A DNA stretch of 64,000 nt from Rhodocyclaceae bacterium UBA2271 (GCA_002347405.1 DDXB01000047.1:26690-90689); one strand, 5' to 3'; positions 1 through 64,000 are shown, counted from the stretch's first letter. The notes: generated by a model from the sequence alone, not told the origin. Translations and numbers: made by a program.

Positions 1-408
1 TGCCTGAAGGGGCTGGCGCCCGCCGGCCGGCTCGACATTGATTCGACGGGACTCTTGGTGCTGACCCAGGATGGCCGCGTCGCGCGCCAGCTGATCGGTG
101 CGGACAGCGACATCGAGAAGGAGTATCTGGTGCGTGTCGAAGGCCGGCTCGATGAAAAAGGACTCGCCTTGTTGAATCACGGACTGTCGCTCGATGACAA
201 GCCGCTGCGTCCGGCCAAAGTGAGTTGGCAGAACGAAGACCAGCTACGTTTCATTTTGAAGGAAGGCAAGAAACGCCAGATTCGTCGCATGTGCGAACTG
301 GTCGGCCTTCGTGTCACCGGCCTCAAGCGGGTGCGCGTCGGACGCGTGATGCTCGGCGACCTGCCAGTAGGACAGTGGCGCTTCCTGCGGCTGGATGAGA
401 AGTTCTAA
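1..408 (+). CDS. pseudouridine synthase (RsuA/RluB/RluF family), 5'-truncated by window edge
   Basis: Frame 1 is open from base 1. It carries the [17 protein letters not shown] catalytic-Asp motif and the [10 protein letters not shown] motif typical of this family. Confidence 0.8.
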
Positions 409-1295
409 AGGTCTTCGCGCCGCAGCATGAAAATCTTGCCTTCGCCACTCGGGGTATCGAGCCAGGTGAGCGGCAGTTCGGGGAAGGCCGCTTCGACGAT
501 GTCACGATTGTGGCCGACTTCGATGGCCAGCAGGCCACCGGGTTTGAGGTGTTTTGCGGCATCGGCGAGAATGCGTCGCACGATGTCCAGCCCGTCATCG
601 CCGGCAGCCAGTGCATTTTTCGGTTCGTGGCGATATTCGGGCGGCAGCGCGCGCATGGCCTGGGCAGTGACGTAGGGCGGGTTGCTCAGGATGAAGTCGT
701 AGCGGCGTTTGCCGAGCCCGGCGAACAGATCGCCCGGCACCAGCTTGATGCGTTTTTGCAGAGCGTAATCGCTGACGTTGCGCTTGGCGACTTCGAGCGC
801 GTCCTTCGAGATGTCGGCGGCGTCGATCTTTGCGTTAGGAAAGGCATGCGCCATCAGGATGGCCAGACAGCCCGAACCGGTGCATAGATCAAGCGCGCTG
901 GCGATGTCGTAGGGGTCATCGATCCAGGGCGCGAAACCATCGACCAGCAGGTCGGCGAAATACGAACGGGGAATCAGCACGCGCTCATCGACATAGAAGC
1001 GCAGGCCGGCCTGCCAGGCTTCGTGCGTCAGATAGGCGGCGGGCACGCGGCGGGCGATGCGCTGCTGCAGCAGTTCTAGCACCGCAAGGCGTTCCTGCCG
1101 AGCGAGACGGGCATCGAGATAAGGTTCGAGCCGGTCGGGCGGCAGGTGCAAGGCGGCGAGGACCAGCCAGGCTGCCTCGTCGTGGGCGTTGTCGCAGCCA
1201 TGGCCGAAAAACAGCTTCGCTTCATTGAAGCGGCTGGTGCCCCAGCGCAGCCAGTCGCGCACGGTGATGAGGTCGTCGAGCAGGGAATCGGTCAT
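405..1295 (-). CDS. prmB: 50S ribosomal protein L3 N5-glutamine methyltransferase
   Basis: The N-terminal [16 protein letters not shown] block, the SAM-binding LDLCTGSGC and the NPPY motif (LSNPPYV) are present. The ORF track starts at a TTG (1301) that lies inside a repeat, so I prefer the ATG at 1293-1295. Confidence 0.85.
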
Positions 1296-1299
1296 GGTC

Positions 1300-1363
1300 A
1301 AAGTCGGCGCTGGTGGAGGTTTGGGTGTCCCATCAGCGCAATGTCGGCGCTGGTGGTACGGCG
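1300..1363 (+). repeat. family-A element, dimer (long) form
   Basis: AAAGTCGGCGCTGGTGGA (1300-1317), a 22-nt spacer, then AATGTCGGCGCTGGTGGTACGGCG (1340-1363). It fills the whole dapE-prmB spacer. Confidence 0.85.
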
Positions 1364-1367
1364 GCGC

Positions 1368-2507
1368 TCAAGTCAAAAGTTGTCGGAAGGTCGCTGCGTA
1401 GATGCGCGTCAGCGGCTCGATGTCGGCCAGTGCAACGCATTCGTCGATCTTGTGGATGGTGGCATTGACCGGGCCGAACTCGATGACCTCGGGACAGATG
1501 TCGGCGATGAAGCGGCCGTCGGAGGTGCCGCCGGTAGTGGAGAGCTCGGGGGTGATGCCGGTTTCGGCCTGGATGGCGGCAGTCAGGGCCGTGACCAGGC
1601 GACCGGGCGTGGTGAGGAAGGGACGGCCGCCGAGCATCCAGGCGAGCTCGTATTCGAGCTGGTGACGGTCCAGAATCTCATGCACGCGATTTTGCAGACC
1701 CTCGGCAGTGCTGGCGGTGGAAAAACGGAAATTGAACAGCACCTCGAGCGTGCCCGGCACGACGTTGGTGGCGCCGGTACCAGCGTGGATGTTCGAGATC
1801 TGGAAGCTGGTGGGCGGGAAAAATTCATTGCCGTCATCCCAGCGCGTTGCCGCGATTTCGGCCAGGGCCGGGGCCGCCAGGTGGATCGGATTTTTCACCT
1901 TCTCGGGGTAGGCAACGTGACCCTGAATCCCCTTGACGAGGAGTTTTCCGGACAGCGAGCCGCGCCGGCCGTTCTTCATCATGTCGCCCTGCCGATTGAC
2001 CGAGGTGGGCTCGCCGATGATGCAGCAGTCGAGCGTCACACCGCGCGCCTTGAGCGCCTCGAGCACGCGCACGGTGCCGTCGGTGGCGTCGCCTTCTTCG
2101 TCCGAGGTGAGCAGGAAGGCCAGCGAACCCTGCGGTTCTGGCAGGGTGGCGAGCAATTGTCCGGCAGCCACCACGGCAGCGGCTACCGAGGTTTTCATGT
2201 CAGCCGCACCACGACCAAACAGCATGCCGTCGCGTTCGGTGGGGACGAAGGGGTCGCTGTGCCATTGGTCTTCCGGACCCGGCGGCACGACGTCGATGTG
2301 GCCGGCGAAGACCACCAGCGGCTGCACGGTGCCGCGCCGCGCCCACAGATTGCAGACATGGCCGGTCGGGCCGGTGCTGTCAATGCGTTCGCAGACAAAA
2401 CCCAGCGGGGTCAGTCGATCGGCAACCAGGTCAAGACAGCCGGCATCTGCGCTGGTGATCGAGCGGCGCGCGATGAGCGCCTTGGCGAGTTCGAGGGTCG
2501 GAGTCAT
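1368..2507 (-). CDS. dapE: succinyl-diaminopimelate desuccinylase (M20 peptidase)
   Basis: 379 aa with [18 protein letters not shown] and TSDEEG metal-site motifs. The length is typical of DapE, and dapD is nearby. Confidence 0.9.
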
Positions 2508-2754
2508 TGAACGTGAAAGTCAGCGTAGCGTTTGCGCCGGGCCAGTCCCTCTCTCCCAGTGGGAGAGAGGAGGCAGATAGCTTCCCTCTCCCGCTTGCGG
2601 GAGAGGGATTGAGGGAGAGGGTTGCCAAGCAAACGCGGCACGCGCCGCCAGGCGCAACCCGCACCGAAGCATGAACGACAGCCCCGTAATAGTCGAGCGC
2701 AGCGAGCAAGCAAGAGCCCCCCGAGAGGGTGGTGAAGGGGGGCGGGCCACTTGG
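2508..2754 (-). repeat. composite 3'-flank element (family G) filling the pilU-dapE spacer
   Basis: Its reverse complement aligns with 63255-63492. The shared blocks are 2682-2707 versus 63305-63330 and 2635-2660 versus 63353-63378. The centre holds two GGGAGAGG-type hairpins (2548-2570, 2584-2607). Confidence 0.7.
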
Positions 2755-3924
2755 TCATTCCATTTTCATCGTGAACTTGGAGAAGGAGGCGCCGCTTTCC
2801 GAGGTGCTGGATTCGGCATTGGCGGGTGCCGTTTCAAGCTGCCGGTCTCCCTGTTTCCTGTCAGCCATGGCGTTGTTGATCAGCCAGTGCAGGTTATTGG
2901 CCGAGTCGGCGTTACCGAGCGCTTCTTCCAGAGTGATGGTGCCGGACTTGAATAGTGCATGCAGCGATTGCTCGAAGGTGATTGCCCCGGGCGAAAGGCT
3001 TTGCTCCATTGCCTCCTTGATGCCGCTGAGGTCACCTTTTTCGATCAGTTCGCCGACATAGCGCGAATTCAGCATGACCTCGGCGGCCGGTGTACGCGTG
3101 CCGTCCGGTTTTTTCACCAAGCGCTGGGAAATGATGCACTTCAGCGTCACCGCCAGGTCGGCCAGCAACGCAGGGCGGTTTTCCAGCGGATAAAAGCTGA
3201 TGATGCGGCTCATCGAGTGATAGCTGTTGTTGGCATGTAGTGTGGCAAGGCAGAGATGTCCGGTCTGGGCGTAGGCAATGGCCTGGGTCATCGTCTCCTT
3301 GTCGCGAATTTCGCCGATGAAGATGCAGTCCGGCGCCTGACGCAGCGCATTTTTCAGGGCAAGCGGGAAGTCGAGCGTGTCGGAACCGACTTCGCGCTGA
3401 TTGACGATGGACTTCTTGTTCTTGAAGACGAACTCGATTGGCTCTTCGAGTGTCAGGATGTGACCGGTTTTCTGTTCATTGCGATGGTCGAGCATGGCGG
3501 TGAGCGTGGTCGTCTTGCCAGAACCCGTGGCGCCGACCATCAACACGAGGCCGCGCTTCTCCATGATGATGTCGCCCAGTACCGGCGGCATGTTGAGGTC
3601 CGCCAGTCGGGGAATTTCCGTCGGGATGTAGCGCACGACGAATGCCGGGGTGCCTTTCTGGCGCATCACCGAAAGACGAAAATTGCCGATGCCTGCCTGC
3701 GCGTAACCGGTATTGAGTTCAAGCGTTTCCTCGAACTCGCGCAACTGGCGTTCGTTGAGGATTTCCTGCAGCAGGCCCATGATGGTTGTGGCATCCATGA
3801 TCTGCTGGTTGATTGGCATTGAAACGCCGTTGATCTTGATGTTGATGGGCGCGTCTACCGACACGAAGATATCCGAAGCCTTCTTGTCGGCCATCAACTG
3901 GAAGAGTCTTTGCATTGCGCCCAT
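2755..3924 (-). CDS. pilU: PilT/PilU-family type IV pilus retraction ATPase (PilU-like)
   Basis: 389 aa with Walker A GATGSGKTT and the PilT-family core (FIGEIRD, ATLHANN). The N-terminus LMADKKASDIF resembles PilU. An alternative start is at 3915. Confidence 0.75.
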   Translation of the reverse strand: MGAMQRLFQLMADKKASDIFVSVDAPINIKINGVSMPINQQIMDATTIMGLLQEILNERQLREFEETLELNTGYAQAGIGNFRLSVMRQKGTPAFVVRYIPTEIPRLADLNMPPVLGDIIMEKRGLVLMVGATGSGKTTTLTAMLDHRNEQKTGHILTLEEPIEFVFKNKKSIVNQREVGSDTLDFPLALKNALRQAPDCIFIGEIRDKETMTQAIAYAQTGHLCLATLHANNSYHSMSRIISFYPLENRPALLADLAVTLKCIISQRLVKKPDGTRTPAAEVMLNSRYVGELIEKGDLSGIKEAMEQSLSPGAITFEQSLHALFKSGTITLEEALGNADSANNLHWLINNAMADRKQGDRQLETAPANAESSTSESGASFSKFTMKME

Positions 3925-4020
3925 CGGTTTCCCCTGAAAAAAGTCAGTGTTTAATGCCGGCCTGCAGTCCTGACTTGCTCCGCAAGTTAGCCTCCAGCGC
4001 TAGCCATGTCTTTGCCATGG

Positions 4021-4839
4021 CTAGTCGCGTAGCAACTCGTTGATGCTGGTCTTTAACCGTGTCTGGGCATCGACCTTCTTGACGATCACGGCACAGTAAA
4101 GGCTGTACTTGCCATCCTTGGACGGCAGGCTGCCGCTGACGACGACGGAACCTTCCGGAACGCGACCATAGAGTACTTCGCCGGTAGCACGGTCGTAGAT
4201 CTTGGTGCTCTGACCGATGAACACGCCCATCGAAATGACGCAGTTGTCCTCGACGATGACACCTTCGACCACCTCGGAACGCGCACCGATGAAGCAGTTG
4301 TCGCCGATGATGGTCGGATTGACCTGCAGGGGTTCGATCAGGCCGCCGATGCCGACGCCGCTGGAGAGATGCACGTGATTGCCGATCTGCGCGCAGGAAC
4401 CGACGGTGACCCAGGTGTCGACCATCGTGCCTTCGCCGACATAGGCGCCGATGTTGACGAAGCTGGGCAGCACCACCACGTTGTTGCCGATGAAGGCGCC
4501 GCGCCGCACCACGGCGCCCGGGACAATGCGAAAGCCGCCCTTCTGGAAGTCATGGGTATCGTACTTGGCGAACTTGGTCGGCACCTTGTCGAAATAGCGC
4601 ATGGCACCGCCATCCATCAGCACGTTGTCTTCGAGGCGGAAGGAGAGCAGCACCGCTTTCTTGATCCACTGATGGGTGATCCACTGGCCTTCGATTTTCT
4701 CGGCGACGCGCAAGCTGCCCTTGTCGAGTTCGGCAAGGACGTGATCGACCGCCTCGCCGACACGGGCGGGAGCGGCGCCGGGTTTCAGGTTGGCGCGGTC
4801 TGCCCAGGCCTGGTCGATGAGCGTTTGCAATTCGTTCAT
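4021..4839 (-). CDS. dapD: 2,3,4,5-tetrahydropyridine-2,6-dicarboxylate N-succinyltransferase
   Basis: 272 aa with left-handed beta-helix hexapeptide repeats and a typical DapD N-terminal helical domain. Confidence 0.9.
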
Positions 4840-4874
4840 GTTGGTTTCTCGTGATTGGGATTCATGGCAGCAAG

Positions 4875-5294
4875 CTATCCGCGCGTGTTTGACTGGGACG
4901 GGAAACTGGCAAGCTCTACCGGTGCAACGGGTTTCCAGCCCTTCTTGCGATGTTCGGCGACGACATTGGTGAAAATTCCGCCGCGCACGAAAAAGCGCGC
5001 GGTCAGGCGCATGAAGCGTGGCTTCAGGGTCTGCGCCAGGTCGTCAAGGATACGGTTGGTGACGTCCTCGTGAAAATGCCCTTCGTTGCGGAAGCTCCAG
5101 ATGTAGAGCTTCAGGCTCTTCAATTCGACGCAGAGCTTGTCCGGCACATAGTCGAGTGTCAGCACCGCGAAATCCGGCTGGCCGGTTTTCGGGCACAGGC
5201 AGGTGAACTCCGGGATTTCCATGTGGATCCGGTAATCTCGTTGCGGAGCCGGATTGGTGAAGGTATCAATGATTTTGGCGGGGGCGCTGGGCAT
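4875..5294 (-). CDS. queF: NADPH-dependent 7-cyano-7-deazaguanine (preQ0) reductase, unimodular type
   Basis: 139 aa with the QueF motif [14 protein letters not shown] and the catalytic Cys. Confidence 0.9.
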
Positions 5295-5358
5295 GGCGAA
5301 TCAGGCAATGTGAGGGTGGGTGATTATAGTCGCCGTCCCCAGGTTGGCGGCGTCCCGG

Positions 5359-8337
5359 CTACGCCGTCCCGCCAGCGCCGACTTTTGCCAGCGCCTCGAA
5401 CTCATGGACCGGCACCGGCCGGCCGAAGAAGTAACCCTGATAGGCATAACAACCCGCACCAGCCAGAAAGTCGCGCTGCGCCGCGGATTCGACGCCCTCG
5501 GCGATGACGCCCAGACCCAGGCCATGGGCCAGTGCCACGACGGTTTTGGCAATCGCGGCGTCGTTGGGGTCGGTCAGCACGTCGCGCACAAACGACTGGT
5601 CGATCTTCAACTGGTCGAGCGGCAGGCGCTTGAGGTAGGACAGCGAGGAATAGCCGGTGCCGAAGTCGTCGAGGGAGAATCTCACGCCTTCTGCTTTCAG
5701 GGCGGACATCTTCCCGATGATCTGTTCGACATGGGCGACCAGCAGGCTTTCGGTCAGCTCCAGTTTCAGGCGTTGCGGATTGGCGCCGGTGCGCCGGAGC
5801 GCCATCAGCACCCGCTCCACGAAATCGGGCAGGTGGAACTGATGGGCGCTGACGTTCACCGCGATGCTCAGATGGGCCAGCGCGGGTTGTTGCGCCCAGG
5901 CGGCGAGTTGCGCGCAGGCGGTTTCCAGCACCCACTCGCCCAGCGGCACAATCAGCCCGGTTTCCTCGGCCAGGGGAATGAACTCGGCCGGTGACACCAT
6001 GCCGCGCACTGGGTGCTGCCAGCGCACCAGCACCTCGGCGCCGGTCAGACGGCCTTCACTCGCCACCTGCGCCTGGTAGTGAAGGAAAAACTGGCGCTCG
6101 TGCAGGGCGGCGCGCAATTCCGTTTCGAGCGTGACGCGCGACATCACGGCGGCCTGCATGGCCGGGTCGAAGAAGCGCAGCGTGTTGCGCCCGGCATCCT
6201 TGGCCTGGTACATGGCGAGGTCGGCCTGCTTGAGCAAATCGTCGAGGGTGACGGACTGGCTGTCGAACAGGACAATGCCGATGCTGGCCGTGGTGCGGTG
6301 CATCACCGCGCCGAGCAAAAACGCCTGGCCGAGCGCGGCGAGAATCTTTTCGCCGACCGCTTCGGTGCTGGCGGCGGCGTCTTGCTCCAGTGCGCTCAAT
6401 CCGGTCAGCACCACCACGAATTCGTCGCCGCCAATCCGCGCCACAGTGTCGCCCTCGCGCACGCAGTTCCTCAGGCGTTCCGCGACCTGTTTCAGCAACT
6501 GGTCGCCCATGTCATGGCCCTGTGTGTCGTTGAGCGTCTTGAAGTTGTCGAGATCGATGAACATCAGCGCGCCATGGCTGGCGCTGCGCGCGCTGACCGT
6601 CATGGTTTGTTTCAGGCGATCCAGCAGTAGCGTCCGGTTGGGCAGGCCGGTGAGCGTGTCAAAGAAGGCCAGGGCGTTGATTCTCTCTTCCGCCCGCTTC
6701 CTTTCCGTGATGTCGAAATGCGTGCCGACGTAATGGGTAACGGCGCCATTTTCGTCCTTCACCGCCGAGATGGTCAGCCATTTCGGATACTCCGTGCCGT
6801 CCTTCCGCCGGTCCCAGACCTCGCCCTGCCAGCCGTCGTTGCGGTCGATGCTCTCCCACATGGCGCGGTAAAAGTCCGCGTTGTGCCGGCCCGACCTGAG
6901 CAGCGCCGGCGTCTGGCCGACGGCCTCGGCAGCGCTGTAGCCGGTGGTCGCGGTAAAGGCTGCGTTGACGCGCAGGATCACGCCATGGGCATCGGTGACT
7001 ATCGTACTCTCCTGCGACTGGAAAGCGGCGGCGGCGATGCGCAGTTCGGCCTCGGCCAGCTTGCGTTCGGTGACGTCCTGCACCGTGCCGCTGGAACGCA
7101 ATGGCCGGCCCGCCGCGTCGAAGTCCGACGTGCCGCGCTCGTGCACCCACTTGATGCGGCCATCCTGCATCAGCAGCCGGTGGGTGATCTCGTAAGGCGT
7201 GCGTGATTGCAGCGACGCGGCATAGGCCTGATTCACCGCCGCGCGGTCGTCCGGGTGAATCAGCGCGAGGAAGGCGTCGTAGCTGGCCGTGAAACGCGCC
7301 GGGTCGATCTCGAAGAGGCGAAACACCTCGTCGCTCCAGAGGAGTTCGCCGCTTGCCAGGTCCAGCGTCCAGCTACCGACATGGGCGAGGCGCTGCGCTT
7401 CGTTCAGGCGTGCCGTGCTGGCGCGCAGGGCAGCCTCGCTCCGCTGGCGTTCGCCGGCATGGGCCTGCAGCGTGTTTTGCATGGCCAGCAGGCCCGCCAG
7501 CACGCTGTGTTCCATGCCGGGCGCAGTCGCGGTGCCGCCGGAGAAATCGCCGCGCCCGATTTTGAGCATCCGGGCATGGATTTCATCCACCGGGCCGCCC
7601 AGCGTCCTGCGCATGCCGGCGTAGGCGCGCCAGAGCGCGAAAAGCGCCGCCAGCAGGGTGGCGATGAGCAACCCCCGGAGCAGCAAGGCATGGTCTGTCG
7701 TCGCGCGGATGGTGGCCTGCGTGCGCTGTTCGATCAACCGGGAAAACTCGCTGAGCGGCGCCTTGATGCCGGCCTTGGCCCGGTGATAACTTTCATCGTG
7801 CAACATGCGGCGCGCCGTGGCCCGGTTGGCTTCGGTGCGCGGGCCGTCGGGCTCGGCCAGTTGCATGGCCGCGAGCTCCAGGGTGGTCAGCAGGTCCGAG
7901 TTCGTCTTGGCCTCGGCCAGCCGGGCGAATTCCGCGTCGCTGACGCCCGCCTGCCGCAGCAGGTCCAGCAGGGCGGCGGGTTGGCCGATTCGCGGTCTGG
8001 GGGAGCCAGGTTCGGCCAGCACGCGATGCCAGTAGCTCAGGTCATAACGCTCAGGTCGTGGTTGCCGGCCGTCGCGGATTTCCAGGATGTCCTGGAAATA
8101 TTGTTTGAACACGGGATTGCCGGTTGCCACATAGCCGCGGGCCATCCAGGTCAGTTCATCCGAAGTGCGGCGCAATTCTTCCGCCAGCAGAAACAGCTTG
8201 TGGCGCTGCTCATGGGCGCGGTCGATGCGTTTTTCGGCCTGCACATAAAATCCGAACACCAGCGCCAGCGCCAGGAACAGGGCGACGGTCAGCCAGATTT
8301 TTCTGAACACCGAGGGAAAGGCGGTCTTGACGGTCAT
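5359..8337 (-). CDS. membrane sensor diguanylate cyclase/phosphodiesterase (periplasmic domain-PAS-PAS-GGDEF-EAL)
   Basis: 992 aa with an N-terminal TM helix and a second TM, two PAS-like blocks, RIGGDEF and an EAL-domain core (LKLELTES, DDFGTGYSSL). The last 8 codons (KVGAGGTA) are a copy of repeat family A. Confidence 0.9.
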   Translation of the reverse strand: MTVKTAFPSVFRKIWLTVALFLALALVFGFYVQAEKRIDRAHEQRHKLFLLAEELRRTSDELTWMARGYVATGNPVFKQYFQDILEIRDGRQPRPERYDLSYWHRVLAEPGSPRPRIGQPAALLDLLRQAGVSDAEFARLAEAKTNSDLLTTLELAAMQLAEPDGPRTEANRATARRMLHDESYHRAKAGIKAPLSEFSRLIEQRTQATIRATTDHALLLRGLLIATLLAALFALWRAYAGMRRTLGGPVDEIHARMLKIGRGDFSGGTATAPGMEHSVLAGLLAMQNTLQAHAGERQRSEAALRASTARLNEAQRLAHVGSWTLDLASGELLWSDEVFRLFEIDPARFTASYDAFLALIHPDDRAAVNQAYAASLQSRTPYEITHRLLMQDGRIKWVHERGTSDFDAAGRPLRSSGTVQDVTERKLAEAELRIAAAAFQSQESTIVTDAHGVILRVNAAFTATTGYSAAEAVGQTPALLRSGRHNADFYRAMWESIDRNDGWQGEVWDRRKDGTEYPKWLTISAVKDENGAVTHYVGTHFDITERKRAEERINALAFFDTLTGLPNRTLLLDRLKQTMTVSARSASHGALMFIDLDNFKTLNDTQGHDMGDQLLKQVAERLRNCVREGDTVARIGGDEFVVVLTGLSALEQDAAASTEAVGEKILAALGQAFLLGAVMHRTTASIGIVLFDSQSVTLDDLLKQADLAMYQAKDAGRNTLRFFDPAMQAAVMSRVTLETELRAALHERQFFLHYQAQVASEGRLTGAEVLVRWQHPVRGMVSPAEFIPLAEETGLIVPLGEWVLETACAQLAAWAQQPALAHLSIAVNVSAHQFHLPDFVERVLMALRRTGANPQRLKLELTESLLVAHVEQIIGKMSALKAEGVRFSLDDFGTGYSSLSYLKRLPLDQLKIDQSFVRDVLTDPNDAAIAKTVVALAHGLGLGVIAEGVESAAQRDFLAGAGCYAYQGYFFGRPVPVHEFEALAKVGAGGTA
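5362..5385 (-). repeat. family-A 24-nt unit, exact
   Basis: CGCCGTCCCGCCAGCGCCGACTTT is the reverse complement of the consensus. It encodes the last 8 codons of the GGDEF-EAL gene. Confidence 0.95.
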
Positions 8338-8454
8338 TTAATTGGAACAGGTCGAGGCTAGACTTAATGCCCTAACTATATCGTAAGTTATTTGGCGGCC
8401 GCACATATAATGCCCGCCGATTACCATTCCATTTACCCGGTGAAGAGCGAGACC

Positions 8455-10548
8455 ATGAAAAACAACGGACCTGTCACGCAGCGCGAAGCGCCTTTCCCCA
8501 TCGGGAAATATCTGGTTTCCAAGACCGACCTGCGTGGCATCATCACCTATTGTAATGATGCTTTCATCGCTCTGTCCGGTTTTGAAAAGGCCGAGTTGAT
8601 CGGCAAGAGTCACAACATCGTGCGCCATCCGGACATGCCGGCGGCGGCGTTTGCCGATCTCTGGGCGACGGTGAAAGCCGGCCGCCCCTGGCGCGGCACC
8701 GTCAAGAATCGCTGCAAGGACGGCGACCATTACTGGGTCGACGCCTTTGTCGTACCGCTGCGCAAGAACGGCGAAACCACCGGTTACATGTCCGTGCGCT
8801 CCGAGCCGTCGCGCACGCAGGTGCGCGAGGCCGAGGCGCTGTATCAGCAGATCAACGCCGGTCAGGCAAAATTGCCGAAACCCGGCGGTTTTCTGGCGGG
8901 TCTCTCCATCCGCGCTCGGTTGATCGGCGTGATGGCCCTGATGGCGGTGATGATTGCGATGGGTTCCGTTATCGGCGTCGTTGGCCTGAGCCAGAGCAAT
9001 GAGCGGCTGCGCATGGCCTACGACGAGCATATGGAACCGGCGGTGGCCATTGCCAGGATGATCGAGCGGCTGGCCGATAATCGCGCGCAGATCATGCTGG
9101 GGATTCAGCATAGCCCGGATAACCGCTACAGCAAAATGCACGACCATTCGGTCGCGCTGCACACCGAGGCGACCCAGGCCAACCGCAAGATTATCGAGGA
9201 CCTGCGCGCGACCTATGACAATAAGCCCAAGAGCGCCGATGAAAAGGTGCTGGCGGAGGCGTTTTTCGCGGCGCGCGACGCCTATTCGAAGGAAGGTGTC
9301 AGCCTGGCGCGCGAGGCGCTCGCCGGCGGCGATTACGACACCGCGCAGATGCTGCTGCTGACCAAGATCAACCCCCTTTACAGCAAATTGCTGGAGCAGG
9401 GCGAGTCGCTGCAGCGTTATCTTCTCGCGGAAGGCGATAAAGCGCACACTGCCTCGGAGCAGGGCTACACCTGGCTGCTCAATGCGGCAATTGCCGGCAC
9501 GCTCACGGCGATCCTGCTGGTGGTGGTGATTGGCGGGTTGCTCGTCAAGGCGATCGTCGCGCCGATGCGCCAGGCCATCGCCCATTTCGAACGGATCGCC
9601 GATGGCATTCTTACCGACGAGGTCGATATCTCCCGCCGCGACGAGGCGGGTCAATTAATGAGCACCCTGGCGGTGATGCAGGTCAACCTCAAGGTGGCTC
9701 TCGATGAGGTGCGCCTGGTGTCGGTTGCGCTGGACGAGGAAAGCAAAAAACTGGCGGCGGAAATGGATCGCGTGGTTGATCAGTCGGTGCAGCAACAGGA
9801 CCGCGTGCAGGGCACAGCGGCGGCCACCGAGGAACTCACCGTCTCGGTGGGCGAGGTGGCGAGTTCGGTTGCCAGCACCGCCCAGGCGGCGACCCAGTCG
9901 AAGGCTCTCGTGGCGGAATCCACGCGCAGCATGGACAGCAGCATGGCGGCGACCGCGCGCGTGGTGGGCGCGGTGCAGGCCTCCTCCGCGACCATCGGTG
10001 ACCTGAACCGGGCGATCGAAAAGATCGGCGTGATCACCAACACGATTCGCGAAATCGCCGAACAGACCAACCTGCTGGCGCTGAATGCCGCCATCGAGGC
10101 GGCGCGCGCCGGCGAGCAGGGCCGCGGTTTTGCCGTGGTCGCCGACGAGGTGAGAAAGCTCGCCGAGCGGACCTCGTCTTCGACCGCCGATATCAACAAC
10201 ACGGTCAATGAATTTCAGAAGGTGACCCAGCAGGCGGTATCGTCGATGGAGCAGGCGGCGCAGGAAGTCGAATCGGGCATGAGCATGATGCGGGCCAGCG
10301 TGACCAGCCTCGACCAGATCCGGACTTCCAGCGATGAAGTCGCCGCCATGGCCGAAAGCATCGCCGCCGCTTCGCGTGAGCAGACGGTGGCCAGTCAGGA
10401 TGTCGCGACGAACATGGAGCAGGTGTCATCCCTGATCGAGCAGAACACCCAGTCCGCACGAAGCGCGAAGCAAGGTGCCGAATCGCTTTCGGCCACCGCC
10501 GTCGTGCTGCGCAATGTGGTGGCGCAGTTTGACCTGGTCAAGAAATAA
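8455..10548 (+). CDS. methyl-accepting chemotaxis protein with N-terminal PAS, 4-helix-bundle sensor and HAMP domains
   Basis: It opens [11 protein letters not shown] with a PAS block (RHPDMP), followed by two TM segments and the MCP signalling hairpin ([38 protein letters not shown]). The ATG at 8455 is preferred over the TTG at 8392. Confidence 0.85.
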
Positions 10549-10600
10549 GGCCCGACCTCCCCCAGTTCCTCCTTCGCCGGAGGGGAGACTGCTGCACTTC
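10549..10600 (+). repeat. head module of family G right after the MCP stop codon
   Basis: CCCGACCTCCCC...TCGCCGGAGGGGAGACTGCTGC parallels 63279-63310 (CCCGACCTCCCCTCGCGGGAAGGTGACTGTAGC). Confidence 0.55.
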
Positions 10601-10753
10601 TCTCCTCGCCCCGGGGCGGGCGGGGGAGAGGTGTAGCCACCAGAAAGCCCTTCAGCCGCAAAGCGGGAGAAGGGCGGCTCGGCGACCTGGATCATGGCCG
10701 ACTTGGCCGCCATGCACTTCGAGATCCGCACGCTGCCGCGCTGAGCCTGCGAA

Positions 10754-10780
10754 CTGGACCCCGGCCTACGCCGGGGTGAC
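10754..10780 (+). repeat. family-E hairpin (CTGGAYYCCGGCNTACGCCGGRRTGAC)
   Basis: The sequence is CTGGACCCCGGCCTACGCCGGGGTGAC, with the palindromic stem CCCCGGC/GCCGGGG. Confidence 0.75.
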
Positions 10781-10800
10781 GAAGTCGTTGGTCGTCCGCA

Positions 10801-10824
10801 AAAGTCGGCGCTGGCGGGACGGCG
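10801..10824 (+). repeat. family-A 24-nt unit, exact
   Basis: AAAGTCGGCGCTGGCGGGACGGCG lies in the MCP-TetR spacer. A partial GTCGGCGC repeat follows at 10831. Confidence 0.95.
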
Positions 10825-10850
10825 TTAATCGTCGGCGCAACCGGTTTCAT

Positions 10851-11017
10851 CCTAAAAACCTCAGATCGCACCACGGAGATCACGGAGGACACGGAGAAAC
10901 GGCGCAAGCACACAAAATTCAGGCGCACCCAACGGGCGACATGCGCTTATTACGTAACGCCTTGTTTTTTTCTCCATGATCACCGTGTCCTCCGTGGTGA
11001 ACTGCTTTTTCTAGGAT
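10851..11017 (+). mobile_element. MITE-like ~165-bp element (family D), copy 1
   Basis: The arms at 10869-10896 and 10972-10999 are inverted and each consists of three 9-nt iterations ending CACGGAG. The copy aligns end to end with 17490-17653 and has no coding capacity. Confidence 0.7.
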
Positions 11018-11024
11018 AAAACCC

Positions 11025-11053
11025 TTGCTTTACCGGAGCTTTTTTTCTAAAAT
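11025..11053 (+). promoter_or_regulatory. sigma70-like promoter of the TetR-fadE-fadI-fadJ operon
   Basis: TTGCTT-N17-TAAAAT lies 35 nt upstream of the TetR ATG. Confidence 0.45.
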
Positions 11054-11070
11054 TCAAACGAACGTATGAA
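11053..11070. promoter_or_regulatory. candidate TetR operator (inverted repeat TTCAAACG-AA-CGTATGAA)
   Basis: 7 of 9 arm positions are complementary. It abuts the -10 hexamer and shares the AAACG-NN-CGT core with 24621-24640. Confidence 0.5.
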
Positions 11071-11087
11071 TTATTGGAAAAGTACTC

Positions 11088-11750
11088 ATGGCTGAAACGC
11101 GTTCTGTCGATACTCGCGAGCGGATTCTCGATACAGCGGAGAGACTATTTACGGCCAATGGTTTCGACGGCACCTCGATGCGCCAGATCACCGGCGCGGC
11201 GGAGGTGAATCTGGCGTCCGTGAATTATCACTTCGGTTCCAAGGAAGCCTTGATGCGGGAAGTATTCCGCCGCCGCCTGGCTTGGTTGAATACCGAGCGG
11301 CTTCGTGTCCTGGACGAAATGGAAAGTAAGGCGGGCGACAAGCCGTTGAAGCCGTCCCAGATTGTCGAAGGATTTTTTGGCACGTTGCTGAGCATGGCGC
11401 AGGATGAATCACGTGGCGGGGTCACTTTCCTTCGCCTCCTGGGACGCACGCTGACCGATCCTGCGGACTTTATCCGCACTTTTCTTGCCGACGAGTATCA
11501 GGAGGTTGTCGAGCGTTACAAGTCAGCGTTGTTCAAGGCTTTGCCCGATGTGCCGCGCGCCGAGATCGCCTGGCGCTTCCATTTCATGCTCGGCGCGACC
11601 TCATATGCGATTGCCGGCACGGACGCCCTGCGGCTGGTCACCGACTGGGGAGTCGAAGATGAAGATGCGATCGATCGCCTCGACCGGCTGCCACAGCGCC
11701 TGATGTCCTTTCTGCTGGGCGGACTGCGCGCCCCGCTGCCAAAATTTTAA
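11088..11750 (+). CDS. TetR-family transcriptional regulator (candidate fatty-acid degradation repressor)
   Basis: 220 aa with an N-terminal TetR HTH (RILDTAERLFTANGFDGTSMRQITGAAEVNLASVNYHFGSKE). It is the first gene of a fadE-fadI-fadJ-like operon. Confidence 0.85.
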   Translation: MAETRSVDTRERILDTAERLFTANGFDGTSMRQITGAAEVNLASVNYHFGSKEALMREVFRRRLAWLNTERLRVLDEMESKAGDKPLKPSQIVEGFFGTLLSMAQDESRGGVTFLRLLGRTLTDPADFIRTFLADEYQEVVERYKSALFKALPDVPRAEIAWRFHFMLGATSYAIAGTDALRLVTDWGVEDEDAIDRLDRLPQRLMSFLLGGLRAPLPKF

Positions 11751-11827
11751 TCAGCACTTTCCTCATTCGCTAGCACTGCCGGCACCAAGCAATCCGATCA
11801 AGCCGGTTCAATCAGGAGATTCACAGT

Positions 11828-14182
11828 ATGAACACCTCCATCACCCTGCTGCTGGGTATCGTCGTCCTGGCAATCGTGGTTGGTCTGTTCCTGATCCGCC
11901 CGTTGCGCCGCACGCTGATTACCCGGCCAATATTTGCCACTTATCGCAGCCTCCTGCCACAGATGTCGGATACCGAGAAAGAGGCGCTCGAAGCGGGTAC
12001 CGTCTGGTGGGAAGGGGAGTTGTTCCGCGGCCGGCCGGACTGGAAAAAGTTGCATGCCTACCCGCGCCCCAAGCTGACTGCCGCTGAACAGTCCTTCCTG
12101 GACAATGAGGTTACTACTGCCTGCAGCCTGGTCGATGACTGGCAGGTAACGCACGAACTCCACGACATGCCCGAAGCAGCCTGGCGCTACCTCAAGGACA
12201 AGGGCTTCCTTGGCATGATCATTCCGAAGCGCTATGGTGGCCTGGAATTCTCCGCCTATGCACATTCGCAGGTGATCACCAAGCTTTCCACCCGCTCGTC
12301 GGCAATGGCCGTATCGGTGATGGTGCCGAATTCGCTCGGCCCGGCCGAACTGCTGCTGCACTACGGTACCGAGGAACAGAAAAACCACTATCTGCCGCGG
12401 CTGGCCAAGGGCATCGAAGTGCCGGCTTTCGCGCTGACCAGTCCGTGGGCCGGTTCCGACGCTGCCTCGATCCCCGATAGCGGCATTGTCTGCAAGGGCA
12501 TGTGGCAGGGCAAGGAAGTGCTTGGCATGCGCGTGACCTGGGACAAGCGCTACATCACGCTGGCGCCGCTGTGCACCATCCTCGGCCTGGCTGTCCGCCT
12601 GTTCGACCCGGACGGTTTGCTGGGTGACAAGAAGGATATCGGCATCACCTGCGCACTGGTTCCTTACGATCATCCTGGTGTGGATACCGGCCGCCGGCAT
12701 TTTCCGCTCAACGCGATGTTCACCACCGGCCCTACGCGCGGCACGGATGTCTTCATGCCGCTCGATTTCATCATCGGCGGGCCGGCGAATGCCGGCCAGG
12801 GCTGGCGCATGCTGATGGAATGTCTGGCGGCGGGTCGCTCGATTTCGCTGCCATCGTCGCATATCGGCATGGCACAGATGACGGCACGTGCCGTCGGCGG
12901 TTACGCCCGCGTGCGCAGTCAGTTCAAGCTGGCGCTGGGCCGCTTCGAGGGCGTCGAAGAGGGGCTGACGCGTATCGGCGCCTACACGTACCTTATGGAC
13001 GCCACGCGCAGGATGACGGCCGGTGCCGTCGATCTGGGCGAGAAGCCGTCGGTGGTTTCTGCCATCGCCAAATATCACGTCACCGAGCGCGCTCGTCAGG
13101 TAGTGAATGACGGCATGGATATCATCGGCGGCAAGGGCATCTGCCTCGGCCCGTCCAATTTCCTCGGCCGCGCCTACCAGCAGGTGCCGATCGGCATTAC
13201 CGTCGAAGGCGCCAACATCCTGACCCGCTCCCTGATCATTTTCGGGCAAGGCGCGATCCGCTGCCATCCTTATCTGCTCCCCGAAATGCAGGCTGCGCAG
13301 AATCCAGATGAAAAGAGGGGCCTCGTCGATTTTGACCGGGCGCTGTGGGCGCATATCGGCTTTACCATCAGAAACGGGTTTTATGCACTTTGGCTGGGCA
13401 TGACCGGTTCGCACTTCGTCCCGGTGGGTGCCAGCGTGGCGCCCGAAATGCGCCGCTATTACCAGCAACTCACCCGCTTCTCGTCGGCCTTCGCCTTCCT
13501 CACGGATATTTCGCTGCTGGTGCTGGGTGGCAGTGCCAAGCGCCGTGAGAAGATTTCCGGACGGCTTGGCGACATCCTCGCGCAGATGTACCTGATGTCC
13601 TGCACCTTGAAACGCTATGAGGATGAAGGTCGCCAGCAGGCCGATGCCCCATTGGCCCATTGGGCGATCTGGGATTCAATGTACAAGGCGCAGCAGGCTT
13701 TCGAAGGCGTGATCGCCAATTTCCCGATCCGTTTCGTCGGTGCCATCCTGCATCGCAGCATCTTTCCCTGGGGTTATCCCTATGTATTCCCCTCCGACGA
13801 CCTGGGCCAGGAGGTCGCCAAGGCCATGATCGCACCGTCGGCGACGCGCGACCGCCTGACGGCCGAATGCTATTTGCCGCCCTCAGAGAACGAGCCGGTC
13901 GGCGCCATTGAGTTGGCATTGCTGGCGACGCTGGAAGCCGAGCCGATCGAAGCGAAGATTCGCGAGGCCGAAAAGTCTGGCCGTTTCGAGGGCGATCCGC
14001 GCGCCAACGTGCGCGATATCGCGGTGGTTGCTGCCGAGCAGGGCGTGATTTCAACGGCCGAATATGAGGTGATGAAGCGCCGTAATGCCTTGCGCGATAT
14101 CGTTGTGCGCGTCGACGATTTTCCGTTCGACTTCGGTGTGGCGACGGCCAACAAGCCTCCCGCATCCCGCATGGGGGACTGA
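11828..14182 (+). CDS. fadE: large acyl-CoA dehydrogenase (FadE type)
   Basis: 784 aa with an N-terminal membrane-anchor-like helix, an ACAD core and a FadE-type C-terminal extension. It lies in a beta-oxidation operon. Confidence 0.8.
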   Translation: MNTSITLLLGIVVLAIVVGLFLIRPLRRTLITRPIFATYRSLLPQMSDTEKEALEAGTVWWEGELFRGRPDWKKLHAYPRPKLTAAEQSFLDNEVTTACSLVDDWQVTHELHDMPEAAWRYLKDKGFLGMIIPKRYGGLEFSAYAHSQVITKLSTRSSAMAVSVMVPNSLGPAELLLHYGTEEQKNHYLPRLAKGIEVPAFALTSPWAGSDAASIPDSGIVCKGMWQGKEVLGMRVTWDKRYITLAPLCTILGLAVRLFDPDGLLGDKKDIGITCALVPYDHPGVDTGRRHFPLNAMFTTGPTRGTDVFMPLDFIIGGPANAGQGWRMLMECLAAGRSISLPSSHIGMAQMTARAVGGYARVRSQFKLALGRFEGVEEGLTRIGAYTYLMDATRRMTAGAVDLGEKPSVVSAIAKYHVTERARQVVNDGMDIIGGKGICLGPSNFLGRAYQQVPIGITVEGANILTRSLIIFGQGAIRCHPYLLPEMQAAQNPDEKRGLVDFDRALWAHIGFTIRNGFYALWLGMTGSHFVPVGASVAPEMRRYYQQLTRFSSAFAFLTDISLLVLGGSAKRREKISGRLGDILAQMYLMSCTLKRYEDEGRQQADAPLAHWAIWDSMYKAQQAFEGVIANFPIRFVGAILHRSIFPWGYPYVFPSDDLGQEVAKAMIAPSATRDRLTAECYLPPSENEPVGAIELALLATLEAEPIEAKIREAEKSGRFEGDPRANVRDIAVVAAEQGVISTAEYEVMKRRNALRDIVVRVDDFPFDFGVATANKPPASRMGD

Positions 14183-14184
14183 AC

Positions 14185-15471
14185 ATGTCAGGGAAAGCGA
14201 TATATGTCGTCGACGGTGCGCGCACGCCGTTCCTGAAGGCCAGGACCGGCCCCGGCCCGTTTGCCGCTTCCGATCTGGCGACGCAGGCCGGCCGCGCGCT
14301 GCTGCTGCGCCAGCCCTTTGCCCCGCAGGACCTTGACGAGGTCATCCTCGGCTGTGCCGCGCCCTCGCCGGATGAAACCAACATCGGTCGCCTGGTGGCG
14401 CTGCGTCTCGGTTGTGGCCACAAGGTGCCGGCTTGGACAGTGATGCGCAACTGCGCATCGGGCATGCAGGCCATCGATTCCGCCATGGTGAATATCCAGG
14501 CGGGCCGTTCCGAGCTGGTGTTGGCGGGCGGCGTCGATGCGCTGTCGCGCGCGCCGCTGCTGTATTCCGACACCATGGTGCACTGGTTCGCCGCCATGAT
14601 GCAGATGCGGACGTTGGGACAAAAGCTTGGCCATTTCCTGAAACTCAAACCCGCCGCGCTGTTCTCTCCCGTGATCGGGCTGATGAAGGGCCTGACCGAT
14701 CCGATGGTCGGTCTCCTGATGGGGCAGACGGCGGAAAACCTTGCCTGGAAGTTTGCTATCACGCGCCAGCAGATGGATGAATTTTCGGTACGCAGCCATC
14801 AGCGGGCACTGGCCGGGCGGGCGGTCGGGCATTTCGACGAGGTCGTACCGCTGGTGGATGCCAACGGCACGGTTTATGCCGTGGATGACGGCGTGCGCGA
14901 TGACGCCAGTCTGTCCGGCATGGCCAAACCGAAACCGTTTTTCGACAAGAAGTACGGCAACATCACGGCCGCCAACAGCTCGCAGATTACCGATGGCGCC
15001 GCCTGGGTGCTGCTCGCCAGCGAGGCAGCCGTCGCCCGCTGGAACTTGCAGCCGCTCGGCCGCATCGTCGACAGTCAGTGGGCCGGTCTTGACCCGGCCA
15101 TGATGGGTCTTGGCCCGGTCCATGCGTCAACGCCGCTGCTGCAGCGTAACAAGCTGACGCTGGCCGACATCGATTACTGGGAGCTGAACGAAGCCTTTGC
15201 CGCGCAGGTGCTGGCCTGTCAGGCCGCGTGGCAGGACGATGCCTATTGCCGCGAGCAGCTCGACTTGCCGGGCGCGCTGGGCGTGCTTGATGACAGCCGC
15301 CTGAATGTCGATGGCGGAGCGGTGGCGATCGGCCATCCGGTCGGCGCTTCGGGAACGCGCATCGTGCTGCACCTGCTGCATGTACTGCGGCGTGAGAAAG
15401 CCAAACGCGGCATCGCCACCATCTGTATCGGTGGTGGTCTGGGCGGCGCCATGTTGGTGGAGGCCTGTTGA
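14185..15471 (+). CDS. fadI: acetyl-CoA C-acyltransferase (3-ketoacyl-CoA thiolase, FadI-like long form)
   Basis: 428 aa thiolase (NCASGMQAI active-site Cys, GHPVGASG, CIGGGLG) with the FadI-type internal insertion. It is coupled to the next gene, whose ATG lies 1 nt after the stop. Confidence 0.8.
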   Translation: MSGKAIYVVDGARTPFLKARTGPGPFAASDLATQAGRALLLRQPFAPQDLDEVILGCAAPSPDETNIGRLVALRLGCGHKVPAWTVMRNCASGMQAIDSAMVNIQAGRSELVLAGGVDALSRAPLLYSDTMVHWFAAMMQMRTLGQKLGHFLKLKPAALFSPVIGLMKGLTDPMVGLLMGQTAENLAWKFAITRQQMDEFSVRSHQRALAGRAVGHFDEVVPLVDANGTVYAVDDGVRDDASLSGMAKPKPFFDKKYGNITAANSSQITDGAAWVLLASEAAVARWNLQPLGRIVDSQWAGLDPAMMGLGPVHASTPLLQRNKLTLADIDYWELNEAFAAQVLACQAAWQDDAYCREQLDLPGALGVLDDSRLNVDGGAVAIGHPVGASGTRIVLHLLHVLRREKAKRGIATICIGGGLGGAMLVEAC

Positions 15472-15472
15472 G

Positions 15473-17425
15473 ATGAAAAACTGGCAAATTGAACGCGACG
15501 AAAATGATCTGGTTTGGGCCACCCTCGACCGGGCCGGAGAATCCACCAATGCCCTGTCGGCCGAAGTGCTGGCCGAATTCAGGGAGCTGCTCGACCAACT
15601 GGACCAAACACCACCCAAAGGCCTGATCATCCGTTCGGGCAAGGCGGCAGGATTCATTGCCGGCGCCGACATCCAGGAATTCACCCAGCTGGATAGCGCC
15701 GCAAAAGGCCGGGCGTTGATCGCCCGCGGCTGGGACCTGTTCAACCGGCTGGCTGGCGTGCCCTATCCGACGCTGGCGCTGGTGCGCGGCCACTGCCTGG
15801 GCGGCGGACTGGAATTGTCACTCGCCTGCCGTTACCTGCTGGCAGTCGACGAGCCGGGCACGAAATTCGGCTTGCCGGAAGTGATGCTCGGCATCTTTCC
15901 GGGCTGGGGCGGCATGTTGCGCCTGCCGCAGCGCATCGGGCCGGCGGCAGCGCTGGATCTGATGCTGACCGGCAAGACGCTGGATGCCAAGCGTGCCAAA
16001 CGCATGGGTCTCGCCGACGAAGCGGTGCCGCCGCGTGTCATGACCGCTGCCGCGCGCCAGTTGGTGTTGTCCGGTCAGCCGCGCCGCAAGCTGCCCCTGT
16101 TGCAACGGCTCTTGAATGGCCCGCTGAAATTCGTCGTTGCCAACGGCGCGCGCAAGCAGGTTGCCAAAAAGGCCCGGCCGGAACACTACCCGGCGCCCTA
16201 CGCGATCATCGACCTGTGGGCGAAACACCAAGGCAACGCCCTGGCGGCGCCCGAGGTGCTTGACCGCATTATCAATTCCTCGACGGCGCGCAATCTGGTT
16301 CGGGTCTTTTTCCTGCAGGAGCGTTTGAAGAGTTTCGGCAAGGAATCCGACTTCAAGGCAAAGCGTGTGCATGTGATCGGCGCCGGCACGATGGGTGGCG
16401 ACATCGCCGCCTGGTGCGTGTTGCGTGGCATGACCGTGAGCCTGCAGGATCAGGATTTGGAGCGTATCGCTCCGGCCCTTAAACGTGCCCATGCGCTGTT
16501 CACCCGGCGCCTGCGCGAACCCTTGCGGGTGCGCGAGGCCTTCGATCGGCTGATTCCGGACGCGAACGGGGCCGGCGTGGCGCATGCCGATGTCGTCATC
16601 GAGGCGATCTTCGAGAATGTCGAAGCCAAGCACGCGCTGTTCCGTGTACTGGAACCGCAGATGAAACCAGGAGCGGTGCTGGCGACCAATACTTCCAGTC
16701 TGCGGCTGGAAGATTTGCGCACCGTGCTCAAGCAACCCGAACGCCTGGTCGGTATCCACTTCTTCAACCCGGTGGCGATGATGCCCCTGGTCGAGGTCGT
16801 CGCGGCAGAGGGTGCCGATCCGGCGATAGTGCAGGCGGCCTATGCCTTTGTCCGGCAGATCGACAAGCTGCCGCTGCCGGTCAGGAGCATGCCGGGCTTT
16901 CTCGTCAATGCCGTGCTGGCACCTTACATGCTGGCGGCGATGCGCGCGGTCGATTCAGGCGTTCCGCCGGAAGTTGTGGATGAGGCCATGCTCGCCTTCG
17001 GCATGCCGATGGGCCCGATCGAACTGGCCGACACCGTTGGCCTCGACATCGCGCTGGCGGCCGGCAAGCAATTGGCCGACGGTGCCGAACCACCACAATG
17101 CCTGCTCGCTTTCGTCGAGAAAAAACAGCTGGGCAAGAAAACCGGACAGGGTTTCTACGACTGGAGCAGCGGCAAGGCGAAGAAAGTCGGCGCTGGCGGA
17201 CTGGTGGGCGCCCCACCCGCGCCAAAAGTCGGCGCTGGCGGGACGGCGATACCAGCTGGCCTCGCCGCGAGCCTGGTCAAACCACTGATCGATCGCACCG
17301 AAAAACTGGTTGCCGACGGTGTCGTTGCCGATGCCGAGTTGGCCGATGCGGGCGTGATCTTTGGCACCGGCTTTGCGCCATTTACCGGTGGACCGCTGAA
17401 GTATCGGGAGGATGCGGGGTGGTAG
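15473..17425 (+). CDS. fadJ: enoyl-CoA hydratase / 3-hydroxyacyl-CoA dehydrogenase (FadJ/FadB type)
   Basis: It opens MKNWQIERDE. An N-terminal crotonase fold is followed by an NAD-binding GAGTMGG motif. The ATG at 15473 directly follows the thiolase stop, and the upstream ORF-track extension overlaps fadI. It contains a 66-nt family-A repeat dimer in frame. Confidence 0.85.
   Translation: MKNWQIERDENDLVWATLDRAGESTNALSAEVLAEFRELLDQLDQTPPKGLIIRSGKAAGFIAGADIQEFTQLDSAAKGRALIARGWDLFNRLAGVPYPTLALVRGHCLGGGLELSLACRYLLAVDEPGTKFGLPEVMLGIFPGWGGMLRLPQRIGPAAALDLMLTGKTLDAKRAKRMGLADEAVPPRVMTAAARQLVLSGQPRRKLPLLQRLLNGPLKFVVANGARKQVAKKARPEHYPAPYAIIDLWAKHQGNALAAPEVLDRIINSSTARNLVRVFFLQERLKSFGKESDFKAKRVHVIGAGTMGGDIAAWCVLRGMTVSLQDQDLERIAPALKRAHALFTRRLREPLRVREAFDRLIPDANGAGVAHADVVIEAIFENVEAKHALFRVLEPQMKPGAVLATNTSSLRLEDLRTVLKQPERLVGIHFFNPVAMMPLVEVVAAEGADPAIVQAAYAFVRQIDKLPLPVRSMPGFLVNAVLAPYMLAAMRAVDSGVPPEVVDEAMLAFGMPMGPIELADTVGLDIALAAGKQLADGAEPPQCLLAFVEKKQLGKKTGQGFYDWSSGKAKKVGAGGLVGAPPAPKVGAGGTAIPAGLAASLVKPLIDRTEKLVADGVVADAELADAGVIFGTGFAPFTGGPLKYREDAGW
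17183..17248 (+). repeat. family-A element, dimer (long) form, in frame in fadJ-like CDS
   Basis: AAAGTCGGCGCTGGCGGA (17183-17200), a 24-nt spacer, then the exact 24-mer (17225-17248). It is translated KKVGAGGLVGAPPAPKVGAGGTA. Confidence 0.9.
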
Positions 17426-17449
17426 CGAAAACAGGGTAACCGTGACTCC

Positions 17450-17476
17450 GTCACCCCGGCGTAAGCCGGGGTCCAG
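17450..17476 (-). repeat. family-E hairpin, inverted copy
   Basis: GTCACCCCGGCGTAAGCCGGGGTCCAG is the reverse complement of the family consensus. Confidence 0.75.
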
Positions 17477-17489
17477 ACGGCTGAACCAC

Positions 17490-17653
17490 CCTAAAAACTC
17501 AGTTCTCACCACGGAGTTCACGGAGAACACGGAGGAAGGCAGCAAGCGGACAAAATGTGGGCGCACCAGACGGGTGACGCTCATAGAATCCGCAAGGATT
17601 ATTTTTGCTCCGTGATCTCCGTGTCCTCCGTGGTTAACAGCTTTTGCTGGGAT
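17490..17653 (+). mobile_element. MITE-like ~165-bp element (family D), copy 2
   Basis: It has the same architecture as copy 1 and lies between the convergent fadJ-like and RND genes, bracketed by inverted family-E hairpins. Confidence 0.7.
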
Positions 17654-17655
17654 CA

Positions 17656-17682
17656 CTGGATTCCGGCTTACGCCGGAATGAC
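17656..17682 (+). repeat. family-E hairpin
   Basis: The sequence is CTGGATTCCGGCTTACGCCGGAATGAC. Stem changes relative to the other copies are compensatory (CCCCGGC/GCCGGGG versus TTCCGGC/GCCGGAA). Confidence 0.75.
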
Positions 17683-17696
17683 ATCAACGGGGTTGA

Positions 17697-20054
17697 TCAG
17701 TTTCCTGTCTGATCAGCCGTTGCTGCTGTTTCGTGCTTCTTCTTCAGCAGCAGCGCGGCTAGTGCCGGCAGCAGCAGCAACGCCCCCAGCATATTGACGA
17801 GGAACATGAAGGCCAGCAGGATGCCCATGTCAGCCTGGAATTTGAGTGCCGAAAAGGCCCAGGTGCCCACGCCGATGGCCATCGTTGCGGCGGTGAACGC
17901 GATTGCCGTGCCGCGTTGGCGGAGCGCCAGATAGAAGGCAGTGGACAGTTTGCGGCCACGCGCCATGGCGTTGGCCATGCGTTCGTAAAGATAGATGCCG
18001 TAGTCGACGCCGACGCCGACGCCGAGGGCGATCACCGGCAGCGTCGATACCTTGAGGCCAATGCCGAGCAGCGCCATCAGCGCATTGCAGAGTACGGCGA
18101 CGATGGTCAGCGGCAGGACGATGCAGAGGGTCGCCTGCCAGGAGCGGAACTCGAGGAAGCACAACAGGCTGATCGAACCGAACAGCAGCAGCAGCATGGT
18201 GACTTCGGCGGCATCGACCGCCTCGTTGGTCGCCACCATGACCCCCACATTGCCCGAGGCCAGCTTGAATTCGAGGTTTTCCGAGGGGTTCGCCGCGATG
18301 AATTTCTTGATCTCCTTGACGATGTGCGCAATCGTCGTGCCCTGATGGTCGTGGGTGAAAATCATCACCTGCATCGAATTGCAATCGGTGTTGAGCAAGC
18401 CGGTGCTGGTGTCGATCGGCGTCACCGACTGGGCGAGGATCGATGGGTCGCGCGACAGGACGCGCCAGCGCGGGTTGCCTTCGTTCCATCCGGCATTGAC
18501 GATCTTCGCCATGCCGGGCAGCGACAGCACACCCTGCACGCCGTGGACGTTCTTCATCGTCATTTCGAAGCGGTCGATCAGGCTCATGACATCGTGATGC
18601 GTGCAGGCGCCATCGACGTTGCGCGACTGGGCGATGACCGACAGCACATCGACGCCAATCGAGAACGAATCAACGATCGCCGCGGTATCGCGGTTGTAGC
18701 GGGAGTCGTCGTGCAGTTCCGGAATGCCCTTGCCCAGATCGCCGGTGCGCAGGTCGCGCGCCAACCAGGTGGCTGTCGCCAGCAGCAGCGCTGCCAGCAA
18801 CAGCACGCGCAACGCCAGGCGCGGTTCGGCAAAGCGCTTGAGCGACATCCAGAGTCGGTCGCCGCCGCGTTTCTTGCCGCTTGAACGCTTTATTTCATCG
18901 GGTGACAGGCTCATCCAGGAGAGCAGGATCGTCAGCAGCATCTTGTTGGTGACGATCATCAGTGCTACGCCGAGGCTGGCGGTGATCGCCAGTTCGCGCA
19001 CGATGTCGATCTGGATGTAGAGGATGACGATGAAACCGAGCGCATTGGCGAGCAGGGCCATCGCGCCCGGCATGAACAGCTTGAGGAACGAGTTGTGCGC
19101 GGCGGCCAGTCCGTCGACGCCATTCAGCACCTCGATTTGCCAGGCATTTGTCATCTGCACGGCATGACTGACGCCGATCGAGAAGATCAGGAACGGCACC
19201 AGGATCGACAGGGGGTCGATGCCGAAGCCGAGCAGCGGCAGCAAGCCGAGCAGCCAGATCACCGGAATCATCGCGCAGACCAGCGCCACGGCGCTCAACT
19301 TGGCGGAGCCGGAATACCAGTACAGCAGCGCTGCGGTGATCGCGAAAGCAATCACGAAAAACTCCAGCACTCCGCGTGCACCCTCGGTAATGTCGCCGAC
19401 CGCCTTGGCGAAGCCGATGATGTGCACCTTGAGTCCGGATTCCTTTTGATGGGTGGCGCGGATCTTCTCGAGTTGTTCCGATACCGCGACATAGTCCAGC
19501 CTGGCGCCGGTCGTCGGGTCAATTTCCAACAGTTCGGCGCTGACCAGCGCCCCCCTGAAGTCATTCGATACCAGCCGGCCGACGCGGCCCGATTTGAGCA
19601 CGTTGGCGCGCACGGTCTCCATGTCTTCGGCGCTGCCGCTGAAATCGGCCGGAATGATGTTGCCACCCGCGAAGCCGTCCTCGACCACCTCGATGAAGCG
19701 GGCGTTCGGCGTAAATAACGAGGTCACCGTGGCGCGATCGACGCCGGGGATGAAGAACACTGCGTCGGTCACCGCCTTGAGCGTTTGTAAAAACTCGGGG
19801 TTGTAGATGTCCCCTTCCTGCTGGCGCAAGGCGACCAGAATGCGGTTGGCACCGCCGAAGGTCTTCTGGTACGCAGTGAACGTCTGCATGTATTCATGCT
19901 TGAGCGGGATCATCTTCTCGAAACCCGCGTCGACCCGCAGATGGGTAGCCGACCAGATCAGCCCGACAGTGATCAGCACAAACAGGGCCAGGAAGCTGCG
20001 CCGCCATGAAAACAGCAGGTTCCCGATGGCGCGCACGACCAGGTTCGCGGTCAT
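17697..20054 (-). CDS. RND-superfamily (MMPL-like) inner-membrane transporter
   Basis: 785 aa with a 2 x (TM + large loop + 5 TM) organisation. It is the last gene of the DUF1302-DUF1329-BNR-RND module. Confidence 0.8.
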   Translation of the reverse strand: MTANLVVRAIGNLLFSWRRSFLALFVLITVGLIWSATHLRVDAGFEKMIPLKHEYMQTFTAYQKTFGGANRILVALRQQEGDIYNPEFLQTLKAVTDAVFFIPGVDRATVTSLFTPNARFIEVVEDGFAGGNIIPADFSGSAEDMETVRANVLKSGRVGRLVSNDFRGALVSAELLEIDPTTGARLDYVAVSEQLEKIRATHQKESGLKVHIIGFAKAVGDITEGARGVLEFFVIAFAITAALLYWYSGSAKLSAVALVCAMIPVIWLLGLLPLLGFGIDPLSILVPFLIFSIGVSHAVQMTNAWQIEVLNGVDGLAAAHNSFLKLFMPGAMALLANALGFIVILYIQIDIVRELAITASLGVALMIVTNKMLLTILLSWMSLSPDEIKRSSGKKRGGDRLWMSLKRFAEPRLALRVLLLAALLLATATWLARDLRTGDLGKGIPELHDDSRYNRDTAAIVDSFSIGVDVLSVIAQSRNVDGACTHHDVMSLIDRFEMTMKNVHGVQGVLSLPGMAKIVNAGWNEGNPRWRVLSRDPSILAQSVTPIDTSTGLLNTDCNSMQVMIFTHDHQGTTIAHIVKEIKKFIAANPSENLEFKLASGNVGVMVATNEAVDAAEVTMLLLLFGSISLLCFLEFRSWQATLCIVLPLTIVAVLCNALMALLGIGLKVSTLPVIALGVGVGVDYGIYLYERMANAMARGRKLSTAFYLALRQRGTAIAFTAATMAIGVGTWAFSALKFQADMGILLAFMFLVNMLGALLLLPALAALLLKKKHETAATADQTGN

Positions 20055-21034
20055 GGTTGCCCCCCGCGCGGCAACACGATGCGCGTTGGACCTCCCTCAC
20101 CAAAAACCAGAACGGTGTCCCCGCCACTAATTGCCACGTCTTTCTGCAAGGGGCGTTGCACCGAACTCAGGGTGCGGCTGGCTTGTATCGCTACACGCTT
20201 GAAGGAGCGGCCGTCATCACGGCTGACGAGGACGGTTCCGTTCTGGCCAACCAGCACGACCATGCCATCATCGTGGGTCAGTCCGCCGAACAAGGCGTTT
20301 TCGCTGTCCGAATCCGCCGCTTGCCAGCTGGCTCCGCGATCCTCGCTGCGGAAGATGTTGCCGCGCATGCCAAAGGCCAGAACACCGCCCTGGGCCAGCG
20401 GTAGAAGTCCGAAAAACGAACCGGTGTAGGGTGAGGCCAAGTTTTCCCACTGCGTACCGTCATCCACGGATCTCAGCAGAGTGCCCGCCTCGCCGGCCAG
20501 CAACAGCGTGCCGTCCGCAAGGCGCGTCAGCGCGTTGAAATGCCGGTCTCCTGCGGTGATCTTGCGCTCGGCCCAAGTCATGCCGCCATCCAGGCTCTCA
20601 AAAAATGCGCCGTAAGCACCAATCGCGATGGCGCGCTGCCTGTCGGTGAACATGACGCGCAGCAATGGCCGCAACTGTTCCGGGTCGCGAAAAACTTCCT
20701 GCCAGGTACTTCCGCCGTTTTCGCTGCGCAGGATGGTCGCATCGTGGCCGACCGCCAGACCGAGTTGCACATCGGCGAAGGCGACGCTGGTCAGCGTGGC
20801 ATCCGTGGCTGTCGGCACCTGCCGCCAGAGATCGCCTTCATTGTCGGAAACAAAGATGTAGCCGTGCTCGCCCACTGTGACGAGGCGCTGGCCGGTGCGC
20901 TGTGTGTCGAGCAGCAGGGCATTGCCGATATGGATTTCCGTCGCCGGCATCGGCGGGAGCTTGCGCGCCGAAAAGGCGAAGCTCGCCGCCAGTGCGACAA
21001 ATATCGCGAAACCCAGTCCGATAACCCGGTTCAT
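20051..21034 (-). CDS. BNR/Ycf48-like beta-propeller protein, exported
   Basis: 327 aa with an N-terminal signal/anchor and repeated S-x-D-x-G-x-x-W-like (SDNEGDLW, SENGGSTW, SLDGGMTW, SVDDGTQW, SEDRGASW, SRDDGRSF) propeller blades. There is a 4-nt overlap with the RND gene. Confidence 0.75.
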   Translation of the reverse strand: MNRVIGLGFAIFVALAASFAFSARKLPPMPATEIHIGNALLLDTQRTGQRLVTVGEHGYIFVSDNEGDLWRQVPTATDATLTSVAFADVQLGLAVGHDATILRSENGGSTWQEVFRDPEQLRPLLRVMFTDRQRAIAIGAYGAFFESLDGGMTWAERKITAGDRHFNALTRLADGTLLLAGEAGTLLRSVDDGTQWENLASPYTGSFFGLLPLAQGGVLAFGMRGNIFRSEDRGASWQAADSDSENALFGGLTHDDGMVVLVGQNGTVLVSRDDGRSFKRVAIQASRTLSSVQRPLQKDVAISGGDTVLVFGEGGPTRIVLPRGGQP

Positions 21035-21109
21035 TCATTCAATCCAATGGCAAAACCCATCTGCGCGGGCAGACGTCCTGCGCAGATGGGCGTTGGCGGA
21101 ATGGTGCGC

Positions 21110-22465
21110 TTAACGCGTACCAGCGCCTCGCAGGCCGGCCGGCGTGAAGTCCGCCGCGCTGCGCTTGATCTTCTCGTAGACCTTCGACTCTTCGTTGCGC
21201 AGACCCATGGCCAGATAGCGGCCGGATTGCAGGTCATGGTGCACCTCGATCGTGCCGTAAGCCATCGGCACATCGTAGAAGTTGATCGAATGCTGTTCCG
21301 ACACGCGCCACAGTTCGTTGCGGGCATCGTACTTGTCGGTCACCATGACCATCCAGCTATCCTCGTCGATGTAGAAGACGCGTTTCTTGTAGATGTGGCT
21401 GGTGCCTTCCTTCAGCGTTGCCTCGACCACCCAGACCCGGTGCAGTTCATAACGCGCGTGTTCCGGATTGATGTGCCCCGGCTTGAGGACCTCCGCAAGT
21501 TTCAGCTGGTTGCCGGAAATCTTGTAGGAGTTGTAAGGCACATACAGTTCCTGCTTGCCCACCAGTTTCCAGTTGTAGCGGTCGGTTGCCCCGTTGAACA
21601 TGTTGAAGTCATCATTGGTGCGCAGGCCGTCGGCAGCGGTGCCCGGGTTGTCATAGGCGACGTTGGGGGCCAGACGCACGCGCCGCTGACCGGGGTTGTA
21701 GGTCCAGGCGGAGCGTGGCTCCTTGACCTGGTCGACGGGCTCGTGAATCAGCAGGATCTGGCCGGCCAGACGCGCCGGTGCCGTTACCGTCTGCAGGAAG
21801 TGGGCGTGTTTGTTCGGTTCGCGGTCCTTCGCCGGCTTTTCGAGGTTGCCATAGACGAAGTCATATTCGTACTCGAAGCGCACCGGCGTGTAGGCGCCAT
21901 CGCGGGTCACCGCCGCCTGGCTCCAGTTCATTGCGTAGGTGTCGCCCCGGTAGCGCAGGGTGGCGTTCCAGATCGCTTCCAGGCCATCCTTCGGGATCGG
22001 GAACGGCACGCCACCCGTGGTGCCGGTGACGCCGTTGCCGCCGGCGGTCAGTTTGGCGCGGGTCGCGTTGGCGATGGTCTCGTCCAGGTTGCCCTTGGGG
22101 AAGGTGGCACTGCGCTGGGTCGGATAGACGTTCATCTTCCACGTCGGATATTTCTTGAGCAGCGCCATCTGGCCCGGCGTCAGGCTCGCCTTGTACTTCT
22201 CGGCGTTGCTGGCGTCGATCGTGAACAGCGGCTTGTCAGCCGCATAGGGGTCGGGATAGTGGCCACCGGCCACATAACCGGCCACCGGCTTGGTCAGGCC
22301 ACCGGCAAATGCCGGAATGGTACCGGCCGCATTGGCGGCGACTTCGGCCCCCATGGCGGTCAGCGTCTTGCCGAGGGCGGCAGGATCGGCAGCCAGCACC
22401 GATGCCGAGGTGCCGGCGAACGCCAGCACACAGGCGGCGCCCAGCAGGGAAATGGTGTTTTTCAT
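21110..22465 (-). CDS. DUF1329 family periplasmic protein (LolA-like fold family)
   Basis: 451 aa with a signal peptide. The TAMGAEVAANAAGTIPAFAGGL N-terminal block and the overall pattern are as I recall for DUF1329. Confidence 0.75.
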   Translation of the reverse strand: MKNTISLLGAACVLAFAGTSASVLAADPAALGKTLTAMGAEVAANAAGTIPAFAGGLTKPVAGYVAGGHYPDPYAADKPLFTIDASNAEKYKASLTPGQMALLKKYPTWKMNVYPTQRSATFPKGNLDETIANATRAKLTAGGNGVTGTTGGVPFPIPKDGLEAIWNATLRYRGDTYAMNWSQAAVTRDGAYTPVRFEYEYDFVYGNLEKPAKDREPNKHAHFLQTVTAPARLAGQILLIHEPVDQVKEPRSAWTYNPGQRRVRLAPNVAYDNPGTAADGLRTNDDFNMFNGATDRYNWKLVGKQELYVPYNSYKISGNQLKLAEVLKPGHINPEHARYELHRVWVVEATLKEGTSHIYKKRVFYIDEDSWMVMVTDKYDARNELWRVSEQHSINFYDVPMAYGTIEVHHDLQSGRYLAMGLRNEESKVYEKIKRSAADFTPAGLRGAGTR

Positions 22466-22501
22466 ATTGCGAATCTCCTGGTTCTTGGTCGCGTGAACAG
22501 A

Positions 22502-24412
22502 TCAGAACGAATAGCTGACGCTGATCGCGAGGAAGTCACGATCCTTCATCGGGTTGGTGCTGCTGGAGTAGGGCAGGCCGCCTACAGGATCAATTCCGGA
22601 TTCAGTCTTGCCGCCGAAGAAGGCTGTATAGGCAATATCTGCCTGCCAGTTCTGACGGTAGTTGAAACCGACACCTAAAGTCACCGCCTTGGCGCCTTCG
22701 TTGAAGGTCGGGCCGCGGCCATCCACATCATGCGAGAAGGCGACGCGCGGCGAAACCGTTGTAGCGCCAATCGCATTCGGATAATCCAGTCGGCCAACAA
22801 GGCGATAGCCCCAGGAGTTCTTGGTGGCGAAGCAATCGGTTGACGTCGATCCGTTAGAGCTAAACGTGTTGGAACCGGGTTGCGGCAAGTGGCAGCCTGG
22901 TGCTGCGAACTTGAGGTTGGACGGTAAATCTAGATAAGTGTAACCAATCTCACCGACCGTCACCAGTTGTTCAGCGCCAAAGGTTGGGCCGAAAGCCTTG
23001 GTGGCGGTGAACTGAATCTGGTGCATCTTGACTCGGCGATAACCGCTAATTACATCGCCGTAATTATTGAACGTACTTGCTGCGGCAAGGCTTGTCGTCG
23101 TCGATAGCTGGCTCTGCAATCCAAGCGCGGCATTGAGTAACTCAGCTGAGGGAAGCTGCAGCGGTTGATTCTTGCGATAGGAGTATTCGCCCTGCAGTGC
23201 AATGCCTCCTGGCAGTGCAGTGTTGACGCTCACGCCAAACAGCTTGATGTCTTCCGGGTATTCGACAAAGTAGGTTCCCGCATAGCCTCCGGCAGCCGCG
23301 CAAGGACCACCTAAACCACCTAGGCCAGACCCCAAGACAGCAGAAATATCAAACACTGTACATCCGCCAAACGCTACGTTTGCGTTTGATGTAATGCCAC
23401 CGCGATAACCCGAAACAAACGGCGTACGGCTATGGTAGTTGGCATGATAGAACCCCAGTTCAGTGTTGTTCAACTCAGGCAGGAAGTAGCGAAGGGCAAC
23501 GCCATATTGGCCACCGTCCCGTGCGTCGCGGTCACCAGAACGTGGAGCCCAGAGCGCCGCAGTGCCATTGATCGGGAAAGTGCCCAATGCCCCGTTCAGA
23601 TCATTCCTCCGACCAAACCCAGTAAAGGCGCGATCCCCACCTTCGCCGACAAAATCATTGGTGCTGAAGAAGGAACCCACCGGATCGATCTTGGTTTTCT
23701 TCCATTCGGTCGGCAGCGCCACTTCAACCGTAACCTTGTCGGTGATTTCCTGTGATGCGTAGGCCATCATGGTCGGGATGAAGCCTTCCTTCAGTTCCGA
23801 ACCCGGGGCGCGCAGGCGGCTGACATTGACCGGGTTGAGTACGTTGATGCCGTTCTGGATGAAGGTGCTTTCGCCCCAGCTCACCACCTGCTTGCCAAGC
23901 CGCAGGTTGAGGTTGCGGCCGCCGAGGTTGAAGTTGCCGCGCACGTAGGCGTCGAGGATCTCGCCGCCATCACCGAGTTCGTTGCGCGTGGCGGGGAACA
24001 GGTTGCCCTTGTCATGCACAGCGAAGTCGTAGAAATAACTGGCGCGCACGAAGGCGCCGAAATTACGGTACTTGAGTTCGAGGTCGTGGGTGGCCTTCAG
24101 TAGCGTCGACACCACGTCGCCACGGTCGTAGCGCAGGTTGCCGTCATCCGCGTTCGGGTCGCGCGAGGTGCCGCCGTTGGCGATGCTGACCAGGGCTGGA
24201 TCGCGACTTTGCATGCGCCACTGGGCGCCCAGCGAAACGGTGGTATCGAAACTGCCGGTGACTTCACCCGACTTGAACTCGAAGGCGAAGGCCGATGGCG
24301 CTCCGACCATAAGTGCCAATGCAATCGCCGTGCCGATCTTGCTGTGGCGAAACTGTGGCGCGCGCGGACTCCCTGACTCTTGTCTCATGCAATGCTCCTC
24401 CTCAATGATCAT
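22502..24412 (-). CDS. DUF1302 family outer-membrane beta-barrel protein
   Basis: 636 aa with a signal peptide (ALALMVGAPSAFA), alternating beta-strand pattern and a C-terminal aromatic residue (SVSYSF). It is paired with DUF1329 as usual. The start may be the ATG at 24388. Confidence 0.75.
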   Translation of the reverse strand: MIIEEEHCMRQESGSPRAPQFRHSKIGTAIALALMVGAPSAFAFEFKSGEVTGSFDTTVSLGAQWRMQSRDPALVSIANGGTSRDPNADDGNLRYDRGDVVSTLLKATHDLELKYRNFGAFVRASYFYDFAVHDKGNLFPATRNELGDGGEILDAYVRGNFNLGGRNLNLRLGKQVVSWGESTFIQNGINVLNPVNVSRLRAPGSELKEGFIPTMMAYASQEITDKVTVEVALPTEWKKTKIDPVGSFFSTNDFVGEGGDRAFTGFGRRNDLNGALGTFPINGTAALWAPRSGDRDARDGGQYGVALRYFLPELNNTELGFYHANYHSRTPFVSGYRGGITSNANVAFGGCTVFDISAVLGSGLGGLGGPCAAAGGYAGTYFVEYPEDIKLFGVSVNTALPGGIALQGEYSYRKNQPLQLPSAELLNAALGLQSQLSTTTSLAAASTFNNYGDVISGYRRVKMHQIQFTATKAFGPTFGAEQLVTVGEIGYTYLDLPSNLKFAAPGCHLPQPGSNTFSSNGSTSTDCFATKNSWGYRLVGRLDYPNAIGATTVSPRVAFSHDVDGRGPTFNEGAKAVTLGVGFNYRQNWQADIAYTAFFGGKTESGIDPVGGLPYSSSTNPMKDRDFLAISVSYSF

Positions 24413-24595
24413 CCGGATGATCCGGCGATTAGTTGTAACGATCTACGTCTATTATTTTCTCGCCAGCAGCCAATGGCGGTCACCGAAGATGCCGGGTTTG
24501 CAATTCTTTTTTGTGGCGATCCGGACTTCAGTAATTTTGAAGATGATACCGCGCACGTTGATTAGTGGTGTATTTGTTAACTGAAAATATTGCTC

Positions 24596-24623
24596 TTGAC
24601 AGCAAGACTGTTGTTTATATAAT
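24596..24623 (+). promoter_or_regulatory. near-consensus sigma70 promoter of the fadB-fadA-fadD-ACAD operon
   Basis: TTGACA-N16-TATAAT sits in an AT-rich divergent spacer, ~58 nt upstream of the TTG start at 24681. Confidence 0.55.
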
Positions 24624-24640
24624 CAAACGTTCGTTTAAAC
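24621..24640. promoter_or_regulatory. candidate TetR operator (AATCAAACG-TT-CGTTTAAAC)
   Basis: The perfect arms AAACG/CGTTT (24625-24636) start at the last bases of the -10 hexamer, the same placement as at 11053. Confidence 0.5.
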
Positions 24641-24680
24641 ACGCTTAAGTGATACATCTTCGCAGCGAAAGGAGGACCGG

Positions 24681-27080
24681 TTGAAAAAACTGATCGTGAA
24701 AAAGGCTGCCGTGCTGGGTGCGGGGGTCATGGGGGCGCAAATTGCTGCGCATCTCGTCAATGCCAATGTTCCCGTTGTGCTATTCGATCTCCCCGCGAAG
24801 GAGGGCAACAAGAACGGCATTGTCCAGAAGGCCATCGACGGGCTGAAGAAGCTCGAGCCGGCGCCGCTGGGCAGCAAGAGCCGCTTGAAGTTCATCGACG
24901 CGGCCAACTATGACGACCATCTGCCGCTGCTGGCCGATTGCGATCTGGTGATCGAGGCGATTGCCGAACGCACCGACTGGAAGAACGATCTTTACGCGAA
25001 GATCGCGCCGCATCTGGGTGCCAACGCCATCATCGCATCCAATACATCGGGCCTGTCGATCAACATGTTGGCTGAAGGGCTGCCGGCAGAGGTGCGACCG
25101 CGCTTTTGCGGCATACACTTCTTCAACCCGCCGCGCTACATGCACCTGGTCGAGATCATTGCGACCAGGAGCACGGCCCCCGATACTCTGGATGCGCTGG
25201 AAACCTGGCTGACCTCGCGCCTCGGCAAGGGCGTCATCCGTGCGCTGGACACGCCGAACTTCGTGGCCAACCGCATCGGTGTGTTCTCGATTCTCGCCGC
25301 CATGCACCATACCCAGGCTTTCGGTCTCGGTTTCGACGCGGTCGATGCGCTGACCGGCCCGCGCATCGGTCGTCCGAAGAGCGCGACCTATCGCACCGCC
25401 GATGTGGTCGGCCTCGATACGCTGGCGCACGTCGTCAAGACCATGCAGGACACGCTGCCGGATGATCCCTGGCATCGTTATTTCACTTCCCCGGCGTGGC
25501 TCTCCGCGCTGGTCGGAAAAGGTGCGCTGGGCCAAAAAACCAAGTGCGGCATCTTCAGGAAGCAGGGCAAGGAAATCCAGGTGCTCGACCTGGCAGCACA
25601 GGATTACCGCACTTCGGCAGGCGAGGTCGCCGAGGAGGTCGCTGCCATCCTGAAGATCAGGAACCCGGCCGAGAAATTCGCCGCGCTGCGCGCTTCCACC
25701 CACCCGCAGGGGCAGTTCCTCTGGGCGATGTTCCGCGATGTCTTCCACTACTGCGCCGTGCAGCTGGAGCATGTCGCCGACAACGCGCGCGATGTTGATT
25801 TCGCGCTGCGCTGGGGCTTCGGTTGGTCGCAGGGGCCGTTCGAGACCTGGCAACTGGCGGGCTGGTCCGATATCGCCCAAGCCATTGCCGCCGATATCGC
25901 CGCCGGCAAGGCGATGAGCGACACGCCATTGCCGGGATGGGTGCTGGAATCAGGCCGGACGGGCGTGCATACGCCGGAAGGTTCGTATTCGGCCAGCAAG
26001 AACGCCTATGTGGGCCGTTCAAAGCTGCCGGTCTATCAGCGTCAGTTGTTCCCGGAAAGCATAGTCGGCGCTGGCGGTACGGCGCCGGAAAAGTCCGGCG
26101 AGACGCTGTTCGAGAACGACGGCGTGCGCCTGTGGCGGTTGCCGGAGGTCGATGCCGGCATCGGCATCATCTCCTTCAAGTCGAAGATGCACACCGTCGG
26201 CGACGAGGTGCTGGACGGCCTGATTGCCGCCGTGCGCCAGGCCGAGACGAGCCTGGACGGCGTGGTGCTCTGGCACGAGGCGCCGTTTGCCGTCGGCGCC
26301 AATTTGCAGCAGGTGTCCGATGCCTGTGTGGCCGGTCAGTTCGATCTGCTGGAAAAGACCGTCGAGAAATTCCAGCGCGCCGCGCAAACCATCAAGTATT
26401 CACAGCTGCCGGTGGTGACGGCGGTGCAGGGCATGGCGCTGGGTGGCGGCTGCGAATTCCTGATGCATGCCGACAAGCGCGTGATGGCATTGGAAAGCTA
26501 CGTCGGGCTCGTCGAAGCCGGTGTCGGCCTGATTCCGGCGGGCGGTGGCTGCAAGGAATTTGCCGTGCGCGCCGCTGAATGGGCCGCCCAATCGGCCACC
26601 CCGGGCGAAGTGTTCAACTTCCTGCAACCGGCGTTCATGACCATTGCGATGGCGAAAGTCGCCAAGAGCGCGCTGGAGGCCATCGATTTCGGCTTTGCCA
26701 AACCCACCGACACCATCCTCTTCAACGCACACGAACTGCTGCACGTCGCCATTGGCGAAGCGCGCGCGCTGGCGGATGCCGGCTACGCGCCGCCCCTGAT
26801 GGCACGCGGCATTCCGGTTGCCGGCAAGACGGGCATCGCGACCTTCGAAATGATGCTGGTCAATATGAAGGAGGGCGGCATGATCTCGGCGCACGACTAC
26901 AAGGTCGCCAAGTCGGCTGCAATCGCGTTGTGCGGCGGCGAAGTCGAAACCGGCAGCCTGGTCGATGAGGAATGGCTGATCACCACCGAGCGACGCTACT
27001 TCGTCGAGTTGCTGAAGACGCCGGAAACCCAGGCCCGGATCAAGCACATGCTCGAAACCGGCAAGCCCTTGAGGAACTAA
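24681..27080 (+). CDS. 3-hydroxyacyl-CoA dehydrogenase / enoyl-CoA hydratase, 800-aa type (dehydrogenase domain first)
   Basis: 799 aa, TTG start 6 nt after AAAGGAGGA. It has N-terminal GAGVMGAQIA NAD binding and a C-terminal crotonase fold. The inter-domain linker carries a family-A repeat (IVGAGGTA). Confidence 0.85.
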   Translation: MKKLIVKKAAVLGAGVMGAQIAAHLVNANVPVVLFDLPAKEGNKNGIVQKAIDGLKKLEPAPLGSKSRLKFIDAANYDDHLPLLADCDLVIEAIAERTDWKNDLYAKIAPHLGANAIIASNTSGLSINMLAEGLPAEVRPRFCGIHFFNPPRYMHLVEIIATRSTAPDTLDALETWLTSRLGKGVIRALDTPNFVANRIGVFSILAAMHHTQAFGLGFDAVDALTGPRIGRPKSATYRTADVVGLDTLAHVVKTMQDTLPDDPWHRYFTSPAWLSALVGKGALGQKTKCGIFRKQGKEIQVLDLAAQDYRTSAGEVAEEVAAILKIRNPAEKFAALRASTHPQGQFLWAMFRDVFHYCAVQLEHVADNARDVDFALRWGFGWSQGPFETWQLAGWSDIAQAIAADIAAGKAMSDTPLPGWVLESGRTGVHTPEGSYSASKNAYVGRSKLPVYQRQLFPESIVGAGGTAPEKSGETLFENDGVRLWRLPEVDAGIGIISFKSKMHTVGDEVLDGLIAAVRQAETSLDGVVLWHEAPFAVGANLQQVSDACVAGQFDLLEKTVEKFQRAAQTIKYSQLPVVTAVQGMALGGGCEFLMHADKRVMALESYVGLVEAGVGLIPAGGGCKEFAVRAAEWAAQSATPGEVFNFLQPAFMTIAMAKVAKSALEAIDFGFAKPTDTILFNAHELLHVAIGEARALADAGYAPPLMARGIPVAGKTGIATFEMMLVNMKEGGMISAHDYKVAKSAAIALCGGEVETGSLVDEEWLITTERRYFVELLKTPETQARIKHMLETGKPLRN
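26061..26084 (+). repeat. family-A 24-nt unit (2 mismatches), in frame in the 799-aa fadB-type CDS
   Basis: ATAGTCGGCGCTGGCGGTACGGCG is translated IVGAGGTA in the inter-domain linker. Confidence 0.85.
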
Positions 27081-27155
27081 TATGGCCCCCACGCTCACTT
27101 CGTTCGCTACCCCCACGGGGGGCGCTGCCTCCTTCGGGGCGGCCCATCAGGAGGC
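27081..27155 (-). repeat. family-B multi-hairpin element (intergenic copy, right after the fadB-type stop codon)
   Basis: The stem GCCTCCT/AGGAGGC (27127-27155) encloses the loop TCGGGGCGGCCCATC. Upstream is a CCCCC-AC-GGGGGG hairpin, and the terminal ATGGCCCCC abuts TAA. Confidence 0.8.
27127..27155 (+). promoter_or_regulatory. hairpin whose 3' arm is the Shine-Dalgarno (AGGAGG) of the thiolase gene
   Basis: GCCTCCT-15 nt-AGGAGGC. AGGAGG at 27149-27154 lies 4 nt before the ATG at 27159 (10 nt before the ATG at 27165). Confidence 0.5.
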
Positions 27156-27158
27156 ATC

Positions 27159-28361
27159 ATGACAATGAGACAAATTCAGGAAGCCTACATTGTTGCCGCC
27201 ACGCGTCTGCCGGTGGCCAAGAAGAACGGCATGTTCAAAAACGTGCGGCCGGACGACATGCTGGCCCACGCCATCAAGTCCGTGCTGGCCCAGGTGCCGG
27301 GGATCGATCCGGCGCGGATCGGCGACGTGATTGTCGGCTGCGCCATGCCGGAAGCCGAACAGGGCATGAACGTTGCCCGCATCGGCCTGTTGCTGGCCGG
27401 CCTGCCGAACACGGTGCCGGGTATGACCATCAACCGTTTCTGCTCGTCGGGCGTGCAGGCGGTGGCCGATGCCGCCAACCAGATTCGCCTCGGCCTGGCC
27501 GACGTGATGATCGCCGCCGGCACCGAGTCGATGAGCGTGATGCCGCAGATGATGGGCAACAAGATGGCGATGAATCCGGCCTTCTTCGCCAAGGAGGAGA
27601 ACATCGCAATTGCCTACGGCATGGGGCTGACGGCAGAGAAGGTGGCCAACCAGTGGCAGATCAGCCGTGAGGCGCAGGACGCCTTTGCCGTCGAGTCGCA
27701 CCGTCGGGCCTGCGCGGCCATCGCCGCCGGCCACTTCAAGGCCGAAACGACCCCCTATCCGATCCATGAAAGCCTGCCGGATTTGCTGACCGGCGAAATC
27801 CGGGTCAATAGCCGCACGGCCGAGAACGACGAAGGCCCGCGCCCGGATTCCAGCCTGGAAAAACTCGCCAAGCTGCGGCCGGTGTTCCATGCCCGCGGCT
27901 CGGTGACGGCCGGCAATTCTTCGCAGATGTCCGACGGGGCCGGTGCGGTCATGCTGGTTTCGGAAAAGGTGTTGAAGGAACACAATCTGACACCGCTTGC
28001 GCGTTTTGCCGGTTATGCCGTTGGCGGCGTGGCGCCAGAGATCATGGGCATCGGCCCGGTGGCGGCGATTCCCCGCGTGCTGGAACAGGTCGGCATCAAG
28101 CAGGACGATCTCGACTGGATCGAACTCAATGAAGCCTTTGCCGCGCAGTCGCTTGCGGTCATCAAGGAGCTGGGCCTGAATCCGGACAAGGTCAATCCGC
28201 TCGGCGGCGCGATTGCGCTGGGCCATCCGCTCGGCGCTACCGGCACCATCCGCACGGCAACGGTTGTGCATGGCCTGAGGCGCACTGGGGGAAAATATGG
28301 CATGGTGACGATGTGCATCGGCACCGGCATGGGGGCCGCCGGCATTTTCGAGCGGCTCTGA
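27159..28361 (+). CDS. fadA: acetyl-CoA C-acyltransferase (3-ketoacyl-CoA thiolase)
   Basis: 400 aa with NRFCSSGVQAV (active Cys), GNSSQMSDGA, GHPLGATG and CIGTGMG. Confidence 0.9.
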   Translation: MTMRQIQEAYIVAATRLPVAKKNGMFKNVRPDDMLAHAIKSVLAQVPGIDPARIGDVIVGCAMPEAEQGMNVARIGLLLAGLPNTVPGMTINRFCSSGVQAVADAANQIRLGLADVMIAAGTESMSVMPQMMGNKMAMNPAFFAKEENIAIAYGMGLTAEKVANQWQISREAQDAFAVESHRRACAAIAAGHFKAETTPYPIHESLPDLLTGEIRVNSRTAENDEGPRPDSSLEKLAKLRPVFHARGSVTAGNSSQMSDGAGAVMLVSEKVLKEHNLTPLARFAGYAVGGVAPEIMGIGPVAAIPRVLEQVGIKQDDLDWIELNEAFAAQSLAVIKELGLNPDKVNPLGGAIALGHPLGATGTIRTATVVHGLRRTGGKYGMVTMCIGTGMGAAGIFERL

Positions 28362-28488
28362 AATAAACCGGGATTGTCCAATAGCCCAAAATATCCGACA
28401 CGCCCGTACAGGCGGTAATGACGGATATTTAACGGATAATCGCGGATAAACGCTGTGCGCCGGGCAATAAAACCAAGGAGGAGACGGC

Positions 28489-30165
28489 ATGGAAAAGTTC
28501 TGGCTGCAGAGTTATCCAAAAGGCATACCGGCGGAAATTAGTATCGACCAGGTTCCTTCGCTGGTTGCGATGTTCGAGAAGGCCTGCACAACGTATGCAG
28601 ACCAGGTGGCCTACATCAGCATGGGGCGCGAGATGACCTACCGCCAGCTTGACGAGGAAAGCCGGGCCTTTGCCGGCTGGCTGCAATCGAGGGGGATGGC
28701 GAAGGGCGATCGTGTCGCACTGATGATGCCCAACCTGCTGCAGTATCCGGTGGCACTGTTCGGTGCGCTGCGGGCGGGCTGTGTCGTGGTCAATTGCAAC
28801 CCGCTTTACACGCCGCGCGAACTGGAACAGCAGCTGAAGGATTCCGGCGCGACCGCCATCGTCATCGTCGAGAACTTTGCGCATGTGCTGGAGAAGGTGA
28901 TCGCGCATACCGCCATCAAGCATGTGGTGGTGACGCCGATGGGCGAAATGCTCGGCATGCTGAAGGGCGTGCTGGTCAATTTCGTCGTGCGCTACATCAA
29001 GAAGCTGGTGCCGGCGTGGCACATTGCCGGTGCAATTGGCTTCAACCGGACTTTGTCCGCTGGCCGACAGCATGGTTTTCAGCCGGTACAACTCGGCCAT
29101 GATGATCTGGCTTTCCTGCAATACACCGGCGGCACGACAGGCATTTCCAAGGGCGCCATGCTGACGCACGGCAATATCTGCGCCAATGTGGCGCAGGCGC
29201 TGGCCTGGATCGGCCCGGTGGTCAAGGAAGGCAAAGAGTTCATCATTACCGCGCTGCCGCTTTACCATATCTTTGCGCTGACCGCGAACTGCCTGACTTT
29301 CATGTCAGTCGGTGCGCGTAACCTGCTGATTGCCAATCCGCGCGATATTCCGAACTTCATCAAGGAGTGGGGCAAGTATCCGGTCAGCATCATGACGGGG
29401 GTCAACACCCTGTTCAATGCGTTGCTGAACAATCCCGAATTCGCCAAGCTCGATTTTTCCAGTTTTCGCGTCACGCTCGGCGGTGGCATGGCGGTGCAGG
29501 CGCCGGTTGCCGAGCGCTGGCTGAAGACCACCGGTGTGCCTTTGCACCAGGCCTATGGCCTGACGGAAACCTCGCCCGCCGCGACCATCAATCCGCTCGA
29601 TGTACGTGAATTCAACGGATCGATCGGTCTGCCGATCTCGTCGACCGAGGTGGTCATCCGTGACGATAACAGTCAGGAAGTGCAGATCAACCAGGTCGGC
29701 GAAATCTGCATTCGCGGCCCGCAGGTCATGAAAGGTTACTGGGAGCGGCAGGAGGAAACGGACGGGGTATTTGGTCCGGGTCGTTTCCTGCGCACCGGCG
29801 ACATGGGTTACATGGATAAAAACGGCTTCGTTTTTCTGGTCGATCGGAAGAAGGACATGATTCTCGTATCGGGTTTCAACGTCTATCCGAACGAGGTCGA
29901 GGAAGCGATCGCGATGCATCCCGGCGTGATCGAGGTTGCGGCGATTGGCGTGCCGGACGAACGTTGCGGGGAGGTGGTGAAGATTTTCGTCGTGCGCAAG
30001 GATCCGGCACTTACCGAAGCGGCACTGATCCAGCATTGCCGCGGCGTGTTGACCGGCTACAAGATTCCGAAACATGTCGAGTTCCGCGATGACTTGCCGA
30101 AAACCAACGTCGGCAAGGTGTTGCGGCGTGCGCTCAAGGATGACAGCCCGCCAACGACGCCCTGA
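28489..30165 (+). CDS. fadD: long-chain-fatty-acid--CoA ligase
   Basis: 558 aa with the AMP-binding motif [19 protein letters not shown], and TGD...D.KKD motifs. Confidence 0.9.
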
Positions 30166-30269
30166 TGCCCGTTTCCGCGCTCTTGCAAAAAAACCTGGCG
30201 CTGCCGGTCATCGGCGTGCCGGCTGAAATGATGCTGCTACTGAATAATCTCGGATAAAAGGAACATGAA

Positions 30270-32063
30270 ATGAGTGACTACCGCGCACCCCTCAAGGAAA
30301 TGCGTTTCGTCATGGACGAACTGGCCGGCTTGCCGGAAATCAGCCAACTGCCCGGTTTCGAGGATGCGACACCCGACATGGCCGATGCGATTCTTGAAGA
30401 AGCGGCGAAATTCGCCAGTGAGGTGCTGGCGCCGCTGAATCAGGTCGGCGACAAGGCAGGTTGCACGCTGACGCCGCAGGGCGTCACCACGCCTCCTGGC
30501 TGGAAAGAGGCTTACCAGGCCTTTTGCGCGGCGGGCTGGAACGGCATTGTCCTGCCGCCCGCATTCGGCGGCCAGGGCCTGCCGGATGTGTTGGGCGTCG
30601 CCGTCAAGGAAATGGTCTGCTCGGCCAACCTGTCGTTCTCGCTGGGGCCGCTGCTGACGACTGGCGCTGTCGAGGCGCTGCTCACCTGCGCCAGCGACGA
30701 ACTGAAAGCCATCTATCTGGAAAAAATGGTGACCGGCGAGTGGACCGGCACGATGAATCTCACCGAGCCGCAGGCCGGTTCCGACCTGGCGCAGATCCGT
30801 TCCCGCGCCGAACCGCAGGCCGACGGCAGCTATCGTATCTTCGGCCAGAAAATATTCATCACCTATGGCGACCACGACATGACCGACAACATCGTGCATC
30901 TCGTGCTGGCCCGTCTGCCGGACGCGCCGCCCGGCGTCAAGGGCATCTCGATGTTCCTGGTGCCGAAATTTCTGGTGAATGCGGATGGCTCGCCGGGCGC
31001 GCGCAACGACGCGCTGTGCGTTTCCCTCGAACACAAGCTCGGCATCCACGCCAGCCCGACCTGCGTGATGGCCTATGGTGACCAGGGTGGCGCGGTCGGC
31101 TATCTGCTCGGTGAGCCGAACCTCGGCCTCGAATACATGTTCATCATGATGAACGAGGCGCGGCTGGGGGTCGGTTTGCAGGGCGTCGCGCTCGGCGAAC
31201 GCGCCTACCAGCAGGCGCTCGCTTTCGCCCGCGAGCGCAAGCAGGGACGCGACGCGCTGACCGGCGAGAAACTGGTCACCCTCGACCGGCATCCCGACAT
31301 CCGCCGCATGCTGATGACGATCAAATCACGTGTCGAGGCATGCCGCGCCCTGGCTTACCTGGCGTCCGGCCTGCTCGACCGCGTCCATGCCAGCACCGAT
31401 CCGGAAGAGAAAAAGCGCAACCTGTATCTTGCCGAATTCATGATCCCCATCGTCAAGGGCGGCAGCACCGAAATGAGCATCGACGTCACCTCGCTCGGCA
31501 TCCAGATTCACGGCGGCATGGGTTACATCGAGGAAACCGGTGCCGCCCAGCACTGGCGCGACGCGCGCATCACCACCATCTACGAAGGCACGACAGGGAT
31601 ACAGGCGAATGACCTGCTGTTCCGCAAGCTGATGCGCGACCAAGGCGCTACAGCAAAGGTGGTGTTCGGCGAAGTGCATGCGACGGTCAAGGCTCTGGCG
31701 GCCTCCAGTCGGCCGGAACTGCAAGCCATCGCCAAGCGCCTGGGGGTCGCCCTGCAGGCCTGGACCGGCGCGACCGAGTGGCTGGCCGCCAATGTCAAAA
31801 CCGGCCTGTCCGGCGTGCTGGCGGCGGCGGTGCCTTATCTGCATCTGGCCGTCACCGTTTGCGGCGGCTGGCAGATGGGCCGCGCGGCACTGGCGGCCGC
31901 TGGCCATCTGGACAAGGAAGATGGTGATCTCGCCTTCTTCCGCGCCAAGATCGCCACCGCGCATTTCTATGCCGATCACCTGTTGCCGCAAGCGGCAGCG
32001 TATGCCGAGAGTGTCAAGGCGGGCGACGCGGCGCTGGCCGGGGTGGGTGACGAGGTTTTTTAA
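30270..32063 (+). CDS. acyl-CoA dehydrogenase, ~600-aa type with C-terminal extension
   Basis: 597 aa with an ACAD core (TEPQAGSDL, IFITYGDHD, IHGGMGYIEE). It follows fadD. Confidence 0.85.
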   Translation: MSDYRAPLKEMRFVMDELAGLPEISQLPGFEDATPDMADAILEEAAKFASEVLAPLNQVGDKAGCTLTPQGVTTPPGWKEAYQAFCAAGWNGIVLPPAFGGQGLPDVLGVAVKEMVCSANLSFSLGPLLTTGAVEALLTCASDELKAIYLEKMVTGEWTGTMNLTEPQAGSDLAQIRSRAEPQADGSYRIFGQKIFITYGDHDMTDNIVHLVLARLPDAPPGVKGISMFLVPKFLVNADGSPGARNDALCVSLEHKLGIHASPTCVMAYGDQGGAVGYLLGEPNLGLEYMFIMMNEARLGVGLQGVALGERAYQQALAFARERKQGRDALTGEKLVTLDRHPDIRRMLMTIKSRVEACRALAYLASGLLDRVHASTDPEEKKRNLYLAEFMIPIVKGGSTEMSIDVTSLGIQIHGGMGYIEETGAAQHWRDARITTIYEGTTGIQANDLLFRKLMRDQGATAKVVFGEVHATVKALAASSRPELQAIAKRLGVALQAWTGATEWLAANVKTGLSGVLAAAVPYLHLAVTVCGGWQMGRAALAAAGHLDKEDGDLAFFRAKIATAHFYADHLLPQAAAYAESVKAGDAALAGVGDEVF

Positions 32064-32071
32064 TTCGCTGG

Positions 32072-32095
32072 CGCCGTCCCGCCAGCGCCGACTTT
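32072..32095 (-). repeat. family-A 24-nt unit, exact
   Basis: It is the reverse complement of the consensus and lies between the convergent acyl-CoA dehydrogenase and azlD genes, touching the azlD stop. Confidence 0.95.
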
Positions 32096-32418
32096 CAGGC
32101 CAGTTGTTGCAGCAGCCAGAATGCCACGAAGCCGCTGGCAATCGTCAGCAGCGTGTTCTTCCAGCGGGCGGCGACGGCGATGGCAAGCAGTCCGGCCCAG
32201 AAGCGCGGGTTGCCCGTGCCGATGTCGACCTGTCCGGCGACCAGCAACAGTTCGGGAGTGACCAGCGCGGTGAGGGCGGCGATCGGCACGAAGGGCAGCC
32301 AGCGGATGAACCAGCTCGGCGGCTGGTAATGGCCTTCCAGCGCGATGAATGAGTAGCGGATGGCGAAGGTGAGCGCTCCGCAGGCAATCCACAGCAGTAT
32401 CAGCGCGGTCTGGCTCAT
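32095..32418 (-). CDS. azlD: branched-chain amino acid exporter small subunit (AzlD family)
   Basis: 107-aa hydrophobic protein with a 4-nt overlap with an upstream AzlC-like gene. Confidence 0.7.
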   Translation of the reverse strand: MSQTALILLWIACGALTFAIRYSFIALEGHYQPPSWFIRWLPFVPIAALTALVTPELLLVAGQVDIGTGNPRFWAGLLAIAVAARWKNTLLTIASGFVAFWLLQQLA

Positions 32419-33101
32419 CGGTTGCCCCGCCTTTGCATGAATGCGCCGGCGGCGAGGCCCGCCAGCGCGGCGACGAACAGGCCGGTCTTGTAGGGCAGGG
32501 CGACCAGCAGCACAGCGACAATTCCGGAAAAAAGCGCGGCAACCAGTCGGGCGCGGCTGTCAATCAGCGGCACGACGATGGCGATGAAGGTGAGCGGCAG
32601 GGCGAAATCGAGGCCGAGGTCGGCGGGCAGTTGCGCGCCGATTAGCACGCCGGCCAGCGTCGCAAGTTGCCAGCCGAACCAGAGCGCGAAGCCGGAGCCG
32701 AAGAGGATCCAGTGCGCCTGCGGCGAGCGCGGCTCGGCAAGCAGGTGGGGGATGGCGGCGGCGTAGGCTTCGTCGGTCAGCAGGTAGGCCAGGAGCAGCT
32801 TCCAGCGGCGTGGCAGGGCATGGAGGACGGGCGCGACCGAGGCGCTGTAGAGCGCATGGCGCAGGTTGATCAGCCCGACGGCGCCGACCATCAGCAGGGC
32901 CGGTGCGCCGACGCCAATCAGTTGCGCGAGCAGGAATTGCGCCGATCCGGCAAAGACCAGCGAGGACATCAAAAACGCCGCCAGCGGCGGAATGCCGCTT
33001 TGCAGCGCGACCACGCCGTAAATCACCCCGAACGGCGCCACGCCCAGCAACATGGGCAACAGGGCGCGGACGCCAAGCAGGAAGGCGGAAGAGGGTGTCA
33101 T
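32415..33101 (-). CDS. azlC: branched-chain amino acid exporter (AzlC family)
   Basis: 228-aa polytopic membrane protein paired with AzlD. It has an AzlC-like pattern (FAGSAQF). Confidence 0.75.
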   Translation of the reverse strand: MTPSSAFLLGVRALLPMLLGVAPFGVIYGVVALQSGIPPLAAFLMSSLVFAGSAQFLLAQLIGVGAPALLMVGAVGLINLRHALYSASVAPVLHALPRRWKLLLAYLLTDEAYAAAIPHLLAEPRSPQAHWILFGSGFALWFGWQLATLAGVLIGAQLPADLGLDFALPLTFIAIVVPLIDSRARLVAALFSGIVAVLLVALPYKTGLFVAALAGLAAGAFMQRRGNR

Positions 33102-33183
33102 TGGATTTCAGGAAGCGGCCAGCCGGGATTCTACGTGGCAGCGCCGTTATAATCGTGCATTCATCATTCATGTCCCCCCTCCT

Positions 33184-36100
33184 GTGCGCCTGATCAAGCT
33201 CAAAGTCGCCGGCTTCAAGTCATTTGTCGAGCCGACCGTCGTATTGTTTCCCGACCAACTCGCGGGCGTGGTCGGACCCAACGGTTGCGGCAAGTCGAAC
33301 ATCATCGACGCCGTGCGCTGGGTGCTGGGCGAATCAAAGGCTTCCGAACTGCGCGGCGAGTCGATCCAGGACGTGATCTTCAAGGGCTCGGGTGGTCGCA
33401 AGGAAGTGGGGCGCGCCAGCGTCGAGCTGCATTTCGACAACGCCCAGGGACGCGCCGCGGGCCAGTGGAGCCAGTACGCCGAGATCGTCGTCAAGCGCAT
33501 CCTCGACCGCGAGGGCAATTCCAGCTACTACATCAACAACCTGCACGTGCGCCGGCGCGACGTGATCGACCTGTTTCTGGGTACCGGACTGGGGCCGCGC
33601 GCCTACGCGATCATCGGCCAGGGCATGATTTCGCGCATTGTCGAGGCCAAGCCGGACGAACTGCGTTTCTTCCTCGAAGAGGCGGCCGGCGTCACCAAAT
33701 ACAAGGAACGGCGCAAGGAAACCGAGGGGCGCCTCGAAGATGCCGGCGAAAATCTGGCGCGTGTCGATGACATTCGCGGCGAACTAGGCAATCAGGTTAC
33801 CCGGCTGGAAAGCCAGGCCGCGGTGGCGCAGCAATACCGCGACCTGCAATTGCAACTGAACCGCCGCCAGAGCCTGCTCTGGTTCAAGAAACGCAAGGAT
33901 GCGCAGGCTGAAACCGTCAAGCTGGAACGCCTGGTCGACGAAGCGATCAACCGCGTCGAGGCCGAAACTGCTGCCTTGCGCGCCACCGAGGCGCGCGTCG
34001 AGCAGGCGCGCGAGGCGCACTTCACCACCTCCGATGCCCTGCACGCCGCCCAGGCCGAGATGTATGCGGCGAACGCCGAGGTCAAGCGGCTGGAAGCCGA
34101 AATTGCGCATCTGCGTGATTCCCGCTTGCGGCTGGAAACCCGCCTGGCACAACTGGATGCGCAGGAGCAGCACTGGTCGGGCGAGATGCGGCGTGTCGAG
34201 GAGGAAGACTTCCGCTGGCGCTCCCTGCTCGAAAATTCCCGCGAACGCGCCGCCACGGCCGCTGCCCGCCATGAAGAAGCTGCCCTGCGCCTGCCCGAGG
34301 CTGAAGATGCCGTCAAGGCGGCTGAAGCGCAGGCTGCCGAAAGCCGCAAGGCGCTGAATGCCGCTGAACAGGGTCTGCGCCTGGCGGAGGCCGATCGTGG
34401 CCATGCCGTGCGGGCGCTCGACAATCTTGCCCAGCGCCGACAACGCATGGATGCCGAGAGTGCCGGTCTGGCTGCGCCCGACCCCGTGCTGCTGGCGACC
34501 GCGCAGGAGGGGGCAGCACAGGCCGAAATTGCGCTCGACATGGCGCAGGAAGGCCTTGCCGCCCTGCAGGTGAAGCAACCGACGCTGGAAGCGGCATTGC
34601 GCAGCGCCCGCGAGGCGATGCAGGCCGCGCACCGCGATGTCACGACGGCGCGCGCACGTCACGATGCCCTGGCCCAGTTGCAGCAGAGCGTGGGGCAGGG
34701 CGGTGATCTGTCCGGCTGGCTGAAAGACATGGGACTGGCCGATGCCCAGCCGCTCTGGCGCGCGATCCAGGTCGATCCGGGTTGGGAAACCGCCGTTGAA
34801 GCCGTGCTGCGCGAGCGGTTGATGGCCGTGCCGGGTGATGCCGAGACTCTGCAACGGGCGCTGGCCGCCCCGCCCCCCGCCACCATGGCACTGGCCCTGT
34901 GCCGCGCGGACGCTGCCGCCGTCATTCCGGCCGATAGCCTGCGTGCCCATGTGCGCTGCCTCAATTCGCAGTGGGTGGTGGTGCTTGACGAATGGCTGGG
35001 CGATGTGCGGGTGGTTGATGGCGATGCGGCGCTGACGGCGGGAATGTTGGCCAATGAGGGCTGGCGCGTGAGTCGTGCCGGCCATCTGGCAACACCCTGC
35101 GGTTTGACCCTGTATTCACCCGATGTGCGCACCCATGGGGTGATTGAACGGCAGCGTGAGATCGATGAGCTGGCCGGGCAGATCGCCGCGCTGGAAGAGT
35201 CGGAGATGTTGGCGCGCGAGACGCAGACGGAGGCCGAGCGGGCGGTTGCCACCGGTCAACAAAACCTGTCCGAGACGCGGCGGGTGTTGCAGGAAACGCA
35301 ACAGCGCCTGCATGCGGCACAGGTCGAGGCGCTCAAGCTCACGCAGGCACAGGCCCGCCACGACGAGCGTGCCGGCCAGATCGCGCGCGACCTGGCCGAG
35401 ATCGTGCGGGTCGAAGCAGAGGAAAAGGCGGCGCTCGCTGGTGCCGAGGACGAGGCGGTCAAGTGCCGTGAAGCGCTGGCTGCGGCCCGTGCGCGCATGG
35501 AAGAAGCGCTGGAACTGCAGCGCCAGCGTGACACGGCAATGCGCGAAGCGCGCGCGCTCGAACATCAGCTGGCCCGCGAAGCGCAGGATGCCGGATTCTC
35601 CGAGAAGGAATGCCATTCGAAGCTGGCCGACAATGCGCGCGCTGCCGAAACGGCGAAGAAGCAGCTGGAACAGGCGGCCACCGATCGTGCCGTGACCAGA
35701 CAGGATCTGGCGGCAATCAGCGATGCGGTGATCCAGGAGCAGTTGCAAGCAGCGCTGGGACAGCGCGGCGTGCAAGAGTCGGCGCTGGCGGAACGGCGCA
35801 TTGCGCTGGAAGGTGCTGCCAGCCAGTTGCGCGCGGTGGATGAGGAGCGTCTCAAACTCGAACAGGGTTTGCAGCCGGCGCGCGACAGGATCAACGACCT
35901 GAAACTCAAGCAGCAGGCCGCGCAGTTGAACGTCGAGCAATACCAGGAACGTCTTGTCGAGGCGCACGTCAGGAAACACGCCGGGCCGCCCCAAGTGTTT
36001 CCTGACCCCCTGGGGGGAGAAAGCCGCGCAGCGGCTTTTTCGGGGGGGGCACACCTTAGTCCGGAGGACGAGGCCGCGCTGGCTGCCGAACTGACGCCGG

Positions 36101-36813
36101 GCCTGCGGGACAGCGTCCTGCAGGGCGATATCGCGCGGATCGCCGCCGAGATCGAAGCGCTGGGGCCGGTGAATCTGGCCGCGCTCGAAGAACTGGCGAC
36201 GGCCAGCGAACGCAAGGGCTACCTCGACGAGCAGTCGGCGGACCTCGCTACCGCGATCGGTACGCTGGAAGATGCCATCCGCCGCATCGACCGGGAAACC
36301 CGCGAGCAGTTGCAGGAGACCTACGAAACGGTCAATCGCCATTTCGGCACCTTGTTCCCGGAACTGTTCGGCGGCGGCGAAGCCAGGCTGATACTCACCG
36401 GCGAGGAAATCCTCGATGCCGGCATCCAGATCATGGCGCAGCCGCCGGGCAAGCGCAATTCGACCATCCACCTGCTGTCGGGCGGCGAGAAGGCGCTGAC
36501 CGCCATCGCGCTGGTATTTGCATTGTTCCAATTGAATCCGGCGCCGTTCTGCATGCTTGATGAGGTGGATGCGCCCCTCGACGATTCGAACACCGTGCGT
36601 TTCTGCGAGATGGTCAAGCGCATGTCGCGCCATACCCAGTTCGTCTTTATCACGCACAACAAGATCACCATGGAAATGGCGCAACAGTTGATTGGTGTCA
36701 CCATGCAGGAACAAGGCGTGTCGCGTGTGGTGGCAGTCGATATCGAAGAGGCATTGCGCATGACTGACGAAACGCTTCCTGTCCAACAGGCACCTGCCTG
36801 GGGCAGGGGATGA
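33184..36813 (+). CDS. smc: chromosome segregation protein SMC
   Basis: A GTG start gives (M)RLIKLKVAGFKSF. It has Walker A GPNGCGKSNIIDA, long coiled coils, the signature LSGGEKALTAIAL and Walker B CMLDEVDAPLD. It contains a family-B element (35971-36058) and a family-A-like unit (35775-35798) in frame. Confidence 0.9.
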   Translation: MRLIKLKVAGFKSFVEPTVVLFPDQLAGVVGPNGCGKSNIIDAVRWVLGESKASELRGESIQDVIFKGSGGRKEVGRASVELHFDNAQGRAAGQWSQYAEIVVKRILDREGNSSYYINNLHVRRRDVIDLFLGTGLGPRAYAIIGQGMISRIVEAKPDELRFFLEEAAGVTKYKERRKETEGRLEDAGENLARVDDIRGELGNQVTRLESQAAVAQQYRDLQLQLNRRQSLLWFKKRKDAQAETVKLERLVDEAINRVEAETAALRATEARVEQAREAHFTTSDALHAAQAEMYAANAEVKRLEAEIAHLRDSRLRLETRLAQLDAQEQHWSGEMRRVEEEDFRWRSLLENSRERAATAAARHEEAALRLPEAEDAVKAAEAQAAESRKALNAAEQGLRLAEADRGHAVRALDNLAQRRQRMDAESAGLAAPDPVLLATAQEGAAQAEIALDMAQEGLAALQVKQPTLEAALRSAREAMQAAHRDVTTARARHDALAQLQQSVGQGGDLSGWLKDMGLADAQPLWRAIQVDPGWETAVEAVLRERLMAVPGDAETLQRALAAPPPATMALALCRADAAAVIPADSLRAHVRCLNSQWVVVLDEWLGDVRVVDGDAALTAGMLANEGWRVSRAGHLATPCGLTLYSPDVRTHGVIERQREIDELAGQIAALEESEMLARETQTEAERAVATGQQNLSETRRVLQETQQRLHAAQVEALKLTQAQARHDERAGQIARDLAEIVRVEAEEKAALAGAEDEAVKCREALAAARARMEEALELQRQRDTAMREARALEHQLAREAQDAGFSEKECHSKLADNARAAETAKKQLEQAATDRAVTRQDLAAISDAVIQEQLQAALGQRGVQESALAERRIALEGAASQLRAVDEERLKLEQGLQPARDRINDLKLKQQAAQLNVEQYQERLVEAHVRKHAGPPQVFPDPLGGESRAAAFSGGAHLSPEDEAALAAELTPGLRDSVLQGDIARIAAEIEALGPVNLAALEELATASERKGYLDEQSADLATAIGTLEDAIRRIDRETREQLQETYETVNRHFGTLFPELFGGGEARLILTGEEILDAGIQIMAQPPGKRNSTIHLLSGGEKALTAIALVFALFQLNPAPFCMLDEVDAPLDDSNTVRFCEMVKRMSRHTQFVFITHNKITMEMAQQLIGVTMQEQGVSRVVAVDIEEALRMTDETLPVQQAPAWGRG
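35775..35798 (+). repeat. family-A-like 24-nt unit (2 mismatches) inside smc, different frame
   Basis: AGAGTCGGCGCTGGCGGAACGGCG is translated ESALAERR. Confidence 0.7.
35971..36058 (+). repeat. family-B multi-hairpin element, in frame inside smc
   Basis: AGGAAACAC-GCCGGGCCGCCCCAA-GTGTTTCCT is followed by CCCCC-TG-GGGGG, then AAGCCGC-GCA-GCGGCTT, then a G8 run. It is translated RKHAGPPQVFPDPLGGESRAAAFSGGAHL. Confidence 0.85.
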
Positions 36814-36868
36814 CCCCGAGGCGCGCCGCGTTACGGCGCCGGGACTGCTTAGGCTTGACGGAGGCGAA

Positions 36869-40636
<3,768 letters not shown>

Positions 40637-40640
<4 letters not shown>

Positions 40641-41512
40641 AGCGTGTAACCAAAGCCGTCTTTCCTGTCGCGGGCATGGGCACGCGCTTCCTGCCGGCGA
40701 CCAAGGCCAGTCCCAAGGAGATGCTGCCCATCGTCGACAAGCCACTGATCCAGTATGCGGTGGAAGAGGCGGTGGCAGCGGGCATCACCGACATGATCTT
40801 CGTCACCGGCCGTTCCAAGCGTGCCATCGAGGATCACTTTGACAAGGCTTACGAACTGGAAAGTGAACTGGAGCGTCGTGGCAAGCTGGAGTTGCTCGAG
40901 TTTGTTCAGAACCTGTTGCCAAAGAATATCAACTGCATCTACATGCGCCAGGCTGAGGCCTTGGGTCTGGGGCATGCCGTACTGTGCGCCCAGCCGGTCG
41001 TCGGCGACGAGCCATTTGCCGTACTGCTGGCCGATGACCTGTTGAATGGTGACACGCCGGTCATGAAGCAGATGGTGGACACCTATGACTACTATCGGTG
41101 CTCTGTGCTGGGCACACAGGAAATCCCCCGCGCTGATACCGCAAGCTACGGCATCGTCGATGCACGGCCACTCGCCGAACGTGTCGAACGGATCAATGCC
41201 ATTGTCGAGAAACCTCACCCCGATGTGGCCCCATCGACTCTCGCCGTGGTCGGCCGTTATGTACTGACGTCGCGCATCTTTCATCATCTTGAAAACGTGC
41301 GCGCTGGGGCCGGTGGTGAAATTCAATTGACTGATGCCATCTCGTCACTGCTCTCGGAACAGCAGGTGCTGGCCTATCGTTATGAGGGAACGCGTTTTGA
41401 CTGCGGTTCCAAGCTGGGCTACTTGCAGGCCACAGTTGAATATGCGCTGCGTCACCCCGAGGTTGGGGTGGAGTTCGCCACCTATTTGCGTTCCATGGTC
41501 AAGTTGTCGTGA
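40637..41512 (+). CDS. galU: UTP--glucose-1-phosphate uridylyltransferase
   Basis: 291 aa with the motif [34 protein letters not shown]. Confidence 0.9.
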
Positions 41513-41531
41513 CCATTGGCTGGAATAAAAC

Positions 41532-42371
41532 ATGAAACCCATGAACGTCGATCTGCATTGCCATTCCAACGTATCCGACGGACTGCTGTCGCCCGCGGCG
41601 GTGGTCGAACGGGCCAAGGCGAACGGCGTCGATTTGCTGGCGCTGACTGACCATGACGAAATCGGTGGTCTGGACGAGGCGCGGCAAAGCGCCACAGCGC
41701 TTGGTTTGCGGTTTGTCACCGGCACGGAAATTTCCGTGTCCTGGGGCGATGACCAGACCGTGCATATTGTTGGCCTCAATTTTGATGATCGCCACCCCGA
41801 ACTGATCGCCGGCCTGGCCCGGGTGCGCAGCGGACGTGATGCAAGAGCCGAGCTGATGGCGGCGGAACTGGCAAAGGTGGGAATCGACGATGCCTATGCC
41901 GGAGCGCTCAAGTATGTCGGCAACCCGGCGCTGATTTCGCGTTCCCATTTCGCCCGTTACATCGTGGAACGTGGCTTTGCGCGCGACATCAAAACCGTAT
42001 TCGAGCACTGGCTGGCGAAGGGCAAGCCCGGCTACGTCAGCCATTCATGGGCAGAGCTATCCGATGCGCTGGACTGGATCAGGATGGCCGGCGGGGTGTC
42101 GGTGATTGCCCATCCGGCGCGTTACCGCTTGACCCCGGCCGAACGGCGTGAACTTTTTGAGGCTTTCAAGGAACTGGGCGGACAGGGAATCGAGGTGATT
42201 TCCGGATCACATAACGAGGCCGAGGTGCGCGAATTCGCCGGCATCGCCCGCGAGTTCGGCTTTCTTGCCTCGCGCGCCTCGGATTTTCACGGACCAGGGG
42301 AAAGCTATACCGACCTCGGCCGCATGGTGCAACTGCCACCCGACCTGACGCCGGTTTGGGAAGCCTGGTGA
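41532..42371 (+). CDS. trpH: PHP-domain phosphoesterase (TrpH/YciV, 3',5'-nucleoside bisphosphate phosphatase family)
   Basis: 279 aa with DLHCHSNVSDG and LTDHD PHP motifs. It is followed by a yciO-like gene, as in E. coli. Confidence 0.8.
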   Translation: MKPMNVDLHCHSNVSDGLLSPAAVVERAKANGVDLLALTDHDEIGGLDEARQSATALGLRFVTGTEISVSWGDDQTVHIVGLNFDDRHPELIAGLARVRSGRDARAELMAAELAKVGIDDAYAGALKYVGNPALISRSHFARYIVERGFARDIKTVFEHWLAKGKPGYVSHSWAELSDALDWIRMAGGVSVIAHPARYRLTPAERRELFEAFKELGGQGIEVISGSHNEAEVREFAGIAREFGFLASRASDFHGPGESYTDLGRMVQLPPDLTPVWEAW

Positions 42372-43006
42372 TGAATACGGAATTGCTGCAAATCCACCCG
42401 AAAAATCCGCAGCCGCGCTTGATCGCCCAGGCGGCGGAAATCATGCGCAAGGGCGGGTTGGCGGCATTCCCGACCGACTCGGCCTATGCCTTGGGCGGGC
42501 ATATCGGCGATGCCGCCCTGCTGGAACGCATCCGCCGCATCCGCGCCGTTGATGAGCGCCACCATTTCACGCTGATGTGCCGCGACCTGTCGGAGATTGC
42601 GACCTATGCGCGGGTGGACAACGTGCAATACCGCATGCTCAAGGCGGCCACGCCGGGCAGTTACACCTTCATTCTCGAAGGCACCAAGGAGTTGCCGCGC
42701 CGCGTGTTGCATCCCAAGCGCAAGACTATCGGCCTGCGCGTTCCGGATCATCCGGTGGTGCTGGCGCTGCTGGCCGAACTCAACGAACCGATCCTGAGTT
42801 CGACGCTGATCCTGCCCGAAGATAGCGAGCCCTTGTGCGATGCCGGGGAGATTCGTGAGCGACTCGACAAGCTGATCGACGTGGTGATTGATGCCGGCCC
42901 CTGCGGCAGGGGCATGACTACCGTGATCAACCTGGTCGGCGGGGTTCCCGAACTGATCAGGGCGGGTTGCGGGCCACTCAAGCCTTTCGGGCTGGCAGTC
43001 GAATAA
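42371..43006 (+). CDS. yciO: YrdC/YciO/Sua5-family protein (threonylcarbamoyl-AMP synthase-like)
   Basis: It has PTDSAYALG, the YrdC fold pattern, and synteny with trpH. The ATG at 42371 overlaps the trpH stop. Confidence 0.75.
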   Translation: MNTELLQIHPKNPQPRLIAQAAEIMRKGGLAAFPTDSAYALGGHIGDAALLERIRRIRAVDERHHFTLMCRDLSEIATYARVDNVQYRMLKAATPGSYTFILEGTKELPRRVLHPKRKTIGLRVPDHPVVLALLAELNEPILSSTLILPEDSEPLCDAGEIRERLDKLIDVVIDAGPCGRGMTTVINLVGGVPELIRAGCGPLKPFGLAVE

Positions 43007-43107
43007 TGGCCCCCCACGCTTGCAACATCGGCTCGCTGCCCCCCATGAAATCACCCGAAGCGGTGACGGGGGGGCGGCGCCTCTCTTGGGGCGGCCCGGC
43101 GAGAGGC
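43007..43107 (-). repeat. family-B multi-hairpin element (intergenic copy, right after the yciO stop codon)
   Basis: TGGCCCCCC abuts TAA. A CCCCCC...GGGGGGG hairpin is followed by the stem GCCTCTC/GAGAGGC (43079-43107) around the loop TTGGGGCGGCCCGGC. Confidence 0.8.
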
Positions 43108-43122
43108 TAAAATCCAGGTCTT

Positions 43123-43770
43123 ATGGAAAACATTATCCAGACGCTGGCGATTTACGCCCTGCCGGTGATCTTCGCCATCACCCTGCACGAGGCCGCGCAC
43201 GGCTACGCGGCGCGGCACTTTGGCGACCCGACCGCGTGGCAGATGGGGCGCATCACGCTCAATCCGATCAAGCATGTCGACATGGTGGGTACCTTGCTGG
43301 TGCCGGCCCTGATCCTGTTTTTCAGCAAGGGTGCGTTCCTGTTCGGCTGGGCCAAGCCGGTGCCGGTCAATTTTGGCCAACTCCGCAGACCCAAGCAGGA
43401 CATGTTCTGGGTCGCCGCCGCCGGGCCGGGGGCGAACCTTTTCATGGCTTTGATGTGGGCTGCGCTGTTGAAACTGGCGGTGGTGATGCCGGATAATGCG
43501 TATAGTCTGCCGCTGGCGGAAATGGCGCGCGCCGGCATCAATATCAATGGGATATTGATGCTGCTGAACCTGCTGCCGCTCCCGCCGCTCGATGGCGGGC
43601 GGATTGCCGTGAGCCTGCTGCCACCTGCGCTCGCCTGGCGGTTTGCGCAGCTGGAGCGCTATGGCTTTCCTATTCTGCTCGCCCTCCTGTTTCTGGGGGT
43701 GCTCGAAACTATCCTGACACCGCTGCTGCGGGTCTATTTCTCTCTCATTAAAGGTCTGTTTTTCCTCTGA
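43123..43770 (+). CDS. site-2 protease family (M50) membrane metalloprotease
   Basis: 215 aa, polytopic, with the HExxH motif (LHEAAHGY) and a LLNLLPLPPLDGG motif. Confidence 0.8.
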   Translation: MENIIQTLAIYALPVIFAITLHEAAHGYAARHFGDPTAWQMGRITLNPIKHVDMVGTLLVPALILFFSKGAFLFGWAKPVPVNFGQLRRPKQDMFWVAAAGPGANLFMALMWAALLKLAVVMPDNAYSLPLAEMARAGININGILMLLNLLPLPPLDGGRIAVSLLPPALAWRFAQLERYGFPILLALLFLGVLETILTPLLRVYFSLIKGLFFL

Positions 43771-43772
43771 TT

Positions 43773-44975
43773 ATGTTCGCCGAAAAGGTTCTCTCCGGCA
43801 TGCGTCCCACCGGGCGTCTGCATCTGGGCCACTACCACGGGGTACTGGCAAACTGGGTGAAGTTGCAGCATGAATACCCTTGCCTGTTTTTCGTCGCCGA
43901 CTGGCACGCGCTGACGACGGCCTATGACGAGCCGGGCACCATTACCCAGAATACCTGGGACATGGTGGTTGACTGGCTCGCCGCCGGTGTCGATCCCTCC
44001 CAGGCCACCATCTTCATCCAGTCGCGGGTGCCGGAGCATGCGGAATTGCATCTGCTGCTGTCGATGATGACGCCGCTGGGCTGGCTGGAGCGCGTGCCAA
44101 CCTATAAGGACCAGCAGGAAAAACTCAGTCACAAGGACCTGACGACCTATGGTTTCCTTGGCTATCCGCTCCTGCAGGCGGCCGACATCCTCATCTACCG
44201 TGCCGACAAGGTGCCGGTGGGTGATGATCAGGTACCGCATATCGAATTTACCCGCGAGATCGCGCGCCGCTTCAATCATCTCTACGGGCGCGAAGCGGGC
44301 TTCGAAGAGAAGGCGATCGAGGCGGTAAAAAAACTCGGCAGCAAACGCGCAAAACTCTACAAGGAATTGCGCACGCGCTATCAGGAGAAGGGCGAGGAGG
44401 CCGCGCTTGAACAGGCGCATGCCGTGCTTGACGAGGCGCAAAGCCTGTCCTACGGTGACCGTGAGCGGCTGTTCGGCTATCTCGAAGGGGGTGGCAAGAT
44501 GATTCTTGCCGAGCCGGATGCATTGCTGACCCATGCTTCGCGCATGCCCGGACTGGACGGCCAGAAAATGTCGAAGTCCTACGGCAACACCATTGCCCTG
44601 CGCGAAGATGCGGCGTCGATCAGCAAGAAGATCCGCACCATGCAGACCGACCCGCAACGGGTACGGCGCACCGATGCCGGCGATCCCGACAAGTGCCCGG
44701 TCTGGCAGTTTCACCAGATCTATTCGAATGACGAGGTCAAGGATTGGGTGCAACAGGGCTGCCGTTCGGCCGGCATTGGCTGCATCGAATGCAAACAGCC
44801 GGTCATTGAAGGAATCCTGAAAGAACAGGAGCCGATGCGTGAGCGCGCGCGCCTGTACGAAGACGATCCGCAACTGGTCAAGAACATCATTGCCGATGGC
44901 TGCGAGAAAGCCAGACGGCTGGCGCAGGAAACCATGCGCGAGGTGCGCGAGGCCATCGGACTCGACTATTCGTGA
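43773..44975 (+). CDS. trpS: tryptophan--tRNA ligase (long, ~400-aa form)
   Basis: It has a HIGH-type motif (GRLHLGHYHG), KMSKS (GQKMSKSYGN) and an internal insertion typical of the long proteobacterial form. Confidence 0.9.
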   Translation: MFAEKVLSGMRPTGRLHLGHYHGVLANWVKLQHEYPCLFFVADWHALTTAYDEPGTITQNTWDMVVDWLAAGVDPSQATIFIQSRVPEHAELHLLLSMMTPLGWLERVPTYKDQQEKLSHKDLTTYGFLGYPLLQAADILIYRADKVPVGDDQVPHIEFTREIARRFNHLYGREAGFEEKAIEAVKKLGSKRAKLYKELRTRYQEKGEEAALEQAHAVLDEAQSLSYGDRERLFGYLEGGGKMILAEPDALLTHASRMPGLDGQKMSKSYGNTIALREDAASISKKIRTMQTDPQRVRRTDAGDPDKCPVWQFHQIYSNDEVKDWVQQGCRSAGIGCIECKQPVIEGILKEQEPMRERARLYEDDPQLVKNIIADGCEKARRLAQETMREVREAIGLDYS

Positions 44976-45457
44976 AACAAATCACCGCAACCGACCCCGG
45001 CGCCGACGAAGCGGAACTGCTCGCCATCATCCGCGAGAGCTTTTTCGAGCGCATGCCGTTCAACCGGATTCTCGGCATCGAGTTGTTGTCGCTGCATCAT
45101 GACCAACCGGAATTGCGCTTCGACATGCGGCCGGAACTGGTCGGCAACTACATCCGCAATATCCTGCATGGCGGCGTGATCTCATCGGTGCTCGATGTCA
45201 CCGGTGGCCTGGTGGCCTTCCTCGGCGTGCAGCAAAAGCTGAAGGGCAAACCGGTGGCCGAGGTGATGGAGCGCTTTTCCCGCATCGGTACCATCGACCT
45301 GCGCATTGACTATCTGCGCCCGGGAGCGGGGGAGTGGTTTCTGGCGCGCGGTTTCCCGCTGCGCACCGGCAACAAGGTTGCCGTGACGCGCATGGAGCTT
45401 TTCAATGACCAGCACGCCCTGATCGCGGTCGGTACCGCGGCATACACGGTGTCATGA
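44972..45457 (+). CDS. hotdog-fold thioesterase (PaaI/YigI-like)
   Basis: 161 aa with a NILHGGVISSVLD motif typical of PaaI-type thioesterases. Confidence 0.65.
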   Translation: MKQITATDPGADEAELLAIIRESFFERMPFNRILGIELLSLHHDQPELRFDMRPELVGNYIRNILHGGVISSVLDVTGGLVAFLGVQQKLKGKPVAEVMERFSRIGTIDLRIDYLRPGAGEWFLARGFPLRTGNKVAVTRMELFNDQHALIAVGTAAYTVS

Positions 45458-46326
45458 TGTTGCCAGAGGCCCGCGAACAATTAGTCGGCGCTGGTGAGAC
45501 GGCGCAACTGGGCCACGTTGACCTGGAGGCCGCGCATGTGCCGAAGCTCTACGGTGAACCGATGCCGGAGATGCCGCGCGACCTCTACATTCCGCCCGAT
45601 GCGCTGGAAATCATTCTCGACGCCTTCGAGGGTCCGCTCGATCTGCTGCTGTATCTGATCCGCAAGGCCAACCTGAGCATCCTCGATATTCCGATGGCGC
45701 CGTTGACCGCGCAATATCTCGTATATGTCGAGGCGATGCGGCGCACCAACCTCGAACTGGCTGCCGACTACCTGCTGATGGCAGCGATGCTGATCGAAAT
45801 CAAATCGCGCATGCTGTTGCCGCGCCCACCGCGGACCGATGGCGGCGAGCCGGAAGATCCGCGTGCCGAACTGGTGCGCCGCCTGATGGAATACGAGCGT
45901 ATCAAGCAGGCAGCCGCCAAGCTCGACGCGCTGCCGCAGGTACATCGCGACTATGAGTGGGCATCGGTGTGGATCGCCGAGAAGGTTGCCGCGCGGGCGC
46001 CGGAAGTGAGCGTGCATGATTTGCAGGTGGTCTGGCTGGCACTGATGCGCCAGGCCAAGATGCACCAGCATCACCGCATTCAGCGCGAGGAACTTTCGGT
46101 ACGCGAACACATGGGACTGATCCTGCGCCGCCTGCAGGGCCGCAACTACGTGGTCTTCGACGACCTGTTTGAAGCAGGCGGCGAGCACAGCACGCTGTCC
46201 AGCCTGGTGGTGAGCTTCCTGGCCATCCTCGAATTGTCGCGCGAGCGCCTCGTCGAACTGACCCAGAGCGAGGCACTGGCGCCCATCTATGTAAAATTGA
46301 GCGATGCTGCAACTCTACAAACCTGA
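45454..46326 (+). CDS. scpA: segregation and condensation protein A
   Basis: It has [14 protein letters not shown] and the ScpA kleisin pattern, and is followed by scpB. The N-terminal 20 codons include a diverged family-A unit, so the start is uncertain. Confidence 0.8.
45481..45504 (+). repeat. family-A 24-nt unit (4 mismatches) at the scpA 5' end
   Basis: TTAGTCGGCGCTGGTGAGACGGCG is translated LVGAGETA if the ATG at 45454 is used. Confidence 0.65.
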
Positions 46327-46987
46327 AGACTTCAAGCGCGTCCTTGAAACGGCGCTGCTGGCGGCGGTCGAGCCGCTATCGCTGGCCGAACTGAAGAAAC
46401 TGTTCGACGAGCCCTTCGACGACGATACCTGGCGCACCCTGCTGGACGACTTGCGCCGCGACTGGGCGGACCGTGGCGTGGAGTTGGTGCAACTCGCGTC
46501 GGGTTGGCGTTTCCAGACGCGCCCGGAGTATCAGGGCTTTCTCGACCGGCTGAAGAACGAAAGGCCGCAGAAGTATTCCCGGGCCGTCATGGAGACGCTG
46601 GCGATCATTGCCTATCGTCAGCCGGTCACGCGCGGGGACATCGAGGATATTCGTGGCGTTGCGGTATCGCCCAACATAATCAGGACGCTGGAAGGCCGCG
46701 GTTGGGTGGATACTGTCGGCCACCGCGATACACCCGGCCGACCGGCGTTGTATGCCACAACCAGAAAGTTTCTTGATGACTTGAGTCTGCGCAGCCTGTC
46801 CGAATTGCCGCCGCTGGCCGAGATTGAACGGATGATCGATGCCCAACCCCCCGAAGACCCCACCACGCCAGAAAACCCGCTCCCCGCAAGCACCACGCAG
46901 TCCGGTGGGCAGCCGACCGTCGAAGTCAGCGACAGCGAAAACAACTCCGCGCAAAGCGACGCCTTTTCGGGCGCCAACCCGAACTGA
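46304..46987 (+). CDS. scpB: segregation and condensation protein B
   Basis: It has [34 protein letters not shown] winged-helix motifs and an acidic low-complexity tail. Confidence 0.85.
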
Positions 46988-47774
46988 CAAGCCGGCGCGG
47001 CCGGCGCAAACCGCGTCGGAACAGTCGACCGTCAAGCTGCAAAAAGCACTCGCCGATGCCGGCCTGGGTTCGCGCCGCGAGATCGAGGAATGGATTGCCG
47101 CCGGACGCATCGCTGTCAATGGCGAGCCGGCGCATTTGGGGCAGCGCATCTGTGCTACCGACAAGGTCAAGGTCGGTGGGCGTCTCGTCAATTTGCACTT
47201 TGCCGCGCGCACACCGCGCGTGCTGGTTTATCACAAGCCAGAAGGCGAGATCGTCTCGCGCGACGACCCACAGGGCCGGCCGAGTGTATTCAATGCCCTG
47301 CCGCGCTTGCGCGGCGGACGCTGGGTCGCCATCGGGCGGCTTGATTTCAATTCCTGCGGCCTGTTGCTGTTCACCACCGATGGCGCGCTGGCCAACCGCC
47401 TGATGCACCCGCGCTATGGCATCGACCGGGAATACGCAGTGCGGGTGCTGGGCGAAGTGAATGAGGCAGCCTTGAAGCAATTGACCGATGGCATTGAACT
47501 CGAAGACGGCATGGCCAAGTTCATCCGGCTCAGGCCGGCGGGTGGGGAGGGCGCCAACCACTGGTACAACGTGACCCTGGATGAAGGGCGCAATCGCGAG
47601 GTACGGCGCATGTTCGAGGCGGTCGGCGCCACCGTCAGCAGGCTGATGCGCGTGCGTTACGGGCCGATTGTCCTGCCGTCCAACCTGAAGCGGGGGCAAA
47701 GCCGCGAACTGACGGTCGACGAGGTACAGGCGCTGCTGAAAGTCCTCAAGGTTACCGAGGACAGCCGGGAATAG
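46839..47774 (+). CDS. rluB: 23S rRNA pseudouridine synthase RluB-like with basic N-terminal extension
   Basis: It has an S4 domain ([21 protein letters not shown]), the catalytic [17 protein letters not shown] and the scpB-rluB synteny. No in-frame start lies after the scpB stop, so the start is at 46839 (ATG) or 46905 (GTG) and overlaps scpB. Confidence 0.8.
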
Positions 47775-47818
47775 GAATCCCGCCTTACCACCGGTCCCGC
47801 AAAGGGGATTCCCTTCGG

Positions 47819-47833
47819 TCACGCCGACTTTTG
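47819..47833 (-). repeat. family-A unit, truncated
   Basis: CACGCCGACTTTTGG matches the 3' part of the inverted unit plus the TTGG flank seen at 47932-47938. Confidence 0.5.
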
Positions 47834-47911
47834 GTTCAGGCCATGCTGTACCACCTAACCGGCTTGTTCCGGTTAGCCTCCACCGAATGCCGGTTTTACC
47901 CGTACCGGACT

Positions 47912-47935
47912 CGCCGTCCCGCCAGCGCCGACTTT
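47912..47935 (-). repeat. family-A 24-nt unit, exact
   Basis: It is the reverse complement of the consensus and lies in the rluB-rimP spacer. Confidence 0.95.
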
Positions 47936-47941
47936 TGGCCT

Positions 47942-47970
47942 TTACTTGGCGGTGCATGTGCTTGTATAAT
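47942..47970 (+). promoter_or_regulatory. sigma70-like promoter of the rimP-nusA-infB operon
   Basis: The match is TTACTT-N17-TATAAT. Confidence 0.45.
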
Positions 47971-48031
47971 CAGCCGCTTTCCAGCGCATGGCCAACTATA
48001 TTATTGGCAGCGTTTGGGGCAGGAATTGAAG

Positions 48032-48057
48032 AAATGGGCAGTTGCCCATTTTTTTTT
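48032..48057 (+). terminator. intrinsic terminator in the rimP-nusA leader (candidate attenuator)
   Basis: AAATGGGCA-GT-TGCCCATTT is followed by a T run (9 T in total). It lies ~60 nt downstream of the predicted -10 and 18 nt upstream of the rimP ATG. Confidence 0.6.
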
Positions 48058-48074
48058 GGGGCGGCGGGAAGTGT

Positions 48075-48575
48075 ATGGCAGATTTGGCAGGGTTGATCGA
48101 GCAGGCAGTTACAGGGCTAGGCTATGAACTCGTGGATTTCGAGACAAGTCCGCGGGCGCGCTTGTTGCGCGTGTTTATTGATCGCCCCGCTGTGCCTGGT
48201 GCGCCAGCTGGTGAGCAGACGGAAAAACCCGGTGGTGTGACAGTTGAAGACTGTTCTCTTGTCAGCCATCAGTTAACGCGCATGTTCCTGGTCGAGAATA
48301 TCGACTATGACCGCCTTGAGGTTTCCTCACCCGGACTGGATCGGCCGCTGAAAAAACCGGCCGATTTCGAGCGCTTCGTCGGACACGAATTGCAAATAAA
48401 ACTGCGTATCCCGGAGTCGCATGCCGGGGGGCAGGGGGCATCAGCCCCCCAGCGCAATTTTTCCGGCGTCATCCTCGGTTTGATTGAGGGTCGCCTGCGC
48501 CTCAAGACCGGCGAAGCCGAGCGCGAATTTGCGCTCGACAACATTGAAAAGGCACGGCTGGTACCTAAGTTTTAA
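48075..48575 (+). CDS. rimP: ribosome maturation factor RimP
   Basis: It opens MADLAGLIEQAVTGLGYELVDFE with the RLEVSSPGLDRPL motif and sits immediately upstream of nusA. The ATG at 48075 is preferred over the ORF-track start inside a terminator hairpin. Confidence 0.85.
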   Translation: MADLAGLIEQAVTGLGYELVDFETSPRARLLRVFIDRPAVPGAPAGEQTEKPGGVTVEDCSLVSHQLTRMFLVENIDYDRLEVSSPGLDRPLKKPADFERFVGHELQIKLRIPESHAGGQGASAPQRNFSGVILGLIEGRLRLKTGEAEREFALDNIEKARLVPKF

Positions 48576-48616
48576 CCAGGCTTTAACTGAATTCGGAATT
48601 TGAACGGGAGATTGAA

Positions 48617-50101
48617 ATGAGTCGTGAATTACTGATGCTGGTCGATGCTCTGGCGCGGGAAAAGAACGTCGACAAGGACATCGTCTTCGGTGCCCTTGAG
48701 CTTGCGCTCGCCTCGGCGACCAAGAAGCGCATCCACGACGAAGCTGATGTGCGCGTCGAGATTGACCGTGAAACGGGTGAATTTGAGGCCTTTCGCCGCT
48801 GGCTGGTGCTGGATGACGAGGAAGTGGAAATTCCCGCCCAGCAGATCGGCCTGATCGAAGCGCGCGAACAGGTTCCCGACGTGCAACTCGATGAGTTCAT
48901 CGAAGAGGCACTTGAGCCCATCGATTTCGGCCGCATTGGCGCCCAGACGGCGAAACAGGTCATTCTCCAGAAGATTCGCGACGCCGAGCGCGAACAGGTA
49001 TTGAATGACTTCTTGGCGCGCAAGGAGCATCTGGTGACCGGCACCATCAAGCGCATGGAGCGGGGCAATGCTATCGTTGAGGCGGGCCGGATCGAGGCGT
49101 TGCTGCCCCGCGATCAGATGATCCCGAAGGAAAACTTGCGGCCCGGTGATCGCGTGCGGGCCTGGTTGATGAAAATCGACCGTAGCGCGCGTGGTCCGCA
49201 ATTGATCCTGTCGCGCACCGCGCCACAGTTCATCATGAAATTGTTCGAACTCGAAGTGCCCGAGATCGAGGACGGCTTGCTGGAAATCAAAGCTGCCGCC
49301 CGCGACCCAGGGGTGCGGGCCAAGATTGGCGTCAAGTCAAACGATCCGCGCGTCGATCCGATCGGCACCTGCGTCGGTATGCGCGGCTCGCGGGTGACGG
49401 CGGTGACCAATGAGTTATCGGGCGAACGGGTCGATATCGTGCTGTGGTCTGCCGATCCGGCTCAGTTCGTAATCGGTGCACTGGCGCCAGCCGAAGTGAA
49501 TTCGATTGTTGTCGATGAAGAAAAACATAGCATGGACGTCGTGGTCGATGAAGCCAATCTCGCCATTGCCATCGGCCGCAGCGGGCAGAATGTGCGCCTC
49601 GCTTCTGAACTGACCGGCTGGACGATCAACCTGATGACGGTCGAGGAATCCCAGGAGAAACAGCAGAAGGAGACTTCGAGTACGCGCCAATTGTTCATGG
49701 ACAAGCTGGATGTGGATGAGGAAGTGGCTGACATTCTTGTTCAGGAAGGCTTTACGACCCTCGAGGAAGTGGCCTATGTGCCGTTGGCCGAAATGCTGGA
49801 AATCGAGGCTTTCGATGAGGCAACGGTGAATGAGTTGCGTGATCGCGCCCGCAACATCCTGCTGACGGAAGCCATCGTCAATGAAGAGGAACTGGAGAAG
49901 GTGGCGGACGACTTGCTCAACCTGGACGGCATGGATCGGCAACTAGCCGCCAAACTGGCCCAGCACGAGGTTTTCGACCGTGAAGGACTGGCCGACTTGG
50001 CCGTGGATGAGTTGATGGAAATGACGGATATCGATGACGAACGGGCCAAGGCTTTGATTACGGTCGCGCGCGCTCACTGGTTCGCCGATGAAAATCAGTA
50101 A
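48617..50101 (+). CDS. nusA: transcription termination/antitermination factor NusA
   Basis: 494 aa with an N-terminal domain, S1, two KH domains and C-terminal acidic repeats, in the rimP-nusA-infB order. Confidence 0.95.
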
Positions 50102-50110
50102 GGAGGCGAT

Positions 50111-52720
<2,610 letters not shown>

Positions 52721-52729
52721 TAATCGGCG

Positions 52730-53134
52730 ATGGTGACACGGCAAGCCCACGGGCACGGATTTTCGCGCAGCGACCGCGTAGCCGAGCAGATCCGCCGCGA
52801 TCTGACGGAGTTGCTGCGGCAGGTGAAAGATCCACGGGTGGCGGATGTGCTGCCGCTGCTCACCATCACCGATGTCGAGGTAACTTCCGATTACACCCAT
52901 GCCAAAGTTTTCTACACTTCTCTGGCGGGAGCAGAGCGTGCCAAGGATATCGCCAAGGGCCTGGGACACGCTGCCATCTTTTTGCGGCGTGAACTCGGTC
53001 GGCGTCTGCGCATTCACCACATCCCCGAGTTGCACTTCACTTACGATGCCTCCGTTGAACGCGGTAGCCGTTTGTCACGCCTGATCGACGAGACTGTGGC
53101 GGCTGACGTAGCCAACGACAATCAGGAGCAATGA
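52730..53134 (+). CDS. rbfA: ribosome-binding factor A
   Basis: 134 aa with SRSDRVAEQIRRDLTELL, a KH-like fold pattern and the operon position. Confidence 0.9.
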   Translation: MVTRQAHGHGFSRSDRVAEQIRRDLTELLRQVKDPRVADVLPLLTITDVEVTSDYTHAKVFYTSLAGAERAKDIAKGLGHAAIFLRRELGRRLRIHHIPELHFTYDASVERGSRLSRLIDETVAADVANDNQEQ

Positions 53135-54048
53135 ACGCGCCACGCCGCCCGCCACGCCGCAAGGTGGATGGCGTGCTGTTGCTTGACAAGCCGATTGGCA
53201 TTAGTTCGAACGCGGCGTTGCAGCAGGTGCGGCGTCTGTTCAATGCCGCCAAGGCGGGTCATACCGGCACGCTTGACCCTTTGGCCACTGGTTTGCTGCC
53301 CCTCTGTTTCGGTGAAGCCACCAAGTTTGCCGGTGCGCTGCTGGATGCCGACAAGGCCTATTGCGCCACGGTGCAACTTGGCGTGATCACCGATACTGCC
53401 GATGCCGAAGGCCGTGTGCTGGAAACCCGTCCGGTGATCGCGGATGTGACGCTGGTCGAAGCCGTGCTGCCCCGTTTTATCGGGACTCAGCAACAAGTGC
53501 CGCCGATGTATTCCGCATTGAAGCGTGATGGCACGCCGCTCTACGAGTTGGCGCGGCAGGGTATCGAGGTGGCGCGTGCGCCGCGTCAGATCACCATTCA
53601 TTCGCTCGAATTATCGGCTTGGTCGGGTGACCGCTTCGATCTGGCGGTGTCCTGCAGCAAGGGGACTTATGTGCGTACCCTGGCGGCAGATATTGGACAG
53701 GTGCTCGGTTGCGGAGCCCACCTTGCGGCCTTGCGTCGCACGCGGGTCGGCACGCTGGATGTGAGCAATGCCATTACTCTGGAAGGCATTGAAAATACAC
53801 CGGCAACTGAGCGGGATACTTTGCTGATGCCGCCGGATGCGTTGCTGGCTGACCTGCCCGTTGTAGTGCTGACCGCCCAGGAAGTTGCGCGTCTGTTGCT
53901 TGGCCAGTCGGTTTCTTGGGTTGCCCTCCCCGTCGAGCGCTGTCGGCTCACCGGACCGCGCGGCTTTTTCGGTCTCGGTGAAATTACAAGTGATGGCTGG
54001 TTGCGGCCGAAGCGTCTGGTGATCACACAGACCGACGATTGCCTGTAA
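53131..54048 (+). CDS. truB: tRNA pseudouridine(55) synthase
   Basis: It has GVLLLDKP.G.SSN and the GHTGTLDPLATGLLP catalytic motif. Confidence 0.9.
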   Translation: MNAPRRPPRRKVDGVLLLDKPIGISSNAALQQVRRLFNAAKAGHTGTLDPLATGLLPLCFGEATKFAGALLDADKAYCATVQLGVITDTADAEGRVLETRPVIADVTLVEAVLPRFIGTQQQVPPMYSALKRDGTPLYELARQGIEVARAPRQITIHSLELSAWSGDRFDLAVSCSKGTYVRTLAADIGQVLGCGAHLAALRRTRVGTLDVSNAITLEGIENTPATERDTLLMPPDALLADLPVVVLTAQEVARLLLGQSVSWVALPVERCRLTGPRGFFGLGEITSDGWLRPKRLVITQTDDCL

Positions 54049-54064
54049 AAACTTGGGCAACTGT

Positions 54065-54094
54065 TTGAATAATCGGGTTAACGGCGGGTATAAT
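54065..54094 (+). promoter_or_regulatory. sigma70-like promoter of rpsO
   Basis: TTGAAT-N18-TATAAT leaves a ~150-nt leader containing the stem GCCCAAG (54142-54148)/CTTGGGC (54177-54183). Confidence 0.4.
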
Positions 54095-54244
54095 CGCCGG
54101 CCTTGCCAATAGCAATGACGGCGAGATTCAGTGACGGCTTTGCCCAAGGGTAATGCCAATGCTGGAATGTCACTTTCTTGGGCGCAGTGCTCTATCAAAC
54201 CGGGGCGGTGCCTGTTTCCAATTCAGCGTTTGAGAGAAAATCAT

Positions 54245-54514
54245 ATGGCCATTAATACCGCCGCCAAGGCGAAAATTGTTACCGATTTCCAGCGCACCCA
54301 AGGCGACACGGGTTCCCCCGAAGTGCAAGTTGCCTTGCTGACTGCGCGCATCAACGACCTGACCGGTCACTTCAAGGCCCACGTCAAGGATCACCATTCC
54401 CGTCGCGGTCTGCTCAAAATGGTGAGCCAACGCCGCAAGATGCTGGACTACCTCAAGGGAAAAAATGCCGACAGCTATCGTGAGCTGATTGCGCGTCTAG
54501 GTCTCCGCAAGTAA
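54245..54514 (+). CDS. rpsO: 30S ribosomal protein S15
   Basis: 89 aa with [31 protein letters not shown]. The ATG at 54245 is preceded by GAGAGAAAA. Confidence 0.95.
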
Positions 54515-54592
54515 CGCTGCTGTGCACGTTATCCGATTGCTGTGCCGGTGCGGCCGCAGGCTGTGCCGGCTTCCTTATTGAAAGGAATTGTT

Positions 54593-56704
54593 GTGCTGAC
54601 ACCCATCAAGAAAAGCTTTGTCTACGGTGCTCATACCGTGACGCTGGAAACTGCCGAGATCGCGCGCCAATCAACCGGCGCCGTTCTGGTGAACGTCGAT
54701 GACACTGTCGTGCTCGCCACTGTCGTCGCCAAAGATGTCGCCAAGACCGGTCAGGACTTCTTCCCGCTGACGGTCGACTATGTTGAAAAAGTCTATGCTG
54801 CCGGTCGCATCCCGGGCGGTTTCTTCAAGCGCGAGGGCCGCCCCTCCGAGAAGGAGGTCCTGACTTCGCGGCTGATCGATCGGCCGATCCGTCCGCTGTT
54901 CCCCGACGGCTTTTACAACGAAGTACAAGTCATCATTCACGTGCTGTCGAGCAATCCCGAAGTCGATCCGGACATTCCGGCGATGATCGGCGCTTCGGCG
55001 GCGCTGGCGATTTCCGGCATTCCCTTCAGCGGCCCGATCGGTGCCGCGCGGGTTGGCTACATCGCTGGCCAGTATGTGCTGAACCCGACGTTCAGCCAGT
55101 TGATCGAGAGCAAGCTTAATCTCGTCGTCGCCGGTACTCAGGCAGCCGTGCTGATGGTTGAGTCTGAAGCCCAGGAACTGTCCGAGGAAGTCATGCTGGG
55201 TGCCGTCGTCTTTGGACACGATCAGTTGCAGGCAGCCATCAAGGCCATCAATGAACTGGTTGAAGAGGCTGGCAAGCCCGAGTGGGACTGGCAGCCGCCG
55301 GCCAAGGACGACGCCCTGATTGCCAGGGTCGCGGCATTGGCCGAAGCCGATCTGCGCGAAGCCTATCGCATCACCAGCAAGCAAGCGCGCACCCAAAAGT
55401 GCCGCGAGATCTCGAACAAGGTTATCGAGGCGGTGTGCACCGGTGACGGCGCCCCTGATACAACCTCTGTCGGCAACCTGATTTTTGATATTGAAGCCAA
55501 GATCGTGCGCAGCCAGATTCTTAATGGCGAACCGCGCATCGACGGTCGCGATACGCGCACCGTGCGTCCGATCGCCATCCGCCACGGCGTGCTGGCACGC
55601 ACCCACGGTTCGGCGTTGTTTACCCGCGGTGAAACCCAGGCACTGGTCATCGCCACGCTGGGTACCGGCCGCGATGAGCAGATCATCGATGCCCTGCAAG
55701 GCGAGCATCGTGATCGCTTCATGCTCCACTACAACATGCCGCCCTTCGCTACCGGTGAAACCGGCCGTGTCGGCAGCCCGAAGCGACGCGAAATCGGCCA
55801 CGGTCGCCTTGCCAAGCGCGCCCTGCTGGCCGTGCTGCCGTCTCCGGAAGATTTCAGCTATTCGATGCGCGTCGTGTCGGAAATTACCGAATCGAACGGT
55901 TCCTCTTCGATGGCTTCGGTGTGCGGCGGTTCGCTCGCCCTGATGGATGCCGGTGTGCCGCTGAAGGCCCATGTAGCGGGCATCGCCATGGGCCTGATCA
56001 AGGAAGGCAACCGTTTTGCCGTGCTGACCGATATCCTCGGTGACGAGGATCACCTGGGTGACATGGACTTCAAGGTGGCGGGTACCGAAGCTGGCATCAC
56101 CGCGCTGCAGATGGACATCAAGATTCAGGGCATCACCAAGGAGATCATGCAGGTGGCACTGGCGCAGGCCAATGAAGCACGTCTGCACATCCTCGGCATC
56201 ATGAATGCCTCGATGGGCGGACACCGTCAGGATGTGTCCGATTATGCTCCACGCATGATCACGATCAAGATCAATCCGGAAAAAATTCGCGATGTCATCG
56301 GCAAGGGTGGTGCCGTCATCCGTGCCCTGACGGAAGAAACCGGCTGCGTCATCGACATTGGGGATGAAGGTACCGTGACCATCTCGTCCGTCAATTCCGA
56401 TGCTGCGCAAGTCGCCAGGAAGCGTATTGAGGACATCACCGCAGAAGTCGAGGTTGGCAAGATTTACGAAGGCACGGTGCTGCGTCTGCTGGACTTTGGC
56501 GCCATCGTCCAGATCATGCCGGGCAAGGATGGCCTGTTGCATATTTCCCAGATCGCCAACGAGCGCGTGAATGCCGTTGCCGATCACCTGAAGGAAGGCC
56601 AGCTGGTGCGCGTCAAGGTCATCGAGACGGATGACAAGGGGCGTGTGCGTCTGTCCATGAAGGCTTTGCTGACCGAGCCTGCTGGCGAGGCCGCCGCGCA
56701 GTAA
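54593..56704 (+). CDS. pnp: polyribonucleotide nucleotidyltransferase (PNPase)
   Basis: It has two RNase PH domains, a KH domain and an S1 domain. GTG at 54593 lies 6 nt after AAAGGAA, giving (M)[25 protein letters not shown]. Confidence 0.95.
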
Positions 56705-56723
56705 TCATCCGCGGCGGCGGTGC

Positions 56724-56756
56724 AACAAAAAAGGACGCCTGGCGTCCTTTTTTGTT
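56724..56756. terminator. bidirectional intrinsic terminator between convergent pnp and dksA
   Basis: The sequence is an A run, AAGGACGC-CTG-GCGTCCTT, then a T run. Confidence 0.8.
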
Positions 56757-56873
56757 TGAAGTTAGCAAGTTGCTGGCTCAGGACGAGGGGGTTGAAAGTT
56801 GATTTTCCTCGATGCCGGCTTGCGTCGAAATGGCCTAATCGGGGCTGATCCGCGATTCCTCAGCCGAGAAAAC

Positions 56874-57299
56874 TTACTTGGCTATTTGTTTCTCTCTGCG
56901 CTCTTCGAGTTCCTTGCAGTCAATGCACATGGTTGCAGTCGGGCGTGCTTCCAAGCGTTTCAGGCCGATTTCAACGCCGCAGCTTTCACAATAACCATAT
57001 TCACCCTCTTCGATTAGATTGATCGACTCGTCGATCTTCTTGATCAGTCTGCGCTCGCGGTCGCGATTGCGCAATTCGAGGGCGATGTCGGATTCCTGGC
57101 TGGCCCGATCATTCGGATCGGCAAATACCGTTGCCTCATCCTGCATGGTATGAACCGTACGCTCGATGTCGCCTGCCAACTCGAGTTTGAGCGCATCGAG
57201 AATTTTCCGGAAGTGCGCGAGTTGCTTCGCGCTCATGTACTCCTCGTTCTTCTTGGGAACGTAAGGGGCAATCTGTTTTTGCTGAAACTCTTCGGCCAT
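56874..57299 (-). CDS. dksA: RNA polymerase-binding transcription factor DksA
   Basis: 141 aa with a coiled-coil carrying a DxxDxA tip (DPNDRASQESD) and a C4 zinc finger CESCG...CIDCK. Confidence 0.9.
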   Translation of the reverse strand: MAEEFQQKQIAPYVPKKNEEYMSAKQLAHFRKILDALKLELAGDIERTVHTMQDEATVFADPNDRASQESDIALELRNRDRERRLIKKIDESINLIEEGEYGYCESCGVEIGLKRLEARPTATMCIDCKELEERREKQIAK

Positions 57300-57377
57300 C
57301 GTTGCTCCGCCAGAAAAAATACGACGTTATAAACGAAACATACTTATGCTGCAAGTCCTTACTTCGGGGCGAAAACC

Positions 57378-58007
57378 CTAGTCCGCCAGATTGGGTTCAT
57401 CAAGCACAAGTTTTACACCAAAACCGATCAATGCCATACCAGCCATGCGTCGGGCAAGATTCCGCATCCAGTCCATGCGTGCCAGCCGTCGAGCAGTCCA
57501 ATGGCCGGCAAAAACCAGAATTGTCTGGTAAATCAGGCTGATCAGGCTGACATGCAGGAGCAGCGCCGTTAGCGTGATTGCTGAAGCGTCGGCGTTGATG
57601 AATAGAGGGAAAAAGGCGACAAAGAACAGCATTGCCTTGGGGTTGGTCAGACAAATCGCCAGCGCCCGGTGGAAATTGTTCCAGACCTGCCGGGCGGGAG
57701 GCTGAAGTGCGACGGTATGGGGCGGCTTACGCAGCAACTGCATGCCGATCCAGCACAGATAGACGGCACCAAATGTCTGCAGCGCGCCAAATATTTCCGG
57801 ATGGAGTTGCAACAGCGCAGCCAGGCCCAGTACGGCCCCCAGCATCCACACTGCATCGCCAGCCAAAGTGCCGGCAACAGCAGCCATGCCTGCGGAAACG
57901 CCATGTCTGCCGGTCGCGGCAAGAATCGCAAACGTTCCCGGTCCTGGAATCAACTGGAAGATCAGGACGGCGGCGATGAAACTGGCGTAGTGCTGGATGT
58001 CGAGCAC
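57378..58007 (-). CDS. LysE/RhtB-family amino acid exporter
   Basis: 209 aa with 6 TM segments and the N-terminal LIPGPGTFAILA motif of the LysE family. Confidence 0.8.
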   Translation of the reverse strand: MLDIQHYASFIAAVLIFQLIPGPGTFAILAATGRHGVSAGMAAVAGTLAGDAVWMLGAVLGLAALLQLHPEIFGALQTFGAVYLCWIGMQLLRKPPHTVALQPPARQVWNNFHRALAICLTNPKAMLFFVAFFPLFINADASAITLTALLLHVSLISLIYQTILVFAGHWTARRLARMDWMRNLARRMAGMALIGFGVKLVLDEPNLAD

Positions 58008-58022
58008 GGGGCAATCCCTTTC

Positions 58023-60644
<2,622 letters not shown>

Positions 60645-60848
60645 GGCATGGCATGGAATGAGAAACAAAGATGCGATTTTACGCGAAGCCGACAGCAAAA
60701 ACCTTGCTGTAAAGCCGCGGAGGATGTGTACTCGTGTCAATCAATGTACTATCGCCGGCAGTAATACCAAGCGTGCTTTGACCCGGATCGGCGCTACGAC
60801 AAAGACTGAGAGCCTGAAATTGAGTGATATGAATCTGGCCAGATAACC

Positions 60849-63254
60849 ATGGAAAAGAACATTGGCCGCTTTGAAATTCGCGGCGAACTGGGGCGTGGCG
60901 CGCAGAGCGTGGTCTATCTCGCCTGGGATCCGCAGTTGCAGCGCGAGGTGGCGATCAAGACGCTGCATTTTTCAAGCGCCGATGCAGCGCGAAATGCGCT
61001 GTTGCTTGACGAGGCGCGCATGGTCGGAAAATTCCGTCATCCGCATGTGGTGCCGATCTACGATGTCGGCGAGCAGGATGGCGAGCCCTATCTGGTCTTC
61101 GAGCGGGTCTTGGGCAGAAGCCTCGCCGTTGCACTGAAGAACGATGGCCCCTTGCCGGCGATCCGGGCGGCCACGCTGATGCTGCAGATTGCCGACGTGC
61201 TGGCCGAGGCGCACTCGCTGGGCATCATCCACCGCGACTTGAAACCGTCCAACATCCTGCTCGACGCCCGCGACGGCGCGCCGCGCGTGATGGATTTCGG
61301 TATTGCATCGGAAGTGTCGGCACAGGGCAAGACGGCAGGCGAAGCATTGAAAGGGACTCCGCAATATCTGGCGCCGGAATACATCACCCAGCAGCGGACC
61401 ACCCCGCAGGTCGATGTCTTCGCGGCCGGTCTGATCCTGCTGGAAATGCTCACCGGGAAACGCGTTTTCGATGGCGGATCAATCGAAGCGATTCTCTATC
61501 GCATTGCCTGCGAGCCGGTGAGCTTGCCGAGGGAACCTGCCATCGACCCACGGCTCGGTGGCATCATCCTGCGTGCCTGCGCGCTCGATCCATCCCAACG
61601 CTATGCCAGCGCCGACGAATTGCGTGACGCGCTGAATGATTTTCTGGGCGATGGTTCGCTCGATCGGACTACCGGACCGACGGCAATTGCGCAGCGCGAT
61701 ACGCTTGAGTTCTTGTTGCGCCGCATGCGCCACAAATCCGATTTCCCGGCGCTGTCCGAGTCGGTGTCGGCCATCAACAAGCTGACCGCTGCCGAGGGTG
61801 AGAGCGTCTCTGCCTTGTCGAACGCCATCCTCAAGGACTATGCACTGACCAACAAGATATTGCGGCTGGTGAATTCCGCATACTATCGCCAGGCCGGTGG
61901 CGGCAACATCAGCACCGTGTCGCGCGCCGTGATCGTGCTGGGTTTCGACACCATCCGCAACATTACCCTGACGGTGTTGCTGTTCGAACACCTGCAGGAC
62001 AAGGCCAATGTACGCGAACTGAAGGATGCCTTTTTGCGCGCCAACCTGGCCGGCCTGGTGGCGAAGGACATCTGTAAAAGCCCCATGTTGGGACGCCAGG
62101 GCGAAGAAGCGTATATCTGCGCAATGTTTCATGGTCTCGGCCAGCTGCTGGCGCAATACTATTTCCCCGAAGAGGTCGAGGAAGTCAACAAACTGGTGCA
62201 ATTCAGGAAGCGCTCCGTGCGCACCGCGGCAACCGAGATACTGGGCATCACTTTTGAAGACCTGGGGATTGGCATTGCCGGTAACTGGGGGTTTCCGCCG
62301 ACCATCATAGACAGCATGCGACCGCTGTCGGCCGATGAACCGCGCAAGCCAAATACGATTAGGGAGGCACTCCATGTCGCAGCCGTGTTCGGCAATGAAC
62401 TGTGCGCTCTGGTGGGTGTCACGCCGCCCGAACAGCGCGACATGGCGCTGCGCAAGATCAGCCAGCGCTTCGGTACGAGCCTTCAGATCAGCGACCGGCA
62501 GGTTCAGGAGACCGTTGAAAAGTCGGTCGTGGAGTTGGCGCAACTGGCCGCGGTCCTGCGGGTGAATGTCAGGCAAAGTTCGTTTGCCCGCCAGGTGGCC
62601 GCCTTCGCCAGTGGGGCTGCGGGTGCAGATGAATGCCTGTCGCCCGCAACCGTACCCGATCACCTGGCCGACACCCTGCTGGGCGACTCGGCGTTGCTCG
62701 ACGGACTGGAGGACACTGCAACTGCAGGAATGCCTGATGACGCTCAGGCGGTGCTGACCGCCGGCATCCAGGACATCAGCAACTCACTGGTGGATGATTT
62801 TCCCCTCAACGACATCCTGCGCATCATTCTCGAAACCATCTACCGGGCGATGGGCTTCAAGCGGGTGCTGCTTGCCCTGCGCGACGCCAAGACCGGGCGC
62901 ATGGCGGGGCGCTTCGGCCTGGGCCCGGACGTCAATGATCTGGTGCGGCAATTCCGCTTTCCGCTCGGCAGCCAGCTCAATGATGTTTTTCTGCTGGCCA
63001 CGGGGCGTGGTGTCGACATCATCATCAAGGACATCGACGACCCGAAAATTGCTGACAAGGTGCCGCAATGGTTTCGCGAGCGAGTGCCGGCCAAAACTTT
63101 CGTGCTGTTCCCGCTCAACATCAAAGGCAAGTCGGTGGCGTTGATCTACTGCGACAAGGACAAAGCCGGCTCGATCAACATTCCGGAAAAGGAGCTGGCG
63201 CTCCTGAAGACCCTGCGCAACCAGGCCCTGCTGGCGATCAAGCAGGCGGCGTGA
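60849..63254 (+). CDS. Ser/Thr protein kinase fused to HDOD and GAF-like domains
   Basis: The N-terminal Hanks kinase has GRGAQSVVY, AIK, HRDLKPSNIL, DFG and APE motifs. The central HDOD-like block is ILKDYALTNKILRLVNSAYY...LGFDTIRN. The C-terminal region is GAF-like. Confidence 0.8.
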   Translation: MEKNIGRFEIRGELGRGAQSVVYLAWDPQLQREVAIKTLHFSSADAARNALLLDEARMVGKFRHPHVVPIYDVGEQDGEPYLVFERVLGRSLAVALKNDGPLPAIRAATLMLQIADVLAEAHSLGIIHRDLKPSNILLDARDGAPRVMDFGIASEVSAQGKTAGEALKGTPQYLAPEYITQQRTTPQVDVFAAGLILLEMLTGKRVFDGGSIEAILYRIACEPVSLPREPAIDPRLGGIILRACALDPSQRYASADELRDALNDFLGDGSLDRTTGPTAIAQRDTLEFLLRRMRHKSDFPALSESVSAINKLTAAEGESVSALSNAILKDYALTNKILRLVNSAYYRQAGGGNISTVSRAVIVLGFDTIRNITLTVLLFEHLQDKANVRELKDAFLRANLAGLVAKDICKSPMLGRQGEEAYICAMFHGLGQLLAQYYFPEEVEEVNKLVQFRKRSVRTAATEILGITFEDLGIGIAGNWGFPPTIIDSMRPLSADEPRKPNTIREALHVAAVFGNELCALVGVTPPEQRDMALRKISQRFGTSLQISDRQVQETVEKSVVELAQLAAVLRVNVRQSSFARQVAAFASGAAGADECLSPATVPDHLADTLLGDSALLDGLEDTATAGMPDDAQAVLTAGIQDISNSLVDDFPLNDILRIILETIYRAMGFKRVLLALRDAKTGRMAGRFGLGPDVNDLVRQFRFPLGSQLNDVFLLATGRGVDIIIKDIDDPKIADKVPQWFRERVPAKTFVLFPLNIKGKSVALIYCDKDKAGSINIPEKELALLKTLRNQALLAIKQAA

Positions 63255-63492
63255 TCAAAAAACGCCCGCCCCTCCCGACCTCCCCTCGCGGGAAGGTGAC
63301 TGTAGCTCGCTACGCTCGACTATTACTGGGCGCTCTGTTTTGGGTACTGCACGGTTTGCGCCTGGCAGCGCGTGGCGCATTGTGTGCGACAAAGTCGCAT
63401 TCCGCTGCGCGGAACCAGCCTTCGGCTGTCCTGCGGCCTACGGCCTTGTCTTGGGGCGGCCCGGCGGCAATGCTACTGAGGGATAGTCGGCA
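63255..63492 (+). repeat. composite 3'-flank element (family G) filling the kinase-MFS spacer
   Basis: It starts right after the TGA. It contains the head GCCCGCCCC...CCCGACCTCCCC, the blocks GCTCGCTACGCTCGACTATTACTGGG and GGTTTGCGCCTGGCAGCGCGTGGCGC, and ends in a family-B loop module. Confidence 0.7.
63441..63475 (-). repeat. family-B loop module inside composite element G
   Basis: CCTTGTC-TTGGGGCGGCCCGGC-GGCAATG carries the exact 15-nt loop with an imperfect stem. Confidence 0.65.
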
Positions 63493-64000
63493 TCAGGCGG
63501 GTTGCTCGTTCAGCCGTGCCACGGGGCGCTGGTCGATCGGCAGGTTGATCGCCATCGCCAGCACGCCGAGCAGGATGATGATGCCCCAGACGATGTTGTA
63601 GTTGCCGGTGCTGTCGAACAGCACGCCGCCGAGCCAGGCGCCGAGGAAGCTGCCGATCTGGTGGCTGAGGAAGACGAAGCCGCCAAGCATCGACAGATAG
63701 GCAACACCAAACACCTGCGCGACGATGCCGTTGGTCAATGGTACGGTCGACAGCCAGAGGAATCCCATGGCCATGGCGAACAGATAGGCGGAAGTCGGCG
63801 TCAGCGGCGCGGCGAGGAAGGCGATGATGACGATGCTGCGCGTGAGGTAAATGCCGGCGAGCAGATGTTTCTTGCTGTGGCGGGCGCCCAGCCAGCCGGC
63901 GGTCAGGGTGCCAAAAATATTGAAGAGGCCGATCAGCGCCAGGCAGGTCACGCCGACGTTGGCCGTCAGGCCCTGGTCGGAAAGATAGGCCGGCAGATGC
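63493..64000 (-). CDS. MFS transporter, C-terminal part (5' end outside window)
   Basis: The hydrophobic ORF is open to the window edge and has TM helices typical of MFS C-terminal halves. Confidence 0.65.
   Translation of the reverse strand, partial: HLPAYLSDQGLTANVGVTCLALIGLFNIFGTLTAGWLGARHSKKHLLAGIYLTRSIVIIAFLAAPLTPTSAYLFAMAMGFLWLSTVPLTNGIVAQVFGVAYLSMLGGFVFLSHQIGSFLGAWLGGVLFDSTGNYNIVWGIIILLGVLAMAINLPIDQRPVARLNEQPA

Follow-up and report, generated by a model that had tools for sequence, protein, structure and literature searches.

A 64,000-nt stretch of DNA from Rhodocyclaceae bacterium UBA2271 (here, the window) carries a 24-nt word that recurs in spacers and in reading frames alike. Has the word been inserted at these sites, or is it kept there because something recognizes it? 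An initial annotation of the window mainly favored a mobile or recombinationally spread 8-codon micro-element resembling the Rickettsia palindromic elements (RPEs), with a selected recognition word, comparable to DNA uptake sequences, as the alternative. We find that the alternative fits the data much better than insertion does.

The word and its copies

The consensus of the word is R-AAAGTCGGCGCTGGCG-NN-ACGGCG (24 nt plus a purine at position −1). The window holds 12 copies at ≤4 mismatches versus 0.00 expected under a third-order Markov background, placing the word far above k-mer expectation, and none of 100 dinucleotide shuffles of the window produced a match (0/100). Copies with 5 to 7 mismatches are not in excess, no tail of decaying copies is seen, and masking the word left no other enriched 12-mers. 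All exact copies and near-copies of the initial annotation were recovered (Table 1), while one in alaS had been missed. Two of its three partial copies proved to be the 5′ halves of 64- to 66-nt composites. The third, placed at 47819-47833, amounts to only an 11-nt match, which is either a relic or due to chance.

Table 1. Copies of the word and related features in the window
Coordinates	Strand	Match to the word	Context	Details
1300..1363	+	Composite with 3-mismatch word	Intergenic	18-nt 5′ half-word 1300-1317, 22-nt spacer, full word 1340-1363
5362..5385	−	Exact	Last 8 residues (KVGAGGTA) of 992-aa PAS-GGDEF-EAL protein	Stop codon directly after
10801..10824	+	Exact	Intergenic, downstream of 8410-10548 gene	Hairpin adjoining
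17183..17248	+	Composite with exact word	In frame in fadJ-like gene (KVGAGGTA)	Half-word 17183-17200, 24-nt spacer, full word 17225-17248
26061..26084	+	2 mismatches	Linker of 799-aa fadB-type enzyme (IVGAGGTA)	
32072..32095	−	Exact	Overlaps stop codon of AzlD-like gene 32095-32418(−)	TGA uses the word's first A
35775..35798	+	2 mismatches	smc, coiled-coil region (QESALAERR)	
38784..38807	−	1 mismatch	Antisense to ligA, read AVTPAPTL	Surface loop of adenylation domain
45481..45504	+	4 mismatches	Near scpA 5′ end (LVGAGETA)	
about 47823..47833	−	11-nt partial match	AAAGTCGGCGT	About 80 nt from the 47912 copy
47912..47935	−	Exact	Intergenic between rluB and rimP	
58998..59021	−	3 mismatches	Sense in alaS (KVGNGVTA)	

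As reported initially, the flanks of the copies are unrelated. In a logo of 225 copies, information drops from about 2 bits inside the word to about 0 bits at both edges, with the purine at −1 as the sole flank signal and positions 17 and 18 as the only variable ones; because the logo and the cross-species counts drew partly on loci picked for holding the exact word, the conservation that they display is overstated. The unbiased set is small (7 syntenic genomes, 3 to 5 sites).

Within the Sulfuritalea/Sulfurisoma branch of Rhodocyclaceae, at least 53 species-representative assemblies contain the exact 24-mer, on at least 113 stretches in all. It occupies non-orthologous sites across this clade, in which no dialects of the word were resolved. 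At 1 to 4 mismatches, the word is also found in loci fetched regardless of its presence (L146, L147, L152, L153, and L154). Sulfuricystis and Nitricoxidivorans have a degenerate word (3 to 5 mismatches), and a Dechloromonas-like outgroup locus lacks it. The word is additionally present in 32 viral-labelled contigs. In the window, copies 5362 and 10801 sit in segments that have no ortholog in a close relative.

Solo copies arise in place

Several features speak for insertion of a micro-element: the boundaries are sharp, the flanks unrelated, the length a multiple of three, and all six frames free of stop codons, as direct reading bore out. Moreover, some intergenic and gene-end sites vary in length between relatives (L082 versus L048; L104:2987 versus L113), and the composites are truly inserted. 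However, the 8-residue (24-nt) empty site that goes with a gain of eight codons is missing from all five coding sites that allowed a comparison, and the length difference between relatives with and without the word is 0 to 3 codons. The ligA site is one residue longer than in Escherichia coli, which has LEGGELPD there, and three codons longer than in L149; nearly all of 120 homologs read AV[SPTL]PAPT[FL]. At the fadJ-like site, outgroups have K-AAAGSV versus KVGAGGTA (+1 codon). The fadB-type site is equal in length to that of outgroup L151, which has GTGCTGGGCGAAGCCGGTGCCACC and shares 13 of the 24 bases. The tsaE-like site is also of equal length, with 22/24 identical bases in the flanks and 11/24 in the word block. 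The smc site is equal in length in six genomes, and its mismatches to the word decrease from 10 to 12 (L148, L149, and L154) through 4 (L153) to 2 (the window and L147). The intermediate retains ancestral bases, and the graded series is one of stepwise convergence.

Other marks of mobility are also missing. We found no target-site duplications, terminal repeats, or hairpins at solo words, no palindrome or fold in the word itself (z = −0.2), and neither split words nor an associated transposase, and old shared copies are not decaying. A separate 84-nt element inserted in smc of the same genome served as a positive control; unlike the word, it leaves a clean empty site. These comparisons show that solo copies were not inserted. 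Sequence that was already partly word-like became the word through successive substitutions, at positions where the encoded peptide is tolerated, namely, linkers, tails, loops, gene ends, and spacers. For the coding copies, the micro-element explanation is largely refuted, and we regard it as very improbable for the word as a whole.

After a copy has formed, it remains close to the consensus from one species to the next, even as the DNA around it diverges. The 32072 copy is identical (24/24) in L147 despite a 45-nt indel in the adjoining intergenic DNA, and so is the 47912 copy (24/24), one side of which has diverged with an indel. The scpA copy is a conserved island with 1 to 5 mismatches in five genomes, whereas its tail flanks are 32 to 72% identical and contain indels.

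The only true insertions are the 40- to 45-nt hairpin composites, and they went into existing words. Of the two gap lengths considered in the initial annotation, 8-residue gaps are absent from the five coding sites compared, and the 22-residue one corresponds to a composite inserted into a preexisting word. In a composite (64 to 66 nt), a duplicated 5′ half-word is followed by a spacer, which contains a partial inverted word, and then by a full word. At the fadJ-like site, where the composite encodes KVGAGGLVGAPPAPKVGAGGTA, relative L152 has one word, and the window has 42 extra nucleotides between word positions 18 and 19. More generally, existing words seed local insertions of 30 to 45 nt, the 40- to 45-nt type sitting after word positions 16 to 19, and several of the latter fold into hairpins. 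The intergenic composite at 1300..1363 likewise has a partial inverted word in its spacer and folds as a hairpin (z = −2.5); it totals 64 nt, with a copy-to-copy period of 40 nt that is not divisible by three. One composite spacer recurs at non-orthologous words, which points to sequence exchange between copies. RPEs and in-frame insertions similar to miniature inverted-repeat transposable elements (MITEs) are also repeats translated within essential genes, and the composites behave in this way, as does the separate 84-nt element, which is found in both smc and ligA; the solo words differ from them in having no empty sites, palindrome, or length change. A CRISPR array was rejected as an explanation, since the copies are dispersed; in the sole array (L024), which has a 45-nt period and is read in frame as part of a helicase tail, the "spacers" are nearly identical to one another.

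In-place formation could also result from biased repair or gene conversion (sequence-specific nicking or mismatch correction, or ectopic conversion among copies) that makes or homogenizes a word without any function of its own, a possibility also discussed for HIP1 of cyanobacteria. Such a process would suit the clustering of changes within the word at the tsaE-like and fadB-type sites, the sharp edges, and the composite spacer shared by non-orthologous words. Yet RecA-type conversion needs more than 24 bp when the flanks share no homology, sites identical at 12 to 14 of 24 bases are unable to pair with a donor, and intermediates with ancestral bases point to single substitutions. We know of no enzyme associated with such biased conversion, and we consider this explanation rather improbable.

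The constraint acts on DNA

The frames reported initially for the copies within genes were confirmed (Table 1). Among 200 occurrences of VGAGGT, 170 are encoded by the exact 18 nt of the word, including the rare codons GCT and GGG, and the remaining listed encodings are single-base variants of the word. The antisense frame likewise retains rare CCA and ACT. From codon usage alone, the chance that KVGAGGTA would be encoded by the exact eight codons of the word is about 6e−5. Orthologs carry these residues with the same DNA, rare codons included. The two outcomes that the initial annotation would have taken as refutation, a genome-wide frequency no higher than k-mer expectation and distant orthologs encoding these residues with diverged DNA, were thus checked with the data at hand, and both checks favor a real feature of the DNA. 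Because the rare codons are kept, the constraint acts on the DNA and not on the protein.

These data also bear on whether the word is a selected peptide motif (e.g., a KVGAGGTA linker) or an artifact of metagenome assembly or adapters. In the commonest genic frame, the word does encode a Gly/Ala-rich, linker-like peptide, and nearly all word-bearing genomes are metagenome-assembled genomes (MAGs). However, genic copies use five or six reading frames, with a biased distribution, 44% of all copies are intergenic, and the same rare codons are almost always used. Furthermore, the complete genome of an isolate, Sulfuricystis multivorans, has degenerate copies at orthologous positions, the word-bearing genomes come from independent projects and technologies, and plasmid and phage collections lack the word. 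Both the range of frames and the choice of codons refute this explanation, to which we assign next to no probability.

Although 53% of all copies lie in genes, intergenic DNA is enriched in them about 5.7-fold. Their orientation is not biased with respect to the transcribed strand, either in genes (62 sense versus 57 antisense) or between them (31 versus 27). Relative to the local GC skew, copies are oriented 84:60, a weak trend that is not significant, and in the window, where the skew is positive throughout, seven copies are on the plus strand and five are on the minus strand. Chi, KOPS, and similar sequences are 8-mers with a strong replication-strand skew; the word resembles them as a genome-wide oligomer, of the kind recognized by DNA-processing machines, and differs from them in these near-even orientations. 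Close inverted pairs are few (about 5 among 226 copies). The copies are spaced more evenly than random (coefficient of variation [CV] = 0.47, P = 0.008), at roughly one every 6 kb, and 113 other loci hold one non-seed copy per 7.8 kb.

Candidate roles of the word

We propose, tentatively and at somewhat less than even confidence, that the word serves as a DNA recognition signal specific to this lineage, most likely an uptake or "self-DNA" tag of natural transformation. A process that reads double-stranded DNA and is blind to strand and transcription would keep hundreds of copies per genome. The sequence-specific part of a DNA-handling machine would favor word-carrying fragments, and alleles that gain or improve the word would be fixed more often, via recombination (molecular drive) or direct selection. 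Such preferential fixation would explain why the copies are evenly spaced, why their mismatch spectrum is bimodal, and why at least 53 species share the word at non-orthologous sites. The identity between the window and L146 is mosaic, a pattern that fits frequent homologous recombination.

To our knowledge, DNA uptake sequences have so far been described in only two bacterial families. These are the DUS of Neisseriaceae and the USS of Pasteurellaceae. Like them, the word is a single hugely overrepresented word shared by a clade, at non-orthologous sites and in both orientations. Uptake sequences and copies of the word alike are about half genic and lie in favored frames at poorly conserved residues (PMC2817400). 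Both also form without indels at the site itself and are found preferentially downstream of genes (PMC2817400; bioRxiv 10.1101/2025.10.24.684340). About half of the known ones lie in terminators (bioRxiv 10.1101/2025.10.24.684340). DUS and USS are frequent in terminators, often as inverted pairs, in contrast to the word: in the part of the window checked for predicted terminators (1-20000), none overlaps a copy, including the copy at 10801..10824 with its adjoining hairpin. The cores of DUS and USS span 9 to 12 bp, whereas the word is nearly invariant over 24 to 25 bp, about twice that length, and at 1 copy per 6 to 8 kb it is roughly 5 times sparser than they are (about 1 per 1.2 kb). We know of no uptake receptors that read 24 to 25 bp. 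The hosts also differ, as the Rhodocyclaceae that carry the word live freely in the environment and are not reported to be competent; our literature searches found neither competence reports for this clade nor an earlier description of the word.

For a footprint of 24 to 25 bp, a DNA-binding protein with several domains or subunits would be a better fit than a pilin, and the word could instead be the binding site of a chromosome-organizing or other protein (acting in the nucleoid, condensin loading, or domain boundaries) that is kept by chromosome function. The regular spacing of about 6 kb, the strand-symmetric orientation, and the conserved orthologous copies agree with such a site. However, known genome-wide sites of this type (parS, matS, SBS, NBS, and KOPS) are 8 to 16 bp long and confined to certain regions, and many are palindromes or show a strand skew. 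Moreover, because selection per single site is weak, chromosome function would hardly explain how conserved genes such as ligA, smc, and tsaE came to be rewritten with rare codons, which a transmission advantage explains more easily. We therefore view a chromosome-organizing site as unlikely.

A quite improbable variant of the recognition hypothesis is that the word is read, and possibly also written, by a machine with a specificity of about 24 bp, such as a nucleic-acid-guided or modular-repeat binder. This machine would mark resident DNA as "self" and, through short-patch conversion from a template, replace 24-nt blocks that already come close to the word. Its action would yield the sharp edges and exact block-wise rewrites in conserved genes, as well as the variable dinucleotide 17-18 at the composite insertion point and the spread of the composite spacer among unrelated copies.

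Two other classes of abundant repeats share some properties with the word. The highly iterated palindrome of cyanobacteria (HIP1), an 8-bp sequence, is similarly abundant and tolerated in genes, and it, too, forms in place and is maintained as a DNA sequence; the word differs in being 24 bp long and nonpalindromic. Repetitive extragenic palindromes (REPs) are palindromic and extragenic, and they are usually species-specific. REPs and REPINs with their RAYT transposases resemble the word in being short, interspersed, present in hundreds of copies, and of similar unit length, whereas the word is nonpalindromic, half genic, and common to at least 53 species. A separate REP-like palindrome family was observed in L088.

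Abundance and anatomy of the word

The exact 24-nt word (AAAGTCGGCGCTGGCGGGACGGCG) occurs at five sites in the window, all of which the initial annotation had located. The five near-copies reported there were also recovered, four with 1 to 3 mismatches and one with 4, and our search of the window added a copy in alaS that had been overlooked; a 5′ piece was counted among the 4-mismatch copies. The window (G+C of ~61%, GC skew positive along its whole length) thus holds 5, 1, 2, 2, and 2 copies at 0, 1, 2, 3, and 4 mismatches, respectively. The annotation had proposed a count against a Markov background, and in the 64-kb window the count is far above expectation: a third-order background predicts 0.00 copies at ≤4 mismatches, and none of 100 dinucleotide shuffles contains any word match. 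At 5, 6, and 7 mismatches, 0, 1, and 4 copies were observed versus 0.05, 0.6, and 3.3 expected. Because this mismatch spectrum is bimodal, old copies are not in neutral decay. The copies in the window are also spaced more evenly than random (CV = 0.47, P = 0.008).

Coordinates of word copies, composites, and other features in the window and in loci from other genomes (L numbers)
Feature	Sequence	Position (strand)	Remark
Near-copy, 1-3 mismatches	window	38784(-)	
Near-copy, 1-3 mismatches	window	26061(+)	
Near-copy, 1-3 mismatches	window	35775(+)	
Near-copy, 1-3 mismatches	window	1340(+)	
Near-copy, 1-3 mismatches	window	58998(-)	in alaS
Copy, 4 mismatches	window	45481(+)	
5′ piece counted with 4-mismatch copies	window	17183	
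Composite	window	1300	
Composite	window	17183	
Composite	L014		
Composite	L104		
Composites, two in tandem	L024		
45-nt word-based unit, twice before full word	L024	4525-4650(-)	more degenerate units nearby
81-84-nt element	window	35970-36050	in frame in smc, +28 codons
81-84-nt element	window	38013-38093	79% identical copy; N-terminal extension of LigA
81-84-nt element	L146	967-1047	
81-84-nt element	L147	10015-10095	
81-84-nt element	L039	5467-5546	
81-84-nt element	L016	6065-6145	
Degenerate word copies	L148 (AP018718)	1184, 3859, 10705, 16738	
Inverted repeats with word copies	L088	4150-4795	
9-nt tandem repeat (CACGGAGAA × 3.6)	window	10872-10902	~50 nt downstream of exact word at 10801
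ORF6N-domain (PF10543) gene	window	40101-40640	

Across 225 aligned copies (the window plus 113 other loci), information is ~2 bits per position inside the word and drops to about zero past either edge, apart from a purine at position -1 (A, 61%; G, 30%), which bears out the earlier statement that the flanks are unrelated; the values are inflated because copies were picked by likeness to the consensus, but the abruptness of the edges is unaffected. The only strongly variable positions are 17 and 18, where GG is most frequent, followed by GA, AT, AC, and GC. Separate logos of genic and intergenic copies carry no information past position -1 and have identical edges, which rejects a larger hidden element built around the word. 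Folding of the solo word gives no secondary structure (z = -0.2). With the word masked, we found no enriched 12-mer that could be a companion word, the recurrent ones being GC-rich low-complexity sequence, and the window has no Rfam match at gathering thresholds.

Genes called with a codon-usage gene finder (coding fraction, 0.87) contain 119 of 226 copies; 99 are intergenic, an enrichment of ~5.7-fold, and 8, each in sense orientation, overlap a stop codon. The genic copies are biased in frame, being read as KVGAGGTA (sense, phase 0; 46 copies), AVPPAPTF (antisense, phase 2; 29), RRPASADF (antisense, phase 0; 20), and KSALAGRR (sense, phase 2; 15), with 9 in the remaining two frames. Orientation is balanced both in genes (62 sense versus 57 antisense) and between codirectional genes (31 versus 27). 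Orientation relative to local GC skew (84:60) was not significant. The median distance of intergenic copies is 44 nt from the upstream stop and 103 nt from the following start, and they are underrepresented in divergent promoter regions. A terminator role was rejected, as no predicted terminator in the first 20 kb of the window overlaps a copy.

In-place origin of solo copies and insertion of composites

The annotation had proposed an inserted 8-codon unit. Orthologous alignments instead indicate that solo copies arose in place, as the coding sites compared differ by 0 to 3 codons. In ligA, AVTPAPTL aligns to LEGGELPD of Escherichia coli with a length difference of one residue, and nearly all of 120 homologues (73 to 92% identity) read AV[SPTL]PAPT[FL] at this site. 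The smc site is of equal length in the six genomes compared. The window and L147 differ from the word at 2 positions, L153 at 4, and L148, L149, and L154 at 10 to 12; L153, the intermediate, retains ancestral bases. In the fadB-type gene of the outgroup, conserved flanks enclose a block of exactly 24 nt, GTGCTGGGCGAAGCCGGTGCCACC (VLGEAGAT), which shares 13 of 24 bases with the copy in the window. In the fadJ-like gene, K-AAAGSV of Dechloromonas, Ferribacterium, and Azonexus differs from the KVGAGGTA of the clade by one codon. The tsaE-like gene reads LLR-KVGFGGTA-KSPTYTL in L104 and LLR-AAGDSGPV-KSPTYTL in L113 without an indel; because the loci behind this and some other orthologous pairs were retrieved by exact match, such pairs favor the appearance of conservation, a bias that the loci fetched via anchor proteins were chosen to avoid. 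The prior sequence was already word-like at all five coding sites, which lie in loops, linkers, tails, or coiled coils.

True insertions do occur in the window, and one provides a positive control. A palindrome-rich element of ~81 to 84 nt (CAGGAAACACGCCGGGCC...GCGGCTTTTTCGGGGGGGGC) lies in frame in smc, with a clean empty site in L147. This element is separate from the word and is a true coding insertion resembling the Rickettsia palindromic elements. The partial copies reported at 1300 and 17183 proved real as well and are parts of a recurrent 64- to 69-nt composite, found six times, in which word positions 1 to ~18 are followed by a 22- to 27-nt spacer and a full word. The spacer, with the consensus GGTTTGG-GCGYCCCGC..GCGC, repeats part of the word in inverted form, and three of five composites folded form strong hairpins (z of -2.5 to -3.7). 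At the fadJ-like site, L152 has a single word (AAAGTCGGCGCTGGCGGA|ACGGCG) and the window has an additional 42 nt exactly at the bar, so composites are true insertions, into preexisting words. In other lineages, the fadJ-like word bears a 30-nt expansion of another sequence (KVDASGTALA), and expansions adjoin the word in several LigA homologues. Genic composites are in frame (42 nt, or 45 nt twice in tandem), and intergenic ones measure 40 to 41 nt; in L024, the 45-nt unit encodes a ASADFGRSSGTSKPA repeat of a DEAD-box helicase, within its disordered C-terminal tail. Recurrence of one spacer at unrelated sites implies that copies exchange sequence or that they share a template.

With in-place change seen in solo copies, we consider spread of the word itself as a mobile element very improbable. 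A search for split words (prefix, 20 to 3,500 nt, suffix, with a 0- to 6-nt duplication permitted) recovered ordinary neighboring copies only, and the word was rejected as an insertion target of IS or other elements. An associated gene, such as the RAYT transposase of REP palindromes, was also sought in the densest cluster, L088, where nothing recurs elsewhere. This cluster has two ~75-nt inverted repeats, with a word at each inner end, around a ~500-nt segment with a small open reading frame; also present are a pair of toxin-antitoxin-like genes and multiple copies of a distinct, REP-like palindrome (GCCGTGGCGCGGCTTTATCGCGCGACGGC).

Maintenance of the DNA sequence and distribution across the clade

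At sites 32072 and 47912, the word is identical (24/24) between the window and L147, while the neighboring intergenic DNA has diverged with indels. The scpA word is likewise an island, with 21 of 24 bases identical between the window and L153 versus 50% in the flanks, and it survives in Sulfuricystis between indels. The annotation had reasoned that the same residues encoded by diverged DNA would mean ancestral protein sequence; the contrary was found, as VGAGGT is encoded by the exact 18 nt of the word in 170 of 200 occurrences, and the other listed encodings are single-base variants of it. Among these codons are GCT and GGG, which are rare (10% of Ala and 11% of Gly codons, respectively), and CCA and ACT, likewise rare, are retained in the antisense frame. 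From codon usage alone, KVGAGGTA with exactly the eight codons of the word has a probability of ~6e−5; because the codon data set is word enriched, the weight lies on the near-absence of alternative encodings. By these comparisons, the constraint is on DNA. An array of sites bound by a protein with no part in DNA uptake is one reading of such constraint, although we regard it as unlikely.

When one genome was scanned per species, the exact word turned up in at least 113 stretches. These belong to at least 53 assemblies that bear the names Sulfuritalea, Sulfurisoma, Propionivibrio, Methyloversatilis, Azonexus, Rugosibacter, Thiobacillus, Casimicrobiaceae, or plain Rhodocyclaceae. The window lies on a contig from JGI metagenome 3300040971. 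Among loci fetched via anchor proteins regardless of word presence (L146 to L149 and L151 to L154), there are 3 copies in 13 kb of L146 (LigA 92% identical to that of the window), 8 in 44 kb of L147 and L152 (85%), 4 in 22 kb of L154 (80%), and 6 in 22 kb of L153 (78%). Only versions with 4 to 5 mismatches occur in the complete isolate genome of Sulfuricystis multivorans (L148) and only versions with 3 to 5 in “Candidatus Nitricoxidivorans” (L149), and the Dechloromonas-like outgroup locus (L151) has no copy even at 6 mismatches. No dialects were resolved inside the clade, the variable dinucleotide differing within single genomes. All four degenerate copies in L148 end in ...GGCA, not ...GGCG, which may be a dialect difference of the outgroup Sulfuricystis in a very small sample (n = 4). 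The word was not found in 72,556 plasmids or 50,697 phage genomes, where partial matches are at chance level, and a plasmid, phage, or vector origin was rejected. In IMG/VR, 32 contigs hold one seed copy each, with a somewhat lower density of additional copies, which is not discriminating.

Comparison with DNA uptake sequences

The accepted explanation of the DNA uptake sequences of Neisseriaceae and Pasteurellaceae (DUS/USS) is that fragments bearing the word are taken up in preference to others and then recombine. The 24-nt word resembles the DUS/USS signature (PMC2817400; bioRxiv 10.1101/2025.10.24.684340) in being common to a whole clade, in its stepwise in-place origin at tolerant positions, in DNA-level conservation and strand symmetry, and in an about equal split between genes and spacers with frame bias and even spacing. 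Unlike DUS/USS, it is twice the length of any known uptake core, is ~five times sparser, and is not built into terminators (first 20 kb of the window). Given this likeness and these counterpoints, the explanation that we tentatively favor, by analogy, is a word for uptake or self-recognition that drive maintains, and we grant it somewhat less than an even chance. A biased repair or conversion process is doubtful, slightly more so than the protein-binding array. Whichever explanation holds, it is well supported that the word is an actively maintained and convergently created DNA word and not an inserted unit.

Of seven genes that carry the word in the window, three (smc, ligA, and scpA) function in chromosome maintenance; word-bearing genes in other loci include tsaE-like, queG-like, and DEAD-box helicase genes. 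The copies in smc, ligA, and scpA may recall the bias of DUS/USS toward genome maintenance genes (bioRxiv 10.1101/2025.10.24.684340).

Genome-shaping “self” words are experimentally known from two families only, both host associated, and a late-2025 survey still confines such sequences to Neisseriaceae and Pasteurellaceae (bioRxiv 10.1101/2025.10.24.684340). Our search of the full-text literature returned nothing on the word sequence or on uptake sequences or competence in Rhodocyclaceae and Sulfuritalea, and we found no published description of the 24-bp word. A DUS/USS-like signature would have arisen independently in free-living, sulfur- or hydrogen-oxidizing or wastewater Rhodocyclaceae. 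If so, it becomes testable whether uptake sequences are a general outcome of transformation, what type of receptor reads 24 bp, and how far drive overrides protein coding; the word rewrites loops and linkers of LigA, SMC, ScpA, the TsaE-like protein, and beta-oxidation enzymes with rare codons. Function aside, a 24-bp word that is actively maintained in at least 53 species stands as a finding even if its role differs. It is also a sharp taxonomic marker for binning and host assignment of contigs and could be used as a handle in the genetic manipulation of this clade, for which few tools now exist.

The window and L146 are 99 to 100% identical over 11 kb (39.1 to 50 kb), except for a patch at 40.7 to 41.1 kb (81 to 90%), and 72 to 88% identical at 37.1 to 39.0 kb, which covers zipA and the 5′ two-thirds of ligA. 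This mosaic suggests imported recombination tracts or a chimeric metagenome-assembled genome; it is consistent with frequent homologous exchange, the chimera being the alternative. One mosaic boundary lies ~200 nt from the ligA word. Between ligA and an NTP-transferase gene, the window and L146 share a small ORF6N-domain gene that is missing at that position in L147, L148, L153, and L154 and is therefore probably an accessory insertion.

Follow-up and report, generated by a model that had tools for sequence, protein, structure and literature searches.

A three-hairpin interspersed repeat of Betaproteobacteria, probably a selfish mobile element of small size

Short structured repeats and the present family

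RAYT-associated REP sequences carry a GTAG or CGTC tetranucleotide at the palindrome end, and the RAYT gene is flanked by cognate REPs. PATEs, derived from IS200/IS605, have subterminal hairpins, lack terminal inverted repeats and target-site duplications, and insert on the 3′ side of a defined tetra- or pentanucleotide. Rickettsia palindromic elements (RPEs) lie in frame within unrelated housekeeping genes, adding a peptide segment (PMC10969869), and the 'Bor' repeats are REP-like stem-loops of 26–30 bp, over-represented in Bordetella (Petrillo et al. 2006, PMC1590033). The flagged sequences of the window (the whole 64,000-nt stretch of Rhodocyclaceae bacterium UBA2271 analysed here) are four copies and one fragment of a GC-rich, three-hairpin repeat of 75–100 bases. 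The original prediction assigned them to an undescribed REP-like or structured-RNA family. Undescribed is borne out: Rfam gave no match over the window at gathering thresholds and, searched permissively, nothing credible at E ≤ 10 (copy A) or ≤ 1 (four loci with canonical copies), and we found no paper containing the element's sequence. REP-like holds loosely, for a small, structured, interspersed repeat, but the features that define REPs are missing and the RNA reading is weakened, as set out below.

Like REP, BIME and REPIN sequences, which RAYT (Y1 HUH) transposases mobilise, copies of this family are small, GC-rich, hairpin-forming and interspersed. Many directly follow a stop codon; some are clustered, and occasionally one lies within a gene. 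Both groups have sub-families with complementary stem changes (for REPs, PMC3733652); in the present family the apex is conserved and the stem free to vary. Unlike the single 20–40-nt palindrome of a REP, the unit here has three hairpins (P1–P3) in 75–90 nt, with no GTAG or CGTC tag beside any of them (consensus of 227 unique copies, flank profiles). Its arrays are head-to-tail where REPs commonly form inverted pairs (REPIN/BIME), a large number of copies lie within genes, and we saw no RAYT gene near the copies.

With RPEs the family shares a short structured form and recurrent in-frame insertion into unrelated protein genes, found here in smc, ligA and others, which shows similar behaviour, not shared ancestry. 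Compared by description, RPEs are about 100–150 bp and belong to an alphaproteobacterial genus, whereas all named hosts here are Betaproteobacteria; the present family is common in intergenic regions and prophages as well, and its copies can be arrayed in tandem. Bacterial MITEs (Correia/NEMIS, ERIC, others) are similarly non-autonomous, 50–200 nt long and polymorphic for presence or absence, with stable hairpins, possible co-transcription and possible fusion to ORFs; this family differs in having no terminal inverted repeats, consistent target-site duplication or identifiable parent insertion sequence. It resembles PATEs in lacking terminal inverted repeats, in hairpins that are likely recognition features, in apparent insertion beside a short motif without clean duplication and in loops that fit single-stranded DNA, but the fetched loci yielded no TnpA (a weak test) and the window copies show no strand bias. 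Pneumococcal BOX and the mosaic repeats of Neisseria and E. coli (NIME, BIME) are likewise built from separable hairpin modules; by description, those belong to other taxa, and the present family keeps a fixed order of modules and mostly occurs as single units. Bor repeats, again by description, are single short stem-loops rather than three-hairpin units, although our genome scan also names Bordetella (L084) among its genera.

Copies in the window

Each unit opens with P1, a stem of about 8 bp whose sequence is free to vary, capped by a nearly invariant apex GCC/GGG-CCGY-CCC/AA. P2 (C4–5/G4–6) and P3, a variable hairpin with a C-GNA-G triloop at its tip, follow, and the 3′ end is a G-run then CTCA (type II) or ..CAT (type I). 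Units measure about 75–90 nt, or about 100 nt with nested inserts.

35971–36054, +: copy A (type II), in-frame insertion in smc, 84 nt = 28 codons, translated RKHAGPPQVFPDPLGGESRAAAFSGGAH
35972–36058, +: copy A, alternative parse, 87 nt; the flank differs by 3 nt
35968–36006, +: copy A, hairpin P1, 12-bp stem GTCAGGAAACAC/GTGTTTCCTGAC
35980–35994, +: copy A, P1 apex, GCC-GGG-CCGC-CCC-AA
36006–36049, +: copy A, 3′ domain: P2, P3, then the terminal G-run
36006–36017, +: copy A, P2, CCCCC-T-GGGGGG
36018–36041, +: copy A, P3, hairpin with a C-GCA-G triloop
36042–36049, +: copy A, terminal G8 run
38013–38093, +: copy B (type II), in frame within the N-terminal part of ligA (ORF 37999–40104), codons 6–32
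38023–38037, +: copy B, P1 apex, on stem CAAGAAACAC/GTGTTTCTTG
43008–43107, −: copy C (type I), intergenic, stem GCCTCTC/GAGAGGC, apex 43086–43100
27085–27156, −: copy D (type I), intergenic, stem TGCCTCCT/AGGAGGCA, variant apex 27134–27148
27082–27162, +: mini-ORF through copy D, 26 codons on the gene-sense strand, its TGA overlapping the thiolase ATG (ATGA)
63446–63470, −: fragment E, a lone P1-like module with an exact apex on an imperfect stem

The 15-mer GCCGGGCCGCCCCAA from which the family had been recognized occurs exactly at 35980–35994 (+), 43086–43100 (−) and 63451–63465 (−), with one change at 38023–38037 and three at 27134–27148, all as predicted. About 0.001 exact matches are expected in the window, as estimated from base composition, and three are therefore not chance. 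All of the stems quoted with it were found in the window and are complementary. Though described as an invariant loop, it is not unstructured: the 15 nt themselves fold, with GCC facing AA across an internal loop, a 3-bp GGG:CCC helix and a CCGY tetraloop. That this apex is the recognition determinant is a plausible suggestion from its conservation.

Both nhmmer and the covariance model find exactly four full copies (56–72 bits, E = 1e-14 to 3.5e-11). Copy A matches the model at 35971–36047 (71.7 bits, E = 1e-14), and its P1 folds at −50 kcal/mol (z −3.45). Copy B (68 bits, E = 7e-14) is 79% identical to copy A, and no alternative in-frame start codon was found between it and the conserved ligA N-terminus. 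Copy D scores 63.9 bits (E = 6e-13), and copy C, whose P2 has an extra nested hairpin, scores 56.4 bits (E = 3.5e-11) though left out of the training alignment. A single module order (stem, loop, stem, C-run–G-run hairpin, about 20–25 nt, G-run) had been proposed for five loci and is shared by A, B, C and D; the locus at 63444–63472 has the first hairpin only, with a poor stem and none of the downstream modules. This fragment E covers model positions 5–29 (covariance model 22.8 bits, E = 0.0018; nhmmer E = 0.45) and is embedded in a different mosaic repeat whose flanks recur at 2632–2747.

Because both intergenic copies are on the minus strand, the TAA codons at 27078–80 and 43004–06 abut the 3′ ends of the elements and not, as had been thought, their beginnings; the 3′ end of copy C is 1 nt from the stop (43004–06) of the upstream plus-strand gene. 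Copy D is flanked by the stop of a 3-hydroxyacyl-CoA dehydrogenase/enoyl-CoA hydratase gene (27078–80) and the ATG of a thiolase gene (27159).

A conserved, dispersed and mobile unit

Scanning revealed the further copies that had been anticipated: a very large family, whose hundreds of members occupy unrelated sites across many genera. At least 120 loci came from the genome scan, betaproteobacterial wherever the host is named, and at least 120 from metagenomes for the window's own AAACAC-stem subtype alone; viral contigs hold 74 copies in 64 loci, eight plasmid or chromid records carry copies, and nhmmer returned 246 matches in 1.49 Mb of fetched loci. New copies have thus inserted at unrelated sites in many betaproteobacterial lineages, including prophages, plasmids and the interiors of essential genes. 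In-frame copies interrupt ValRS, GlmS, RadA, HrpA, biotin carboxylase, an AcrB-family pump (in tandem), a molybdopterin oxidoreductase and a terminase, with Pfam domains on either side of the insert. In-gene copies face both orientations, and their hosts are unrelated housekeeping genes. Clusters are head-to-tail direct arrays.

Selection on the fold, as first proposed, is supported by significant covariation. Across 150 copies P1 is 90.9% paired against 65.4% in shuffles, with a covariation score of 0.604 against 0.144, and ≤0.126 with partners slid. RNAalifold independently finds P1 and P2, including a C:G to U:A variant in P2, and in other copies the two arms of the GGG:CCC helix change together, to GAG/CTC (four times), AGG/CCT and CGG/CCG. 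The compensating G>A and C>T changes that distinguish the smc and ligA stems are real but count once, as one event within one copy lineage, because both copies belong to one stem subfamily of at least 120 loci. Most P3 loops read GAA, GCA or GTA with a C:G closing pair, and in type I copies tandem G.A pairs close P3. P1 can also stand by itself, P3 may be missing or vary, and further small hairpins can be nested within the unit.

Presence or absence at orthologous sites, a general feature of mobile elements, is found here. The smc insert is lacking in 11 of 11 aligned homologues at the protein level, and the site is empty at the DNA level in the relatives L190, L191 and L250. Syntenic L250 (85–90% identical) lacks the smc copy but shares that in ligA; the element therefore moved recently. 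Further filled/empty pairs are L009 versus L038, L052 versus L043, L027 versus L007/L034, and L053 versus L028/L032.

The preferred reading and its competitors

Probably, the family represents a selfish, non-autonomous DNA element that is mobile and about 75–90 nt long (about 100 nt with nested inserts). In behaviour it is best read as REP-, MITE- or RPE-like, although the defining traits of those families are lacking, and it acts as a small mobile parasite would, not as expected of a regulatory RNA. The conserved fold would be the recognition structure for a putative enzyme supplied in trans and acting on a folded single strand, with GNA triloops and tandem G.A pairs favouring single-stranded DNA. 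Typical of a DNA parasite are the two orientations relative to genes, the in-frame copies within genes, the head-to-tail arrays, the 5′-truncated copies, and the use of the 3′-terminal TCA as the TGA stop of an opposite-strand gene, seen in 22 of 76 solo type II copies. Insertion may prefer short TCA- or CAT-containing motifs, which on the opposite strand are frequently stop or start codons. Were the element's own 3′ end to re-create such a motif, this would explain both the head-to-tail arrays and the kept stop and start codons of neighbouring genes. Copies inside genes presumably survive because most reading frames through the element are stop-free and only frame-preserving insertions are retained.

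Against this reading, no transposase, RAYT or reverse transcriptase recurred beside copies across the roughly 2.2 Mb of loci fetched, nor did any transposase-like family among 1,244 ORFs near copies; a weak test, tblastn with an IS200 TnpA query, gave nothing below E = 1.8 in the same 2.2 Mb. Two of the window copies are on the plus and two on the minus strand of a stretch with uniform GC skew, which speaks against a strict IS200/IS605-like preference for the lagging strand. No terminal inverted repeats were seen, and the 5′ end (a variable stem, or CTCAAGAAACAC in type II) is not an inverted copy of the 3′ end (GCGTGGGGGC / GGGGGCGCTCA). Target-site duplication is ambiguous: imperfect 5–9-nt direct repeats occur in four filled/empty pairs, but matching flanks are not significantly enriched where type II copies have atypical flanks (5 matches against 2.2 expected, p about 0.06). 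In the L027 pair the 5′ stem arm is already in the empty site, which a simple insertion model does not explain. CTCA or NNCA precedes at least 47 of 99 type II copies and array junctions read CTCA followed by AG, but in each case the element may have brought these letters with it; the CTCA at either end may be the element's own.

The foremost competitor is a mainly functional structured RNA of 3′ untranslated or intercistronic regions, its spread secondary to a role as mRNA 3′-end stabiliser, terminator or translational-coupling device, and we regard it as unlikely. Besides the P1 covariation, the P2 exchange and the tandem G.A closure of type I P3, it draws on copy D, where one P1 arm is the thiolase Shine–Dalgarno (AGGAGG) and the mini-ORF bridges both genes: P1 would hide the ribosome-binding site until a ribosome reads through, and comparable element-spanning mini-ORFs accompany 19 of 34 antisense intergenic copies elsewhere. 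Cis-regulatory RNAs keep a consistent orientation to the transcription unit. Among 41 intergenic type II copies, 39 point the element 3′ end at a gene's 3′ end, a bias that transcript function could also produce, but type I copies are near evenly divided relative to surrounding genes (47 sense-like, 52 antisense-like), which weakens the RNA reading, as do the many copies within unrelated coding sequences in both orientations and the tandem arrays. Folding is good on both strands, but G.U-type and A.C-type mismatches are about equally common in P1 and neither strand is therefore favoured. P3 ends in GNA triloops, which suit DNA better, and not in the GNRA or UNCG tetraloops typical of RNA. No Rfam family matches, and genes beside copies share no common function.

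Less likely again is retroposition of the SINE kind, in which a trans-acting reverse transcriptase would copy a structured transcript into nicked DNA through target-primed reverse transcription. The imperfect direct repeats of the filled/empty pairs, which differ in length, and the microhomology there between left flank and element 3′ end would suit this route, as would insertion in both orientations and a conserved 3′ domain that could serve recognition and priming. So would 5′-truncated copies, including the degenerate 5′ arms of downstream array members, but truncation is mostly at array heads and slippage or deletion could also explain it. The fetched loci show no reverse transcriptase gene, we know of no such system in bacteria, and the triloops again fit DNA better.

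That there is no element, merely chance GC-rich similarity or local duplication by slippage, we give next to no credence: the 15-mer with up to three mismatches occurs 11 times in the window against 8.4 expected from shuffles, but its exact and one-mismatch copies lie within alignable 75–100-nt units (E = 1e-11 to 1e-14), and these E values, the hundreds of genome and metagenome copies at unrelated loci in many genera, and the empty orthologous sites refute such an origin.

Copies in the window and the anatomy of the unit

Family B, a 75–100-nt repeat of three hairpins (P1, P2 and P3), is real and much larger than is visible from the window sequence alone. The 15-mer GCCGGGCCGCCCCAA, which forms the apex of P1, was recovered everywhere the original prediction had placed it, exactly at 35980 (+), 43086 (−) and 63451 (−), with one change at 38023 and with three at 27134. 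At up to three mismatches it occurs 11 times in the window against 8.4 in shuffled sequence, which is no excess; the exact and near-exact matches are embedded in long alignable units, copies A and B sharing 79% identity across 81 nt. An nhmmer profile finds four full copies in the window and no more, and a covariance model trained on 98 family members (copy C lying outside the training set) returns the same four with E values of 1e-14 to 3.5e-11.

Family-B loci in the window
35970–36050, plus strand: copy A, in smc, type II, covariance model 71.7 bits
38013–38093, plus strand: copy B, in ligA, type II, covariance model 68 bits
43013–43109, minus strand: copy C, intergenic, type I, covariance model 56.4 bits
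27085–27157, minus strand: copy D, intergenic, type I, covariance model 63.9 bits
~63.4 kb, minus strand: fragment E, first hairpin only, 22.8 bits (E 0.0018)

Four of the five loci proposed to share one module order are thus confirmed, since the fifth, fragment E, matches the first hairpin alone and its flanks come from another repeat, common to 2632–2747; its stem is poor and the remaining modules are absent. The surrounding repeat is a 118-nt mosaic, 72% identical between 2632–2747 and 63264–63381 (inverted). One of its modules, GGCCGCAGGACAGCCGAAGGCTGG..., occurs as an insertion where P3 lies in a family-B copy of a different genome (L176, ~5000–5100), which points to exchange or nesting of small hairpin modules among elements.

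Alignment of 227 unique copies from other sequences gives the order P1, short linker, P2, P3 and terminal G-run. P1 has a stem of about 8 bp, free to vary in sequence, beneath a nearly invariant apex, GCC-GGG-CCG(C/T)-CCC-AA, and P2 reads CCCC(C)-YY-GGGG(GG). P3 has no fixed length or sequence; most often C:G closes a loop of GAA, GCA or GTA (62 of about 126 distinct P3 segments), and GNNA loops occur besides. Type I copies (C and D in the window) close P3 with GCGA...GAGC and end in GCGTGGGGGC, often followed by ..CAT; type II copies (A and B) have the P1 stem (CTC)AAGAAACAC/GTGTTTCTTG and end in GGGGG(CG)CTCA. In copy C, P2 contains an additional hairpin, GTCACCGCTTCGGGTGAT (43044–43068), and several type II copies (loci L204, L219, L238 and L240) have in common an insert of about 70 nt, AGTTCCGGCCGGCCCTTCGGGCC...GAAACTTCGTTTT, between P1 and P2.

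Covariation and the fold

Among 150 distinct P1 sequences in a gap-free alignment, pairing in the structure amounts to 90.9%, compared with 65.4% after column shuffling, and none of 500 shuffles attains the former figure. The covariation score reaches 0.604, where shuffles give 0.144 and sliding the 3′ partners by one to three columns gives no more than 0.126; the sliding control addresses the kinship of copies related by descent. All eight outer pairs change on both sides, positions 4–8 use all four Watson–Crick pairs, and pairing falls to background past 8 bp. RNAalifold, run on an independent full-length alignment, predicts P1, the apical helix and P2, the last with a C:G to U:A exchange. 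On this comparative evidence the claim of selection on a folded nucleic acid stands. Covarying stems are not new in themselves, as REP families already include sub-families with complementary stem changes, and intragenic REPs are known too, including in the Rhodocyclales genus Thauera (PMC3733652).

The loop described as invariant fared less simply: the apex is nearly invariant, a conservation that is overestimated because most copies were retrieved by a pattern that fixed the apex sequence and left the stems free, but it is itself structured, with a GGG:CCC helix whose two sides change together in rare variants (GAG/CTC four times, AGG/CCT and CGG/CCG). Twister, pistol, HDV-like and other ribozyme or riboswitch classes, considered for the pseudoknot-like C and G runs, were rejected, as Rfam gives no match and the GAG/CTC variants of the apex covary with each other and not with the 3′ G-run. 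An integron attC site was likewise rejected on inspection, since neither the end motifs conserved in attC nor a setting of arrayed cassettes was seen.

Insertion sites and gene context

Copies lie both after stop codons and inside genes, as first proposed: C and D at TAA, A and B within smc and ligA. Eleven smc homologues are without exactly the 28 residues that copy A encodes, and three DNA sequences (L190, L191 and L250) have the uninterrupted site. L250 is syntenic with window positions 35374–38765 at 85–90% identity; its ligA contains the copy in frame and at the corresponding position, and its smc is without one, so the ligA insertion is older than the lineage split and the smc insertion younger.

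A search for loci in which a copy's two flanks are contiguous gave further filled and empty pairs in prophage genes. In three clean pairs (smc, L009/L038 and L052/L043), both P1 arms lie inside the inserted segment, whose right end imperfectly repeats 5–9 nt of the left flank. The exception is another prophage-gene pair (L027:3765–3844 against L007, L034, L012 and L064), in which the 5′ P1 arm, CAGCACGCC, pre-exists in the empty sites and is matched by a perfectly complementary 3′ arm within the insertion, a pattern not explained by the other pairs, whose elements carry both arms. The idea that each insertion takes its outer P1 arm from the target was rejected as a general rule, since the smc, L009 and L052 insertions contain both arms and identical arms recur in over 100 type II copies inserted at different sites. 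In more than 100 type II copies the element is directly preceded by CTCA and its own 3′ end is CTCA; array junctions read ...CTCA followed at once by AG.... Type II copies with an atypical left flank have matching right flanks in 5 cases against 2.2 in shuffles, a marginal excess. In type II copies, a true target-site duplication is indistinguishable from element-borne sequence.

Gene calls around the copies are crude, and by these calls intergenic type I copies comprise 34 antisense and 17 sense between co-directional genes, 7 convergent and 4 divergent, and intragenic ones 30 sense and 18 antisense. Pfam, used as support for eight deep intragenic cases, places domains on both sides of the insert in ValRS, GlmS, RadA, a biotin-dependent carboxylase, HrpA, an AcrB-family pump (an insert of 3–4 tandem copies), a molybdopterin oxidoreductase and a phage terminase. 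The 3′ end of intergenic type II copies faces the 3′ end of an opposite-strand gene in 39 of 41. Of 76 solo type II copies, 30 have the stop codon of that gene no more than 36 nt from the G-run and 25 no more than 7 nt from it; in 22 the stop codon is TGA, that is, the element's own terminal TCA. Window copies C and D obey the same stop-codon rule with TAA.

A mini-ORF of at most 60 codons on the gene-sense strand spans 19 of the 34 antisense type I copies, its two ends falling near the stop and start codons of the neighbouring genes. That of copy D runs from ATG 27082 to TGA 27160–27162, overlapping the thiolase ATG, and one P1 arm is the thiolase Shine–Dalgarno sequence. At 37997–38001 the zipA stop and ligA start overlap as TGATG, and recorded gene calls on matching metagenome contigs start ligA there (701 aa). 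By these annotations, translation of the ligase passes through copy B, which gives it about 27 more residues near its N-terminus.

Distribution, mobilization and relatives

Beyond the window, hundreds of matches occur in viral, genome, metagenome and plasmid sequences. The pattern GCCGGGCCGNCCCAA-N9-14-CCCCC-N1-30-GGGGG, scanned against viral contigs and a collection of one genome per species, matches 64 loci in the former, mostly Mu-like and other prophage regions, and at least 120 in the latter. Canonical copies have no BLAST match in GenBank cultured phages, so the viral-contig matches are mostly bacterial prophage regions. All named organisms among the genome matches listed are betaproteobacteria, and the hosts among these matches include Roseateles, Burkholderia, Xenophilus, Polaromonas, Hydrogenophaga, Acidovorax, Variovorax, Rhodoferax, Ramlibacter, Achromobacter, Bordetella, Castellaniella, Pigmentiphaga, Zoogloea, Thiobacillus and Casimicrobiaceae. 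Family B is also present in eight plasmid or chromid records, mostly with no annotated feature there. The window's stem subtype, AAACAC...GTGTTT, occurs at at least 120 metagenome loci, 13 of the matches listed being on long contigs of one assembly, Ga0180732. The window itself matches contigs from wastewater-type metagenome assemblies, and the closest homologue of its smc is labelled Rhodocyclaceae. Pfam gave no match for peptides encoded by the copies; a search of 5.8 billion proteins with the in-frame peptide KHAGPPQVF... scored nothing and is uninformative, given a word index and a short query.

Head-to-tail arrays of 3–4 units occur at L164:2628–2865 (an AcrB-family gene), L086:5016–5177 and L091; some are read in frame within a transporter gene, where they encode a peptide of about 27 residues several times over. 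L091, a 375-nt Achromobacter contig, consists of the repeat only and probably represents a high-copy array that collapsed during assembly.

Family B is probably a selfish mobile DNA element whose conserved fold would serve as the handle for an enzyme. Hairpins of the d(GCGNAGC) type are unusually stable in DNA, and folded single-stranded DNA recognized by an HUH-type enzyme would fit three features of P1 and P3: GNA triloops with C:G closure, tandem G·A pairs, and similar counts of G·T-type and A·C-type mismatches in P1. The window copies, split 2:2 between strands within a uniform GC skew, speak against strict lagging-strand targeting. When 1244 ORFs from loci around the copies were clustered, the families were generic (ABC transporters, KdpD, aldehyde dehydrogenases and TctC) or phage structural proteins, with no mobilizer candidate, and an approximate IS200 TnpA query had no match in those loci. 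A primary function as RNA is unlikely; no Rfam family matches. Movement by reverse transcription, as in retroposons, would accommodate the imperfect flank repeats, the 5′-truncated copies at array heads and the degenerate 5′ arms within arrays, and we consider it very unlikely. The mobile-element reading can be extended to a hitherto unrecognized mobilization system of Betaproteobacteria, in which a trans-acting enzyme would read the invariant apex of a three-hairpin single-stranded DNA (or RNA) and insert it exactly at stop or start codons, the copy regenerating the codon, with repeated additions of 25–30 residues to essential proteins (among them SMC, DNA ligase, ValRS, GlmS and RadA) as a by-product; this fuller proposal is doubtful.

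Family B is a small, structured, non-autonomous interspersed repeat that behaves as REPs, MITEs and Rickettsia RPEs do and appears to lie outside every named family, Bor repeats and RPEs having been compared by description. REPs carry a GTAG/CGTC tag that family B lacks, and family B differs from them in having several hairpins per unit and in arrays that are direct, not inverted; MITEs have terminal inverted repeats, of which its copies have none; RPEs, compared by description and not by sequence, differ in host group. A literature search for a named element yielded, besides general papers on REPs and MITEs, only the Bor repeats of Bordetella, stem-loops that, as far as their description rather than a consensus goes (PMC1590033), could overlap P1. 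The original prediction of an undescribed REP-like or structured-RNA family holds in part: the searches turned up no description and the behaviour is loosely REP-like, but the tag, the single hairpin and the inverted arrays of REPs are absent.

If undescribed, family B is among the larger unannotated repeat families of Betaproteobacteria, with named hosts that include Bordetella, Achromobacter, Burkholderia, Acidovorax, Variovorax and wastewater Rhodocyclaceae. For genome annotation it means spurious mini-ORFs, extended N-termini and collapsed assembly contigs; its presence or absence provides markers between close strains, and its natural in-frame insertions of 25–30 residues in essential proteins are usable for studying insertion tolerance. 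Its architecture (invariant apex, freely varying stem, GNA triloops, head-to-tail arrays and no inverted repeats) falls outside REP/RAYT and classical MITE patterns, so the mobilizing enzyme could reveal a new route of mobilization.

A second repeat, the 26-mer CAAAAGTCGGCGCTGGCGGGACGGCG, presumably the 'family A' of the original prediction, is perfect or near-perfect at six window sites on both strands, 6–10 kb apart.

Sites of the 26-mer in the window
5361–5388, minus strand
10798–10825, plus strand
17221–17249, plus strand
32072–32095, minus strand
38783–38807, minus strand
47911–47939, minus strand

A 24/26 match lies inside smc (35773–35798, plus strand), where it encodes the conserved residues ESALAERR, and in L197 the 26-mer directly adjoins a family-B copy. 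Two repeats unrelated to family B, a 172-nt direct repeat (10848–11017 and 17487–17653, 77% identical) and a 33-nt inverted pair (10754–10786 and 17444–17476, 94% complementary), lie in two intergenic regions of the window.
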